Source: Paraphysomonas bandaiensis (lineage: Eukaryota > Protista > Chrysophyceae). From it: 64,000 nt of DNA. Under the pieces are notes generated by a model that saw nothing but the letters and a program-made list of their open reading frames with translations, did no database searches and was not told the origin of the DNA. Positions 1 through 64,000 of the stretch are shown piece by piece. Within the stretch, counting starts at the first letter, position 1. Every line of letters begins with the position of its first letter. The stretch lies in assembly GCA_965644295.1 (NCBI GenBank), contig CBFFRP010000066.1, positions 124,001 to 188,000 of the forward strand. Reading direction: 5' to 3'. Both the position numbers and the translations under genes were made by a program.

Positions 1-309
1 GATGTAGCCGCTACAAGGCTGCTGCAGAGAAGGTTCAGGAACTGGTTCAGAAGCACTTTTCTATTGAGGTTCACCTGCTGGCAGTAACTGTGTATGTGAT
101 GGTACCGTACCTGTGATCCTGTGCTTCTAAGCCACTCGTTCATACATACATCAACCCTCTTGCTATCATCTCAGCTCAGTAATCACAGAGTGCGAAGGGT
201 ACAGTTGGGATTGCATTATATACCACTATATTGTCATCTTCTACACTGGCCCGTAAAGTATGAACACCCCCGTATACATGCACAGCAGTATATCCATATG
301 ATTCTAGTA

Positions 310-445
310 CGAAGTGTGGTATTACAAACCCCTGTTTTTATTGGATTGTGTAATTGGAAACCTCTGTTTTTAAAATTGAGCGAAGTGTGTTTCTGGAAAC
401 CCCTGTTTTTATTTGATTGTGTTATTGGAAATCCCTGTTTTTGTA
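310..445. repeat. Two imperfect ~70-bp tandem units containing four GGAAACCCCTGTTTTT-like motifs (second copy at ~4565-4700)
   Basis: cgaagtgtg...aaacccctgtttttatt.gattgtgt.attggaaa...ctgttttt occurs twice in tandem. Confidence 0.7.
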
Positions 446-615
446 GTATCACCCATACAAACAACAGCGATTTTGAGATTTCTCGAAACTACGAGAACTT
501 GGTGAAATTTCAGTTTTTCAATGCTAATAACAACACAACATTTCGTACAACGCTGTGTTACTGAAGTGTTTAGTGGCTGTAGCTGTGCAGATGAGGAGAG
601 AAGGCTTCGAAGATA

Positions 616-653
616 TGAAGTGAAGTGAAGTGAAGTGAAGTGAAGTGAGAAGT
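616..653. repeat. (TGAAG)n pentanucleotide microsatellite (copy at ~4874-4911)
   Basis: tgaagtgaagtgaag... read directly. Confidence 0.9.
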
Positions 654-869
654 ACAAAACTTCACTTTTATACAGTCAGAATACCATAAAATACGTAGAA
701 GGTTAAGATACTAGTGGAATCAGAACATGCAGAACCCCCAACACACTCCTCGAGCTCAGCTGACCAGCCTGATGTGGATAGTCCGCCATTCCATCACTGC
801 ACTCGGAGACCTTCATAGTCAGCCATACTGTGGAACCATACGCAGACTTGAACTTGTCGAAACCATAAT

Positions 870-3065
870 ATGGATATGCATGTGATCATCATTGCAATCC
901 ATGCACTAACCACAGCAGCCCAGACCTACTTGGGTTCATACGATACACCTCATCTTGCCATTGATGTGCATGTGGTGAATGAGGTGGCGTATGTAGCTGA
1001 TGGTTCTTCAGGATTGCTGATTATCGATGTGAGTGATTCCACCAGCCCATCGCTACTGGGCTCTTACGATACACCTGGTTATGCCGAGGGGGTGTATGTA
1101 CTGAATGAGGTGGCGTATGTTGCTGATTGGTATTCAGGATTGCAGATTATTAATGTGAGTGATTCGACCAGTCCATCTCTACTGGGTTCATACGATACAC
1201 CTGGTATTGCCAATGCGGTGTATGTGTTGAATGACGTGGCGTATGTTACTGATGGTGCTTCAGGATTGCAGATTATTAACGTGAGTGACTCGACCAGCCC
1301 ATTGCAACTGGGTTCTTACGATACACCTGGTAGTGCCCGTGGGGCGTATGTGGTGAATGACATGGCGTATGTTGCCGATTATACCGCAGGATTGCTGATT
1401 ATTGACGTGAGTGATTCGACCAACCCATTGCTCTTGGGTTCTTACGATACACCTCATACTGCCTTTGGGGTGTATGTGGTGAATGACGTGGCGTATGTTG
1501 CTGATGCATATTCAGGATTGCTGATTATTGACGTGAGTGATTCGACCAGTCCGTTGTTATTGGGTTCTTACGATACACCTTATGAGGCCTTCTGGGTATA
1601 TGTGGTGAATGAGGTGGCGTATGTTGCTGATGCATCTTCAGGATTGCAGATTATTGACGTGAGTGATTCGACCAGCCCATATCTATTGGGTTCATACGAT
1701 ACACCTCATTTTGCATTTGTGGTGCATGTGGTGAATGAGGTGGCGTATGTTGCTGATGGTTATTCAGGATTGCAGATTATTGCCGTGAGCGATTCAATTC
1801 CGTCATCGATTCCCACTTTGCAGCCAACCACGTCAATCCCCTCTGCAATTCCTTCAGAGATTCCTACTTTGCAGCCAACCACGTCAATCCCCTCTGCAAT
1901 TCCTTCAGAGATTCCTACTTTGCAGCCGACCACGTCGATTCCTTCATCGGTTCCCACTTTGCAGCCAACCACGTCAATTCCCTCATTGTACCCCACTTTG
2001 CAGCCAACAACGTCAATTCCCTCATGGGTTCCTTCATCGATTCCTACTGTTCAGCCGACCACGTCATTCCCCTCTTCATTTCCCTCATCTATTCCTACTT
2101 TGCAGCCAACCACGTCAATCCCCTCTTCAATTCCGTCATCGATTCCCACTTTGCAGCCAACCACGTCAATCCCCTCTGCAATTCCTTCAGAGATTCCTAC
2201 TTTGCAGCCGACCACGTCAATCCCCTCTTCAATTCCTTCATCGATTCCTACTCTTCAGCCGACCACGTCAATCCCCTCTTCATTTCCCTCATCGATTCCT
2301 ACTTTGCAGCCGACCACCTCAATTCCCTCATCGATTCCCACTTTGCAACCGACCACCTCAATCCCCTCTTCAATTCCCTCATCGATTCCCACTTTGCAGC
2401 CTGCCACATCACTTCCCTCATCGAGTCCCACAACGCAGCCTACCACTTCTCTTCCTACTTCGCAGCCTACGCTATTTGGCTACAGGGCGTCACCGTATTC
2501 TACCCCTCATCCCTATGAAAATTTGGCTACCTATAGCCACAGTTTCTACGAACCTAGCGCTGCTAAAATAAAAGTGCATTTCTCCATGTTCGAAACAGAA
2601 GAGGACTATGATGTGGTTGAACTGATTAACTCTGATGGTGTGATTCAGCAGAGTTATTCAGGGGCTTTGGGACAATTTGATAGCACATGGGTTAGTGGAA
2701 ATCAGGTGAATATTAGACTGGCTACTGATTCCACATATACTTCATATGGATTTGATGTAACTGGCTTTACCTTTTCTAAAGAGCCGTTAAGTAGTGAGTC
2801 AGGCGATGGCGGTGGGAGTGGTAGTAGTCGTGGCAATTACTGGTGGTTGTATCTACTGATTTTAATACTTCCAGTTATTGTTGCTTTTGTTTGTTTCTTT
2901 TATTGGTGCAACAACTACCGTAAGAGGCGTACTGCTGATCACCCTCCTTCCTATACTGATGTTCAAATGGTGCCAACAAACACTTCCGTTCCTACCAAAA
3001 GTCGACCTGGGCATGACACCTGGGAAGTGGATTTGACGAGCATTTCATATGAAAATAACATATAG
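870..3065 (+). CDS. Type I membrane protein: signal peptide, 7 LVIVD-type beta-propeller repeats, PT/PS mucin-like stalk, CUB-like domain, TM helix, short cytosolic tail
   Basis: 731-aa intronless ORF; 42-aa repeat [40 protein letters not shown]; [11 protein letters not shown] repeats; STPHPYEN...IKVHFSMFETEEDYDVV CUB signature; WWLYLLILILPVIVAFVCFF TM followed by RKRR. Confidence 0.9.
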   Translation: MDMHVIIIAIHALTTAAQTYLGSYDTPHLAIDVHVVNEVAYVADGSSGLLIIDVSDSTSPSLLGSYDTPGYAEGVYVLNEVAYVADWYSGLQIINVSDSTSPSLLGSYDTPGIANAVYVLNDVAYVTDGASGLQIINVSDSTSPLQLGSYDTPGSARGAYVVNDMAYVADYTAGLLIIDVSDSTNPLLLGSYDTPHTAFGVYVVNDVAYVADAYSGLLIIDVSDSTSPLLLGSYDTPYEAFWVYVVNEVAYVADASSGLQIIDVSDSTSPYLLGSYDTPHFAFVVHVVNEVAYVADGYSGLQIIAVSDSIPSSIPTLQPTTSIPSAIPSEIPTLQPTTSIPSAIPSEIPTLQPTTSIPSSVPTLQPTTSIPSLYPTLQPTTSIPSWVPSSIPTVQPTTSFPSSFPSSIPTLQPTTSIPSSIPSSIPTLQPTTSIPSAIPSEIPTLQPTTSIPSSIPSSIPTLQPTTSIPSSFPSSIPTLQPTTSIPSSIPTLQPTTSIPSSIPSSIPTLQPATSLPSSSPTTQPTTSLPTSQPTLFGYRASPYSTPHPYENLATYSHSFYEPSAAKIKVHFSMFETEEDYDVVELINSDGVIQQSYSGALGQFDSTWVSGNQVNIRLATDSTYTSYGFDVTGFTFSKEPLSSESGDGGGSGSSRGNYWWLYLLILILPVIVAFVCFFYWCNNYRKRRTADHPPSYTDVQMVPTNTSVPTKSRPGHDTWEVDLTSISYENNI

Positions 3066-4255
3066 TAGAGTTGTCATAAGAATTCTTCTGAGCCATAAGC
3101 ATCAGTTTAAATGCTTGTTAGTAACAGGTTCATAAAAAGGAAAAGACATTATGAGAGTACTACTGACTGATACTCATGCTGTACACAATTATTGCTTACT
3201 GTAATATTATAATTACCATCACGATTGTGAATTGTGACCCCTTGACCACTTACTCTGTTGGTGACGAAGTTGGAAAATTTTAATTTTGGCCCTTTTTGGC
3301 CCTCGGCCCGCATTTGGCCCTCTACTACAACTAACAATAATAACAATAATTCTTAATTAAAAACACACATAACACACACTACAACTACAAGCAACAATAA
3401 CGCACAAAGCAAAGGGCAGTATTACGCACAAAGCAAAGGGTCAAATTTAGCAAGAGTTATTAATATCTTAAGCAAGAGCAACTTTTTTACCAAAACATTT
3501 TTCGGGGCTGGGGGCTCCACACGCTTCGAGTCTACGAGCCGGCGTCCACTGCCCCCAGGCCCCCGCCCCTAAACAACGCCGGGGCGCCTGAGCCCTGCCG
3601 GCGGCAATACAGCATGTCTCAATAGCATGAATCCTTACATCACAAGACATAACTGACGGATACGCAACCACCAAAAAACCTCATAGGACAAACCGGTGGA
3701 CGTATGACTCCGACGTTTCAGCAAGTCTCACCATAGGCAACACATCTGAAAGATCTTCTGTCTCTGATAATAGCACGTATGATTTCGTATCCTCGTCACT
3801 GAGATCAATCACACCACATCATTCAACTTCAACGCTAAGTCGCGAGCACCCTGGCTGTCAGGAAGAATGGAGTGGGTTAGGGTTAGCGGATGGAATATTT
3901 GACCAGTCCACCAATCAATATATTGTACAATGTATTGCAATACAATATATTATTCCCTATCCCTGGGGTAAACTATTTCCTATACACACTGACTGCATCT
4001 TGTGTATCAGAGTCATGCAGCAGAAGTTGTCTCGGTGTAAGATCGGAACTTCTTATATGCCACATACGGCAGAGTAACTGCTGCGTAAGTGTTCTGGATT
4101 GAGAGTAATGCTCTTAGGGTGCAATGCGCAGGTAATCAACACTGGCCAACGGTGGTGCCCCATCCAGAGCTAGACTTCCAGCGACTCGCCAGGTATGGTA
4201 GATATGAAACATCTACGTGTATATTACACCCCCCTATATGGTGACATGAAAGGTG

Positions 4256-7200
4256 GATGTAGCCGCTACAAGGCTGCTGCAGAGAAGGTTCAGGAACTGG
4301 TTCAGAAGCACTTTTCTATTGAGGTTCACCTGCTGGCAGTAACTGTGTATGTGATGGTACCGTACCTGTGATCCTGTGCTTCTAAGCCACTCGTTCATAC
4401 ATACATCAACCCTCTTGCTATCATCTCAGCTCAGTAATCACAGAGTGCGAAGGGTACAGTTGGGATTGCATTATATACCACTATATTGTCATCTTCTACA
4501 CTGGCCCGTAAAGTATGAACACCCCCGTATACATGCACAGCAGTATATCCATATGATTCTAGTACGAAGTGTGGTATTACAAACCCCTGTTTTTATTGGA
4601 TTGTGTAATTGGAAACCTCTGTTTTTAAAATTGAGCGAAGTGTGTTTCTGGAAACCCCTGTTTTTATTTGATTGTGTTATTGGAAATCCCTGTTTTTGTA
4701 GTATCACCCATACAAACAACAGCGATTTTGAGATTTCTCGAAACTACGAGAACTTGGTGAAATTTCAGTTTTTCAATGCTAATAACAACACAACATTTCG
4801 TACAACGCTGTGTATGTACTGAAGTGTTTAGTGGCTGTAGCTGTGCAGATGGGGAGAGAAGGCTTCGAAGATATGAAGTGAAGTGAAGTGAAGTGAAGTG
4901 AAGTGAGAAGTACAAAACTTCACTTTTTATACAGTCAGAATACCATAAAATACGTAGAAGGTTAAGATACTAGTGGAATCAGAACATGCAGAACCCCCAA
5001 CACACTCCTCGAGCTCAGCTGACCAGCCTGATGTGGATAGTCCGCCATTCCATCACTGCACTCGGAGACCTTCATAGTCAGTCATACTGTGGAACCATAC
5101 GCAGACTTGAACTTGTCGAAACCATAATATGGATATGCATGTGATCATCATTGCAATCCATGCACTAACCACAGCAGCCCAGACCTACTTGGGTTCATAC
5201 GATACACCTCATCTTGCCATTGATGTGCATGTGGTGAATGAGGTGGCGTATGTAGCTGATGGTTCTTCAGGATTGCTGATTATCGATGTGAGTGATTCCA
5301 CCAGCCCATCGCTACTGGGCTCTTACGATACACCTGGTTATGCCGAGGGGGTGTATGTACTGAATGAGGTGGCGTATGTTGCTGATTGGTATTCAGGATT
5401 GCAGATTATTAATGTGAGTGATTCGACCAGTCCATCTCTACTGGGTTCATACGATACACCTGGTATTGCCAATGCGGTGTATGTGTTGAATGACGTGGCG
5501 TATGTTACTGATGGTGCTTCAGGATTGCAGATTATTAACGTGAGTGACTCGACCAGCCCATTGCAACTGGGTTCTTACGATACACCTGGTAGTGCCCGTG
5601 GGGCGTATGTGGTGAATGACATGGCGTATGTTGCCGATTATACCGCAGGATTGCTGATTATTGACGTGAGTGATTCGACCAACCCATTGCTCTTGGGTTC
5701 ATACGATACACCTCATCTTGCCATTGATGTGCATGTGGTGAATGAGGTGGCGTATGTTGCTGATGGTTCTTCAGGATTGCTGATTATTGACGTGAGTGAT
5801 TCCACCAGCCCATCGCTATTGGGATATCACGATACACCTAGTAGTGCCCGTGGGGTGTACGTGGTGAATGAGGTGGCGTATGTTGCTGATGGTGCTTCAG
5901 GATTGCTGATATTTCAAGTGAGTGATTCGACCAGCCCATCGCTATTGGGATATCACGATACACCTCATATTGCCCGTGGGGTGTATGTGGTGAATGAGGT
6001 GGCGTATGTTGCTGACGGTTATTCAGGATTGCAGATTATTGACGTGAGTGATTCGACCAGCCCATTGCTACTGAGTTCTTACGATACACCTGATGATGCC
6101 CGTGGGGTGTATGTGGTGAATGAGGTAGCGTATGTTGCTGATGGTGCTTCAGGATTGCAGATTATTGACGTGAGTGATTCGACCAGCCCATTGCTACTGG
6201 GTACATACGATACACCTCATTATGCCCGTGGGGTGCATGTGGTGAATGAGGTGGCGTATGTTGCTGATGCAAATTCAGGATTGCAGATTATTGACGTGAG
6301 TGATTCGACCAGCCCATTGCTATTGGGTTCTTACGATACACCTGATGATGCCTTCTGGGTGTATGTGGTGAATGAGGTGGCGTATGTTGCTGATGGTTAT
6401 TCAGGATTGCTGATTATTGATGTGAGTGATTCGACCAGCCCATTGCTATTGGGTTCATACGTTACACCTGATTTTGCACTTGAGGTGTATGTGGTGAATG
6501 AGGTGGCGTATGTTGCTGATGCAAATTCAGGATTGCAGATTATTGACGTGAGTGATTCAAATCCCTCATTGATTCCCACTTTGCAGCCGACCACCTCATA
6601 TCCCTCATGGATTCCCACTTTGCAGCCGACCACGTCAATCCCCTCTTCAATTCCTTCATCGATTCCCACTTTGCATCCGACCACGTCATTCCCATCTTCA
6701 AGTCCATCATCGATTCCCTCGTCTATTCCCACTGTGCATCCGACCACGTCATTCCCCTCCTCAATTCCTTCAACGAATCCCACTTTGCAGCCAACCACGT
6801 CAATTCCCTCATCGATTCCCACTTTGCAGCCGACCACGTCAATTCCCTCCTCCGTTCCCACTTCGCAGCCGACTACGTCAATCCCCTCATTGATTCCCAC
6901 TTTGCAGCCAACCACGTCAATTCCCTCATCGCTTCCGACTCTTCATCCGACCACGTCATTCCCCTCCTCGGTTCCCACTTCGCATCCGACCACGTCAATT
7001 CCCTCATCGATTCCCACTTTGCAGCCGACCACGTCAATTCCCTCCTCCGTTCCCACTTCGCAGCCGACTACGTCAATCCCCTCATTGATTCCCACTTTGC
7101 AGCCAACCACGTCAATTCCCTCATCGCTTCCGACTCTTCATCCGACCACGTCATTCCCCTCCTCGGTTCCCACTTCGCAGCCAACCACGTCAATTCCCTC

Positions 7201-8290
7201 ATCGATTCCCACTTTGCAGCCGACCACGTCAATTCCCTCCTCCGTTCCCACTTCGCAGCCGACTACGTCAATCCCCTCCTCGGTTCCCACTTCGCAGCCG
7301 ACTACGTCAATCCCCTCATTGATTCCCACTTTGCATCCGACCACGTCAATTCCCTCATCGGTTCCCACTGTTCATCCGACCACGTCATTCCCCTCCTCAA
7401 TTCCCTCATCGATTCCCACTTTGCATCCGACAACGTCAATTCCCTCCTCGGTTCCCACTTCGCAGCCGACCACTTCTGTTCCTACTTCACAGCCTACGCT
7501 TTTTGGCTACAGGGCGTCATCGTATTCTACCCCCCATCCCTATGAAAATTTGGCTACCTATAGCCACAGTTTCTACGAACCTAGCGCTGCTAAAATAAAA
7601 GTGCATTTCTCCATGTTTGAAACAGAAGAGGACTATGATGTGGTTGAACTGATTAACTCTGATGGTGTGATCCAGGAGAGTTATTCAGGGGCTTTGGGAC
7701 AATTCGATAGCACATGGGTTAGTGGAAATCAGGTGAATATTAGACTGGCTACTGATTCCACATATACCTCATATGGATTTGATGTAACTGGCTTTACCTT
7801 TTCTAAAGAGCCGTTAAGTAGTGAGTCAGGCGATGGCGGTGGGAGTGGTAGTAGTCGTGGCAATTACTGGTGGTTGTATCTACTGATCTTGATACTTCCA
7901 ATTATCGTTGCTTTTGTTTGTTTCGGTAATTGGTGCAACAACTACCGTAAGAGGCGTACTGCTGATCATCATCCTTCCTATACTGATGTTCAAATGGTGC
8001 CAACTAACACTTCCGTTCCTACCAAAAGTCGACCTGGGCATGACACCTGGGAAGTGGATTTGACGAGCTTTTCATATGAAAATAACATATAGTAGAGTTG
8101 CCATAAGAATTCTTCTGGAGCCATAAGCATCAGTTTAAATGCTTGTTAGTAACAGGTTCATAAAAAGGAATAAACATTATGAGAGTACTACTGACTGATA
8201 CTCATGCTGTACACAATTATTGCTTGTTGTAATATTATAATTACCATCACGACTGTGACCCCTTGACCACTTACTCTGTTGATGACGAAT
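4256..8290. repeat. Segmental duplication, copy B
   Basis: gatgtagccgctacaagg restarts at 4256; similarity to copy A ends near ctgttgatgacgaa at ~8290. Confidence 0.95.
5129..8092 (+). CDS. Paralogous LVIVD-repeat membrane protein with 11 repeats, longer PT stalk, CUB-like domain, TM and tail
   Basis: 987-aa intronless ORF; N-terminus and repeats 1-4 identical to 870..3065; C-terminal region differs by only a few residues. Confidence 0.9.
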   Translation: MDMHVIIIAIHALTTAAQTYLGSYDTPHLAIDVHVVNEVAYVADGSSGLLIIDVSDSTSPSLLGSYDTPGYAEGVYVLNEVAYVADWYSGLQIINVSDSTSPSLLGSYDTPGIANAVYVLNDVAYVTDGASGLQIINVSDSTSPLQLGSYDTPGSARGAYVVNDMAYVADYTAGLLIIDVSDSTNPLLLGSYDTPHLAIDVHVVNEVAYVADGSSGLLIIDVSDSTSPSLLGYHDTPSSARGVYVVNEVAYVADGASGLLIFQVSDSTSPSLLGYHDTPHIARGVYVVNEVAYVADGYSGLQIIDVSDSTSPLLLSSYDTPDDARGVYVVNEVAYVADGASGLQIIDVSDSTSPLLLGTYDTPHYARGVHVVNEVAYVADANSGLQIIDVSDSTSPLLLGSYDTPDDAFWVYVVNEVAYVADGYSGLLIIDVSDSTSPLLLGSYVTPDFALEVYVVNEVAYVADANSGLQIIDVSDSNPSLIPTLQPTTSYPSWIPTLQPTTSIPSSIPSSIPTLHPTTSFPSSSPSSIPSSIPTVHPTTSFPSSIPSTNPTLQPTTSIPSSIPTLQPTTSIPSSVPTSQPTTSIPSLIPTLQPTTSIPSSLPTLHPTTSFPSSVPTSHPTTSIPSSIPTLQPTTSIPSSVPTSQPTTSIPSLIPTLQPTTSIPSSLPTLHPTTSFPSSVPTSQPTTSIPSSIPTLQPTTSIPSSVPTSQPTTSIPSSVPTSQPTTSIPSLIPTLHPTTSIPSSVPTVHPTTSFPSSIPSSIPTLHPTTSIPSSVPTSQPTTSVPTSQPTLFGYRASSYSTPHPYENLATYSHSFYEPSAAKIKVHFSMFETEEDYDVVELINSDGVIQESYSGALGQFDSTWVSGNQVNIRLATDSTYTSYGFDVTGFTFSKEPLSSESGDGGGSGSSRGNYWWLYLLILILPIIVAFVCFGNWCNNYRKRRTADHHPSYTDVQMVPTNTSVPTKSRPGHDTWEVDLTSFSYENNI

Positions 8291-10828
8291 GTTGAGTTCT
8301 GCTATATGATGTGATATATATCGTGCAATTGAAGTGAGTTAATAGTGTGAATCATTGCTCTGATTCTTCTCAGAGCTACTAAATGAAACAGGCTAGAGTC
8401 ATGAACCTCCATTTTAGGTTCTCCCTCCATGGTAATAATAGATAACTAACAATGAATATGACTACAACTACAATAATACTATCTACAAGCAACTTCCAGA
8501 GTACAGAAATTGCATCTTATTATCAATAATCAATATATACATATGATTCCCAGGCCAGAGGAAGGCCTACAGGAATGACCTTCATCCATATACATTACTA
8601 ATAGCTCAGCCTGATGACAACTGATTCATCATCTATGCATAAGGGAAGATACATTCAGTATTCTCATTGTATACGTACTTCCAAGTACAGTTCAATAAAC
8701 AATAAGTACCTCTAATGAAATACATAAGTACAACTGTATTACTGGATAATCTGGCAATACACGTCTATCAGCGTGGATATCAAACCCGGAATTCTCCAGT
8801 AAACTTCTCCAGCCTTAAGCATTAATATATATATATAATAAGAACATATACATATATATCATCAATCATAATATCTTCATCATTGAACTTCATTATTGGT
8901 AATCCTGTCTTTCTTTGTCTTTTGAATAGATATTCAAGTATCAATGATAAGCATGAATTGTCATAGTCATAATATATCATATATCCTACTGTGAAATATG
9001 GCAATAATAATAATATTCAACCTATGTTGCACATATAGTATATGTACAAACTTAAGCATATACAATAGAGAGCTCATATAGCATAAAATAACCAGATGGC
9101 TGGTTATTACACCCCCCCCTCCAGCAGTCGCATACGCCAGTATGCGGAACGAAGTTCACTGCGTACCTAGTATGTAGTTTCCTACTAGTTGGATAAATCC
9201 GGACTTCGTACTCGTCAAATTTAGCATCATAAAACACATCACATTGCAGCTGCACACCTTCATATGGACCTTCAAATTTCGCCTGTAGTATGGCCTTAAT
9301 TTGGTATGGTTCTTCATTGTGTATTAGTTATAATAACTCATTACAAGCATCCAATTTGATTGAGCAGGGTTGATATCATATCATACGACATTGCGCCACA
9401 AGTGACATTCGTGCGTAATATATTGCATCTGCAAAGTATCAACTCATCCAATATGACCTTAATATTCATCAAAGCATACTTATATTAATCAAACCATTAT
9501 AACAGTGTCATAAACAGTCATTGGGGTTAAATTTACTGCAAAACAGGTCAACTACACCCGTGGTTGTAGGGGTTTGGGACATGGATGCCCATACAGCAAA
9601 GATCTTTGAAAGAACGTAATTCCAACAAATAAAAGACGAAACTCAGTATGAAGATTTCATATCACTCAAACATTAAGAATGATCACGATTCCTTGAATTG
9701 GAAGGCATATGGGACCATTAAGTGCAGCAAGGAAGATGCAATTAGGGACATATCCTCCTATAATGACCTGTGCATATTTCTTTACCGTTTATTAATGAAA
9801 CCAGAATAAGAACTCATGATCTCATCTTTGCAATCACAACATTGTTATCAGCAACTGGTCTCTGCTATGTACCTCACAGTGAGTTCAGGAGCTCTCCATA
9901 AACTGTGAATTTTGATGCAGGATAACAATTGCAATCTTACAATCAAATTTCCACCAAAGCTTGTGGAAGTTGGACTCCACACCTCCAGAATAGCATGTTC
10001 TATTGGTAACCCAGTGTGTTAATGTGGTATGTCTCAATGTTGGAGCATATGATTGACATATGCATGGAGGGGACCTTAACCTACAGCAGTATAAAACTGT
10101 GTGGAATACGGTGTCTGGAATGGGAAATAAACTGAAAAAAACTGCCTAGAGTTTTTTCCGCCACTACGTAGAAGTGCTTACAGCCGTTCTTAAACAAAAA
10201 AAAACTACCAAAAAACCTCGGAAAAATCCTACCTTATACAAAACCTACCCATTCTGTGTACAATATGCCGATTATTTTCTTAAAAAATGTGTAGTTTTGT
10301 TACATTTTGGAGTGAAAAACCTAGGAACTTTTTAGTTTAGGTTGTGTAATTCATTTTACATAGTTCTTCTAGTTTCGCTAAACCCAAAAACTCACACACA
10401 CTACAATAGAGAATAATTTTTTCTCGTGTAAACTCCCAAAAATCTGCCTTTAGTTTTACATAGATCGGTGGGTTTTCTCGTTTTTGTCTTTTTTTGTCTC
10501 ACTATAATTTGTGGTCATTTTCTGTCCACTAGTAAGAGCATTTTTCGGGTAGTTTTTTGAAAATTGTTACAAAATTGCATACTGTGGAGATATTACCCTA
10601 GTTTTAGAGAGAAAAAAACGAAATATCCTGGTTTTTATACCTTTATAGCCGAAAACGTTTTAGAGGACACACTCTGAGCAATCATCAAGAAGGAGATGCA
10701 CTCACCCTACATGCATGTATCTAAACACTTGATCATATTTCTCCATATCTCATAGACTTTCATACTCAGTCATTATATTATGGTACTACTCTAACTTGAA
10801 TCTGTCTATTGGGGCTGGAAACCATAAT

Positions 10829-12916
10829 ATGCATATGTATGTTATCATCATTGCAATCCATGCACTAACCACAGCAGCCCAGAGCTACTTGGGTTCTTAC
10901 GGTACTTCTGGTGATGCCTATGGGGTGTATGTGGTGAATGAGGTGGCGTATGTTGCTGATGGTGCTTCAGGACTACAGATTATTAACGTGAGTGATTCGA
11001 CCAGCCCATCGCTATTGGGTTCATACGATACACCTCATTTTGCATTTGTGGTGCATGTGGTGAATGAGGTGGCGTATGTAGCCGATCGTTCTTCAGGATT
11101 GCAGATTATTGACGTGAGTGATTCGACCAACCCATTCTTATTGGGTTCATACGATACTCCTGGTGATGCCTATGGGGTGGTTGTTGTGAATGAGGTGACC
11201 TATGTTGCTGATAGTTCTTCAGGATTGCAGATTATTGACGTGAGTGATTCGACCAGCCCATTCCTATTGGGTTCTTACGATACACCTGGTGCTTCCTATG
11301 GGGTATATGTGGTGAATGAGGTGGCGTATGTTGCCGATGGTGCTTCAGGATTGCAGATTATTGACGTGAGTGACTCGACCAACCCATTGCTACTGGGTTC
11401 TTTCGATACACCTGGTACTGCCTATGTGGTGTATGTTGTGAATGAGGTGGCGTATGTTGCCGATTATGCTGCAGGATTGCAGATTATTGACGTGAGTGAT
11501 TCAACCAACCCATTGCTATTAGGTTCTTACGATACACCGGATCTAGCCCGTGAGGTGTATGTGGTGAATGAGGTGGCGTATGTTGCTGATGGTTATTCAG
11601 GATTGCAGATATTGACGTGAGTGATTCGACCAGTCCCTTGTTAATGGGTTCTTACGATACGCCTCATTATTCACGTGGGGTGTATGTGGTGAATGAGGTG
11701 GCGTATGTTGCTGATGGTTATTCAGGATTGCAGATTATAGACGTGAGTGATTCCAGCAACCCATTTCTATTAGGTTCTTACAATACACCTGGTGCTTCCT
11801 ATGGGGTGCATGTGGTGAATGAGGTGGCGTATGTTGCCGATTATACTGCAGGATTGCAGATTATTGACGTGAGTGATTCGACCAGCCCATATCTATTGGG
11901 TTCTTACGGTACATCTGATTATGCCTATGCGGTGGATGTTGTGAATGAGGTGGCGTATGTTGCCGATCGATATTCAGGATTGCAGATTTTAAACGTTTTG
12001 TCGAATCCTACAGCACAGCCGACAACGGCAATCCCCTCTTCAATTCCCTCATCGATTCCCACAACTTCAATCCCCTCTTCAATTCCCACATCAATACCCA
12101 CTCTTCAGCCAACCACGTCAATCCCCTCTTCAATTCCCTCATCGAGTCCCACAACTTCAATTCCCTCAGCCAGTTCCACAACTCAACCAACCACTTGTGT
12201 TCCTACTTCGCAGTCTACGCTATTTGGCTACAGGGCGTCATCGTATTCTACCCCCCATCCCAGAGTCATTTCAGCCTATTGTCCCAATGGGTGCAGTGGT
12301 CACGGTTCTTGTGGAACCTATGGTAAGTGTACATGCTATGCCAGAATAGATGGTGAGCCTGCATGGACCTTTGCTGACTGTTCTGGTCGCACATGCCCCA
12401 AGTCTACAGCTTGGATTGGCACTGTCGAGGGGGCAAATGATGCCCACCCCGTGGCGGAATGCTCTAATAAGGGTATTTGTGATCGATCCACTGGTGAGTG
12501 CGTTTGTTTTGAGAACTACGAGGGTATTGCCTGCGAGAGAACCGTTTGTCCTAACTCTTGCAGCAATGCTGGTGTTTGTTTCACTCAGCTTCAACTGGCT
12601 GCTGAGGCTGGAATGCTTTACACCACTCCTTGGGATGCTGAGAAGCATGTCGGATGCATTTGCGATCTCGGCCGTCGTGGACCGGATTGTTCACTTGGTA
12701 AGTACTGTATATTATATGGTTGTGATTTTATAGTATATTTCTAATTTATTGTGTGCAGTGGAGTGCCCATCTGGAGCAGATATTCTGAAGGGATATGGTA
12801 ACGAAGCTGGCCGTGATTGCTCTGGTCGTGGTCTCTGCGACTATACGGATGGCACATGTACTTGCTTCCATGGTTACTATGGTACCAGATGTGAATATCA
12901 GACCATTCTTGGTTAA
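10829..12916 (+). pseudogene. Third LVIVD paralog (9 repeats + short PT stalk) fused to a Sig/Ocm mastigoneme-like EGF-repeat gene; 1-nt deletion frameshift at ~11610 (pseudogene or sequencing error)
   Basis: ATG at 10829 is homologous to the other copies; cagatattgac here versus cagattattgac in sister repeats; CPNGCSGHG...[15 protein letters not shown] motifs; GT-AG intron 12698-12758 then [52 protein letters not shown] ending at 12916. Confidence 0.8.
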
Positions 12917-13019
12917 TCGATATCATTTTCATATTCATTGGATTTATACATTTATACGACATTTACATTTATACCGTGTTCATTAGTTTGGGTGTCTTCT
13001 AACTACTACTAGTAGTAGT

Positions 13020-13200
13020 AGTGAATGTCTTAGCAGTCGGTGTTGAACAGCCAGAACTAATTTAGCATAACTAACTAGTAACTAGTGCGTAACTCTGATA
13101 TCCTACTATTTAACTCTACGAAAGCTGCACACACAGGCAGTCCATTACCACGGATGCCCTTGAAGTGGCCCGTTCCCGGATGCCTGTTGATTTGTAGAAG
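13020..13200. repeat. Dispersed repeat, diverged copy of ~35945-36210
   Basis: Shared blocks gtgaatgtctta, aactaactagt, tttaac.ctac.aaagctgca and cccggatgcctgtt.atttgt. Confidence 0.7.
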
Positions 13201-13799
13201 AGCCATGTTTACCGTTCCATCACCTATAACAAAAATTACGCGGAGCTTCTCGTGACCATGCATGTCCCATTATCTCATTTTAAGCCCCCTCCTCCCCTAG
13301 AATGCGCGGGGTTTCTCGAACATGGGCTATGCAAGGATATTGGAGATCTAACTAGAGCTTGCTTGGCGCAGACACGCAAAGAATACGCTGGGATTTAATA
13401 GCAATCTATACGATACGTAATCAACAATGGCACTTAACTAGGACAGACTCTCGGAATGGGGCAGTATAGTTGCAACGAAAACGCAGCTAAATTCCAGTCT
13501 AGCTTGCTCTTTTACATTTGTACTTTTTTCTACACTTTATTCGTGTAATAAGGTGTTAATTCAATTATTGAATGCACAGTATATTGATGATTGTTATTCG
13601 TATAAAGACACGAATCAATAATAGCGATTAGACCCTCTCAATATTCGGTCTACATTCGTAGCTCAAGCGATTGGTCTCAGTGACCAATTATACGTCCGCT
13701 CTGACTACAATGACATCAGCAAATAGTGATTTATTATTCTGGACTGCTACTTTTTAACTACCTCATCTCCATTAAGTGGATTACAAACGTAATATCTAA

Positions 13800-14226
13800 T
13801 TATAAACGTAATTCATCTTCTTCATCATCATCGATTGCGCCATGTGATGAATCTGATCTTGCACCAGCAACTAAATTGCTTCTGTATCTCTCGAGCATAT
13901 CCAACCTACTCTTCTCTTTCATATCGAAGTCAACATTATCCCCTTCCACATCAAAAAGTTCTTCCAAATCATCACCTTGCATTTCAATCTATTAAAAACA
14001 AAAACTCATTTATTAGTATAAACACATTCTGTTCTAATAAGTATGATACCATTCTTTTGAATTCCATTTCTTCATCATCTAATTGATGTTCTACTTTATC
14101 ATATCGATGAATAGATCCATACCATCGTCTTCTACAATAGCATATCAATCCTATAGTTAGTAACACTACTACAATTCCAATAGGTAGAAAGATTGCTAAT
14201 AATATACTTTGTTTTGAATCAGTCAT
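13800..14226 (-). CDS. Small single-pass membrane protein with acidic tail (2 exons; intron 13989-14049)
   Basis: N-terminal hydrophobic helix followed by RRRW; a 61-nt GT-AG intron joins ...EFKRM to IEMQGDD... in frame. Confidence 0.75.
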
Positions 14227-15244
14227 ATGAGTAATAGATTGATATACGTATGTATGTGTGTAGATGGGTGTGTGTGGATGTATGTGTGTATGTATAGAGA
14301 GATAGAGGCTATAAATAGGGACACTGGGATGATAAGAATAGAATCAAAATATAGTAAGATAAGAATTGAAAGTGTTTAATAAGAGTGTTACTTCTATTAG
14401 TTTGTGTTTCTAGTAGGTGGAGAGTGTTATGATGAACTTACTAACTACCTACAGTACAGTAATTACTGTATGCATCTTATTTTTCGGGAATAAATTGAAG
14501 CAAGTATTCTCTATATTACTGAAGTACAACTACGGCTGGAATACAGATAATTGTTGTCTCAATATTAGAGGCATCCTTGAACAAAAATATACAAAGGATG
14601 CCGATACGACTATAATTAAGAGATGAAGCATATGGGAATACTGTAAATTGTATGTCGTAGTTGATCAGATATAGAAATCCAGGGTTTCTTGTTATATTTT
14701 GCTTTTTTTGTTTTTTGGTCATGAATATATTCCAGTAATAAAGTCAAAAGGGTGAATTTTTATTGTGCTTGTTCCCACTGACAGAGATCTATATACAGTT
14801 TTTATATACTGAAGTCTAAGAACCTCATATTTTAGGAGTGCTAACATGCTGGTGTATGAATTTGTGTTCATTGATATTTAAAATAAACCAGTTTTCAACA
14901 AATTGACCTGTAAACCCTGTATTTTAATGAACTGAAAACTATTGTAGTCCTTAAAAGATACTCAACACAGAATACGGTCATACTGAGATGTATTCCTATG
15001 GACCAAACTGAAAAATGACCGTTAGAATGCACTGTATATCGCTATATATGTATGTATATGCATGTATGTATGTATACAGCACATCTATATGCATCAAGTG
15101 CATCTTCTTGCACCAAATGCATCATCCCTTGCATTAATAAGACCTAGTGAATAAGATTTAACCTCTGCATTGCAGTCTCTTTCATATTGACACAGTAGAT
15201 AAGAGTATTTAGAGCTTATTTATATACTTAAAACCATATTCGAT

Positions 15245-17589
15245 ATGGGAACTGTTGAAAAAATAGTTGATCACATGAATCGCATGTGCCTCGACAAGAA
15301 GGCTCAGGCAACAGAACGGTTCATGGAACATTCAGCATGGGTCACATCAGAGTTTGATAAGATTCGTGACTTACTTCAGTATAATTGTCCTCAAAAAGAG
15401 TTCAAAAGTGGTGATACTTCAGAGAATAGACAGAAACGAAAGTCACCCGAAACATGCTGCAATGGGAGTCGAAATTCACCGATGAGTAAACGAGTATCTG
15501 CAGATTACATAGAGCTTGCTGTTGCTGATGGGCTTCCTGCTGACTTGAATCGTCTTAAAAAGGAAGAACTATTACAAGCCCTTGAAGAACGTGGGATCTG
15601 CACCATGACAATGAAGGCCCTGAAGAAAGATCTCATTGAAGCTCTGAAGGACGTTTTGCTTGACATTCATCTCCGTAAGAATACGACTTCTGCTATGAAT
15701 TCTTCAGAGTACACTAAGCCTGTAATAGAAGAGGAACACCAATGTGAGTCAAGTCTGCAGTATGAGAGCGCACCAGAGCGAAAGCCATCCATCAGTGACC
15801 CTCCTGCTAGAAAACAGTCCATTCTTGCCGAGGCACGGCATCATGTGTCAGAGGCCCGGGCATCCATTCTCCAAGAAAATGTTGAAAGTGAAGAAGATAG
15901 GTCTCAGCGATTGGCAAAAGAGTATGAGGCTCGGAGGATGAGACACCGCAGCTCCCAGATTCGTCTCTCGCAGGTTGTTACTCGATTAGATGATACTGGA
16001 GATTCTCAAAACAAAGAAGATGAAGAGAGAGAAGAAGATGAACAAGTTGTCTCCTCTACTCCTTTCTTTGAATCTCAAGAGGACTTGCAGCAGAATGATG
16101 ACACGGTGGATGAGATTTCAAGCCCACACAAATCAGATCTTATAGATCTTTCTGACGAGGCGTTGTCCAAGACTCCCCATGATGGCGATTCTGAAACCCT
16201 TCCCGCTCCTACCTCCGTAAGTAAAATGGTTGCCGCTCTAGAGATGCGAACGCAATCCAATCTCAAGGAATCTCTTCATACTACTTCTCCCCGATCTGAG
16301 AAAGCTAAGACCTTACCAGCGCCTATAAAAGCAGTATGTGCGACTAAAGAAGCTGAGGCGTCCCGTCCTACCTCTGTAAAAATAATTAACTCCTCTGACA
16401 GCATCAGCAGCCATGAGTCTGTTGTGTCTGGAAACAAAGGGACCAAACCAACTAATATCGTTGGGGGCACTCAGACATCATTCCTAAGCTCTAATTCTGG
16501 TAGTAGTCATAATGCTGCTACTAAGCCGAAGCCTGTGGTTAGTTGTATATTATATTGATGAGAATTATTTAAATATATATGATATAGGTTCCTGCTCTGC
16601 AAAAGGCAGCATTGCTTAAGGAGAAGGAAGAAGCACGTGCCCTTCAAAAGAAAAAAGAGCTGGAAGAAAAGAAAAAAGAGCACATGAGAAAAATGCAAAA
16701 CACTTCTTCTACGAACACTTCTTCATCCAAATTCTTTCAAAGCTCTAAAACAAGTGGCAAACCTGCATCTTCTGTTGTATCTCAGAAGAAAGGTTTTGGT
16801 TGGTTTGGCTCCAAAAAGGACACTGTCATAAAAGAGCCCACAGCTTCATCTACTTCTGTTGCGAAGAATGATGTTGTTGCCAAGGAAACCCCATCCATAC
16901 CTGCCCCTCCACCAGTAGCCACCTCACATGAAGAGCCTCGTGCTGAAGTAGTTGAGCAAGAGAATCTTAAACCCTCAGCTATGGCGGCAGCTGCCCCTCC
17001 AGCCGCTGCAAGTTCATCTACTGAAGTGCTGCAGGAGAAAAAGATTATCGCCGCAGAATACACGGCGACGACACCAGCAAAGGTGGGATATGGGTCCGAC
17101 ACAAATTCTTATGAAGCCAGCCCGAGTCCGCCGAGAGAGGAATACAAAATAGACGACAGGTTACTTTACGCTTGAACTAAATACATGTTGTCATAGAGAT
17201 CTTTGCGCAGGGATGACAGCAGTTCAGATGATGGGTCAGGAACAGATGATGATGACGATGATAAGCAGCAGATACCTGAGTGGGCCAGGGGTCCTAAGCT
17301 CCGAGAGGCATTAGAAAAACAGTATGGCATTAACGGTCACACAGCAGTTGACCCCGATTTGATATTCCCTGATATACAAACGTGCAATTTGGAGGAGATA
17401 TTTGGTCGCCGTGAAGGCAAATGTGGAAAGTAAGTATTCAACTGGTACAGATGTTATGTATCCCTTTATAATATCTTTGGCAGATACTCAGTCCGCACAA
17501 GCTCCGCCAAATGGGATGCGGATAAAATCACGCTTGTAGAAAAAAGAAAGTACCGATCACAAATGGGATTTACTGTTAATGTGCTGTGA
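15245..17589 (+). CDS. INCENP: INCENP-like chromosomal passenger protein (4 exons; introns 16538-16587, 17160-17210, 17430-17483)
   Basis: C-terminal IN-box IPEWARG..L..ALEKQ...DPDLIF....CNLEEIFG...YSVRTSSAKW; coiled-coil and low-complexity middle; splices keep frame. Confidence 0.8.
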
Positions 17590-17939
17590 CCTCCATGATC
17601 GCCCTTATCCAGCTGAAGCACTACTATTATAATACTTTTATGATATTTATGAATCTTGGTACTTGGTACTATACCAAATGTTCTCCATCGTCGTCATAGA
17701 TAAGTACAACTCCCCATACTATTGTGTTATTGTAATAATGGATAATTATGTGTTTCAAAGTGCTTAGCTTAGTTTTATGGTAGAGCTGCTCAACTCATAT
17801 CAATAGTAGTAATCAAATACACAACTAGAGTATTGCATCCATCTATGTTAGATATAATCTAATTAGTAGTTAACATTAGTACTAAGATTAATTAACAGGT
17901 GTGATAAACTGGCTGCTGATACCAGAGTCTCTGACTCTG

Positions 17940-18340
17940 GCTCAACTAATATTGATTATTGATAATAAGTTTCAATGTTGGAAGTTGCTTGTAGCTTGTA
18001 GCTTATGGTCAGTAGTTGTATATACTGTATACAGTATAGTTACATGCCATTATATATTATGATTATGAAGGAACCTCAGGTTGAGGGCGGAACTCTGCTA
18101 GAGCCTGTCTTGTTTGTACAGTCATTATTGGGATATTGTTAGAAGTTAGAAGGATATGATACTTCTCGTGACACAGTTTATGAAGGCCAAATCAAAGCTG
18201 GGGGCACACTATTTGATTTAGTTGAGCGATATTTATTTGGTAGAAAAAGCTTTGGTGTTTTTTGGGCTTCCTTGTGCGTTGTACTATGATTACTGTTGCA
18301 AATGCCCTTTGCCCTTTACTAGCTTGTTTGTTGCAGGCAC
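17940..18340 (-). repeat. Degenerate dispersed repeat, inverted relative to segments flanking the LVIVD genes (~8480-8540 and ~3380-3500)
   Basis: Reverse complement of 17945-18000 shares ctacaagcaacttcca...cttattatcaataatcaatat with 8484-8536; acgcacaa and tttttacca-like motifs shared with 3400-3495. Confidence 0.5.
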
Positions 18341-19689
18341 CCCATGTTAGGGTGCTGTAGGGTCACTGTTCACTCATGTCATATATATATATACGAGCGT
18401 TCTGAATGTGTGCATATCTATATGTTGACATGTAGATGTTAATAATAATAGATAACATCGTTATAGTCGATGCTAACTGGTATAAGTATTAGCCATTAGT
18501 CATAGCAAAGAAGTTATATATGTAGATCTTAAACACAACGATTGGCAATATGTGTTTACAAGATGTAGAGGTATAAGGTATAAGTTTGCTTATCACACAA
18601 GTGTCTAAATCTAAACTACCAAGGCGTACAGTAGCTGATTTTATTGACAGAAGTAGTGTATTATTCCAAGTTATATGTGGGCTAGCATCGAACTATTTGC
18701 TGGAATAATTATATGCTTAACAGGGCAGTATACTATCAAAACACACATATATCGGCATGAATTTATGAGCAAATATTAGTCAAGTGGCTATGTAGTTTCA
18801 ATACGGCAATCAACAGACGACAGCTACCTAGTAATTATAATCGTACTATCAGTAATCTCACCAATAAACATATTACATGTATCACTGTAGGTAGTAACTC
18901 ATATCGTAAACATAAGGGAAACGTACATACATGTGCATACAAAAGTATACACAAGTCTTAAGAATAGCCAACAAAGACTAGACATGTATAGACATTCAAC
19001 AGTCATCAACAAGCACTTTGTTTCGGCATCGAGTTAAAGGGTTGTGTTATAATGACGTCAATGATACGATTCAAAGGCACAGCGTTGACTGTATTAGTCC
19101 AACCACCAGCCTTCGGATATTTCTCGTTTACCCTCCTCTTTCAACTCATTCTTATATGTGCGGTTTGTGCGTTCGCCTAGACCTCTTACCAGGGTGGTCA
19201 TCTTCCTCCTCGTAATCTGTGTTATTTCTCATGGACATGTTTAATTGTATGCTATAGTTATTATGATATGTGGGATCATGTTATATCGTATAGGCATCCT
19301 TTGTATATTTTTGTTGAAAAATGCCTCTAATATTGAGTCAACAATTATCTGTATTTCATCCGTAGTTATATTGCAGTAATATAGAAGGTTTTTGCTTCAA
19401 TTTATCTCCGAAAAATAAGTTGGACAAAAAAACATTTTTTCAGCAAAATTGTTTTTGTCAGGTGCAAAAAATAGAACTGGAATTATAAATTCATACAGAT
19501 AGACAAAAGACAAAAATGTCTTCTGTCGTTTTTGTCTTTTGCCTCACCACTTCGTAAACCAGATCTATGAAGATGTGGCCTAAGAAGCCTACAGTGGAGT
19601 GCTTAACTGCACTGGTCTCAATCTTCTTCTTAGTGTTTTCTAATCATCAATTGGGTTCATTTGAAGATTGATTGTCAAGTCCTTATAGA

Positions 19690-20150
19690 TCTAATTCTCG
19701 TTTGATCTTATTCTTGAAATAAGATCTTGTTCAGAGACTTTGTGGCTGTATGTAGCCAATTTTAGTCGTAATTTTTCGAATTCTTCCTGGAATTGATCAA
19801 TAGTTTGAGTTTGATTGATTTTGATTGATTGCAAAGGGCATGTTTGAGTGTTTTCGATCTTTGATCATGCCCTTTTTCCATCTCCTTCAGGGACTGTTTC
19901 AATAATACTCTCTGCTTCCTCGTTTTGGCCAATCACCGCGTTTGATAGAAGTGACCATAGGTAATTGTTGCCCTCCTCGAAATACTGCATATTTTCGTCG
20001 TCGGCATTTTTCCTGTATAGGTAGTCCTCTTCTGTTTTTTCTTCTTCACGTATAGGCTCCTCTGGGGCTGGGGCATCGTTTCTTAGAATGTATAATTTTT
20101 TTGGGCTTACGAAAGAGCCAGGCCCTGCTTTCCTTCTGCCATTAGGAGAA
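19690..20150 (-). mobile_element. Decayed LTR-retrotransposon (Ty1/copia-type) gag-like fragment
   Basis: Frame reads NYLWSLLSNAV...AESIIETVPEGDGKRA*SKIE...IDQFQEEFEKLRLKLATYSHKVSEQDLISR, with TGA where gag-like G..AW would have Trp; further in-frame stops follow. Confidence 0.45.
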
Positions 20151-20730
20151 GTTCTTGGCATCGAAGGGTGGCATGGAATTCTTCTTTTTGTCCGATGAAT
20201 CGGAGTCGGAGTTATCGTAACTGTTAGACTTATAGCCAAAATAAGATTTATAGCTAATCTTAGTATTTAATGAAAGATATACTTCGTTTTATTAGAAGAT
20301 AAAGATTGATTATATAAACTTCACATGAAGAATAAGGCCTAATAGTATGATAGCAAGATACGTTTGAACAGAGCGTTAGCACCACACACACGTATCTTGT
20401 ACAGTCGCGTCTTTTATAGTTTGGTATTTATTCAGTCCTTTTGATATTTCATTGTATACATGTGTTGTATTTGCACGCTTAGGAATGTACGTGAATCAAC
20501 CTTGCTTAATAGTGCCCAATATATATCAATATATTGCAACATATTTAGTTGTTTTTTCGAATCCCCCTGTATGTAATACACTCGATTTGGATTTAATAAA
20601 TGCTCCCTTGTCCATATACAAAATAATCATGAGATTGTTATTATTTCTTGTCTGATTTAGAATAATAGACACCTCCTAAAATATAGGTCATAATTCATAA
20701 TATGAATAAAGATATTTCCAAACATCCTTA

Positions 20731-22185
20731 CTATACAGCAGAGCTGCATATCCTTCCAAAACATGGACATGGAGAGTCCTGTGAACGAAGCCACTGCAGA
20801 ATATCCAAGTGTCCACCCTCTGCAGCAACTTTGCAAGTCAGCAAATTCCATGGACATGGAGGGTCCTGTGAACGTAGCCACTGCAGAACATCCAAGTGCC
20901 CACCCTCTACAGCAGAACAGCAAGTATATTCAATCCATGGACATGGAGGGTCCTGTAAACGAACCCACTGCAGAATATCCAAGTGTCCACACCTTGCAGC
21001 AAAGCTGCAAGTCCGCGAATCCCATGGACATGGAGGGTCCTGTGAACGTAGCCACTGCAGAACATCCAAGTGCCCACCCTGTACAGCAGAACAGCAAGTA
21101 TATTCAATCCATGGACATGGAGGGTCCAGTGAACGAAGCCACTGCAGTACCTCCAAATGTCCACCTCTAGCAGCAAAGCTGCAAATCCGTGAACCCCATT
21201 CAAATGGAGGGTCCTGTAAACGTAGCCACTGTAGAACATCCAAGTGCCCACCCCTAGCAGCAGCTTCGCAAGTAACTACATTCCAAGGACATGGAGGGTC
21301 CTGGGAACGAACCCACTGCAGTACCTCCAAGTGCCCACCCTCTGCAGCAGCATTACATGTTTCTTCATTCCATGGACATGGAGGGTCCTGTGAACGTAGC
21401 CACTGCAGAACATCCAAGTGCCCACCCTGTACAGCAGAACAGCAAGTATATTCAATCCATGGACATGGAGGGTCCAGTGAACGAAGCCACTGCAGTACCT
21501 CCAAATGTCCACCTCTAGCAGCAAAGCTGCAAATCCGTGAACCCCATTCAAATGGAGGGTCCTGTAAACGTAGCCACTGTAGAACATCCAAGTGCCCACC
21601 CCTAGCAGCAGCTTCGCAAGTAACTACATTCCAAGGACATGGAGGGTCCTGGGAACGAACCCACTGCAGTACCTCCAAGTGCCCACCCTCTGCAGCAGCA
21701 TTACATGTTTCTTCATTCCATGGACATGGAGGGTCCTGTGAACGAAGCCACTGCAGGATATCTAAGTGCCCACGCTCTGCAGCAGCTGCGCAAGTTTCTT
21801 CATTCCATGGACCCAGATGGTCTTGTGCATGAAGGCTCATGATGTGTATCATCTGCTGTAGTCTGCCGTATAGTGCACATGTATTCATTAGTTTGATGTG
21901 TGGACAGCCCATAGACAGAGCCCATGAGACCATTGAGTTGGTCATACAGTAGTGAGATGCATGCGACTGTACTCTCCTTATATCAACCATTTCGTAACAT
22001 ATCATACAAGTCTGAAGAAGGCCAGTACAATAGTGAGGTACAAGTGACTGTACTTTCATTACAGCAGCCATATTGTAAAATCTCCTACAAGTCATGATGA
22101 CTGGAAGGACTGCTGTGTGTGGGATCATAGAGATGATGATACGTAGAGCATCATCTTCGCGACCATCTATAAAGAAATTATTCAT
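20731..22185 (-). CDS. Ankyrin-like 29-aa repeat protein (W...TC..AA..GHL..LQWLR..DPPCP type) with possible degenerate F-box-like N-terminus
   Basis: 484-aa intronless ORF; about 12-13 repeats of 87 bp; last repeat truncated by a stop. Confidence 0.85.
   Translation of the reverse strand: MNNFFIDGREDDALRIIISMIPHTAVLPVIMTCRRFYNMAAVMKVQSLVPHYCTGLLQTCMICYEMVDIRRVQSHASHYCMTNSMVSWALSMGCPHIKLMNTCALYGRLQQMIHIMSLHAQDHLGPWNEETCAAAAERGHLDILQWLRSQDPPCPWNEETCNAAAEGGHLEVLQWVRSQDPPCPWNVVTCEAAARGGHLDVLQWLRLQDPPFEWGSRICSFAARGGHLEVLQWLRSLDPPCPWIEYTCCSAVQGGHLDVLQWLRSQDPPCPWNEETCNAAAEGGHLEVLQWVRSQDPPCPWNVVTCEAAARGGHLDVLQWLRLQDPPFEWGSRICSFAARGGHLEVLQWLRSLDPPCPWIEYTCCSAVQGGHLDVLQWLRSQDPPCPWDSRTCSFAARCGHLDILQWVRLQDPPCPWIEYTCCSAVEGGHLDVLQWLRSQDPPCPWNLLTCKVAAEGGHLDILQWLRSQDSPCPCFGRICSSAV
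21023..21745. repeat. 348-bp (4 x 87 bp) near-exact internal tandem duplication within the ankyrin-like gene
   Basis: Block starting catggacatggagggtcctgtgaacgtagcc at 21023 recurs at 21371. Confidence 0.9.
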
Positions 22186-22336
22186 AGTTTATATGAGACT
22201 GATAGAGTGATAATACGCTGCAACAAATGAGATCTACATACATATACACATACATATATGTACATATACATATCTAGATATGAGACAGACCAAAGAAGAG
22301 AAATTTCCTCCTCAATTCGGAAAATCCGTCACGTAC

Positions 22337-22823
22337 GTACATACATACATACATACATACATACATACATACATACATACATACATACATACATACATAC
22401 ATACATACATACATACATACATACATACATACATACATACATACATACATACATACATACTACATACCTACATACCTACATACCTACATACCTACATACC
22501 TACATACCTACATACATACATACATACATACATACATACATACATACATACATACATACATACATACATACATACATACATACATACATACATACATACA
22601 TACATACATACATACATACATACATACATACATACATACATACATACATACATACATACATACATACATACATACATACATACATACATACATACATACA
22701 TACATACATACATACATACCATACATACATACATACATACATACATACATACATACATACATACATACATACATACATACATACATACATACATACATAC
22801 ATACATACATACATACCATACAT
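22337..22823. repeat. (ACAT)n microsatellite of ~490 bp with an internal (ACATACCT)n variant block
   Basis: Read directly; the HTYI/MYVC ORFs are artefacts of it. Confidence 0.98.
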
Positions 22824-22866
22824 AAATGTCGATGTAACTCATCCACATATCACTCATCTAGCCACC

Positions 22867-23451
22867 ATGTCCGACGTCCAACCACTAACCGTATCTAACG
22901 AACGAGAAGTCAATGCAGCTGATTTATCCATTGATCAGTTAGCTACTTTAAAACAACAACATGAAGATGAGTTGCAAGAATTACAAAATCAATTAGAGCA
23001 ACTTCATGGTGCCAAAAATCGTTATATTCATGCTAAAAATGTTCTAGAAGACATGTCATCCACACAAGATGGTGCCCCTATGTTAGTTCCTCTAACATCT
23101 TCTCTCTATGTACCTGGATATGTACGTAATCCTGAGAAGGTATTAGTGGAATTAGGTACGGGTTATTTTTGTGAGAAGAATGCACCTGAAGCCAAAGAAT
23201 TACTATCCAGAAAGGTGTGTTTGATGATGTTATGTGTGTTTATATTATGTTAATTACTCTGTTTATTTTTTAGATGACACTTGTTGACAAATCAATTGAG
23301 AGTGTAGAAAAGGTGATATGTGAAGTTATTTTTTATGAGGATAATTTCTTTTTAGGTTGGCTTGAACAAGAAGAAGACCCTCGATCAAATAGTAATGATG
23401 ATTAACTACAAAGTGACTATGGCTCGGGAGCAGCAAGGAGCAAAGAACTAG
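22867..23451 (+). CDS. PFDN5: Prefoldin subunit 5 (3 exons; introns 23215-23273, 23313-23355)
   Basis: LSIDQLATLKQQHEDE...MLVPLTSSLYVPG....KVLVELGTGYFCEK motif; gccaccATG context. Confidence 0.93.
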
Positions 23452-24196
23452 TACAGTTATTCGTCTGTTGTGCAGATGTAAAATTCTTCTTAGGGGTAGA
23501 GTTTTACAGTTCCTGGGTTTTGGCTTGGTATTTAATGGCCATTAATTTTACTAAATCATGAATATGATATGTATTTTCAATTCTTGTTATGATATGCTTG
23601 GCAGTATTCAGTATTTATCCATAATTTTTAGGTTACGAGAATTAGACATACGCACTACACACGCCCGTTATAGGTTATAGGTGTATATTGTAGCCGGTGA
23701 TATGTAAAAAAGTAAATATACATGTAGTGTAGTATCAGTGAAATAAAATTCTGAACGAGTATCCTTTTTGTGTTTAGTGATTAAAGTTTTTGGTTTCACC
23801 ACCGTTAGTGTCGAATATAGTCGTTAATTGCTGTGTAACGAGTAGTGATAGATATGATAGAGCAGAGTGGCTCAAGAAAGTGAAATTTAGACACCCAAAC
23901 ATAGTGTTTAAGATTGTGCTGCTTAGGATGTTAGAATATTAGACTTGGCATAAATATATATTTGCTCCTGTTGGAATGAAGGTTATCCACAACAAGACTG
24001 AAGAAAATATTCACTGCGATAATACGCGCCTGTGTTGTTTCGTATTACATACTCAAATTAAAAATTATTTAAACCAATGCTTCCACACATTTCCGTAAAT
24101 GGATATATATCTTACACTTATGCAGTTCCCGATATACAGCACAACCACATAGCCCATTCGGCACACTGCAAATTGAAAATTACAAATACGTTTCCC

Positions 24197-24988
24197 CTAC
24201 TTAGTGGCGTTCATTTGCTTCAAAAAGGAATCCAAATGCTGTCCTTGATATTTCAGGAAATCTAGCTCTTCTTTCCGCTTCTTCTCTTCAGCAGTGCGGC
24301 GCTCAGCCTCACGCTTCTCAATAATTTCCAATTTACTGCGGAGTTCTTGAACCTCTAGCTCCAACTCACTGTTGGTCTTTTGAAGCTCGGATGCCTGTTC
24401 TTCGAGGGCTGGAATGCCTTGCTCCGCTCGGATTTGCTTCTTTATGCCAAATGTTACACTGCTTCCATAGAGGGTTTTATATGCGTCGATAGTCATTTTC
24501 ACTTCATCACGAGTACGCATCAACAAGAGACCACGCTCCGGACTATCCAGTGCGACTTGACGAATTAATTCATCCAGACACTGAGAGTATAACTCTTCAC
24601 GAACCGGACAAATACCAGTCTCTCTCGCTTTCCGTTCCGATAGTTTCTTATCTAACTTCTCCTGGAGTGATATAACATCTAGACGAGTAGCTGGTTCTTT
24701 ACACACATTTTGCATCCAAACACCAGACTCCTCAACCCATTCCCTGCACATCATACATATGAGATCTATGAAACACAGCAATACAATACATTTATATTAC
24801 CGAGGAGGGAGAATAGAACTGATCATATCATCTAATTTAGTGTTATTCTCATTAAGTGTTGCTTTAGCTGGTGCATGAGGTACACTTGGTTCAATACCAA
24901 CGAATAGAGGGGCCTCATATTTCACCAGAGACTCAGGTGGGCTAACAGTTATTTCTGCAGGATCGTTGCCTGTAACATTAAATTTCAT
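24197..24988 (-). CDS. DNALI1: Axonemal inner-arm dynein light intermediate chain p28 (intron 24744-24800)
   Basis: ILPPR|EW...PATRLDVISLQEKLD..L.ERKARETGICPVREELYSQCLDELIRQV....PERGLLLMRTRDE. Confidence 0.95.
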
Positions 24989-25243
24989 AGTGATAATATT
25001 CCACTAATAAAGTTTTAGTAGATAATAAGTATTCTAAGTGATGATATTACTATGTTTCTATAGCACTGCTATGCTATTGCCATATATGCAGGTGTATGTA
25101 TGTCTATATATGGGAGGATATGTATATATATATGTACACTATACACTGTATAGAGGATGTTACATATATATATGAAACGGCTTGGAACTGTATCTTTGAT
25201 GGACACATATTTCAGTTCTTGTGAGATTGGTGTACAAATAGAG

Positions 25244-25386
25244 TAGGGGCGTCCGTGGTTTGTGAAAAAACTTGTGGATTTGCATGTGAAAGTCCGGACG
25301 CGATATAAGTTTTTCCTAACTTTTTTTAGCGGTCCAGACGCCTCTGAAAAAAACAGGAGGTTTTTTGCGAACCACGGACGCCCCTA
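25244..25386. mobile_element. MITE-like element of 143 bp with perfect 17-bp terminal inverted repeats
   Basis: taggggcgtccgtggtt (25244-25260) and aaccacggacgccccta (25370-25386), with imperfect inward extension; terminal TA could be a TSD. Confidence 0.7.
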
Positions 25387-25811
25387 GTGGTTCTGATACC
25401 ACCAGGGTGTACTTTGTATAAGAATGTATAAGTATATAAAAATTGTCGATTTATATCCACCAAAAATAGAAAGTTGAATATTCTAATTTTCCTTCATAAA
25501 TATATACACAGCAGTGCAGTGTACGATATTGTTCTTCTCACAGAGAGTGCACTTCAGAACAAAAACAAATATTGTCCATAAATTTGTCATTTTGACATAT
25601 AGAGTATACGCACATACATGGAACAAAAAACTATTTTACGTAAATAAATTTTTTTATCTCTACAGGCTCATATATATACATATAGCAACACCCATACATA
25701 CATATACATACATACACATTCATCCATATATAAGTTCATTAACACCACACTCATCTCACACATACACTCCACTACATTCATAATCTCATCTAATCACACC
25801 ATACTATCAAT

Positions 25812-28406
25812 ATGTCATCAACTGATACTTATAAAAAACGTCAAGAAGATGCTAAAAAGAAACAAACGGGTGAATTGCCGCCTGATTTAGATCAAGATGG
25901 CAAAATGATTAACCCTCATAACCCTGATTTCATTACTAAAGTACCATGGTATTTAGGTGATAGTGGACCAACACTTAAACATCATAATGTACAAAAAAAA
26001 GATCATTATATATCATTAACTGAATCTGATGAATTGATTCATAAGAAATACATACATAAACAACAATATCAACAGAATAAATCTGTTAAATATCGTAAAG
26101 GGGCATGTAAAAATTGTGGTGCTATGACACATAAAGAAAAAGATTGTGTAGAACGTCCAAGATCATCAAAGAAAGCTGCATGGAAATCGGGTAGGTAGTG
26201 TGTCATAAGATTATTAGGAGTGTGTTGTTATATATGGTTATGTATATATGTAGGTGTGGATATTGCTCCTGATGAAGTAGTGCTGAAAATGGAAGAACAT
26301 GGTAAAGTTTCTTATGATGCTAAACGAGATCAATGGCAGGTTGTTACAACTTATTTTTGATGTGTAATTCTGACCTATTGTGAGCATTTAGCTCTGTATA
26401 TATTCGTGTGAATATATTTTTTACTTGTGGTCATTTTAGAGTCATGTGCTAATGCTCTCAATTTGTGTGCTAAACTATTATTTTAGGGATACGACCCAAC
26501 ACAATATAAGCACACCATTGACCGTTACGAACGTGCTGAAGCTGAGAGGCGTAAATACAAACAAGAACAAAAGGAAAAGAAACGCCTTGAGGAGGAAGCA
26601 GCTAAGAAGGCGAAGGAGGAAAGGCGACAACAGCGGGCAGCACTTAAAGAAGGAGGAGAAAATGCTGAAAATGGAGGTGGGGAAGCCGACAGTGGAGAAA
26701 GTGACTCTGGGAGTGATTATGACTCCGATGAGGATGATGACTCAGAAGACGATACCAAAGAGTACTTACAGAGGGACGAGAAAGCTAGAGATTTTCAGGG
26801 GCGAGCTGCACGGCAAGGTAAAAATGGCGTCTTGTATCGGGTTGTTGTAGCGATTCTGCTTGTCAAATGCATCGTCGTATGCTAACAGCGTGAATATCTG
26901 CGTGAATTATGTGTATATGTATGTAAGACTGTACCCTAGTGAGCATGTCTACGTACATATGTTTACTTCAACGTGTAGGTGGAGTGGGTGGCGCACAAAT
27001 GAAAACCACAGTGAGAAATCTGAGAATTCGCGAAGACACGCCGAAGTACCTCCGCAACTTGGATCTCAATAGTGCTCATTATGACCCTAAGGCTCGCTCC
27101 ATGAGAATGAATCCTCTTCCAAATGAGAACCCAGAAGATCTTCCTTATGCTGGGGATAACTTTGTCAGGTGAGTTTGGTTGGGATTAGGCATGAAAATTT
27201 GTAGACCAGTGAGTGCTCCACTGTGGTGTACCGTTATGGTCCGCACTGTCATAGATTTGTGCTGTGGTTTACATGATACTTCAAGCTCTGATGTATTGAA
27301 CACTCAGGTACACCGGTGATGCCATAGCCCTGGCTCAGAGTCAAGTACTTTGCTGGGAGATGCAATCTAGAGGAGAGGATATCGACGTTCTCAGTAACCC
27401 ATCTCAAGCAGAGTTGGTGAAGAAACAATATGTTGAAAAGAAGGCTCTGTTGGAGGAGAAGAAAAAACAAGAGTTATATAACAAATATGGTAGGTATAAA
27501 CTGAGAGAACACATGTGCCAGATAGTGGCAAGCCATTATGGAAATTAGAAAAGTCGCCACAGTATTTCTTTACCATGATAGGCAGATATGAATTTAAATT
27601 ATATGAACTAATCATTTTCTATAGGAGTTAACCCTGAGTCCAATACATCGTCAGCCCCTGAAATGGACCCCCGCCTTCGTCTTGGCCAATCAGAGGCATT
27701 TGTTACATATACGAGTGATGGGCGTTTGGCTGGTTCTGCTTCTGCTAAAACTGTCGCGCGAACGAAATATGAGGAAGACGTTTTCATTAATAATCACACT
27801 TCAGTCTGGGGGAGCTACTTCAACAAAAAGCGCATGCAGTGGGGTTATCAGTGCTGTCATTCTTTGGTTAAGAACTCGTACTGTACAGGGGCAAAGGGCA
27901 GGGAGACAAACGACGCTGAGAGGTAAGCGCTGTGAAATCGTCTATTTCTTGTGTGTGGTGCGGGCGCTGTGTTGTCTTTTTATTTGATTGGCTTGGTTCT
28001 GCACAAATTTACTTTTGTGTGCAGTTCCCAAGGTGTAGCAATGCTACAAGCCCAGCAGATGCTCAACAGTATTAAGCCGAAGGATAATGACAAGAAGGAA
28101 TCAAAGAGTCGTATTACGAAAAGATCAGATGTGTACGGCGAAAGTGACCCTGCACTGGCAGCCGGTCTGGATGAGAGCAAAGTCCAGGCTGCTATGCAGC
28201 GCCTAAAGGAAGAAAAGGAGGGAAATGGAAGCAATTCAGTCGAAGGTGACGATAGAAAGCGATCATATAATTCTATGAAGACAGTGGATGTGACGGCGGA
28301 AGACATGGAAGCCTACAGAAGGATAAAAACGAAACGAGAAGATCCAATGGCTGCTTTTATTGGAGAAGGAGGAGATAGCGAAGTGTTGCTGGAGTATAAA
28401 CCTTAA
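25812..28406 (+). CDS. SLU7: Pre-mRNA splicing factor SLU7 (multi-exon)
   Basis: [15 protein letters not shown], zinc knuckle [80 protein letters not shown]...[15 protein letters not shown]...EDPM. Confidence 0.97.
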
Positions 28407-29699
28407 TAGGTAGTCACTAGCATATAGTAGCCGTTATCTTTTCCATCTTGTGCTATTCATTAGTTAGTATTTAGATGATATTGTTATAATAACCTAATTT
28501 GGCATAGCGTTATATTCTATGGAGTGAAACTTCTCAGGAAGCATTTAAAATTGTACAATAAGAATTTACTGTTATGTGTCGTCAAATATTATATATAGCG
28601 CTGGCTGTATTAGGTATTCAACTTCATTAGGAAGCTCGAGGGATAAGAAGTATCGTCCCGTGTCCTAATTTTAAAACTCTGGCTCTTCACCCTCGTTTAA
28701 CTAACGTGAGTCGCATATACAGTCAGCTGATAACGTTCTGTCCACTCAAAGCCTAATGCTTGTGTGGTACAAGGGGCACTAATATAAGTGTCACTTGTGT
28801 GACGAATAAACTGACATCCGGGGTATCGGGCTGCCTACTGAAGTCAAGCATCCGGGCTGTTCACCTCTTATAAGTGTTCACCATAATTAGTTGTTGAACT
28901 TAGTAAGAAAGCTTAGATAAACAGATGAACACTTTAAGAAGATAAATATAAGAGATATCATACATCATTCATTGTCATTCATCGCCTCGGTTTATCTCTA
29001 CTTACTACACCAACCATTAGTAGTACGATCTTACATCGTCACTATCTTGTACAGTCAATATATTTCAGTTTCAGTACTATAATAGCTGTCATATCATTGG
29101 TTCTCATTTCTCATATTACGGTTAGCTACTATAGTATTCTGTATTCTTTGAGTAACGGTTATATTTCAAATATCTCAGAAACTACGGCTTTTAATTGCTC
29201 ACAACAGCAAAACTCAACATTAAGGACTCCAATATCCTGATGACAGCAGATGCCATATGCCATGTACCAGGTATATCAACATTCTGCTTGCTCAACTGCG
29301 TTTGCTTTAAGTGATAGAGCGAAAGTGGTTTCATCTTGGTGCTTGTGGTGAAGCACAAGCAGCTTTCGTAGCGATAAATAGAAGGATCTCAAGTTAAGCA
29401 CTACAGTAGTTATTTAAATTGTAATGCTAAATTATTTCTGACACTTTAACGGCACTCACAACTAGAAGTGAAAAACACGAGTAGAGTAGGCGGAGGCCAA
29501 CCTTTCTTCAATAGTTTACATAAAACTAAAAGAAACAATAAGTCACTTTAATCCTCTTCGCTTTCATGCAAAGAGTAGCGCATCAGAACTTACAAGAGTA
29601 ATAAATCTATAGTAATATTAATATTAATAGGTTTGCTTTAATGTGTCGCTACAGTCATCATAAATAACTTATTTACATGTAGCACTTCAGATACCAGGT

Positions 29700-32218
29700 T
29701 TACGTATCTGGAATCACATTGACTCTACGAACTATATGCTGGGGAATGTATTTCACACTCTCCCTAATCAAAGGGTAAAACCCTGATAAATATTCTTGCA
29801 TCGTCTGTATAATATTGGCGGTATCTAACGGTTTGGTTAGGGTCTTATCGAACCCATCCCACCCCACACATTCTACTTCACTTTCTAGGTTCGCGGAGAC
29901 TGCGCATACAAATTGTCGTCTACGACCACTACTATACTTCGATGCTTCGTATTCGCGCAATCTATGAATTGCCTAAAACAAAGTTAGCAACGTAAAGATT
30001 AAATTACGAGTATAATAACACGAGACGATATGAAAAGCTTACAAAAATTCGACGCACCTCAGGTCCAGACATCACAGGCATTTGAATGTCCATGAAGACA
30101 ACGTCCACAACTTCTTCTTTCATAACATCAAGTGCTTTACTTCCATTTTCAAACGTGTAGACTTCTTTAAACCCAAGATTCAACAGGGTACGCCGAAGAA
30201 GTTTCCGAATTGATTGCACATCATCAACAACGAATGCAACCAATTCTCTCTCCCGAATAGATTGCACTACATTTTCGTGTGCCTCGATAGACGAGCTAGA
30301 ATATTTTCGTTGATTAGGCAAGGGAGATGTTGAGACACTCGAAGTCATTGTACTTCTTTCATGTACAGCCCTCAGAATATCCGTGGTAGGAGACACAATA
30401 AAATCTGAAGACTGTAATCTGCTCAACTGGCTGTCACTTTTCTTATCAATTTCACCCTTGTCAGAGCCAGGAGCATCTACTGTAATTCGAAGGCCACCGG
30501 CTGTCTTAAAAGAACACTTGTCAGCACTATTCCAAGACACAGATCCCTCGGTACTATTGTCTAATTTGACTAGAGTCGGGTCAACTACGTAGGGAATTTT
30601 GAACCAGAAAATTGACCCCTTGAGCTTATTCGGTCTCACTCCACATGATCCCCCCAGCCCCTCTGCACGTATTCGTACACCGTAAAGACCGAGGCCAGTT
30701 CCAGTGTTCTGTCCTTGTTGGGCCTGAGTGTACGGGTTAAACAGAGTGTTCAAGGTCTTCTGAGTCACCCCAACACCAGTATCAATCAGCTCAAACAGAA
30801 GCATTTTGTCGTTCTGATCGCATCGGCGGCACACCACCTGTATGCTACCTTCCTCCGTATACTTGCAAGCGTTCGTAAGCAGATTTAAAATCATTTGCCA
30901 GACCCACTCTTCATCTGTTATGATATCATTGAACACCGTGTTGGCAATAGAAAACGTGATAGGTACCCGGCGGCTGTATCCCTCTATAATAACAGCAACC
31001 TTGTGCATTACTCCACACAGATTGACGGTAGATTTTCGAGGTTTAATAGAGTATCCCATCATTACCTTGTTTATATCCATCGTTTGGGAAATGGTAAGGT
31101 TCATGAGAGACACAGAGATGTGAGCCTGACTGTAAAGTTGTAGTTGGTCGTCCGTGAGGCCTGAGTCTTTCAACAGCTCCAAGACAAAGGAGAAGCTTTG
31201 AAGAGGTGTTTTGAGGTCATGAGCACAACAAGTGATATATTGCAGCTTAGCTAAATTCTCTCTCTCCTGTGTCTGGAGGCGCATATCGTATTCAGTCTTC
31301 TTCGCGTGAACATCACTCGTAATAATCATAACATCATGGGAATCGTAATTGTGCATTTGTATGGAGTGAGATGATGATCCAAAATTAGATGATTCACTGC
31401 ACACCAATGTTGACTTCATCCATCGCCAGCCATTACGTTTGCTATCCCTTATTCGAAATTCAACATTCACTGGACCGAATGCTTCGGGATCAGTATTGCA
31501 CATATAGATATTATTGGAGTTCATGTCTGCTAACCCATCTGACGCAATCGATTCAAAAAATACAGAAGCAGCAGTAATAAATGATTCTATGTCATCTGGA
31601 TGCATGACATCTGTAATCTTGCAGTGGTCAATTTGAGAGCCAAATATTCGTTTCGTTGAGGCATTCCCTCTAATCATATACAAATCTCTAGACAGAAGTG
31701 CAATACTTTCCTGGCAAGAGTCAATAATACGTAACAATCTGTTTTCCGCCTTAACTAACTCCCCATTCGCAGTGAGTTCAAGATTATTGGTGATTTTAAG
31801 AATGGCTGGAAAGAGAAAACTTGCAACAACAGCGGATAAAAATGACACAACAGCACATAAATGCATTGTGGTGTTACGAAAATAAGTCATTTTTACATCC
31901 AAATGTACGCGAAGGAAGTCAACAAAATGAGTTAACCCACACGCAAATATAAACATCGAGAATAGTAGCAATACAGTGAGACTCATAATGAGTAACATTT
32001 GATTACCAGTTGCAACATTTCGTTGAAAATATGCACTCAGCAGCTAAAATATTAAACAAGAAGTGTAAGTTATTGTGTGAAGATAGAGTATATCCACTTA
32101 CTCGTGATCGTAGAGCCAAAATTAGTATTTGTAAAGTAATCCAAAAATATGATAAGGATATTACCAAGTCATTGAGAGCTACTACTGCAAGTGCCATAAG
32201 TAGTCTCAATAAATTCAC
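29700..32218 (-). CDS. Membrane-anchored hybrid histidine kinase (TM helices, PAS, HisKA, HATPase_c, REC); 5' end uncertain; introns 32044-32101 and 29973-30057
   Basis: HPDD PAS motif; AHDLKTPL H-box; NLLTNACKYT, DTGVG and GTGLGL boxes; VVDD...VFMDIQMPVMSG|AIHRLR...TKPL receiver. Confidence 0.92.
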
Positions 32219-32959
32219 CTTAATATCATGTAAATAATATAAGAAGACAATGATAATGCAAGATTTATGCTTTTATCCCTTTTAATCTTATGAATATTTG
32301 GTAGATGAATGGAATGAGGTGCATCTGCATGCAACTGGACATGACATGGGAGTCAAGTACGATCGATATATTCAACCGTCTGGCCTTGAGTGGAAAAAAA
32401 TATATATTCATGTAATTTTACAATGAAGTAAAAATGGTAAAAATGTAATTTTGTAATGATGTCATTAAGTATATATATACCAGTATAATGAATGGAAAAA
32501 TAATTACGTTAAAACAAAATTACAATTTTTTTATGATGTAAAAAAATAATCATATGTTGGTATGTTTCGTACTTGAATATAAGGTTCTATAGACGGATTA
32601 CAACATCCGTTCTCTGTCCGTTTAATATGATACGGGTTACATTGACGGTTGAGATTTGCCCGATGCACACTCATCTCACAGCAACGATTGCGAGATATGC
32701 AGCAATGCATTCAATGGGAATGTTGCATAATGCATCTACTATAGCAGTGGATTTAAGATTGTAAGCAATATACGAGGGTATTATACATATGATAACAACT
32801 ATTTAATAAGTTATTGTGCAGATAATACAGTAATTTAACATATAGCGTTATTGCACTTAACTCTGCCTCATATATTTACAGTCATACGCTTCAACCTGAA
32901 GTATATTTAAGTCATCAATAAAAAACTATTCTATAGTTTAATAGACTTATTCCATTCAC

Positions 32960-34970
32960 ATGATAGATATATCTAAACTCTTTATTGATGTTTCCACTCT
33001 TCCTCAAAATGGATACGGGTCATTCCAACTTGCATTTCTCTTCGCGGTGTATGGCTATGTTCTCATGGTAGCATCAGATATGATATCTAATGGTTCTGAG
33101 TTTTTGCTGTTAATACCTGCATATGCTGGAATTGTTGGAAGTGTTGTACTTCCTATCCTCGGTGCTGTTCCTGATGGCATGCTCGTACTCTTCAGCGGTA
33201 TGGGAGAAAATGCGCAATCTCAACTGTCGGTGAGTATATACGACGCTTGTAGTGTAAAATATAAATGATATGTAGGTTGGTGTGGGTGCTCTAGCCGGAA
33301 GCACAATAATGCTTTTAACAATTCCGTGGTGCTTAAGTGTAATAGGTGGTCGTGTTGATCTAGACGACCAAGGAAGACCCAACTACCGAAAATCACCGAA
33401 ACTCTCTCCTGAAAATGTGGCATCTCTTAGCGCCACAGGTGTTGCAATTTCTCCGCATGTCCAGACTGGAGGATGGTGGGTAATTTAAAATCTATACGTT
33501 GAGTAATGAGAAAATGCATATAGGATAATGATTGGAACTTCAGTCACCTATCTTTTTTTACAGGGTCCTGGTATTTTTTATGCCGGAAGAAGTACACATG
33601 ATATAGCCGTCGAAGAGAGTACCTGGGCACTGATTGGAATGTTTTTATGCTTCATTCTCTTTGCCGCGTATCTATGGTATCAAATAAAGACCTCTAACGA
33701 CGATGCAGTAGGAAGCCAACAGGATAGGCGTATTCGTGTCATTGAGGAGGCTATTCGACGTGGGGAAGTAACTTTATTGGGAGTCATGCAAGCAGAGTTC
33801 AAAACTGCATCCATGAAACGCCATCTTGATGAGAACAGCCCTCTAGTGGACAATCCTGAACTTATGGCTCGCCTAAAGGTACTATACTACCCTCCTGATA
33901 TGATGTCTAACTTTGAAATGTAGGGTGTATTGAAACCGTTTTATCTGAAGTACGATACAAACAATGACGGCAGTCTGAGTATGGTTGAGCTGTCTTCAGT
34001 CTTTAGGTAGTACAGAACTAAATATCAACCTTGTACATTTATCATTCATACTTTTACAGGGATATGGGAGAATTTCTTGACCAAGAGAACCTAAAAAAGA
34101 TATTCAATGTCTTTGATAGCGATCAAAGTGGGGGTGTAGATTTTCATGAATTTGTGCTAGGAACGGCACAATATATCAAGATGAATCGAAAGCGTTGTTT
34201 GTTCAACAAGACTCATAGGGGTATGTCGGTGCTTGGGTACGATAATCGTGCTCTCTTAGATGAAGAGGCTGGCGACGCCGAGAAAGAGGAAGATGAAGAA
34301 GACGATATGCCAGAGGATCTGCGACATCTGTCACCTGAGGATCAGCAGAAGCGACTGAAATATCGTGCACTTTATTTCTTGGGACTGGGGACATTGCTTG
34401 TTATCCTGTTTTCAGACCCAATGGTCGATGTCTTGGACGAGATAGGAACGAGAACAGTATGTTTTCAACGTAATGTTAAATATATAGTAATATGGCTATG
34501 TGTTGTAGGGTATGGGGTCATTTCCCGTAGCGTTTGTTCTTGCTCCATTGGCTTCCAACGCATCTGAGCTCGTAGCTTCATACAAATACTCTCTCAAGAA
34601 ATCCAGTCACAGTATTGCAATTTCCCTCTCCACCTTGCAGGGCGCGGCTTGCATGAATAATACTTTTGGTTTGGGGATATTTATGGTGCTTATATATTCC
34701 AAGACACTTGCCTGGGAATATCTAGCAGAAACACTTTCAATTCTCTTCGTACAGGCAAGAAGCTAAATTCTTTGTTTTCATGTACTTTTCTTATCTTGAT
34801 ATGTTTTCACTTTATATACTTGTCTTGAACTAATTGGTTATTTACAGATTGTGATGGGATTTATGACTCTGAAGCAAACTCATACTGTTGGGGACAGCTT
34901 TTGGATTCTTGCACTATATCCACTATCATTGTTAATGGTCATTGCACTGGAAGCGATGGGATGGGATTGA
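32960..34970 (+). CDS. Ca2+/cation antiporter with EF-hands (NCL/EFCAX-type, Na_Ca_ex family), multi-exon
   Basis: GSVVLPILGAVPDG, VGALAGSTIMLLT, EF-hands DTNNDGSLS and DSDQSGGVDFHEF, FSDPMVDVL, APLASNASE, GAACMNNT. Confidence 0.92.
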
Positions 34971-35944
34971 TACGGTATTCTGCTATGTATATCTTAACTT
35001 TATCTTGATGGTGCGGTGTAGAACACTAGAAGTTATGTAGTTATCCTAGTACCCATGTAGTAGAGTGGGTTTACTAGGGCAAACGGGACAAACAATTGAA
35101 TTCATTAAATTAATTAATCACACGGCTACTGAGTATAGTTTAGTGTGTGTAACACGGCCGTATATAGTATATACGGTTACGAGCACTGCTCAATACGTCT
35201 TTGTTTTTGAATTAAATTGGGTTCGACAGAACACTCATATCAGCACGGGCCAATATTGACATATTAACTTTATTATTCGGTTCAAACAGAAACTACTTTT
35301 TATCCTAATTATGATATTGACAGTCATTTGAAAATGGATTTATCATTATGAAAGCCAAAAGATGACTCAACTTTCGAAAGCAGATCATCAAACACACTAA
35401 GTTTTATTCTGTGTTGAAGATTATAATAATGCCAGGATTTTGTATCAACTTCAAAAATAATACTGTAAATTTCAAATGCCACATTTGGTGCTAAAAGTGA
35501 TTTGAAGCAGTGGCGCCAAATTCTTTCAGAATTTTTGTCACGTTATACTTTTATGAGCGTCATATTTCATATATTATACACACAGCATTCGAGTTTTTTC
35601 ACTGGCAGGGTTAAACGTTATGCGTAATGTATATATGCTAAATGTGGCAAGAAGCCTCATGCGACTGCAATATTTCACATTCATCATCATATTTTTTATG
35701 TACGAAATTAATACCTCAGAGTTAGCACTTTCTCAGCATCTTTCTGTGGTAGGAGTGTAGGAGTACATTAGTCATTAGTTATAGGTATTATTGAAATTAG
35801 CGAAGTTGTTGCTTTAAGTTAATCTATAATACAATTTCCATTCTCTAAGCTTTTGAATTGATACCATTGAGTTTCATTTATCATTTGTAATCAAGGAGCA
35901 TGTATTTCTCTTCTAACAGCAAACAAGCTCCAAATTGCTAGTTA

Positions 35945-36210
35945 GTTGTGAATGTCTTATATTATTAGCAATAAGCGTTGAAGAGTCAAAACTAATGTAG
36001 CATTGTAATTTAACTAACTAGTGCTGAACTCTAGTATTCTACGATTTAACGCTACAAAAGCTGCATGTTCGTCACAGCAAGCACCGCTTTTGCTCTATCA
36101 CTCAACGCAAAAGTAGTGACCAAGCAGAATGTTGATAACCTGACTTCAGGATTTTCTAGTCCTTAAAGTGATGTGGGCCCAGTCCCGGATGCCTGTTAAT
36201 TTGTCAGGGC
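35945..36210. repeat. Dispersed repeat, diverged copy of ~13020-13200
   Basis: Same shared blocks as listed for 13020. Confidence 0.7.
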
Positions 36211-36226
36211 CCAAAGAAGTCTACAC

Positions 36227-36360
36227 AAGTGACAATTATATATTAGAGTCCCTTGAACCATACAAGTATTCGGCAGTACAATATCTGCTGTCTAAGTGAC
36301 AATTATATATTAGAGTCCCTTGAACCATACAAGTATTCGGCAGTACAAAATCTGCTGTCT
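36227..36360. repeat. 67-bp tandem duplication
   Basis: aagtgacaattatatattagagtcccttgaacc...ctgctgtct at 36227 and 36294, one mismatch. Confidence 0.92.
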
Positions 36361-36752
36361 ATGTTTGCGGCATACGATAGTTACCTGCTGAAGAAGTATC
36401 TCCGGTGCTTTTCCCCAGGACGCCGCGAAAGCGTGCGAGACCGACTTTGTTGAAGATCTAAATTATTATACATTCAACATGATGAGGATAAACTGCAATG
36501 GATATAAGGAGTATCGTCTCTTGTCCAAATATACGAAGCGTATAAAAGCGATAAGCGCGTAGGATGATGGGTGCTTTTTATATGAGACCTATTTGTCTCT
36601 TTGTCGACTCTCTATCTCAATAGCATATCAATTGGAGTGTTAGATAAACTACAGCTATTATCTTTATTTTATTAAAACATTGTAAGATATTGTTGTTGAG
36701 TTCTACTTCGTGGTGATGGATACGCTACATACATGAGGCTGAATTTATTTCA

Positions 36753-37320
36753 TCATCTGTTTTGGTTCCGTCGTTGTTGGGGATCTATTATATTCAACCA
36801 AGTCAAATTGGTTGAACTACCTAGTCCGGTGAAGTTCATTTCATGGGCATCGAACCCAACTATCATAGGGTGGGGAAGGATGTCATCAGGGGCATCCAAG
36901 AAGCGACACTTCCATCGAAGGAGTTTTGGCACTACGCAAAAATCTACGCACATATCATTCACATACTGGGGGTGGATAACGTACGTATTCTTCCAGTCCT
37001 CTCAGTGCACACAGCGTTTACGTGATCAATTGTCTGCCAACCGTTAACGGTATTCTCCTCTCCGTTACTCCTTCGCTCTCAAGCAAGCATAATAAATCCG
37101 AACATTGCATGCATCATCATAGCATTGTGTATTATAAACAGTAATATATATATGCATATATATGCACAACTACCTTGCCAAGACTCTACTGCACAACAGA
37201 CTCATAGAGTAAGTTATATCCACAGCTTCATGCACCCTCCTCCCCATAACACTAACAGGGACCCATCGCGATATACTTATAAGCTAGAGATAGACTCTAT
37301 AGACATACATCGACCTGTGT
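36753..37320 (-). CDS. Possible small multi-exon hypothetical gene
   Basis: Coding-like segments GVTEENTVNGWQTIDHVNAVCTERTGRI and FCVVPKLLRWKCRFLDAP... separated by a gtacgt...tag intron-like stretch; no recognisable family; boundaries uncertain. Confidence 0.3.
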
Positions 37321-37789
37321 TACGTAGATATGTATATATGAGCTTATTGTTATGTTTACCTGTTTATTTTGATGCTCAGTAAGCCATGCATACGCATGTG
37401 AGATGGTATCTTAGACAGTCACAGTACGTAATCAATAGATATAAGAACGACTACATAATAGCAATTGCGTCCTTATTATGCATATATACAAATAATATAA
37501 ACTAGATATGATCAGCATGGAACATACACACAACAACGAGATGTAATCTTGCTTATAAAAAACGGTATTCGTATAAACTTGCAAAGATAATTAAAAGTAT
37601 TGCAAGAGAACTAACATGATTTAGAATTTAGATAAGCAGTACAACGAATAAATGGTGTTCTATATCATTGGTATACCCTCTATCTACTAGTCTAGTAACA
37701 AGAAAAAGGATGGAGATGTGAGGTATTCGTGATCTACTCATCACCATGATCATGTGGAGAGAAAGGTGGGGCATATAGACAGGTTATTA

Positions 37790-39273
37790 CCACTAAATTC
37801 GTAGTGAAATATCCTACAAAAAAAGGAATAGGCTAGCTACACGACACATAATTTTAGCGATTGCCTTTTTTGCAGACATACATATAGTGATTCGGTGAAA
37901 CCTCTTCCTGCTCCAGCGGCGTAGAGATAGGAACTTTCGCTGCATAAAATTAGAAATTACAATGGTGCAACATGTATTGCTCATAGCACTTACGAATCTC
38001 CATAACTTCAACAGTCCACTGAATATCATTTCTGGTATTGAAATACTGCAGGCGATGTGAGGGTACCCCATGCGATATGACCAAGAATGACCCATTTGGT
38101 TTGAGTACACGGTGAATCTCTGTCAAATACTCATCCACTTTCTTGAGGTTTAACTCGTTGCATAAAAATGTATCCAATAGCGCTGGACTCGCAGAATGGG
38201 GCAATTAAGACCACGTTTATGCGAAACGTGCATACATACCTTTATCAACTACTAAGTCGAAACAATCATCAGGAATGTATTCCATGTGTGTAGCATCCAT
38301 TAAAGTAACTGTAAATCGTTGAAGTTAGCTGTAGAGTTACATTATCAAATAATCGTATTTACATTCCATCTCATCCCTGTCAGAAAAACGGTCGTTCATT
38401 TGATTTATCACCACCATCGACGTGTCAATATTCGTCACATTCGTGAATCCAGAGTCATACAAATCAGCCCCTAATTCTACATAAACACGCAGCGAATCAG
38501 CAACACAATAAAGTAGCTACATTTTACATACTCGAATTGCCACAACCAGGTATAAGTATCTCGAAGTTGGGCCCTCCAGTGAGATACTTTGACATAGCGT
38601 CTTTTAGCTAATAGTAAAATTACTACAAATATATTAATACGACTAGTATAAAAACCGTTGAATAGTCTTGATACCAATCAAATATTTCATCACTGAAAAA
38701 ACAAAAATTAATAACAATAATTCACACTACCAAACAAAAACAACAATACTACGATTGATAAACAATACACAAGTAACAATAACTCGACAACGATAATAGT
38801 GGCAACTATGACATGAATAGTACAAACAAGTTGATGATGATGCTTATTAATACTGACAACAATGCATGACAATCAGAGATAACAATCAGAGACAATAACA
38901 TCAACAACAGCAACAGTAATAAGAGCAACCAACAGCTCTAATAATCATAAGTAACGATAGTATACACATACATACATACATACATACATACACATACATA
39001 CATGAGTCAGAGTGCATACCATACATATATATACATACATACACATATATATATACACATATATATATACATATATGAGTCACAGTATACGTAAAATACA
39101 CTATACACTATACACTATAGCCATCTACATACACATATATACATACATGATGAGACCATCTAGCACACGTGTATGTATATACATGCAGCTGTATGATAGT
39201 GTCACAGTGAGTAGAGTATACACCTGGCAGCATATCTTTCATCCCAATAGGATGGATTACCATAGTCTGGCAT
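37790..39273 (-). CDS. EEF1AKMT4/METTL13-N-like class I SAM-dependent methyltransferase (multi-exon; 3' end approximate)
   Basis: Exons reconstruct MPDYGNPSYWDERY / FDWYQDY / ILIPGCGNS / LGADLYDSGFTNVTNIDTS..VINQM / MDATHM...DDCFDLVVDK / ALLD...EIHRVLKPNGSFLVISHG / HYMYVCKK. Confidence 0.88.
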
Positions 39274-39440
39274 AACTGAGTATGTATCAGGAGAGGAATG
39301 AGTGGGGGAGTGATATGATGTGGTCGATCTTGTTATATATACACAATCTATGAGTGTATGTATGTATATGTAGGTGTATATATACGATATGGACGTATAC
39401 ACGTATGTACTACTGCGGTCTATATGCTATACACATGTAT
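38960..39440. repeat. AC/AT-rich microsatellite-like tracts (intron 1 and upstream of the methyltransferase)
   Basis: acatacatac, atatatac and gtatgtatgt runs. Confidence 0.8.
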
Positions 39441-41600
39441 GTATATCTATACGCTTCTACTCGTACTGGGGGTGGTTGGGAATATCAATTTTATTGATAT
39501 GTTGATTGTTTATTTCATTGAAAAATCATCATTTTTTCAAGTGAAAAGTGAAAAAAAGTGACTTTTTAAGGTGCACAACCACCTTATGTATACAGTATAC
39601 AGTACTTGTTATATACCAGTCTACACACATATATATACACTGCTGTGGTTTTGGGAATATTTATGTACATATAAACCTGCAATTTTTGCACCTGAAAATT
39701 CATAATATCATCATTCTGGTATATTTTACATGTTTTACATATGGAAATTTGTACATTTCTAAAATATTAGCTTTTTTAGAAAATCTTTTGTTGTCAACAT
39801 CTATAACATCTAAAAAATCACAGTTTTTTGTAGAAAATCGTAGTATTTAGTGGGTTCAGTTTACAGTTACAGAGTGAGTCCTCTTCATATAAGACTGTAA
39901 AGCTGTGTGTGAGGTTGAAGATATCCAACTCAAGTAAAGAACTTTCTTTAGAAATAAATAATCAAGTGAAAAAACTGTTTAGATGACTTTCATTTCCGTA
40001 GAATAGTCATCCTTGAAGCAGGAACGTTTGTGTTGACATTGTTATCCACCTTCAATATCGATGCAAACGTTCTTGCTTCAATGACGGCTATTCTGCGTAA
40101 ATGAGGGTCATCCAAACAGCCCTTCACTTGGTCATGTGTCACGTTGCATGCGGAGCTGACAGAACAAAGAAAACATGCATCCATTTTCAATATCAACACA
40201 AACATTCCTTACAATAAACACGAACGTATCCAACACGATATCTTATAAAACTAAGCTGATAGACGTCTATATATCTCAAAGCCTGATATTATACACTGAT
40301 ATATTGCCGATTAAGGATTCAGATAAATTTTGTACTGACAATGAACCATTAGTATATGCTCCACACACAGTGTGGTCATAGTATAGGCTCGCTGGTGCAT
40401 ATATAGAGTAATGCAGTCCAACCCACCCATCCGTTGACTACATTGAATGACCATATAGACAGAGCTACCCCACTACCTCACCCGTGGTCGACATGACATA
40501 GCTACACATGACTCATGCATATATTATATAGGCCTAGAATAGTATTGGCTGGGCCCCTCTGCTCCTCAGAATCTTGTAGGGCTCATGTATGTATAGTGTA
40601 GAACTCGTTGGAGCTTGCTTTGTGCCACACACAAAGAATACACTGCCGTGATTATAATAAAGATATATCGTGTTCTCAGCGTTATCAACACTACGTGTAC
40701 TCGTAGTAGTACATATATGACGATGATGAAAATCGGATTACTGGCAGTAAGACTGGTGTTTATTGCAAAGAAATGAGAGAATAAGTTCATGCTTCAGTGT
40801 ACAAACTTGAACCTCAAAGACCGCTTTAGTTTTACGTACAGAAAATAGTTGTGTGAAAGAAACAGCAACAACGCCACCGAGGGCATCAAGAAAATATGAT
40901 TCTATACTTATCCCCGGTTCTGTAACTCATCCTACCTCTGCTCTCAGTTCGTAACTATCTCAGGTTTCCATGACGGTGTACAAATTCTAGTCGATAGACA
41001 ATAGACATCTCTATCATTGTTATACACCTACGGGAAATATTATTCAACCTACTCAAGTTGCTTGAATTACTTAGTCACACTAACTTTGTTGTGAAAAAGT
41101 TTAAGTAACATTCAATATCTGCATTCATTAATTGATAGGTAGGGTTATACCATAAACACCTAATCACCCTAGTCATTGTCAATATGAAATATAAAATGAC
41201 TAGATTTTCAACCCCTTGACTAGGATTTTACACTACTTTTGGTGCGACTAGGCCCAATAACCAAAAAATAGAGCCCTACACCTACAGACCAGATATTACG
41301 TTGTATACATGCAATATCAACATGGCTAAGTGTCATTTGTCAAGTACAACTCTTTTAAGCACTCAAAGCTTAACTAACACTCATAGTAATCGATGGTACC
41401 AATATTCAAGAAAAAAATACACCAAATCTGAAGTAAAAATGCAACGTATTCCATATTCATAATTTAGCGATAAATAAAAGTTACGTTTAATCCACTGCAA
41501 TATTTCTCAAAATCGGCGAGCTGAGAGAAATAACGTCATTGTAACAAGCAGTACTCACATCGAATCACCTAGCCAAATATTCAGAAACTAAAAAGCAATT

Positions 41601-44600
41601 CTAAACCCCATCACGTTTTCTCTGCGGGTGCTGTTCCCATGAGGTAACCTCATCGGTTGCAATGTCGCATAACAGAAGCGGGCTACTAGTATGTTCGCAC
41701 TCTGCTGCCCACCACCTCGCATTGTGTGCAATGTCCACACCTAGGCAATGTAGCCGTAGTTTGATTTCACTTATTTCTTTCTTGTACAACTCGCACTCTT
41801 TTGCCCTTTCTCGTTTCCACTCATGAAGCATCCAGTAAAAATTCTTCAATTTCAACTGTGCTGTATCCTTCGATATCACCTGGTTCATCGATTTCAATAA
41901 GGCAGTCACCGGCGATTCATCGTTCTCCACACGCATTGATAAACGAAATTCAAGCAATTCTTTCAATTTTAACTCACAAATATGAAGCTTTTTTTGTAAT
42001 TGACATGCTTCAGAACCACTCGACCAGTCATTTTCAGGTGGCCTTATATATGTGGGTTTAACCTCTCTCTCGGAGATACACCCAAAGCATGCTCGTATGC
42101 ACCTAACGACCTTATCCATCATTCCTTCTCGCTGGTTCAAGCGCATAACTTCCCAGGCATGGTCAATCATAAGGTCATCAACAGAAGAGGTCCAATTTCT
42201 CAGTGAACTCTCATGCGCATCATCATAAACACTTCCAGTGACATTGATAAAAATGTTTGCTAGTATAAGTGTTCCAACAAAGGATACAGTAACAAAGAAA
42301 ATTACAGCAGTAACTTTGGCTCCGCTGCCGTTATCACTCACGAGAAACTGCTCTGCATTCCCTCCGACCATTGCTTCAAAGTAAGATTCCCCGAGTAGTG
42401 ACGAAAATATTGCAAAGATGCTTAGTCCAAAAGATGCAAATTCAACTGCATGACCACCAAAGCGGACGAAAACACCTATTCCCAACGCAACAATAAAAAA
42501 CGCCAAAAATATGGTAAACGTGAGAACCCTCAAACTTAGCAGAGTACTGAGAAGTGACAGCATATCTGGGCCTATTAGAGGAAGAAATTGAAGGTACTTT
42601 ATGAACTTGAGGAACGCGCCCATCAGAGCTAAGCTAACGACAAATTCAGCCCACATGTAACTGAGTCCAACCCCCCAAAGATCGATGAAACGTTCGCTCT
42701 CATCTTTGTCTGAATCAGTAAATTCATTCAACTCTGCACGTCCGGATAACCTTGCGGCACATATCAAACAACACCAGATTATACCGAGAATGTACACAAC
42801 AAGATCAAATATATTCCAGCGATCCATAAAGTACCGTTTTGCGCTTACTTCTACCATTTCGTAACTTTCTTCGACCAAGAATAATAAAAATATTGCTCCC
42901 ACACAGGCGACAAGTATATCCGCTACTCCAGCTTTGCTCACGGATGAGACAGGTAATACAATAAAATCAGATGATGGAACAGTGTCACCAGCACCAGGGA
43001 AATCAATACGAAGTAGAGCGAGCTGGAGGAGATCTTCACGCACGTTTCCGACCACATATTCGATGCGCACTGCTTTAGTTGCGCCATCAACCCATCCTTC
43101 GCTCTCAAGTGATGCGATTATAGCAGTTGCAGCTGAGGAATTGTCTCCAGGCAGAACAACTTCATATGAAAGTTCACTCGAAGAAGATGAGCGTAAACGA
43201 TAACATCTCTCAGTATCAGCATCTCCCTCATCTGGTGCAAGATCATTCCAGGCATCATTGACATTGCCCGTACACGAAGATTCTTCTCGGCTCTGTAGCA
43301 AGCGAATACCACCAATGAGGCGATTATGATGATCAAGCCATCCGTCAGAAAAACCATCGGGATAGAGATTATCTATCATTGTGCTACCCAAAAATGACCA
43401 CATGTCTCCTTCATTCCCAATGTCGTTAAAAGTCTTTACAGCGTGAGCATCTTCATCTAGAGGAAATTCGTTGCCCATTGTTTTCTCGGCGGCGAGTTCA
43501 TTAAATCTGAACTTGCTGGACGATATATGACTACAAAATAATGCCGATATTGTGAAAAATATTACAAATACTGCATAGAAAATCGATTTTTTAATTGCAT
43601 ATTTGGTTATCCAAACGCAGCGATCGTACGCAACACTTTCATTTTCATTTAATGATTGTAGTACATCATGACACACTTTCAGCTTTTTGTGTGCTAATGG
43701 TAGCTCGTCAACATCGTAACTGGATTCTCGATCTTCCAATGAATTTACCAGACGTTGCTGTCTGTGTACGCGCAAAAGTGCCATGACATGTGCGTTTGGA
43801 ATTGGCCGACAGCCTTTCGCTTCTGAATTCCCAATCATATGTTCCGAAGGTCTTGGCACAGAAGCATACGAGCACTGTTCAGGGTGTACTTTGCTGACAT
43901 TTTTATTTGGCCACTTGCTACTGAAATTATTCTTCCCATTAGTATCTTCTGGTTGGTATACCTCTGCTGGACATATTCTTGCGCTTTTCGGTCGATGTGT
44001 TGTATCATATTCTTCAGGTGGAAGACATAATAATGGGTCTGCATGGGCATCAAGGAGAGCCAATACAATTCCATAATGACCATGATACACTGCACGGGAT
44101 AACAAAGTCCAGCCGGCAGAAGTTCTCCACTGGATATCTGAAACTATTGAGTTCCCATGTCCGACGGCATTGGCAATGAAGTCACTGTTCATTCTTTCTG
44201 CATTTTCCAGAAAACTTCGAACAAGGAACTCCCGACCGTATTCCACAGCAGCATACAATGGGTGAATATCTAGTGGAAGAGCTCGCTTATCTTTGTTCCA
44301 CTCCTTTTCAACTAAGGACAGAACAAACAACGCATGCTTCGTCACATCGACCTGTGATCCCGACGAAACGGAGCACATGGTATAAAGTAACGAACATAGA
44401 GACTCCAATGACTCACCAATATCAAACGACGCACCCCGGGCAAGTATTCGCTCAACTATATCACTCTGGCCGCTACTGACAGCCATATACAACGATGATT
44501 CACCGACCCTTGAACCAATTTTCAGACGCCCTTGCACATGAAGGAGATCTGGGTTTTCCCACAATCGAATAATTCCATCTTGGCTGCGCAAATATGCCCA

Positions 44601-47600
44601 ACGAAGATTGCTATCCAGATGGAGTTGCTCCGGAGCTTCATGAGCTTCTAAATATGGAAACTTTCGAGTACATATGTTTCTGGAATCAGTTTCACTTAAA
44701 GTTAACGGGCACTTGGCTCGTCGGTTAAGAAGTAGTTTAGCAGCATTAAATTGTCTCGACACCAGTGCAGTTTGCAAAACTGTTCGATACTCATCAGCAA
44801 ATAAAGTAGACCTTGACAACCAAGGCAGACCTCCATAGGTGATAGATTTTTTACAACTTTTGTACTCGTATCGAACTAAGAATAATAAATAACATACCGC
44901 TTCGCCCAATTCACAAGCAGATGGACGATTCGGGAACACAGTAGGAATCTTTACAGAAAGAGCATCCATCCGAGATTTATCATATGCATCGAGATTGGAG
45001 CATCGTTTCATTAGTTTGTCCTTGTTTTGCTCCATCACCTTCAGTATCCCAACAGAATGTACATAAGAAACTCGTTTGCGAAGCATTTCTGCTAGCCATT
45101 CAACGGCCTCTTGCTCCAGATAAAGAAGCCCTTGAATTGCAAATTTTCGTATTTTTCTAATTTCATCTTCTATTACTGCAATGGCAGTGGAATCATCGCA
45201 AGTATGGTCGACAATAGGTGGAACTTCGTGGGCATGTGGCAACCAAAAATATCTTTCTTTCGACTCACTGCGCTTGTCAGCACAAAATGATCTTTTCATC
45301 CTTGGACACCAATACACACTCCAGAACCCATGCTCTTCGTATCGGTATGATCGTTCTGTAATTGCTTTCCACGATAATTCGTGGTAAGAGTTAAATTCAT
45401 AGTTGGACTCACCAATAAAATCAGTGTAATCAGGGGATTCGATTCGGCACCACCCATGTACAGGGGTATCCAACGACTGGGTTAACCTAGGTGGAGAGCG
45501 ATAACATCCGCAACACCAGAAATCTTCAAGGTATTCTGCATGAGATGATGATATACTATTCGATCGATCGGGAGTGTACCACATAACATTTCGAAGAGAA
45601 CGAGTTCTGAGACCACTGCATCCATCATGTCCTATCATACACTCAACGAGAGCTAACCGTGATTTAGGAGGGTACAAATCATCACTGGCACTGAGAAGTA
45701 TATGTAGCGCGTCGACAGCATCGTCATCATCAACACGGATTGAAATTCCCTGTGAGATAGAACCGTTATCCTCATCGTCTTCATCATCACTCATAATAAC
45801 TTCACTGGCAGCTTCATTTCGCGTCGACGCCAGGTACGACGCCAATTTCACCCAGCAGTGGCGTACTGCATACGACAATGGCGCAGCTAAAAAAGACTGA
45901 AAAGATGCGTAGCTCGTGATATGCAATAAGGGATCAGCTTTCCCAATAAATAAAAATTCAATTGCAACGCTTCGAAGTCCAAGAGCCAATGCAACTTCGC
46001 CTGCTGTACTCAGTGAATCGTCTCGACAACTTAGCATTCGAATAGACTGCTGTTTGACGATCGCGAGGCCAATTTCCACTGCCGACTTGTCGTTTAAGTC
46101 ATTGTCATCAATGACTAGTTCCCTAAGTCCAAAATTATTCGAAATACCAGTAGCAATTTCATGTCCACCAGCAGGGCCTAAGTCATTGCCAGATATGTTC
46201 AATCGCAATAATACTTCGTTTCCCTGCAATGCATGAGCTATATGCTTGGCACCTCGCTGTCCTATACCATTCCGGCTGATATCCAGCGTCGTCAGACTTC
46301 TGTGCACCGACATGACAGACCGTGCAAGTGGAACTATTCCAGTGGGTCCCAATTGGCAACCTGAAATATTTAATATAGCCATTTGGTCACAATCCATGAC
46401 AGATTCACATAAGCATAGGGCCCCAGCGGCTCTGATTCCGCAATCAGATAAGTCAAGATGTGTCAATGACGTGCTGCCGCTAATTGCATCTGCCAATTCA
46501 GCTATAGCAGATTGTACACCTGGATTTCCGCTCAAAATAAGATGTCTCAATTGCGAGTAACTCAAAATGTCAGTGAGCATCCTAATTGCATCAATATTTA
46601 AATTACAGCTACGCATAGAAAGATAGAAAAGATGTGGGGGAAGTGAACCAGATACAAATTTGCCAATTCCAGCGCCCACTTCATCCACGATGTGAACATT
46701 TTCAATATGCAGCAATTGTAACTCAGGGCATATATTGCAGTCGGTCAAAATTTGCATCAAGTCTAGCAGTGAGTGCTTTATTGCTTGAACATCACATATA
46801 CTTATCTCGAGAAGAGTCGACCCAATCTTTTTCACTGCAGCTGAAATATGATCCACACCGACAGCATTGTGCAGGCGCAGAGCACTGTACTCCAAGACGC
46901 TATTACTTTCCATATTCGGGTTACCAATATAACATTTTAAAGCACAATTCATGTCATCGGCGTTGATGGATGAAAGTGATATCCCCCTTAATTCTAAACA
47001 ACATGATCCCTTATCACGATTACTGAAAGAGTCTGGGGTAGGAAACCAATACGCAGATTCACCAATAATAGTTGTCGTATCTGGTAAACTAAGCTTGTAA
47101 GAGATTGGAAGAGGAGGAGAAAATATAAATCGGTGTTTCAGCTCGTTACGTATATTCACATTCGAAGGATGAAGCCAGAAATCTGTCACGTCGGTATTAT
47201 CTGCTGTCTTAAAAGTGCAAGAAAATCCATGTTGCAATCGCGCGGGAGCCACTGAACTGCCTTTCATATCAATGTCATCTGGAGCATCAAACTTGCTCGC
47301 ATATATGGCTGAATATAGGTGAGTTCCATTCCTAAGTGGAACGAATTCACCAGTACTCTGTGATTGCAGCGCCAATTCGCATTTTTCTATTTGAAACGGT
47401 CGTTCCCCTAGATTGACGGACACACAGCAGTTCGGATGTAGTGAAATCGCAGGAAGTACACCGCCTAATTTACATCTTATTAAACGCCCAATAGAGAACG
47501 GTTTGACATAACATTTCTCAGCATCCGTATCACTACTGTCAAGAGCTGGCACAATCACCTCGTAGGTGTCGTCAATGCCACAGTTTTTTTTGAAGTCTTC

Positions 47601-50600
47601 GAAGCGTAGCAATCGTTTTCGCTTAGATTCATCTTCAAACTTTGACAAAATTCGCTTCTGACGAAACAAAAAGTATTCGCAAACACCTGTATCAGTGTCG
47701 AAGGAGCAACCTATGATATCTCCAGATGCAATACTTCGTCCCGACGAAGGAGGGTGTTGAGGAACAGGAACTCCATTACTCTCCCAAGGAACAGGTTTAC
47801 CAGAATGCACAAAACAAGGACCTGTTTTGTCACCAGAAACATTGGCCCAACGACCCCAAGGTCGAGAGTCAGCGGCTCGCAAACCCCAGCTGAGACGATC
47901 ATCACCAACTCCACGATAACTATACGACTCTCCCCGAAATTTCTTAGTTGCCCAACCTATTGTCATTTGCCCTCCTTCATTGGGGTTACGGGTCGGGTTA
48001 AGCCTTCCACGCCCTTCACCACCCAACTCTATCACTTCAATCTCATAGTATATGACACCGCACGGCCAAGTTATGCCATCAAAAGTTGCAACAAGAGAGA
48101 TGTAACCATCATGCGAAGTAATGACGCCGTCATTGCGAATACCAACGAATGGTGCACCTGAAGTTGGAATCATATTTTGTTTTACTTTCATGTCATCCAC
48201 TACTCGTAGTTTCGTCTGGGGAATTAAGTTCTGTTGTCGCACCATATTCTCATACCCATCTACAAAATCAGGAACATTCTTTGGCACAAAAACTCGATGA
48301 GAACCAAATATCGAAATAATCGGCCTCAGCATCGGCAGCAAGATTGAGTCAAATGACGTTAAGTACTGCAACGAACCGTCCTTTTTTCGTTGAAAGTAAT
48401 CTATTCTTCTCTCGTCCATGTCGACCCTCATGTGAATGCGTACGCGCTTCTTACCCCATGACTGTCTCTCCTCCGTAAAAATAGCCCGTTTATCGGCGTG
48501 GCATATGCTTCGAGTAAGAGGGGAAAGTATATAGCCCTGAGGGTGTGTTGCTGGATTCTTGCTCATATCAAGAGCTGGAAAATAGTCAGGACCAACACAT
48601 CCTATCCCGCTGTCATACTCACCCCAATACCTATAGCCATCAAAAACAATCTCGAGGTACCATTTTCCTGTGAACAGAGCGCACTCGGATAAGAGGACAT
48701 TGTTACTTTTCCAAGTATAATTCTTTTGACGCAGCTCAATTTTATCTTCTTTTTCTTCGGCTACCACCCGAGGGCCAAAGCACAAAAATGACGACTCGTG
48801 GTATCCTATGTGTTTGGTGCTTTCAGAAACTATTCCGCGTAAAAATTCAACAACAGTTGCAAAAACTGGGCGAACCCCCGGAAGACCAGGAGCAAATTTA
48901 AAACCACATTGTCCCAAATTCAAATCAAATTCTAAGCCAGCTTCAAATATCACAACTGGGGAGATATAAAACGCCCAATCCAGCGGTTTTAGTCCGCTTA
49001 AACTCTCAACAGCCACACCATTGAAATAGAATCGAGCATGTCGCCCAGTCATATCAGCAAGGCATCCAATGACATCACCAACTGAGTATACCACACTTGA
49101 GGTACTAAATATATGTGAGCCTACATTGTCGGAGCCCGGAAGTGCTGGGTGTCCAGATATTGTGCATATATGTTGTTCGTCCTTTGCCCTATTCCACATT
49201 CCATCTACCCACCCAACAGAAAGGGAGCCTTTACTTTTCACAATGGCAACTTCAAAGTAAAATTTATCACTACCATTAAACGGAACCAAAACTACTCCAT
49301 TAGGAATTATAGTCGTTCTATTAAAGTTACTCGCTGGGCATCGCGCAATACCGGTGTGAACAATTAAATTTTCCCCGCTAGCAATTATTGGCTGAGCCAC
49401 ATTGCCGAAAGATGACATCACATGATGAGCTGGCAACAATTCGCAGTCTGTCTCCGAAAAAGAATCAGTTGATGAGCAAATTGCAATTTCATTTGCGCCA
49501 TCGGAGGCTTCCTTTTGTCGGGCCTGTAACAGCCACATTTCACGATTCTCCTTGTTGGTTGTGGTATCAGTAGATGGCATTCGCTCATTTTTCATTTCAG
49601 TAAGAATAATTTCGCGACAATAAATGGCTTCTTCTTCACGAGTTGGTTCAAGAATCGCTGACATAAACTCATCAAGGGATATAATACCATTGCCATCAGT
49701 GTCAGTCATTTCTACAACACTATTCACAACCCCCTCGATATCAGGAACATCAGCACCAACCGTCGCTATAAGTTTTTCGGCAAATTCAGATCGCAAGTCG
49801 GATTCAAAATTCGTATTTCCAGTAATTTCTACAAATTTACTTTTAAAATACTTGTACTTCGCAAAAAAACTTTGAGATCCCTGATAGCTCTCTAACAGCT
49901 TCTCGCGAATGCTTTGGATCGCAGTTGCAGCCGTCAGAAGGTTTCTGTATATGAGATCTTTACTCTGCAAGTCACTATCCACGCCAAGAACACGACGTAT
50001 TGGGCCTTCTAATGATTTTACGCCGTCCATACCGAGTCGTGGCCTACTCTTCAACAGTTGATCAACCCACTCGCTGAGGTTATCCAGCGACTGCAAAGTT
50101 TGCAAGAGGTGCCAGATTTCTGATGGCGAAAAGAATAGCTCGTTGTTATATAGTCGAAGAACTTGAAGCATCGAGAAAAGACTCGTCCTATGATCGTCGT
50201 GATTTCCATCCTCTCGATATCCTCGTCGAGTTAGTAACAAATCTTTTGCAAAGGACCCATCCACAGATGATACATTACTTCTTGTGCTCGCACTTCCAGA
50301 AAAGCAAAATCCACTTGGTGTTACCAGTTTTAAACGTGAAGTCAAACTGAATGTGCTTTGATTCAGCATCGCATACCGCAATGACTGTGCTTCTTCAAGA
50401 GTGACCATAACAACATCAGTAAAATCGTTTGCTTCCACAAGGACGACACAGCGAACCGGTCGCAATATTGCACGAGAGTCATGCGGAATATCATCGCCAT
50501 GGGAATGAAAATCAGATATTCCAAAATTGCATGATACCAGCATACTCTGTGGAAGATTGGGAAGTAAACACGGAGGTTCCCTAGCGACAGGTTTATAGCA

Positions 50601-53600
50601 GGTTAGTCGACTCAGGTGATAAAAAAAAGAAGAATCTCTTCTGGAAGGTGACAGCATATCCTCGATTTCCCAAGAAATACTATCGCCATATAAATTTTTC
50701 ACGAATATCCGTTTGTCTTCCTCAGCTGTGGCGTCCTGCTCCTTCTCTTGCTCCTGCTCTTGTTCCTGTTCTTGTTCTGTGTCAAGGCCACCACCTGAGG
50801 AAGTAGAACTTCTATTTTTCTCCTCTATTACAACAAGGGCACTGATATAAAAATTAAGTTCTTTTTCTGCTGTCCATTCCCCAGATGAGTCGCACTGAAT
50901 GTTAAACACATATGACCGTTCATCCCATAAATCATTGTACGATTCAATAGCTGCACGCAACCTCACCGATAAGCTCTCAGACTGACCTTGTCCAGCCGGA
51001 TAACTGACTTCTTCTTTAAACAGACTGATGACTCTAACGTTCTTTTTACAAAACGCTGCATCGTGTCCGCGAATATCCCACGTCTCTTCCACACCCACAG
51101 ATTTAGTACCAGTGACAACATCATCAACGGCATTGACGGCAGATGCATAAAGCCCACCTTCACTCAGTGGATACATACATTTTCCATCTTTGAACACGGC
51201 AATTCTACTACTAGCATCTCGAAAATACGAAAGCATATCGTAATATGATCCAATCTTGTCATCGTCCTCTTCTCCTGAGCTCTGACAAGAAGCACAAAAA
51301 TCTTTGAACCACATTGTTTCAAACCTATCTGGAGCAGTAAAATCAGTAATATCTTTAAACCAATTACCCAAAACCACTGCATCAGGGTATTCTTCCTTTA
51401 TTCTCATGAGAGTTGCGATAGAGCTACGAATCGGACCGTCTGAATCGTAGATCTTAAAGCACTGATAACTCTTTGGAACCTTCTCAGCCTTTTTCAATCG
51501 ACTAACGGTTGAACAACTTTCTGAATGATCAGGAACAGTCTGACTACAATGTGGACATACTACTTTTTCGTCACGCAACTCATCGACTTTCTGGGACAGC
51601 CAAATTTTGACAGAAGTAGAAGGAGCATCTAATAAATTAGAAATAGCCTGAATTGATGCCGACATATTGTTTGAATCTACTTCTACGCCATCGCGAACCT
51701 GTAAACCCTCAGAATTTTTACTATCTACACAATCCTCAGCCATTGTCTTCAGTGTGTCAAGACTAACAAATGGACTAGAGAAAAACGGAACATTTCCATC
51801 CAGAGGAACATCCGTGTGCAGTTTGAACCTCATATTGTCTGAAACTTTTAAACTCTGCTGTGGCTCCACATGTGAGCATGTATCCTGAGTTGTACACCGC
51901 GTTATATGCAGTAAATTTTCCAATGCCTGACGTCGCCAAACATTGTTTACACAAGCAATACTCAAGGACAGGTGCTGCAGGTCTTCAACTTGCATTTGAG
52001 TCTTAACTAACCACGAAACGATATCTATTGGACTGGGATTGAGGCCAACCTGGTCCCCATCACCACATATACTGAGATCGCGATTAATGAGCTGAACTAT
52101 TTCTCTTGTCATTTGGTACCGAATAGTTTGCCCTTTTCCTATACCACGCATGCGCCACGCCCCTTGCATTAAGTCGCGTAAGGTCATCCCTTTTCCGATA
52201 GTCAGGAGACATACCGCGTCAATTGCTTGTTTGATATCAATCCCAGTTGTATGTACTTGGTCGTAAAAAGTAAACCGCTGATTCTCAGGTATGTGTACAT
52301 CAGAAAGAAACTTCGGGGGAGCGCTTAAGTCTTCCCCACGCATAAGTGCACGCTTTGTGCCACTATCATCAATGTACGCCACAGCTGTAAAACGTTCGGC
52401 TGGAAGTCGTTTCAAAATTTCATACGCTATTTCCCTGTTGGTGAAACCTGTGATCAAGGCCCCAGTGTCGACAAGTGCATGAAATTCACCACGCCCAGCA
52501 CAATCCAGTAATTGAATAGAAGATTCCGAACCAGAGAGGGGCTCTGGCTCGCAAGATACAATACGAGGGTTTATTAATGTACGAATGACTTTTGCTCTAG
52601 TGCCTGGTTGAACCTCGCAATCTCTGAGAGATAGCGGTAGAAGGTTAGATGGTGTCCCAGAAAATCCAATTCGAGAAGCAAATAACATGGGGGATCCGAT
52701 GTCAACACCGCTGGCCTGAAGCTTGTGCTTCTGAATTCTCATCGTCCGCGGAAACACATAGGTGTCCAGATACTCCCATTGCGCATCCAGTTGCATATGA
52801 ATAACTTTATGCAGTAACTTTAGAGTATCTGTGTTATCATCAGTCGTTTGTAAGTGCTCCAGTGAGGGTATTTTCATCAGTAAGTTTTCAATATCTATTA
52901 TCGCACACCACGAGCGAGCATCTTCTTTCCAAGTTTCAAAACGACTACGCGAGGGTCGAACGCTGTAAGGTCCATGATCAACATTGAGCATACGATACCT
53001 CATATGTGCAACTAGAACTTTCACATCTTCTAAACGAAGCCCCTCGTGATGATAGGCCAAACAAGTTAAACCGATAGCAACATCAGGTGATGAAAATTCA
53101 CTTGATGGCGAAGGAGTTTCTAGACCTTGATAAGGAACTGCAAGCATCAGGCGACTGTCATTTAAAGCAGCAGGCATGTTTCGGCTTTTCCAACTTTTCA
53201 AATGCTTTCCTTGGAGGAGGCCATATTCAATTCCATGCCGCTTGCTTAAACAGTGTGGCATAAGGACAGTTATCCACTTGCGTGCAAACTGCAGTACAAT
53301 TTCCGCTCTTTCCGAATTATTCCCATGTAGTAGTGGCACAATACTATTCTTCCGTAAACCAGATACGTACTCAACAATAGCGTTACAAATATTACTGTCG
53401 TAATATGGCCTACCCAACGGCATAATACTCTCATTCGTTAGCCACAAGAGAGCCCATTTCCCGATTGGTACAGCTAGATTCTCCATGTACCAGTGTTTAT
53501 TCAAGAGTAATATATTCGGTTTCATCTGCACACAGTGCTGCTGCGAACCTGCCCATAGCACTTCTCGAATTCTTTGAATATCTTCTACCCACGAGGTCTG

Positions 53601-56600
53601 TTCCTGAGAAATAAATCTAGGCTGGTAATCTTTATCGCTTGATGCGGCATACAGCCCGCTCATCAAAGCCATCGCGAACTGCCATCGCCAAGATTCGAGC
53701 TCAACAGAAACCCTGTCACCAATAGGAAAGTTGAGTTCACTCTTTAATGGATCAAATATCATATCGCACTCGTCAATTAAAGCTACCCCGCCACTGCCTT
53801 TTGGCTGCGACTGATCTGGAGCTCTAAAGATGTCCAGTATTGATCCCATCACGGTCAGTTTATTTACCAATGGAGATACTCGAAACAAAACCAAATCTCT
53901 AGCTTTGTCGCGCACATGCGACGGAAGCATTCCGGGAGGAAGTGTAACTAAAGGATTTATATCTTTTAAGAGAGTCATGAAATCAATGAACTTTAACAGT
54001 AGCTTCTTCACTTGAGACGGTGAACAGAGAATGATATGGCCAGCCTCTCTGGCATCTAGAAGCTTGCGCTTCAGTTCAAGCATTGGAGCTGAATCGCCAC
54101 TATCAAAGGTGTTTCGTGAAAATGACATAACAAACACTTGTTTGATAAGGACGCTGCTAAACACTCGCTCTAATACGGATCTCGTCTGTTCCAATAATGG
54201 ATCGGGAACGATTTGAAGAACTGCACGCTCCCCCTTCGCAAGTAACAGGCACAGCATAGGACCAATACAAGCTGTTTTACCGCTACCCATAATTAACTCG
54301 TGAACAGCGGATTGATTGTGAGAACTACAGCATTTGTCGTAGAGCTCTCCAATTTTTTTCACTTGATCATCACGAAGCATAAATCCTGTTAGAACCTCAA
54401 AGACAAGATATTGGGGATTAATAACAACCGACTCTTTGGCAGATGGTGACTGGTCTTCGTACTTAGTCACGACACAGTGTTCTGCCAGAACCATATTCGC
54501 TGCCCCATCGGCAAGGTGCTGCAGAAGAAGGAAGTGAGAAACCAGCGACTTTCGAAGAGACTGATGGTATAAATCCTTGTCATACAGATTGCTAATTCCA
54601 GAAGGAACTGTTACGACAATACCGTCTACACACATGCCCCGACACGCGATACCCGCAATATCAACATCCGACGTATTAGTTTCAATGATTCGCTGTGACA
54701 CAAATTTCACGTCAAATGAATACACTTGTAGCAGTATATCAAGTGAACTTATGCGGCTATATCCACCAGTAAGGTCATAGCCTGTAGAGTGTACCCTATC
54801 TAATTGAATAGCTTCATCTCTATAACGCCTTGCAATAGCTACAGCCGATTGAAACAAGCACGATGTAGAACTTTGATTCTCACGGGCTTCAAATAAGGCC
54901 TGTTTTAGCAATCCAGCGGAAGAGTATCTCTCAAGCACATCAATTGCGGTATCAGATACGAGAGCGAGCTTCAACCAATCTTCTTGTAGAATCATCAGTT
55001 CCTTCATAAGCAAACGCAAGGAGTGTATGCAACGGGAAGCATGCAGTGAGAGCACAGTCCCAAATGCTATCGTAAGCGCAGTGTGCTGAAGCCGAATATG
55101 TTCTGTTGGGTTTAGCCTCTTTAAGTCTTCTAGCATTTCTGAGCTCAATAGCCCTCGAATAAGGTCTTCTACGTTAACACGACGTTTAAAACCTGCAAAT
55201 TGAAGCAACCTGTAAAAGCTTTTATTTTCACCTAGAGCGTTGCCAGCAACCTTGTCAATTGCGTTCACACTCAAAACTGCCTCTCTGGTGACAGTACGAT
55301 ACTCTACAAACTTTTTGCACATTGCAGCCTCCAAATCAACAACAGTATCATGCACACTGAATAGCCACGATAAATTCCATTGTGATTCATCATAATTTGA
55401 ACTCGAAGACAGCACATCACACATTTGAGCGTAGTCCAATCCATTCAAACCCAATGTATACAAACTTCCATCGAATTCCGATTCCTGGCATAATGGGTGG
55501 CCCTTCATGTCAGATAAAATCTGATATGCAGTACAATCCTTTCCGCCCCTTTCGGCCTCCCTTTCAAGAAAACCTTGGATTAGCTTGTCCATTTCATCAA
55601 ACTCCAATTGGGTATCACGTGTATGGGACTGAGGGATACTTTCGTTGCTACGCGTACAAAGTAATTGACAAGTCTTAGACAGCCTCTTCAGTACTTTGGC
55701 CTGCTGCATGAATTCTGCCAGTGGGCTCCGACAAGATAACTCATGACATACCACCATACTTTGCTGCTTCTCATTGCGAAAGAATGGGAGAAGATTTGCA
55801 TCATAATTACTCCCTGGTCGACCATTTTCGCACAGAAACAGCTTCTTACTTGAAACGGTGAAGATAGTATTACTTATTTGTGTCCATAGATCTGTGTGTA
55901 CAACTTCATAGCAAGTATACACTAGTTTATCAAAGAATGAAGACCCGATGCCGTGCTCAAAGGTAAAGTACCCTTGTGCATGCAGGAAGGCAGTGTCAGA
56001 GTTGTATGGAAAAACTGGAAGCTCAGACAAATACTTTTCCGCATCTGAACAATGCTGAGCTGATAGAAACGACAACTTTCCATTAGCAGCCTCAGTTAAT
56101 ATATGAACAACAATAAGTAGTGCTTCAATTTCACTTTGGAACTGACTTGGGCAAAGAGCAGCATATTCACTTTCCGCACTATTAAAACACCGGAACAACC
56201 GAAGCATTAATGAGTAATACGCGAAAGCAAAAGAATCGTCTCGAATATCTATACCGATAAGCTTTTCGTTATCAAAATCTTGACAGTGCTGCCCCCATGG
56301 CCACCTTCTATGTGCGACAACGGCCTTCTCGATCTCAGTCATTCGATCAGATGTATGCAATGGGAAATGAGAATAACATATCCTACACGAAGAAGATCGA
56401 ATGTCATTCAATTTTCCACAAGAAATGTTGAGGCACCGCCAAGTAGGTATTGTACTGTCTACACAGTTTTCCATGTAAACAAGTGACAGTGGCACTTGAG
56501 CAAGCAGACGACCATCATCTTGCCGAATATTACACGTTCCTGTATCATGTATATGAAGCACCACTCCACTTTTATACTCATCAGGACGATCATTATATAC

Positions 56601-59600
56601 GAACAGTTCCTCGGGAAGTATCTCCACTCTATCACCCACAGTCACTTGAGAACCTTTAACTTCTTTTTGTTGCACACTCGATGGTTCTAAGGACCATGTC
56701 ACTGCTCCCGACAAAATCTCGTAGGTTTCCAGCAGAGTATTAGCCAACGATGGATGCGGGTAGATTTCCCATCTTTCAAATGCAATACAATTCTTTGCCC
56801 ACTGATGAGCACGCAGTCCACGCACATCAGTGCCCATGAATAACGGCGATGAAATAGTATCACCCGCTTGCATGCATCGTTTATACCTCATAAATTTGGA
56901 CATGTGCGTATCCGCATGAAAAGTTCCTGCCATCAGAATGTTCTCAGAAGAATCAGGTGGATTCTGCCAATCCACACCGTCATTCACCTTTTCATTCTCA
57001 GGGTTGATTTTTTCCTTTTCTTCGTCATTCTCGACATTGCTTCTACTGACATCTTCCCCTTTTTGTACAGCACAGGCGTCATTGACCTCGTCATTTTGAC
57101 TACGAATCTCATCAGTAGATGTGGTTTTACCATCGTTCAACTTAGTCTTATCAGCCTCTGCCTCACATCCTCTTTCATCAGGGACGCTCATTTTAGTCCT
57201 GAAAGTACGGAAATCTACGTTAGAACCAATTCCTTCCATCGTCATTGCAAACAGTTGTATACCATACTCCGTATTCGACTGCAAATCCTTAACAGAAGCC
57301 ATTCTTGTCTTCAACCCAAGATGTATATTCACAACAACATCCCAAGGGATGAGATCTTTCTCCTGCTTGACGTAAACACAATTTACTCGAGCATCAGCAA
57401 GTGTTCCGTTCACTGAAATAGATATTCCGGGGAAACGAATTTCATATTCAACGAAGTCTCCTGCTGTATCTCTAACAATACGAGATACAACACCAACTTG
57501 CTGCACACTTTTGACAAAAAGCCATTGCCCAATTTCATGCTTAGGGCAATCATCGAAACCAACCGATGAATTTTTATCAATATTTTTCGGCGCGCTACAA
57601 ACTGTCACAAAGTATATCACCCGATTCCAAAAATTCTTCACACTTGTGTCGCACTCATCATTCTTCACACTCCATGAAATTGTGATACCTGTCGATGTGA
57701 TGTCTTCCTCTTTCCAATCGATATGCGGTTTCCAGATTATGCTCCTGCCTCGACGAATTTCACACATATCATTTTTTAACGACACTTTCAAATACATGGA
57801 TTTGATTATATTAACCGAATTAGAGGCACGCGCACGAAACACAGATCCCAATCTGTCCATCGGTAACTCAAGCGATTCAGACGATGTTTTAAGCACTTCT
57901 TGTATTTTATTTTCAACGTACTCAGACGGCAATAGTGTTTGGTCAATTTGACTTCTTACGGTTAAATACTTCATATATATTTGGCGTATAACCTTACGAA
58001 AATGGTTGAAAGCCACTTTATTTTCGGAAACCCGCCAAAAAAATTTGAGAAGACAGAGCACAGCATTAGCCGTGCGAGTGTGTTTCGCTGACCCAATTTC
58101 CTGAACCAATGTCCACTCCGATGATTCTAGTGTATCGGATTTAAAGAAAAGCCCATCGATTAATCTGGAGGCATCTTCATAACGGTGTGCTGCCATACGG
58201 AGCTTTATCATGTAAAGTCTGGAAGCAAGAGACGTCATGATAAAATATGCACCGGAGGAGTGAACTTCGTATATGTAATAGCATGAAGCCTCGCTTCTTT
58301 CCATAGCATACAGGGGCATCATGCCACAATGAAAAGGGCACCCCTTGAGGGATTGAAATAAGAATTTTCTGCTAGGAATTAGTACCTCCATGTTTCCTTC
58401 TTCGTCTTCTAATAATAAAAACTCTTGAATACCTTCTGTCAAGTTACGTATTTGCTGTTGTTGAAGTGGCTCAATGTCACTTAAACTCTTAACATAATAT
58501 CCAGAGCGTTCAACACATCGCAATCTCATGCCACGCCCGTGAGAGACTTGTACAACATCAAAGCTCAGTCCAAGCAGGGGCATTTCTACGAATGATATTG
58601 GCAACCGATGCGAACAGTTGGAACTCATCCGCAGCTCCGCCTCAGATACATCAGCTGTGGTCCAGAAAAGTATGCCGCTCAGTGGTTGAACACACTCAAG
58701 TAATTTCCTGACATAATGCAAGGCAGAATTCTGTTCGGCAAAACTTGCATCCAGCAGAATACCACGACGAACGAGCTGTGCAGCGGCCTGCTCTTTCTTT
58801 CTCAGTTCTTGCATCGTTGGTGACGAATCATAGTCAGGATAGTCATTATCAATAAGGCTTTGCGGAATTCTTTCAACAACTGCATTCACTCCACCATCAT
58901 CATCACTGAACAAGCGAATATATATTTCAGAGCCTCTCCACCAATGTGTTTGAGTTCTCTCCTCGTTTCGGTTCAACACTGGTTGCTCTACTGAATTACT
59001 TGAACTTGAATGTTTGAAGCGCAGGGGAATCGAAAGTTCTCCGCCACTGCTGGAGCCATTCATTTCATTCCATACCTCGGTCATGGAAGGTGGCAACGCG
59101 TAACCACGAATTACGTTTTTACCTGTTCTCCAGAAGTGATATCCGTTTACAAGGACCTGCGGGAGCAAAGATCCAAGCATGAACGAAGGAATCAATGATT
59201 CTGTGTCGTTTTCTTTTACGAACTCGGCAGTTATTTCAGAAATTGAAGATGCATCTCGTAACCCTAAGTTTCTTCTTGACAACTGCCGGGTGCGCCATAC
59301 CTCTGTGTGATTACTTCCCCCACGATACCATGTTTCTTCACGGAATTTCGCTTCAGTATCTACAATAGTCAGATTACCAAATATTAACCCCTGCTCGTAC
59401 TGGCGTTCCGAATCGGGCTCAATGTCGAATGCAATTCCAGGAGAGAACGTTTTAGACTCAGTGCCCTTTTCAACAGTAATATTGATATCATTCGTTAACG
59501 GAAGTACTGCAAACGAATCCCTTGCATCACTGGCAAACACCTGAAAGCGATATGATCGCCCAGCATAGCGCCTAATTTCATAGACATGAGCAACACCACT

Positions 59601-62600
59601 TGGCGCCATATATACTTCAAAAAATGCGGAGTTCTCAAAATCTGTACCACATTTCCAACATAGTAGCTGCGGATGGTGATCATCGGCCATGGGCGACTGA
59701 ATCTTCCACACTTGAGGGGGAGATAGCTCGTCAAACAATTCCATATGCGCACACACAACACCATGCCAGGCTGAAATCATATCACACTCATCAAGGCGAA
59801 CTTTTATGTATAACTTTCCGAGGTGTAAGACATTCCCATTCTGATCAAGCTGCGGGTGATTCAACGTTTCCAAGTTTTCAATACCATGTAGTCCATAATC
59901 ACAAAACTTTCGACCAGCACTTGATATGGCATCCGTAACCCCACTTACCAAGTCCTTTAAAAGATTCTTGCTCTTTTCAGCAAAAAAGTGTTCCCGAGAT
60001 GGAACTTCTTCGGGTTTCAACCACACGCGGATGGTATAGGTAATAACTTCGCTTTTCCTCGCACATACCGCTCGATGTACACGAACCTTTTTATTATCAC
60101 ATACCACACTACTTGGCGGTTGAGTGCCCCCTGTTGCCCCTTCCATATATATCTTGGCGTGCTCCCATAACTCATTTGGTAGATCAGTTAGAGAAGAGGA
60201 AGATTCAAACACCTCGTAGGTCTGTAGGTGTATCGACTTCGCATCCAGGGAACGCTCATAGCACCCAGGAAAAGTATCACCACTTTTTGTGTTGTTTGCA
60301 GAAACCCAGTATTTCGTATTTCCGTTTCTTTGGCTCTTCAAAAGTGCTTTAGCTTCAGGAATGTCGTTGACGCATTCCCGCAACGCTTCACGACATATCT
60401 TAGTCGAATAATGTTTTCTACCATCACTTTTATTTAATTCATCACGCAACGCTTTTACAGCTCTATTGCTAACTGGAGCGCGAACATAAAGTCTATACCC
60501 CCATTCCTCGTCAATAGACGCTACCCGACCTTCAGGAGGTGGACCAGGCGAGAAAAAGTATAGGTACACACACGAACCTTTTACAACAAGTGGCTTAGCA
60601 CCGTCCGCCCCAGGCCATTCTTCTCCAGGATTAATTACCTGTAACACTTCAGTTCGCTCTTTATCACTGTAGATGGTGAGATGTGCGTTCTTTCTCTTTC
60701 CCAATGAGCTATTGGCATCAAACACTAATATTAGGTATGGGGCATCCGATATCTCAATTTTCTCCATACTTTGCATATCAAATGGATACGGGTGTTCAGA
60801 TTCAACTATACGCTGCGTTAAATAGAGATTATTGCTAGTACTATGCCACAGCGATGAATCATGCTGACCCAAAAAAGACGCCGAAAAACTTTTTTCTCGT
60901 AAAGTAAACTGTTGAGCGGCTTCTAAAATCTGAATAATATTGCGACGACCAATTTGACCATTGCTTTCTTGGTCATTGCACCAGGTCATTATCAATGATC
61001 TCTGGCGTTGCATTATCAAAAAAAGTTTCATTGACGGAAGGCGCAAGTGGTCTTGTGATGCAGCCTTACTCAGCCATTGTACAGTGAAGCACGAACAAGC
61101 TATAAACGATGAAATGCTCATTCGAGTTGCCTCATCATACATATCTTCATTTTTCGATTCTGCCACCTCCAGCAATGTCCCTTCACATAGTGCAATGTAC
61201 GCAGCAAAGTTCACAACAACTCCAAATGCTGAGGACTGTTCGGCTTGAATCAGCCAGTGTCTTAATAGCGGTAAGGCCACACCGTTAAGAAATTGCACAA
61301 TATGGTTCTGCCATGATAAACACACATCTTCTTTCTCCGTATCAAGTGCTATTTCAAACTCACCAACTCGAATAGAACAGCTCAAAACTGAAATATCGAG
61401 TGTGATGACAAACAACATAACGTCAATTAAGGTGTTGCGAAAACTAAGGCTCGAACATAGTTGGGCAGCAGAATATGAAATGCGCACGCACGCACTCATA
61501 ATCGTGGCAGGATCCTTCCAAATTTCTTCAAAGAGTGCACCATATCGAGTACCCAGAGATTCAGAACAAGGAACTTCTCGTATTTGTAGTGGGGTCGCAG
61601 AGTACGGTCCGGATTCATACAAAATACTCTCTATAAATGTGCGCGCATCTAATGACGCAATAATATCAACTTTGCCGTTGTCCAAAAATTCCAGCAGCAG
61701 TGGAATAGAAACCAGTGGGGTACACGAAAAAGTTAACAATGTCTCGACGTCAGCTTCTGGTAAACCCGACGATCCCAGAGACAGTTCACCTGATTTTGGT
61801 TTGGAATACATTATGGTAACTTCATTGACGAGGTTGGATTCTACATAGTCACACAGTCGAAGTTCTTTCTCATCAGAGCCCTCTGCGGCCGCATAAGCTT
61901 CATGCAGTTTTGATTCGCTTCTCTGTTCTGTGACTACGCCAACAACACGCTTTATGCCATCATCACAAAAATTTCTAACAAAAAGTGACCGTGAAAAAAA
62001 CATGACACGTCCAGCAGCATTATCCATTTCAACTCTCTCCAGACGAATCGAAAATTCCTTGTTGCTGGAAGACTTTTCCTTTCCTTTTGAAGCCTTGTTG
62101 AGCTTGACAGAAAATCGTAAATCAAAAGCCGAGTCAATTTTATTACTCATACGTGTAATAGTATCCCTAAATTGATCAAGATTGGCATTCGATAAATTAT
62201 CCAAACACACTGAATCTCCAAAAAAACCAAGCCATTCGAGCAGTGTAAGTCTTGATTCCATCCCCACCTTACACAGTGTGTGAATATCTCTCAAATACTT
62301 GAACTCCTTTAAGCGCTCCCATGATGAGCAGTACCACCATCCAATGATCTCTTGCAAATGCTCGGGAGAGTATTCTTCTTTCTTTTTGTCCTTGGAGCCT
62401 TTAGTTTTACTGCCACCGGTTTCTTCTCCACCATCTTTCTCTTTAGATTCCCGCTCTTTCTCAATTTTCAATGCATTTGAGAAATCAGGAGGCAATTCGA
62501 ATGGGAGAGCTTTCTGCACAGGGCGGTTGAGGTCAAGATTTACATTAATTCGTTGCAAAACATCGAACGTGAAATCAAGAGCTGGCTCTCGGGCATCTCC

Positions 62601-64000
62601 AGGTGTAGGAGATAGCTTCACATTAAAGAGAGCAGTTGGATTAATGCTTCCTACTACGGACGACGACGACAAAATTGACCGGTTACGAAATCCACAACGC
62701 ATATTGTCCGCTCTAGGGTCACTTGTCTCGACGCTTGCGAGTAGTCCCGTCGCGCTACTCTCAGAGCGGCTCCGTAGAAAAGACAGCACTTTGTGCCGAC
62801 AGCGCATTAGATAAGGGTCAGTCATTCGAAGTGGAGTTAGTAGGTCTTCAAGGCATGTTCCGCCCCATGAGGCAGCAGCAAGATAGTACTTTTTCCCTAT
62901 CAGCACCTCGGCCACAGGAGACGGAGTGTCGATCGGGTTCACAGTCAGGCGGAGCACTCCGTCAGTTGTCACAAGTAAAGCAGACATCGTTAGTATTCGT
63001 TCTGCATCAGTAGCAGACGCCAGTAAATTACGGAACGGGAGCTCACAGGCTCCTTCATTTTTGGCGCTTTCTAATAGGGGGAGTAAATCATCTGCCTCAG
63101 CCAACATACGCGCGCCCATATAAACCTGTCCAATCGAAAGTAACTGGTTTAGTGCTGCATTTTGCTTAAAAGTTCGCACACCAGTCTCATCCTCACACCA
63201 CATATCTGGGCATGGTAAGAGTCGTACGAATACGTCTTCCACAACAGCCACGAGTAACCTACGAGCGGCCATAAATCCATTCTTATAGCGCAGAACTAGT
63301 TTGCGCACGATAGAACTAAGTTTCTGAATGGTCGACAATACGAACACAACACTCACTGTACCATCGGCACTCGGTTCTGGGGCTGGTAGGAGCAGGTCGA
63401 CGAAAGTGCTCTCCACTTTCTCAAGTTTTGTTATATCGGCACTCTCCTGTGATGTTGTCCCTCCTGTGAGAGTATCCGGTAATGGCTTGGTATCAGCCAA
63501 CATTTGCCACCGTGGAAACAGACATGCTCGTACAGGAGCAGTACCTGCAGTCTCCCCTGGATCATTTGGCAGCGCTTCCCGTTCTACTGGTGCCGCCTCT
63601 CTATCCTCCAGGACTTCAATAAGCTCTTCGATTACTTCCCTTGCGTTGAGTACAACATTAGAGGTAGTGTCCCCACCGCCATATATATCCACACAATACC
63701 GTGCTGTCAGTCGGCAAGCAGCACGCAGGGCAGTGCGGTCTCCCAGAGGAAGGGGAAAAGTCAATGGGAGGTCTTTCAGTTCCGCCAACGCAGTCTTAAG
63801 ATGACCAAGAAAGAGCGAAAGTTTGATGTGGTCACTCGTGAACGGCACACCTACACGTCTCAAGAGTAGACGAAACACTAGTTGTAAACCTTCCCATTCT
63901 GCACTCGCATTATCTCGATTGGAAACAGTTATCCAATCTGCAGGCTCCGCTTTGCTCGCACAATTGTTTTCGATATCTAAAACTCTTTCGTCGGTCAACT
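41601..64000 (-). CDS. Giant (>7465 aa, 5'-truncated) multidomain protein: CUB-like, UBA-like, FN3-like, RanBP2-type Zn finger, DUF3638/DUF3645 helicase-like core, EF-hand, 3 SPRY-like domains, RNI-like LRRs, ankyrin repeats, polycystin/TRP-type 6-TM cation channel
   Basis: 22.4-kb stop-free frame. Motifs: ESEHPY (~60800); WRCLNISC..C..C (~56400); ELIMGSGKT (~54290); IDECD (~53770); LAVPYQG..PSPSSEFSSPD (~53120); GFSGT; YDQVHTTGIDIK; QGAWRMR (~52160); DTDGNGIISLDEF (~49690); YFEV/GKWYLE/YYEIE and GDVIGC/GDIIGC SPRY motifs (~47400-49300); L..LDLS.CGI LRRs (~46000-46720); GWTLLSRAVYHGH ankyrins (~44030-44780); WNIFD, KFIKYL, FSSLLGE, ANIFI channel (~42230-43590). Confidence 0.9.
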   Translation of the reverse strand, partial: LTDERVLDIENNCASKAEPADWITVSNRDNASAEWEGLQLVFRLLLRRVGVPFTSDHIKLSLFLGHLKTALAELKDLPLTFPLPLGDRTALRAACRLTARYCVDIYGGGDTTSNVVLNAREVIEELIEVLEDREAAPVEREALPNDPGETAGTAPVRACLFPRWQMLADTKPLPDTLTGGTTSQESADITKLEKVESTFVDLLLPAPEPSADGTVSVVFVLSTIQKLSSIVRKLVLRYKNGFMAARRLLVAVVEDVFVRLLPCPDMWCEDETGVRTFKQNAALNQLLSIGQVYMGARMLAEADDLLPLLESAKNEGACELPFRNLLASATDAERILTMSALLVTTDGVLRLTVNPIDTPSPVAEVLIGKKYYLAAASWGGTCLEDLLTPLRMTDPYLMRCRHKVLSFLRSRSESSATGLLASVETSDPRADNMRCGFRNRSILSSSSVVGSINPTALFNVKLSPTPGDAREPALDFTFDVLQRINVNLDLNRPVQKALPFELPPDFSNALKIEKERESKEKDGGEETGGSKTKGSKDKKKEEYSPEHLQEIIGWWYCSSWERLKEFKYLRDIHTLCKVGMESRLTLLEWLGFFGDSVCLDNLSNANLDQFRDTITRMSNKIDSAFDLRFSVKLNKASKGKEKSSSNKEFSIRLERVEMDNAAGRVMFFSRSLFVRNFCDDGIKRVVGVVTEQRSESKLHEAYAAAEGSDEKELRLCDYVESNLVNEVTIMYSKPKSGELSLGSSGLPEADVETLLTFSCTPLVSIPLLLEFLDNGKVDIIASLDARTFIESILYESGPYSATPLQIREVPCSESLGTRYGALFEEIWKDPATIMSACVRISYSAAQLCSSLSFRNTLIDVMLFVITLDISVLSCSIRVGEFEIALDTEKEDVCLSWQNHIVQFLNGVALPLLRHWLIQAEQSSAFGVVVNFAAYIALCEGTLLEVAESKNEDMYDEATRMSISSFIACSCFTVQWLSKAASQDHLRLPSMKLFLIMQRQRSLIMTWCNDQESNGQIGRRNIIQILEAAQQFTLREKSFSASFLGQHDSSLWHSTSNNLYLTQRIVESEHPYPFDMQSMEKIEISDAPYLILVFDANSSLGKRKNAHLTIYSDKERTEVLQVINPGEEWPGADGAKPLVVKGSCVYLYFFSPGPPPEGRVASIDEEWGYRLYVRAPVSNRAVKALRDELNKSDGRKHYSTKICREALRECVNDIPEAKALLKSQRNGNTKYWVSANNTKSGDTFPGCYERSLDAKSIHLQTYEVFESSSSLTDLPNELWEHAKIYMEGATGGTQPPSSVVCDNKKVRVHRAVCARKSEVITYTIRVWLKPEEVPSREHFFAEKSKNLLKDLVSGVTDAISSAGRKFCDYGLHGIENLETLNHPQLDQNGNVLHLGKLYIKVRLDECDMISAWHGVVCAHMELFDELSPPQVWKIQSPMADDHHPQLLCWKCGTDFENSAFFEVYMAPSGVAHVYEIRRYAGRSYRFQVFASDARDSFAVLPLTNDINITVEKGTESKTFSPGIAFDIEPDSERQYEQGLIFGNLTIVDTEAKFREETWYRGGSNHTEVWRTRQLSRRNLGLRDASSISEITAEFVKENDTESLIPSFMLGSLLPQVLVNGYHFWRTGKNVIRGYALPPSMTEVWNEMNGSSSGGELSIPLRFKHSSSSNSVEQPVLNRNEERTQTHWWRGSEIYIRLFSDDDGGVNAVVERIPQSLIDNDYPDYDSSPTMQELRKKEQAAAQLVRRGILLDASFAEQNSALHYVRKLLECVQPLSGILFWTTADVSEAELRMSSNCSHRLPISFVEMPLLGLSFDVVQVSHGRGMRLRCVERSGYYVKSLSDIEPLQQQQIRNLTEGIQEFLLLEDEEGNMEVLIPSRKFLFQSLKGCPFHCGMMPLYAMERSEASCYYIYEVHSSGAYFIMTSLASRLYMIKLRMAAHRYEDASRLIDGLFFKSDTLESSEWTLVQEIGSAKHTRTANAVLCLLKFFWRVSENKVAFNHFRKVIRQIYMKYLTVRSQIDQTLLPSEYVENKIQEVLKTSSESLELPMDRLGSVFRARASNSVNIIKSMYLKVSLKNDMCEIRRGRSIIWKPHIDWKEEDITSTGITISWSVKNDECDTSVKNFWNRVIYFVTVCSAPKNIDKNSSVGFDDCPKHEIGQWLFVKSVQQVGVVSRIVRDTAGDFVEYEIRFPGISISVNGTLADARVNCVYVKQEKDLIPWDVVVNIHLGLKTRMASVKDLQSNTEYGIQLFAMTMEGIGSNVDFRTFRTKMSVPDERGCEAEADKTKLNDGKTTSTDEIRSQNDEVNDACAVQKGEDVSRSNVENDEEKEKINPENEKVNDGVDWQNPPDSSENILMAGTFHADTHMSKFMRYKRCMQAGDTISSPLFMGTDVRGLRAHQWAKNCIAFERWEIYPHPSLANTLLETYEILSGAVTWSLEPSSVQQKEVKGSQVTVGDRVEILPEELFVYNDRPDEYKSGVVLHIHDTGTCNIRQDDGRLLAQVPLSLVYMENCVDSTIPTWRCLNISCGKLNDIRSSSCRICYSHFPLHTSDRMTEIEKAVVAHRRWPWGQHCQDFDNEKLIGIDIRDDSFAFAYYSLMLRLFRCFNSAESEYAALCPSQFQSEIEALLIVVHILTEAANGKLSFLSAQHCSDAEKYLSELPVFPYNSDTAFLHAQGYFTFEHGIGSSFFDKLVYTCYEVVHTDLWTQISNTIFTVSSKKLFLCENGRPGSNYDANLLPFFRNEKQQSMVVCHELSCRSPLAEFMQQAKVLKRLSKTCQLLCTRSNESIPQSHTRDTQLEFDEMDKLIQGFLEREAERGGKDCTAYQILSDMKGHPLCQESEFDGSLYTLGLNGLDYAQMCDVLSSSSNYDESQWNLSWLFSVHDTVVDLEAAMCKKFVEYRTVTREAVLSVNAIDKVAGNALGENKSFYRLLQFAGFKRRVNVEDLIRGLLSSEMLEDLKRLNPTEHIRLQHTALTIAFGTVLSLHASRCIHSLRLLMKELMILQEDWLKLALVSDTAIDVLERYSSAGLLKQALFEARENQSSTSCLFQSAVAIARRYRDEAIQLDRVHSTGYDLTGGYSRISSLDILLQVYSFDVKFVSQRIIETNTSDVDIAGIACRGMCVDGIVVTVPSGISNLYDKDLYHQSLRKSLVSHFLLLQHLADGAANMVLAEHCVVTKYEDQSPSAKESVVINPQYLVFEVLTGFMLRDDQVKKIGELYDKCCSSHNQSAVHELIMGSGKTACIGPMLCLLLAKGERAVLQIVPDPLLEQTRSVLERVFSSVLIKQVFVMSFSRNTFDSGDSAPMLELKRKLLDAREAGHIILCSPSQVKKLLLKFIDFMTLLKDINPLVTLPPGMLPSHVRDKARDLVLFRVSPLVNKLTVMGSILDIFRAPDQSQPKGSGGVALIDECDMIFDPLKSELNFPIGDRVSVELESWRWQFAMALMSGLYAASSDKDYQPRFISQEQTSWVEDIQRIREVLWAGSQQHCVQMKPNILLLNKHWYMENLAVPIGKWALLWLTNESIMPLGRPYYDSNICNAIVEYVSGLRKNSIVPLLHGNNSERAEIVLQFARKWITVLMPHCLSKRHGIEYGLLQGKHLKSWKSRNMPAALNDSRLMLAVPYQGLETPSPSSEFSSPDVAIGLTCLAYHHEGLRLEDVKVLVAHMRYRMLNVDHGPYSVRPSRSRFETWKEDARSWCAIIDIENLLMKIPSLEHLQTTDDNTDTLKLLHKVIHMQLDAQWEYLDTYVFPRTMRIQKHKLQASGVDIGSPMLFASRIGFSGTPSNLLPLSLRDCEVQPGTRAKVIRTLINPRIVSCEPEPLSGSESSIQLLDCAGRGEFHALVDTGALITGFTNREIAYEILKRLPAERFTAVAYIDDSGTKRALMRGEDLSAPPKFLSDVHIPENQRFTFYDQVHTTGIDIKQAIDAVCLLTIGKGMTLRDLMQGAWRMRGIGKGQTIRYQMTREIVQLINRDLSICGDGDQVGLNPSPIDIVSWLVKTQMQVEDLQHLSLSIACVNNVWRRQALENLLHITRCTTQDTCSHVEPQQSLKVSDNMRFKLHTDVPLDGNVPFFSSPFVSLDTLKTMAEDCVDSKNSEGLQVRDGVEVDSNNMSASIQAISNLLDAPSTSVKIWLSQKVDELRDEKVVCPHCSQTVPDHSESCSTVSRLKKAEKVPKSYQCFKIYDSDGPIRSSIATLMRIKEEYPDAVVLGNWFKDITDFTAPDRFETMWFKDFCASCQSSGEEDDDKIGSYYDMLSYFRDASSRIAVFKDGKCMYPLSEGGLYASAVNAVDDVVTGTKSVGVEETWDIRGHDAAFCKKNVRVISLFKEEVSYPAGQGQSESLSVRLRAAIESYNDLWDERSYVFNIQCDSSGEWTAEKELNFYISALVVIEEKNRSSTSSGGGLDTEQEQEQEQEQEKEQDATAEEDKRIFVKNLYGDSISWEIEDMLSPSRRDSSFFYHLSRLTCYKPVAREPPCLLPNLPQSMLVSCNFGISDFHSHGDDIPHDSRAILRPVRCVVLVEANDFTDVVMVTLEEAQSLRYAMLNQSTFSLTSRLKLVTPSGFCFSGSASTRSNVSSVDGSFAKDLLLTRRGYREDGNHDDHRTSLFSMLQVLRLYNNELFFSPSEIWHLLQTLQSLDNLSEWVDQLLKSRPRLGMDGVKSLEGPIRRVLGVDSDLQSKDLIYRNLLTAATAIQSIREKLLESYQGSQSFFAKYKYFKSKFVEITGNTNFESDLRSEFAEKLIATVGADVPDIEGVVNSVVEMTDTDGNGIISLDEFMSAILEPTREEEAIYCREIILTEMKNERMPSTDTTTNKENREMWLLQARQKEASDGANEIAICSSTDSFSETDCELLPAHHVMSSFGNVAQPIIASGENLIVHTGIARCPASNFNRTTIIPNGVVLVPFNGSDKFYFEVAIVKSKGSLSVGWVDGMWNRAKDEQHICTISGHPALPGSDNVGSHIFSTSSVVYSVGDVIGCLADMTGRHARFYFNGVAVESLSGLKPLDWAFYISPVVIFEAGLEFDLNLGQCGFKFAPGLPGVRPVFATVVEFLRGIVSESTKHIGYHESSFLCFGPRVVAEEKEDKIELRQKNYTWKSNNVLLSECALFTGKWYLEIVFDGYRYWGEYDSGIGCVGPDYFPALDMSKNPATHPQGYILSPLTRSICHADKRAIFTEERQSWGKKRVRIHMRVDMDERRIDYFQRKKDGSLQYLTSFDSILLPMLRPIISIFGSHRVFVPKNVPDFVDGYENMVRQQNLIPQTKLRVVDDMKVKQNMIPTSGAPFVGIRNDGVITSHDGYISLVATFDGITWPCGVIYYEIEVIELGGEGRGRLNPTRNPNEGGQMTIGWATKKFRGESYSYRGVGDDRLSWGLRAADSRPWGRWANVSGDKTGPCFVHSGKPVPWESNGVPVPQHPPSSGRSIASGDIIGCSFDTDTGVCEYFLFRQKRILSKFEDESKRKRLLRFEDFKKNCGIDDTYEVIVPALDSSDTDAEKCYVKPFSIGRLIRCKLGGVLPAISLHPNCCVSVNLGERPFQIEKCELALQSQSTGEFVPLRNGTHLYSAIYASKFDAPDDIDMKGSSVAPARLQHGFSCTFKTADNTDVTDFWLHPSNVNIRNELKHRFIFSPPLPISYKLSLPDTTTIIGESAYWFPTPDSFSNRDKGSCCLELRGISLSSINADDMNCALKCYIGNPNMESNSVLEYSALRLHNAVGVDHISAAVKKIGSTLLEISICDVQAIKHSLLDLMQILTDCNICPELQLLHIENVHIVDEVGAGIGKFVSGSLPPHLFYLSMRSCNLNIDAIRMLTDILSYSQLRHLILSGNPGVQSAIAELADAISGSTSLTHLDLSDCGIRAAGALCLCESVMDCDQMAILNISGCQLGPTGIVPLARSVMSVHRSLTTLDISRNGIGQRGAKHIAHALQGNEVLLRLNISGNDLGPAGGHEIATGISNNFGLRELVIDDNDLNDKSAVEIGLAIVKQQSIRMLSCRDDSLSTAGEVALALGLRSVAIEFLFIGKADPLLHITSYASFQSFLAAPLSYAVRHCWVKLASYLASTRNEAASEVIMSDDEDDEDNGSISQGISIRVDDDDAVDALHILLSASDDLYPPKSRLALVECMIGHDGCSGLRTRSLRNVMWYTPDRSNSISSSHAEYLEDFWCCGCYRSPPRLTQSLDTPVHGWCRIESPDYTDFIGESNYEFNSYHELSWKAITERSYRYEEHGFWSVYWCPRMKRSFCADKRSESKERYFWLPHAHEVPPIVDHTCDDSTAIAVIEDEIRKIRKFAIQGLLYLEQEAVEWLAEMLRKRVSYVHSVGILKVMEQNKDKLMKRCSNLDAYDKSRMDALSVKIPTVFPNRPSACELGEAVCYLLFLVRYEYKSCKKSITYGGLPWLSRSTLFADEYRTVLQTALVSRQFNAAKLLLNRRAKCPLTLSETDSRNICTRKFPYLEAHEAPEQLHLDSNLRWAYLRSQDGIIRLWENPDLLHVQGRLKIGSRVGESSLYMAVSSGQSDIVERILARGASFDIGESLESLCSLLYTMCSVSSGSQVDVTKHALFVLSLVEKEWNKDKRALPLDIHPLYAAVEYGREFLVRSFLENAERMNSDFIANAVGHGNSIVSDIQWRTSAGWTLLSRAVYHGHYGIVLALLDAHADPLLCLPPEEYDTTHRPKSARICPAEVYQPEDTNGKNNFSSKWPNKNVSKVHPEQCSYASVPRPSEHMIGNSEAKGCRPIPNAHVMALLRVHRQQRLVNSLEDRESSYDVDELPLAHKKLKVCHDVLQSLNENESVAYDRCVWITKYAIKKSIFYAVFVIFFTISALFCSHISSSKFRFNELAAEKTMGNEFPLDEDAHAVKTFNDIGNEGDMWSFLGSTMIDNLYPDGFSDGWLDHHNRLIGGIRLLQSREESSCTGNVNDAWNDLAPDEGDADTERCYRLRSSSSSELSYEVVLPGDNSSAATAIIASLESEGWVDGATKAVRIEYVVGNVREDLLQLALLRIDFPGAGDTVPSSDFIVLPVSSVSKAGVADILVACVGAIFLLFLVEESYEMVEVSAKRYFMDRWNIFDLVVYILGIIWCCLICAARLSGRAELNEFTDSDKDESERFIDLWGVGLSYMWAEFVVSLALMGAFLKFIKYLQFLPLIGPDMLSLLSTLLSLRVLTFTIFLAFFIVALGIGVFVRFGGHAVEFASFGLSIFAIFSSLLGESYFEAMVGGNAEQFLVSDNGSGAKVTAVIFFVTVSFVGTLILANIFINVTGSVYDDAHESSLRNWTSSVDDLMIDHAWEVMRLNQREGMMDKVVRCIRACFGCISEREVKPTYIRPPENDWSSGSEACQLQKKLHICELKLKELLEFRLSMRVENDESPVTALLKSMNQVISKDTAQLKLKNFYWMLHEWKRERAKECELYKKEISEIKLRLHCLGVDIAHNARWWAAECEHTSSPLLLCDIATDEVTSWEQHPQRKRDGV

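Follow-up and report, generated by a model that had tools for sequence, protein, structure and literature searches.

Organization of the locus

The window, that is, the whole stretch of 64,000 nt of Paraphysomonas bandaiensis DNA analysed here, contains near its beginning three genes on the same strand, each carrying a tandem array of 126-bp repeats. Tandem Repeats Finder detects these period-126 arrays at 926-1795 (6.9 copies), 5189-6558 (10.9 copies) and 10884-11988 (8.8 copies), with 83-85% matches, and translation yields seven, 11 and nine in-frame units of 42 aa in genes 1, 2 and 3, respectively. The 27 repeats counted in a preliminary description of this DNA are thus borne out. The units follow one another without gaps at a spacing of 126 bp, the exception being one spacing of 125 at a deletion in gene 3. 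The features of the three genes are the following:

1..869, + strand: upstream flank of gene 1, part of a ~4.3-kb tandem duplicon
870..3065, + strand: gene 1, open reading frame with translation of 731 aa
939..1820, + strand: gene 1, seven 126-bp LVIVD units, predicted to form one closed seven-bladed propeller (AlphaFold2, Foldseek)
1788..2471, + strand: gene 1, mucin-like stalk with P/T/S-rich repeats of 13 and 17 aa ([13 protein letters not shown])
2511..2783, + strand: gene 1, CUB domain, borderline in Pfam, with relatives that are firm CUB domains
2841..2897, + strand: gene 1, putative transmembrane segment, hydrophobic and followed by NNYRKRR, as read from the sequence
2940-2954, + strand: HPPSY in the gene 1 tail, read from the sequence
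5129..8092, + strand: gene 2, 987 aa, with the architecture of gene 1 and a longer stalk
5198-6583, + strand: gene 2, LVIVD array of 11 repeats
10829..12696, + strand: gene 3, first exon, with nine LVIVD repeats, a short stalk and the first part of an EGF/teneurin-type cysteine-rich module
12697..12757, + strand: gene 3, intron of 61 nt (GT..AG), whose spliced joint is found in transcript contigs
12758..12916, + strand: gene 3, last exon, with the end of the EGF-type module and without a transmembrane segment

From the N-terminus, the gene 1 product consists of a short hydrophobic leader, seven LVIVD repeats, the P/T/S stalk (tandem repeats with periods of 39, 51 and 90 nt), the CUB domain, the transmembrane segment and a cytoplasmic tail of ~55 aa. 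The corresponding hydrophobic segment of gene 2 lies at 7868-7924, again followed by basic residues. In gene 3, one base pair has been lost near 11603 (GATTATT to GATATT), which results in a stop codon at 11618-11620; no indel at this place is found among the matches listed from the contigs of four public runs, which break within the arrays. The joint 12696>12758 of gene 3 is present in X18, a contig of a polyA marine metatranscriptome, and in X14, and LVIVD-like contigs also occur in this metatranscriptome. Neither direct nor inverted repeats were found in a search around gene 3.

The repeat unit and its relatives

To our knowledge, LVIVD repeats are common in bacterial and archaeal surface proteins and have no established function. 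The repeats of genes 1-3 match the Pfam profile of this family (PF08309) with E-values of 6e-49, 5e-83 and 2.5e-42. Membership was defined as a match to the 42-position profile above the Pfam gathering score of 20.2 bits, and four open reading frames score 163.5, 272.7, 142.4 and 70 bits, all of them above it. By this profile evidence, the 126-bp unit belongs to the LVIVD repeats that Adindla et al. 2004 (PMC2447325) were the first to describe, and is no new cassette.

Variability within the unit is confined to few positions. Among 83 distinct units drawn from 12 genes, Shannon entropy is highest at positions 5 (3.46 bits), 7 (3.22), 22 (3.07), 37 (2.51), 21 (2.46) and 4 (2.10), while framework positions mostly stay below 1 bit. 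This agrees with the concentration of variation at TP-xx-A-xx and AD-xx proposed earlier, and the forms then listed are all present, both for the first motif (HLAID, GYAEG, GIANA, GSARG, HTAFG, YEAFW, HFAFV, DDARG, DFALE, GDAYG, DLARE and HYSRG) and for the second (GS, WY, GA, YT, AY, AN, RS and RY). The residues at positions 5, 7, 21 and 22 include Y (18%), G (14%), S (10%), R (10%), D (9%) and W (4%).

The propeller has 4111 relatives, mostly prokaryotic; among the best 120 listed, identity across the propeller is 33-61%. When 45 LVIVD proteins of bacteria and archaea are compared, the most variable residues fall at the same unit positions, in agreement with a joint alignment, so that a constant framework with variable loops is a trait of the family and need not be special to this organism. 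The prokaryotic proteins also share with those described here the 42-aa unit with its motifs YDTPGxAxGV...AYVADxxSGLxIIDVSDPxxP, an identity of 50-60% over seven repeats, the arrangement in tandem arrays, the predicted propeller and an extracellular location, the latter being probable in the present case. They differ in that the P. bandaiensis genes have a eukaryotic host, spliceosomal introns and an arrangement in a tandem gene cluster, and in that the products are apparently either type I membrane proteins (with mucin stalk, CUB domain and transmembrane segment) or fusions to a stramenopile EGF-type module. In addition, the arrays mostly comprise one seven-blade module, compared with about 8-13 repeats, or more, in the prokaryotic proteins that were examined.

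C-terminal modules

Two types of C-terminal region follow the stalk. In genes 1 and 2, the CUB domain (PF00431) scores 21.3 and 22.7 bits, respectively, against a gathering score of 21.4 bits. An exhaustive HMMER search with the CUB-transmembrane tail recovered 717 relatives, whereas a word-indexed search with the same tail (residues 525-731) gave no match. Of six relatives tested among those with E-values of 1e-54 to 1e-27, five reach 49-80 bits on PF00431, which supports the membership of genes 1 and 2 by transitivity, and the nearest Atlas cluster of the gene 1 domain is CUB, at 0.81. The domain lacks the usual CUB cysteines.

The tail of gene 3, which matches EGF_2 and EGF_Teneurin in Pfam, is common to this gene and to the LVIVD genes on contigs C430 and C152. 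The module is 95% identical to a Paraphysomonas transcript of 209 aa and is kept in Ectocarpus, Chromulina, Triparma, Heterosigma and diatoms. It usually forms a stand-alone protein of ~209 aa; here, the LVIVD propeller and the stalk are placed N-terminal to it. The EGF/teneurin-type tails were compared with the Sig/Ocm mastigoneme proteins of stramenopiles, which sit on flagellar hairs and of which Sig1 evolves fast (PMC3879662); the 209-aa family is a candidate member of this group only. The combination of stalk, CUB domain and transmembrane segment that had been ascribed to the three genes therefore holds for genes 1 and 2, with the stalk and transmembrane segment read from the sequence and the CUB domain recognized through its relatives, and is replaced in gene 3 by the EGF-type tail.

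The short hydrophobic N-terminal leader, the P/T/S stalk and the single hydrophobic segment followed by basic residues, all read from the sequence, suggest that the propellers are displayed at the cell surface.

Predicted fold and position of the variable residues

The AlphaFold2 model of the region 930-1820 (pLDDT 95.6, pTM 0.92) contains 28 strands arranged in seven four-stranded blades, and Foldseek aligns it with seven-bladed propellers at TM 0.79-0.81. The closest solved structure is the seven-bladed phosphotriesterase (haloalkylphosphorus hydrolase) of Sphingobium sp. TCM1 (PDB 5hrm), whose match to the LVIVD head is weak in sequence (E 0.011) and clear in structure (Foldseek E 1.5e-11, TMq 0.79). 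This protein differs in being an enzyme of 494 aa with long insertions and only 15% identity, and nothing in the proteins described here suggests a catalytic site. An enzymatic role by analogy with 5hrm was rejected, as the candidate face varies both among the blades of a propeller and among genes.

In the model, unit positions 4, 5 and 7 map to the loop from strand 4 to strand 1 and the start of strand 1, and positions 21 and 22 to the loop from strand 2 to strand 3. Alternate loops of an antiparallel blade share one face. Since the two variable loops alternate with two conserved ones, the NE turn and the SDSTSP loop, which by the same loop topology lie on the opposite face, the variable residues are all placed on one face of the predicted propeller, a placement based on strand and loop topology and not on distances. 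A single variable face is what the preliminary description anticipated, and in the model it is most likely the ligand-binding surface.

The longer arrays are predicted to behave differently. In the model of the 11 repeats of gene 2 (pTM 0.62, with low confidence at residues 291-295), seven blades close the ring and four are left over, and arrays of 11 and nine repeats may not fold into one closed ring. For this reason, and given the frameshift of gene 3, some copies may be decaying.

Selection on the loop codons

Pairwise pN/pS over the five most variable codons amounts to 2.3 in the cluster on contig C66, to which genes 1-3 belong, 9.6 in C430 and 17.9 in C319, compared with 0.2-0.55 at the other codons, although picking the variable sites by amino-acid variability inflates pN, a bias that is lessened, not fully, by replication across genes and by comparison with framework dS. 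Sites 5, 7, 21 and 22, chosen from C319 alone, replicate in other genes, and dN at these four codons is 3.1 times framework dS. Tree-based parsimony counts, which impose a single tree on short, recombining units, put the changes at the four codons at 148 non-synonymous and 19 synonymous (omega 2.2, binomial P 6e-4), compared with an omega of 0.50 at the remaining codons (Fisher's test of the four codons versus the framework: odds ratio 5.3, P 3e-12). All these figures come from approximate counting methods rather than from a likelihood site model, and by such counts the loop codons appear to be under diversifying selection and the framework under purifying selection. The variable codons thus outpace synonymous sites, as the earlier proposal required; by loop topology the variable residues appear neither scattered nor buried, and by these counts their dN/dS is not 1 or below.

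These data bear on the simplest alternative, an ordinary structural or adhesive repeat family in which the loops vary because they are unconstrained and recombination evens out the framework, with no selected diversity and no repertoire. The arrays are clearly homogenised, and that the same positions vary most in bacterial and archaeal LVIVD proteins is what the exposed loops of any propeller would show. Nonetheless, neutral sites cannot outpace neighbouring synonymous sites that lie in shared conversion tracts, as the loop codons do here (dN about three times framework dS, omega 2.2-18). Moreover, at the variable codons of genes E and 1, the likeness between blades of one propeller (0.45) is no higher than that between blades from different genes (0.50). 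On balance, this explanation is improbable.

Duplication and repeat order

A profile search of the genome returns 94 LVIVD matches, all above the cut-off. Genes 1-3 belong to a tandem cluster of eight same-strand genes (C66:101875-136744) that begins ~22 kb upstream of the window, and at least four further LVIVD genes are located on contigs C319, C430, C149 and C152. Most copies are complete, with their own start, array, stalk and tail, the exceptions being gene C, which ends early, and the frameshifted gene 3.

Copies of the ~4.3-kb duplicon are 93-99.7% identical and share features upstream of the genes: the 32-nt tandem repeats at 315-442 and the (TGAAG)6.6 tract at 616-648 upstream of gene 1 have counterparts at 4570-4697 and 4874-4906 upstream of gene 2. 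The arrays of genes E and 1 are 100% identical. Repeats 1-4 of gene 2 equal repeats 1-4 of gene 1 at 99-100% identity, and its repeats 5 and 9-11 pair with repeats 1 and 5-7 of gene 1 at 90-95%; repeats 6-8 have no close counterpart there, and repeats 5-11 form a complete array of their own. This pattern identifies gene 2 as a composite of 4 + 7 repeats produced, judging from the alignments, by out-of-register crossover; the upstream gene A has 7 + 7 repeats. Framework identity is 0.90-0.98 within arrays versus 0.68-0.88 between them, and by this measure the framework is homogenised within each array, the signature of concerted evolution.

Near-identity of this kind, together with the 1-bp deletion in gene 3, the four blades outside the ring in the gene 2 model and the breaks inside arrays in short-read contigs from other runs, might indicate that part of the diversity is an assembly artefact, with repeats collapsed, expanded or mis-joined, or reflects pseudogenes and decaying copies. 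Against this, stalk length and flanks are not the same in genes E, 1 and 2, and the pattern recurs at independent loci on four further contigs. Such errors would concern single copies and leave the family-wide result untouched, and as an account of the diversity they are very unlikely.

The copies do differ in the number and order of their repeats, as had been predicted. The shuffling of repeats invoked to explain this was not upheld, since germline duplication and out-of-register crossover account for the differences in order. The heptapeptide HFAFVVH does recur in repeat 7 of gene 1 and repeat 2 of gene 3, where the first 56 nt, including the variable loop, are identical before the sequences diverge; a segment is shared, then, and not a whole cassette, which is only suggestive of micro-conversion. 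Gene conversion, examined by a GENECONV-like permutation test of tracts shared between units, was not significant (observed maximum 53 sites, permuted mean 47.6, 95th percentile 57).

Lamprey VLRs and LRR-type hypervariable receptors resemble the present proteins in their conserved framework, in their few exposed variable positions, rich in Tyr, Ser, Gly, Asp, Arg and Trp, and in the stalk that probably displays them. They differ in being solenoids instead of propellers, and an incomplete germline gene with many partial donor cassettes, as in VLRs, or signs of somatic assembly were not seen in the genes and cluster examined. Programmed diversification of the VLR type, by somatic or high-rate copying or shuffling of cassettes between donor genes and expressed genes, is hardly credible: equal-length units in many neighbouring genes, varying repeat numbers and the 56-nt identity would fit it, but the copies are mostly complete genes and not truncated donors, the cluster showed no orphan cassettes, shared tracts do not significantly exceed the permuted expectation, order differences have simple crossover explanations, and neither recombination signals nor dedicated enzymes were seen near the genes. 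As far as the sequences tell, the mode of evolution is germline birth-and-death with concerted evolution, and not adaptive-immune-like shuffling.

A family of putative recognition propellers

Quite probably, the best explanation of the evidence is that this marine stramenopile flagellate has a germline multigene family of propellers for recognition or adhesion, which are under diversifying selection and are either membrane-anchored or fused to an EGF-type module. Each protein would display an LVIVD beta-propeller, with seven blades as its basic module, on a mucin-like stalk. Anchoring would take place through the CUB domain, one membrane-spanning helix and a short cytoplasmic tail in genes 1 and 2, or by fusion to the conserved stramenopile EGF-type module in gene 3 and two genes elsewhere. 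The family would have grown by tandem duplication of the ~4.3-kb unit and changed by out-of-register crossover inside the arrays, concerted evolution presumably keeping the framework of each array uniform, while selection would keep four or five loop residues per blade different, both between blades and between genes. Because the variable face most likely binds a ligand, the members of the family may be receptors for recognition or adhesion that differ in specificity. The diversifying recognition repertoire of the preliminary description accordingly survives as a tandem family of putative surface propellers with fast-evolving loop sites, and is abandoned as far as VLR-like shuffling is concerned.

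A more far-reaching proposal, which as a whole is rather unlikely, is that a phagotrophic chrysophyte has diversified a prokaryote-type propeller, possibly of bacterial origin, into a repertoire for prey, mates or viruses, with plasma-membrane and flagellar-hair forms. In such a repertoire, diversifying selection acting blade by blade would set specificity, the PPxY-like motif of the tail could couple binding to uptake, and the EGF-type module, as a putative mastigoneme component, would carry the propeller on flagellar hairs.

Leaving this proposal aside, the germline family of putative recognition or adhesion propellers is, by its profile matches, a eukaryotic variant of the known LVIVD repeat family. 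Its near-identical frameworks, up to 98% within one array, combined with a few differing loop codons, constitute a clean natural experiment, and the location of these codons on one predicted face points to the functional surface of the whole LVIVD family. How heterotrophic nanoflagellates recognize the objects they touch is poorly understood, and membrane-anchored, possibly flagellar-hair-borne propellers with a paratope-like composition would provide a testable candidate for this recognition.

Organisation of the repeat genes

The 126-bp unit found in tandem in three neighbouring genes encodes the 42-residue LVIVD repeat (PF08309; Pfam E 6e-49, 5e-83, 2.5e-42 and 1e-19 for four ORFs). Tandem Repeats Finder delimits three period-126 arrays, at 926-1795 (6.9 copies), 5189-6558 (10.9) and 10884-11988 (8.8), with 83-85% matches, and a repeat search places the units exactly 126 bp apart, the single exception (125) lying in the third array. 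Together with the translations, this confirms the 7, 11 and 9 repeats of the preliminary description, whose listed loop variants were all recovered in the translated units: ORF 870-3065 gives 7 units of 42 residues, ORF 5129-8092 gives 11, and the 9 units of gene 3 are split over ORFs 10796-11620 and 11617-12744. This split results from a 1-bp deletion near 11603, which turns the canonical GATTATT into GATATT and leads to a stop at 11618-11620. Across the genome (62.5 Mb) there are at least 94 LVIVD units. Eight genes on the same strand form a cluster at 101875-136744 of contig CBFFRP010000066.1 (C66), of which genes 1-3 are the last three, and four other contigs carry additional members; the modal repeat number is seven.

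LVIVD genes of the genome (genes 1-3 in window coordinates)
Gene A, C66 cluster: 14 repeats (7 + 7, with a few stalk residues between)
Gene B, C66 cluster: 6 repeats
Gene C, C66 cluster: 8 repeats
Gene D, C66 cluster: 7 repeats
Gene E, C66 cluster, just upstream of the window: 7 repeats
Gene 1, C66 cluster, 870-3065 (+): 7 repeats
Gene 2, C66 cluster, 5129-8092 (+): 11 repeats
Gene 3, C66 cluster, 10829-12916 (+): 9 repeats; intron 12697-12757 (+), 61 nt, GT..AG, its junction present in a polyA marine metatranscriptome contig
C319 gene, 2210-5308 of the extracted stretch (-): 14 repeats, long P/T/S-rich region
C430 gene, 2728-4437 of the extracted stretch (-): 7 repeats, stalk, EGF tail
C152 gene, 3016-4725 of the extracted stretch (+): 7 repeats, stalk, EGF tail
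C149 gene: 7 repeats, CUB-TM tail

Introns mark the window as eukaryotic, as do its ankyrin, prefoldin and polycystin-type genes. Public sequencing runs containing the stretch are marine, and study PRJEB4352 has a marine metagenome contig that bears a near-identical fragment. These records, together with the conservation of the gene 3 tail described below, suggest a marine chrysophyte close to Paraphysomonas. Upstream of genes 1 and 2, inside a duplicated unit and 220-550 bp before the start codons, lie 32-nt tandem repeats (3.8 copies; 315-442 and again 4570-4697) and a (TGAAG)6.6 microsatellite (616-648 and again 4874-4906), which may be promoter elements. Gene 3 lies between two repeated elements, as indicated by the high-depth stretches listed here with other features of the window.

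Other features of the window
8350-9200: dispersed repeat in the gene 2-gene 3 interval, about 0.8 kb long, with at least 40 further genome copies at 80-94% identity (566 candidates at first look) and very high contig depth in other strains
12916-13300: second high-depth stretch
20731-22185 (-) and 22258-23253 (+): divergent pair of an ankyrin-repeat protein and a prefoldin-subunit gene, which looks like ordinary eukaryotic housekeeping context
30004-31998 (-): hybrid histidine kinase (HisKA, HATPase_c, receiver domain), its N-terminus resembling the N-terminal domain of the ethylene receptor ETR1
41601-63998 (-): one ORF of at least 7465 codons running off the window end, with DUF3638, DUF3645, SPRY, LRR and ankyrin repeats and a C-terminal polycystin-type cation channel (Pfam)

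Stalks, tails and membrane anchoring

The stalk of the preliminary description is present, as are a probable CUB domain and a putative transmembrane segment, the topology being deduced from sequence. Downstream of the array, 39- and 51-nt repeats (13 copies in gene 1, 23 in gene 2) encode a stalk rich in P, T and S, which is followed by a probable CUB domain scoring 21.3 bits in gene 1 and 22.7 in gene 2, around the Pfam threshold of 21.4; an exhaustive HMMER search found 717 relatives of this tail, and five of the six scanned carry a firm CUB (49-80 bits). In gene 1 the hydrophobic segment WWLYLLILILPVIVAFVCF (2841-2897) precedes NNYRKRR, which fits a single-pass type I topology. The presumed cytoplasmic tail that follows, of about 55 residues, contains the PPxY-like motif HPPSY (2940-2954), which is kept in the C149 paralogue and reads HHPSY in gene 2 (7967-7981). 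Motifs of the PPxY type are bound by WW-domain ubiquitin ligases.

The tail of gene 3 differs, being an EGF/teneurin-type cysteine-rich module (Pfam) that resumes past the intron and ends at 12916. It is 95% identical to a 209-residue Paraphysomonas transcript (MMETSP1103, taxid 36769) and has conserved counterparts of about 209 residues in Ectocarpus, Chromulina, Triparma, Heterosigma and diatoms. Since the C430 and C152 genes carry the same module, the fusion with LVIVD repeats, confirmed in all three genes, defines a subfamily rather than a one-off. In the tail of the C319 gene no CUB or EGF motif was seen, and its P/T/S region has a repeat unlike that of the C66 genes.

Predicted propeller and position of the variable sites

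A structure predicted from the seven repeats of gene 1, aligned with paralogues and 34 prokaryotic segments, has 28 strands forming seven four-stranded blades (pLDDT 95.6, pTM 0.92), and its Foldseek matches are seven-bladed propellers (5hrm, E 1.5e-11; beta-TrCP WD40 domains, TM 0.78-0.81).

Predicted elements of one unit (positions counted from the Tyr of YDTP = 0)
Strand 1: 6-12
Strand 2: 15-20
Strand 3: 24-29
Strand 4: 37-0
Loop from strand 4 to 1: 1-5, variable at 4 and 5, the variation extending into early strand 1 (7 and 8)
Loop from strand 1 to 2: 13-14, conserved NE turn
Loop from strand 2 to 3: 21-23, variable at 21 and 22
Loop from strand 3 to 4: 30-36, mostly conserved SDSTSP, 35 varying

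Across 83 distinct units, entropy is greatest at positions 5, 7, 22, 37, 21 and 4, so that the concentration of variation at a few TP-xx-A-xx and AD-xx sites is upheld. Alternate loops of an antiparallel blade are found at one and the same end, which would put both variable loops on one face of the predicted propeller and both conserved loops on the other; this is an argument from topology, not a measured clustering. Position 37, the fifth variable site, starts the outer strand beside the conserved-loop face. The head of gene 2 was modelled with pLDDT 92.3 and pTM 0.62, and the low-confidence break at residues 291-295 suggests a ring closed by seven of its 11 blades, with the remaining four outside it.

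Selection on the loop codons

By pairwise Nei-Gojobori counts, pN/pS at the five most variable codons is 2.3 in the C66 cluster and 9.6 in C430, against 0.52 and 0.55 at other codons; in C319 the two values are 17.9 and 0.20. Nowhere in the genome is the pattern cleaner than in the C319 gene (pN/pS 18-23 at the variable codons), 13 of its units being 98% identical in framework and differing almost only at codons 5, 7, 21 and 22. Because sites chosen on variability bias this measure, two further comparisons were made. The same four sites, picked out from C319 by itself, show this excess in the other genes too (per-codon values). Their dN is 3.1 times the dS of the framework, with which they would have any conversion tract in common. 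When changes are counted by parsimony on a tree of 70 units (FastTree), these codons have 148 non-synonymous and 19 synonymous changes (ω 2.2; binomial P 6e-4 against the neutral expectation), whereas framework ω is 0.50 (Fisher's odds ratio 5.3, P 3e-12). Such counts are approximate, the sequences being short and recombining, and point in the same direction in every subset. At the four positions Y makes up 18% of residues, G 14%, S and R 10% each, D 9% and W 4%, a composition typical of antibody and synthetic-binder paratopes.

Recombination among copies

Framework identity is 0.90-0.98 within arrays versus 0.68-0.88 between them, which indicates concerted evolution. A duplicon of about 4.3 kb is shared by genes E, 1 and 2 at 93-99.7% identity, and the arrays of genes E and 1 share 100% identity. 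Gene 2 opens with repeats 1-4 of gene 1 (99-100%), followed by a complete seven-repeat array in which the first unit copies gene 1 repeat 1 (95%) and the last three correspond to gene 1 repeats 5-7 (90-92%); its 11 repeats thus arose as 4 + 7 by out-of-register exchange.

Generation of diversity by cassette shuffling, put forward in the preliminary description, is not borne out. Repeat order and number do differ among copies, but these differences have simple crossover explanations, and every copy is a complete gene apart from the early end of gene C and the frameshift of gene 3. The supposedly recurring cassette (repeat 7 of gene 1 and repeat 2 of gene 3) is identical for the first 56 nt only and then resembles another unit, and tracts shared between units were not significant in a permutation test (observed maximum 53 polymorphic sites; permuted mean 47.6, 95th percentile 57). 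The pattern is one of germline birth-and-death with unequal crossover, and no cassette system is seen. The 11-repeat gene 2 and the frameshifted gene 3 could stem from errors of assembly or from recent recombination, in which case their function is doubtful.

Origin and possible function

Adindla et al. 2004 (PMC2447325) gave the first description of the LVIVD repeat. Of the candidate proteins that were scored, 4111 are related to the propeller part; the best are long proteins of bacteria and archaea, 40-61% identical across seven repeats, including Chloroflexota, Thorarchaeota and proteins with T9SS sorting domains; with the Pfam match, this identifies the "126-bp cassette" as a known prokaryote-type surface repeat. 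In the joint alignment of gene 1 repeats, paralogues and the 34 prokaryotic segments, TPGxAxG, ADxxSG and PxL are exactly the places that lack a defined consensus, and within-protein entropy, taken over 45 proteins of bacteria and archaea that each have eight or more recognisable repeats, is highest at positions 5, 22, 7, 21 and 37, in that order. The design of a framework with variable loops was therefore inherited with the repeat; peculiar to this family are the eukaryotic architecture and the nucleotide-level evidence. No paper on eukaryotic LVIVD proteins was found, the papers retrieved on the repeat concerning prokaryotes or repeat modelling. The family is best seen as a eukaryotic form of an already known repeat family in which diversifying selection has left a clear signal, rather than as a system of a new type.

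The evidence is best explained by a multigene family of putative surface recognition or adhesion propellers, in which selection would keep the binding face diverse and recombination would keep the scaffold uniform. Paraphysomonas-like flagellates are bacterivores. Sig proteins are located on stramenopile flagellar hairs, and the rapid evolution of Sig1 has been taken to suggest gamete recognition (PMC3879662). On this background, prey capture and mate recognition are both plausible candidate roles.

What the first reader, a model, noticed from the sequence alone, without database searches (positions are those of the whole stretch)
41601..64000. Giant helicase-SPRY-LRR-ankyrin protein ending in a polycystin-type ion channel: candidate ligand-gated sensor-channel
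Seen: one uninterrupted frame joins a P-loop/DExD module (GSGKT, IDECD, FSGT, QGAWRMR), an EF-hand, three SPRY-like domains, RNI-like LRRs and ankyrins to a complete S1 / large loop / S2-S6 channel with pore FSSLLGE (compare PKD2 LGD). Established: TRP/PKD2 channels are tetramers; DUF3638/DUF3645 proteins are large and poorly characterised; ryanodine receptors also combine three SPRY domains, EF-hands and a C-terminal 6-TM pore. Inference: a roughly 0.8-MDa subunit (over 3 MDa as a tetramer) in which an NTPase and recognition domains gate a Ca2+-permeable pore, either RyR-like by convergence or an NLR-like immune/cell-death device. I do not recognise this architecture as described.
Basis: partly seen in the sequence, partly recalled or inferred. 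Interest (0 to 1): 0.88.

Follow-up and report, generated by a model that had tools for sequence, protein, structure and literature searches.

The report
Giant ATPase fused to polycystin channel
A single intron-free gene of 23 kb in a marine protist encodes an 871-kDa protein. It joins a huge, poorly understood helicase-like ATPase to a complete polycystin-2-type ion channel, and this conserved but undescribed build would be among the largest ion-channel subunits known.

Summary
The minus strand carries one open frame from 41601 past the window end. On the extended contig it starts at an ATG 844 bases beyond the window, giving 7,747 codons and 871 kDa with no stop or intron.

Pfam, PDB sequence search and an AlphaFold model (pLDDT 87.8; Foldseek PKD2, E 1e-21) show that the last ~660 residues are a full polycystin-2-type channel subunit: S1, TOP domain, S2-S6, filter LGE. 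Upstream lie a DUF3638/DUF3645 SF2-helicase-like ATPase, an EF-hand, SPRY domains, RNI-type LRRs and ankyrins.

It is not an assembly accident:
- A chrysophyte (Epipyxis) has a collinear 7,876-aa orthologue, 43% identical end to end.
- Two more giants (7,425 and 6,206 aa) and several metagenome contigs show the same domain order.
- 13 of 16 coding differences from a second strain are synonymous.
- PolyA RNA covers the 3' 3 kb.

The first 4,300 residues, the EF-hand and the SPRYs are the standard chassis of a widespread channel-less family. The resemblance to ryanodine receptors is therefore incidental. Only LRR-ankyrin-channel is the clade's addition.

I found no paper describing the architecture. 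Gating, conduction and stoichiometry remain inferred, and a full-length transcript is not shown.

The parts
41601..64000 (-). Part of the giant ORF that lies in the window. Stop codon at 41601-41603. The ORF continues 844 bases past the window to its ATG at window-equivalent 64844 (= L002:1844). Full length 7,747 aa.
62700..64000 (-). C-terminal part of the first conserved chassis block (aa 100-715). An alpha/beta plus helical domain shared by almost all DUF3638 giants. Its fold is nearest to the 'cysteine protease-like' domain of Legionella AnkH/AnkD.
60045..61787 (-). Conserved chassis block 2 (aa 1020-1600), found in 119 of 121 giants compared.
57825..59627 (-). Conserved chassis block 3 (aa 1740-2340).
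55275..57824 (-). Stretch of about 850 aa (aa 2340-3190) matched only in the Epipyxis orthologue. Contains a weak fn3-like hit.
51855..54554 (-). DUF3638/DUF3645 SF2-helicase-like ATPase core (aa 3430-4330). Walker A GSGKT 54273-54287, Walker B DECD 53763-53774, motif III FSGT 52653-52664, motif VI QGAWRMR 52146-52166.
49665..49703 (-). EF-hand Ca2+-binding loop DTDGNGIISLDEF (aa 5048-5060).
   Evidence: the aligned domain is significant in P0039
48909..49265 (-). SPRY domain (aa 5194-5312).
47631..47978 (-). SPRY domain (aa 5623-5738).
46179..46553 (-). RNI-type leucine-rich repeats (LRR_6, three repeats, aa about 6098-6222).
44025..44507 (-). Ankyrin repeats (aa about 6780-6940).
42210..43586 (-). 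Polycystin-2-type channel module (aa 7087-7545): S1 7087-7105, TOP/polycystin domain 7106-7300 with a conserved Cys pair, S2-S4, S5 7440-7458, pore helix and filter, S6 7511-7529.
42387..42395 (-). Selectivity-filter triplet L-G-E (aa 7484-7486), aligned with L-G-D of PKD2L1.
41604..42209 (-). Cytosolic C-terminal tail (aa 7546-7747). Helical and coiled-coil-like, with a terminal WW...LLLxDI...WE motif shared with Epipyxis.

Best explanation
This is a genuine single gene. Its 871-kDa product is a membrane-anchored member of the eukaryotic DUF3638/DUF3645 giant ATPase family, with a complete polycystin-2 (TRPP)-type channel subunit as its C-terminus.

Shown:
- The frame is continuous.
- The whole domain order is conserved in other organisms: chassis, SF2-like ATPase, EF-hand, SPRY, LRR, ankyrin, S1, TOP, S2-S6, tail.
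- The ATPase motifs are intact.
- The PKD2 fold, pore helix and G-(D/E) filter are present.
- The gene is under purifying selection.
- The 3' part is found in polyA RNA.

Inferred from established PKD2 topology:
- The first 7,086 residues and the tail face the cytosol.
- The disulfide-bearing TOP domain faces outside or into a lumen.

Inferred mechanism:
- Four pore modules form a non-selective or Ca2+-permeable cation pore, as in PKD2.
- The ankyrin/LRR arm links the pore to the ATPase machine, so the two are coupled as in TRP 'chanzymes'.
- Coupling could run either way. ATP-driven or partner-induced changes in the cytosolic machine could gate the pore. Alternatively, local Ca2+ entering through the pore, read by the EF-hand, could switch the ATPase on at that membrane.
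For: Single gene:
- The ORF is open for 7,778 codons, against 403-647 stops in the other frames of that strand.
- Epipyxis P0001 is collinear and 43% identical across all 7,747 residues, with peaks in the ATPase core (52-75%) and the pore (67%).
- The same domain order occurs in P0039 (7,425 aa) and P0276 (6,206 aa).
- It also occurs on metagenome contigs L006/L007, L008 and the P0002 contig, and as far as the LRRs on L005, whose contig ends there.
- In the core tree (ours, P0001) group with P0039 and P0211 (SH-aLRT 88) inside the SPRY subfamily (98). The AU test does not reject one clade (p 0.96).
- 13 of 16 coding differences from a second strain are synonymous.

Channel:
- PDB sequence search gives PKD2L1 at E 4e-18 and PKD2 at 3e-16, aligned from S1 to S6, with LGE opposite LGD.
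- The AlphaFold model has pLDDT 87.8 and pTM 0.84. The best Foldseek match is PKD2 9dwq_A (E 1e-21, TM 0.79 by target). TRPML matches are far weaker.
- The filter position is D, E or N in 59 of 80 relatives.

ATPase:
- Motifs I, II, III, V and VI are invariant or nearly so across 23 giants.
- There are marginal PriA matches over motifs Q/I, and the nearest ESM clusters are ResIII/DEAD helicases.

Expression:
- PolyA marine metatranscriptome contigs and a probable culture transcriptome cover 41501-44618 at 99% identity or more.
Against: - No read evidence spans the ATPase to the channel. RNA contigs cover only the 3' 3 kb plus one piece at 45103-45266. The one run that spans all 6 kb laid may be DNA.
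- Conduction, selectivity, gating and stoichiometry are untested.
- The filter acid is Asn in Epipyxis and in P0006, so a strict Ca2+-selective filter is not conserved.
- The tetramer prediction of the pore gave no answer.
- The biochemical activity of DUF3638 ATPases is unknown, and no coupling mechanism has been demonstrated.
Confidence: 0.6

Rival explanations
1. PKD1-like role. The giant is the single large, poorly conducting or non-conducting subunit of a 1:3 heteromer with ordinary small PKD2-like subunits encoded elsewhere in the genome. In that case the complex holds one ATPase machine, not four.
For: - The genome has at least 15 other PKD_channel loci with open frames of 400-1,500 aa.
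- Animal PKD1 (4,303 aa) works this way in solved PKD1/PKD2 complexes, which were among the fold hits.
- Four 7,000-aa cytosolic domains around one pore would be sterically demanding (inference).
Against: - The pore helix, filter and S6 align with PKD2/PKD2L1 far better than with PKD1L3: E 4e-18 against 1e-4.
- The module has the 6-TM PKD2 layout, not the 11-TM PKD1 layout with PLAT/GPS.
Confidence: 0.2
2. Anchor or sensor only. The channel module mainly tethers and localises the ATPase giant to a particular membrane (for example flagellar or vacuolar), or acts as a mechanical or ligand sensor. Ion flux would not be the output.
For: - Channel-less relatives carry other C-terminal targeting or binding modules instead: UBA, thioredoxin-like, RanBP zinc fingers. 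This suggests that the C-terminus of the family is a swappable 'address'.
- The filter acid is replaced by Asn in two members.
Against: The pore region is the second most conserved part of the protein, 67% identical to Epipyxis at aa 7401-7500. The pore helix, glycine and S6 are kept across the clade. That is not expected for a mere anchor.
Confidence: 0.12
3. NLR-like immune or cell-death device. LRR/SPRY modules would recognise a non-self ligand, the NTPase would switch, and the pore would kill or alarm the cell.
For: - NTPase plus LRR plus a membrane-permeabilising output resembles plant resistosomes in logic.
- One relative (P0181) joins a DUF3638 core to NACHT, AAA_16 and WD40 modules.
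Against: - There is no STAND/NACHT/NB-ARC domain here.
- This is the only locus in the genome that joins DUF3638 to a PKD channel.
- It has a collinear full-length orthologue in a chrysophyte and differs from a second strain mostly by synonymous changes. That is the opposite of diversifying immune receptors.
Confidence: 0.06
4. Artefact. Two neighbouring genes were joined by misassembly, or are read as one because a stop or an intron was missed.
For: Only the 3' 3 kb is shown in RNA. Giant ORFs invite suspicion.
Against: - There is no stop in 23.3 kb at 43% G+C.
- The same order is seen in at least six independent assemblies.
- A second data set of the same species carries a 19.7-kb contig that crosses the whole 6 kb laid, from beyond the stop codon up into the stretch between the SPRYs and the LRRs.
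Confidence: 0.02

Closest known systems
Polycystin-2 / PKD2L1 (TRPP channels; PDB 9dwq, 5z1w, 5t4d)
   Same: - 6-TM layout with a large S1-S2 TOP domain carrying a Cys pair.
- S4 with K residues, a pore helix, an L-G-acid filter and S6.
- The fold match is unambiguous.
   Different: - PKD2 is under 1,000 aa with a short N-terminus. Here 7,086 residues precede S1.
- The filter is LGE rather than LGD.
- Pfam finds no domain in the C-terminal tail, PKD2's tail EF-hand included.
Channel-less DUF3638/DUF3645 giants of protists (e.g. Bigelowiella P0158, Thecamonas P0177, oomycete, kinetoplastid and Monosiga members; UniRef label 'ubiquitinyl hydrolase 1')
   Same: - Four conserved blocks over the first 4,330 aa, including the SF2-like ATPase core (30-40% identity).
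- The SPRY subfamily also shares the EF-hand and the SPRYs.
   Different: - They end after the SPRYs or carry UBA, thioredoxin or zinc-finger modules.
- Among the giants listed, only P0001 carries LRR_6 or a PKD channel. Ankyrin repeats appear once more (P0258), and none of these proteins was scanned for membrane segments.
- Our clade adds about 2,000 aa: LRR, ankyrin and PKD channel.
Ryanodine receptors
   Same: A very large cytosolic assembly with SPRY domains and an EF-hand in front of a C-terminal 6-TM pore. The size is comparable: 871 kDa per subunit here against about 565 kDa.
   Different: - No RIH, RyR-repeat or IP3R-type domains.
- The pore is PKD2-type with a TOP domain.
- The SPRYs and EF-hand are inherited from the ATPase family, not from a channel lineage.
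TRP 'chanzymes' (TRPM6/7 with alpha-kinase, TRPM2 with a NUDT9-like domain); from established knowledge
   Same: A TRP-superfamily pore covalently joined to a nucleotide-using enzyme domain on the cytosolic side.
   Different: - The enzyme here is N-terminal, about 20 times larger, and of a different class (SF2-helicase-like ATPase).
- The channel subfamily is TRPP.
Oomycete PKDRR proteins (PMC7399828)
   Same: Stramenopile-lineage chimeric PKD2-type channels carrying domains otherwise known from RyRs.
   Different: - PKDRR has two RyR 'R' domains after the channel.
- It is of ordinary size and lacks the ATPase, SPRY and LRR modules.

Membership tests
Polycystin-2-type (TRPP) channel | PKD_channel and Polycystin (TOP) domains above Pfam cut-offs | tested here: met
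   PF08016 at 46.2 bits (cut-off 22.4) and PF20519 at 29.5 bits (cut-off 23.6).
Polycystin-2-type (TRPP) channel | Six TM helices with the TOP domain between S1 and S2, and a fold superposable on solved PKD2 | tested here: met
   Hydropathy. AlphaFold model with pLDDT 87.8. Foldseek PKD2 at E 1e-21, TM 0.79 by target and 0.67 by query.
Polycystin-2-type (TRPP) channel | Pore helix followed by an L-G-D/E selectivity filter | tested here: met
   LLGE 7483-7486 aligns with ILGD of PKD2L1. The clade shows D, E or N at this position.
Polycystin-2-type (TRPP) channel | Tetrameric assembly and cation conduction | tested here: inconclusive
   The predicted 4-copy complex of the pore gave 'no answer'. 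Conduction cannot be tested with these tools.
DUF3638/DUF3645 giant ATPases | DUF3638 and DUF3645 domains above cut-off, in that order | tested here: met
   93.8 bits (cut-off 31) and 44.1 bits (cut-off 25).
DUF3638/DUF3645 giant ATPases | Shared N-terminal chassis blocks and intact NTPase motifs | tested here: met
   Blocks at aa 100-715, 1020-1600 and 1740-2340 match 118-119 of 121 giants. GxGKT, DExD, SGT and QGAxRMRG are invariant or nearly so.
Deubiquitinase ('ubiquitinyl hydrolase 1', UniRef label of the family) | A conserved catalytic Cys/His pair in a peptidase fold | tested here: inconclusive
   - The N-terminal domain fold is nearest to Legionella AnkH/AnkD, the 'cysteine protease-like' domain (Z 11.3 and 9.9).
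- Family-invariant residues are H219, Y272 and G461, with no conserved Cys.
- No PDB sequence hit.
Ryanodine/IP3 receptor | RIH, RyR-repeat or Ins145_P3_rec domains and an RyR-type pore | tested here: not met
   No such Pfam hits even at E up to 1. The pore is PKD2-type.
NLR / STAND immune receptors | A NACHT or NB-ARC STAND NTPase next to the LRRs | tested here: not met
   The NTPase is DUF3638, SF2-like. There is no NACHT or NB-ARC hit.
Oomycete PKDRR | Two RyR 'R' domains C-terminal to the PKD channel | tested here: not met
   The tail aa 7540-7747 has no Pfam hit. The family definition comes from PMC7399828.

The most novel reading that the evidence does not exclude
A new class of TRP-family channel-enzyme. 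In it, a cytosolic SF2-type ATPase machine of about 7,000 residues is mechanically coupled, through an ankyrin/LRR arm, to a PKD2-type pore. ATP hydrolysis or partner binding would gate cation flux, or local Ca2+ entry would license the ATPase. A homotetramer would be about 3.5 MDa, larger than a ryanodine receptor. The variant with a built-in phosphagen kinase (P0276) would then point to an ATP-hungry function at a site remote from mitochondria, such as a flagellum.
Probability: 0.3. Interest if true: 0.85.

Novelty: new variant of a known kind. Interest (0 to 1): 0.7.

Why it matters
It ties two unknowns together. DUF3638/DUF3645 giants are present across protists, from oomycetes and kinetoplastids to choanoflagellates, yet have no established function. 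Polycystin channels are ancient, but their gating is poorly understood.

A natural covalent fusion conserved over deep divergence says that the two act at the same place and probably on each other. That gives a testable handle on both: where the ATPase works (at a membrane, next to a cation pore and an EF-hand) and what can regulate a PKD2-type pore.

It would also be one of the largest ion-channel subunits known. It is an intron-free 23-kb gene in a genome whose other two DUF3638 loci show only short open frames, which suggests that they are split.

Tried and rejected
- I first suspected that the family's 'ubiquitinyl hydrolase' label came from the viral-tegument-like DUB family. That paper does not mention these proteins. 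No conserved Cys was found, so I dropped the idea.
- PDB profile searches gave nothing for the N-terminal domain. For the ATPase core they gave only marginal PriA hits (E 0.68).
- The ESM Atlas feature hits scored 0.78-0.81 (SseL for the N-terminus, ResIII/DEAD for the core). I treat them as leads only.
- Complex prediction on four copies of S5-S6 returned no answer. It counts neither for nor against binding.
- The metagenome scan with the clade's channel alignment returned one 1.5-kb locus only.
- Self-BLAST of the SPRY region found no internal repeats, so a third SPRY is unconfirmed.
- Literature searches on DUF3638/DUF3645, their Pfam and InterPro numbers, polycystins in stramenopiles, and chanzyme/SPRY/PKD_channel found no description of the architecture.
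- Epipyxis P0001 is probably a genome-based gene model. A genome paper exists for that strain. I therefore did not count it as transcript evidence.
Full report
**1. What is in the sequence**

The open frame lies on the minus strand. Window 41601..63998 holds 7,465 codons without a stop, while the other two frames of that strand hold 403 and 647 stops. G+C is even across the frame (0.41-0.47). It drops to 0.34-0.39 in the 4 kb on the 3' side (38001-42000), and the sequence just 5' of the start codon is visibly AT-rich.

The window is G000:C66:124001-188000, on a 553-kb contig of a 62.5-Mb assembly. I fetched the next 18 kb. The frame stays open to window-equivalent 64937, and an AT-rich stretch lies before the first ATG at 64844. 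The full ORF is 7,747 aa and 871 kDa. It has no intron.

**2. Domain map (full-length numbering)**

Pfam hits:

| Domain | Residues | E-value |
|---|---|---|
| DUF3638 | 3475-3623 | 1e-26 |
| DUF3645 | 3897-3927 | 1e-11 |
| EF-hand loop DTDGNGIISLDE | 5048-5059 | 1.4e-3 (below cut-off) |
| SPRY | 5194-5312 | 6e-8 |
| SPRY | 5623-5738 | 4e-7 |
| LRR_6, three repeats | about 6100-6220 | 1e-16 |
| Ankyrin | about 6780-6940 | 2e-8 |
| Polycystin_dom | 7227-7292 | 6.5e-7 |
| PKD_channel | 7313-7540 | 5e-12 |

- The EF-hand loop is canonical, and the aligned domain is significant in relative P0039.
- Hydropathy finds strong membrane segments only at the C-terminus. These are S1 at 7087-7105, a 195-residue loop, S2-S4, S5 at 7440-7458, the pore helix and filter (FSSLLGE, LGE at 7484-7486), and S6 at 7511-7529. 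A 200-residue helical tail follows.

**3. The C-terminus is a polycystin-2-type channel subunit**

- phmmer against PDB sequences gives PKD2L1 (5z1w, E 4e-18) and PKD2 (3e-16). The alignment runs from S1 to S6, with LGE opposite the LGD filter. PKD1L3 scores only 1e-4.
- I built an AlphaFold model of aa 7060-7620 from an 80-sequence alignment. It reached pLDDT 87.8 and pTM 0.84.
- Foldseek against the PDB puts PKD2 and PKD2L1 in the first 46 places. The best is 9dwq_A at E 1e-21, TM 0.79 by target. TRPML follows at E 1e-9.
- The TOP loop keeps the Cys pair that is common in the family consensus.
- By the established PKD2 topology, the first 7,086 residues and the tail are cytosolic.

**4. The N-terminal two thirds are a known but uncharacterised chassis**

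- A search restricted to giants (4,100-13,000 aa), using the ATPase core as query, found 180 proteins. They come from oomycetes, kinetoplastids, Thecamonas, Monosiga, Bigelowiella, Cafeteria and many metagenomes. UniRef labels them 'ubiquitinyl hydrolase 1'.
- Local jackhmmer shows four blocks of our protein in 118-121 of 121 such giants: aa 100-715, 1020-1600, 1740-2340 and 3430-4330. The stretch 2340-3190 is matched only in Epipyxis.
- In a 23-sequence alignment of the core, the SF2 motifs are invariant or nearly so: MGxGKT, DExD, FSGTPSN, the motif V stretch (TTG.D.KQ) and QGAxRMRG.
- A profile search of the PDB gave only marginal PriA hits over motifs Q/I (E 0.68). The nearest named ESM clusters are ResIII/DEAD helicases at about 0.8, which is a lead only.
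- I call it SF2-helicase-like. No substrate is known.
- The first block folds with pLDDT 80.6. Its best solved neighbours, by two aligners, are the Legionella effectors AnkH (Z 11.3, 225 residues aligned) and AnkD/LegA15 (Z 9.9; Foldseek probability 0.98 but E 0.025).
- The domain in those effectors has been called cysteine-protease-like and, later, a GTPase (PMC9757750).
- The family-invariant residues in our block are H219, Y272 and G461, with no conserved cysteine. The deubiquitinase label is therefore not supported here.

**5. The fusion is real and conserved**

- A search for giants with a related channel found P0001 (7,876 aa) from the chrysophyte Epipyxis sp. PR26KG. It is collinear with our protein from the first residues to the last. 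Identity is 43% overall, 52-75% in the ATPase core and 67% in the pore.
- The exhaustive representative search added P0039 (7,425 aa). It is only 26% identical in the channel but has the same order: DUF3638, DUF3645, EF-hand, SPRY, LRR_6, Ank, Polycystin_dom, PKD_channel.
- P0276 (6,206 aa) has that order too, plus a phosphagen-kinase domain between the ATPase and the EF-hand.
- Three metagenome sequences, on four contigs, carry the same series as abutting same-strand gene calls: L006/L007, L008 and the P0002 contig.
- L005 shows DUF3638/DUF3645, a GT intron, three SPRYs and LRR_6 before the contig ends.
- At least 35 of the 151 best channel relatives carry our ankyrin/linker or LRR module upstream. 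Most are N-terminally truncated fragments, among them one from Pinguiococcus.
- In an IQ-TREE (PMSF) tree of the ATPase core, ours and Epipyxis (100) group with P0039 and P0211 (SH-aLRT 88) inside the SPRY-bearing subfamily (98). The AU test does not reject a single clade of the channel-bearing giants (p 0.96). Long branches call for caution.
- In its own genome this is the only locus that joins the two families. There are three DUF3638 loci and at least 15 PKD_channel loci.

**6. Selection and expression**

- A 19.7-kb contig from another data set of the same species covers the whole 6 kb laid, with 18 differences. Of the 16 listed differences inside the ORF, 13 are synonymous.
- PolyA metatranscriptome contigs from a marine sample, and a probable culture transcriptome, cover 41501-44618 at 99% identity or more. 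One more piece lies at 45103-45266. Coverage fades away from the 3' end, as expected for polyA-primed libraries on a 23-kb mRNA.
- No evidence reaches the ATPase region, so a full-length transcript is inferred, not shown.

**7. Interpretation**

The SPRYs and the EF-hand came with the ATPase family and occur in channel-less members. No RyR/IP3R-specific domain is present.
- The NLR analogy lacks a STAND NTPase. It also sits badly with an orthologous gene under purifying selection that is the genome's only fusion of the two families.
- What the clade added is LRR, ankyrin and a PKD2 channel. Other subfamilies carry UBA, thioredoxin-like or zinc-finger modules at that end.
- The best reading is a TRP-type 'chanzyme': a membrane-embedded PKD2-type pore covalently tied to a giant cytosolic ATPase with a Ca2+ sensor. 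The direction of coupling is unknown.
- The rivals are a PKD1-like single subunit in a heteromer, an anchor or sensor role without conduction, an immune device, and an artefact. They are weighed in their own sections.

**8. Novelty**

Full-text searches for the domain names, accession numbers and obvious word combinations found no description of this architecture. The nearest published item is the oomycete PKDRR family, which is a different and much smaller chimera. The sequences themselves already sit unannotated in public collections. I rate this a new variant of known kinds (TRPP channels, DUF3638 giants, TRP chanzymes), with high curiosity value and clear experiments.

**9. Limits**

- The organism's name is coded in the tools. 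From its closest orthologue (a chrysophyte), a Pinguiococcus fragment, the marine RNA runs and an unchecked first-stage note about a mastigoneme gene, I infer a marine ochrophyte stramenopile.

Noticed in passing
window 43951-44016: One polyA metatranscriptome contig (run X5) skips 66 bases, 22 codons in frame, in the low-complexity linker after the ankyrins. The ends read GT..AG only on the plus strand, antisense to the gene, and are flanked by a GAAGA microhomology. It is probably an allele, a template switch or an antisense RNA rather than a sense intron.
   Followed up: partly
P0276 (ENA, 6,206 aa), residues 2133-2533: A family member carries an ATP:guanido phosphotransferase (arginine/creatine-kinase-like) domain between the ATPase core and the EF-hand. 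This hints at local ATP buffering for the machine.
   Followed up: partly
P0181 (Logan, 4,498 aa): A relative has the DUF3638/DUF3645 core at its N-terminus, followed by NACHT, AAA_16, WD40, EF-hand and SPRY modules. This is another unusual recombination of the same ATPase.
   Followed up: no
G000:C199:257195-257728 and G000:C151:59377-59670: The other two DUF3638 loci of this genome show open frames of only 241 and 130 aa, so they are presumably split by introns. The 23-kb gene studied here has none.
   Followed up: no
G000:C146:526380-529298 and G000:C234:28600-31786: PKD_channel matches lie in pairs a few kb apart. At C146 both are in one 1,525-aa open frame. At C234 they are in two frames of about 730 aa, which look like tandem genes. 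They are part of at least 15 polycystin-like loci and are candidates for partner subunits.
   Followed up: no
window 30004-31998 (-): A 664-aa ORF encodes a hybrid histidine kinase with an ethylene-receptor-like N-terminal domain (ETR1_N), HisKA, HATPase_c and a receiver domain.
   Followed up: partly
L002:4442-8140 (-), i.e. 3.4-7.1 kb beyond the window end: The next ORF upstream (1,232 aa) has hits to DUF6094 methyltransferase, spectrin repeat and hemerythrin. No obvious link to the giant gene.
   Followed up: no
window 41604-41700 (last ~30 codons): The extreme C-terminus keeps a motif shared with Epipyxis (WW...LLLxDIxxD...WE) although the rest of the tail is poorly conserved. It may be a sorting or partner-binding signal.
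   Followed up: no
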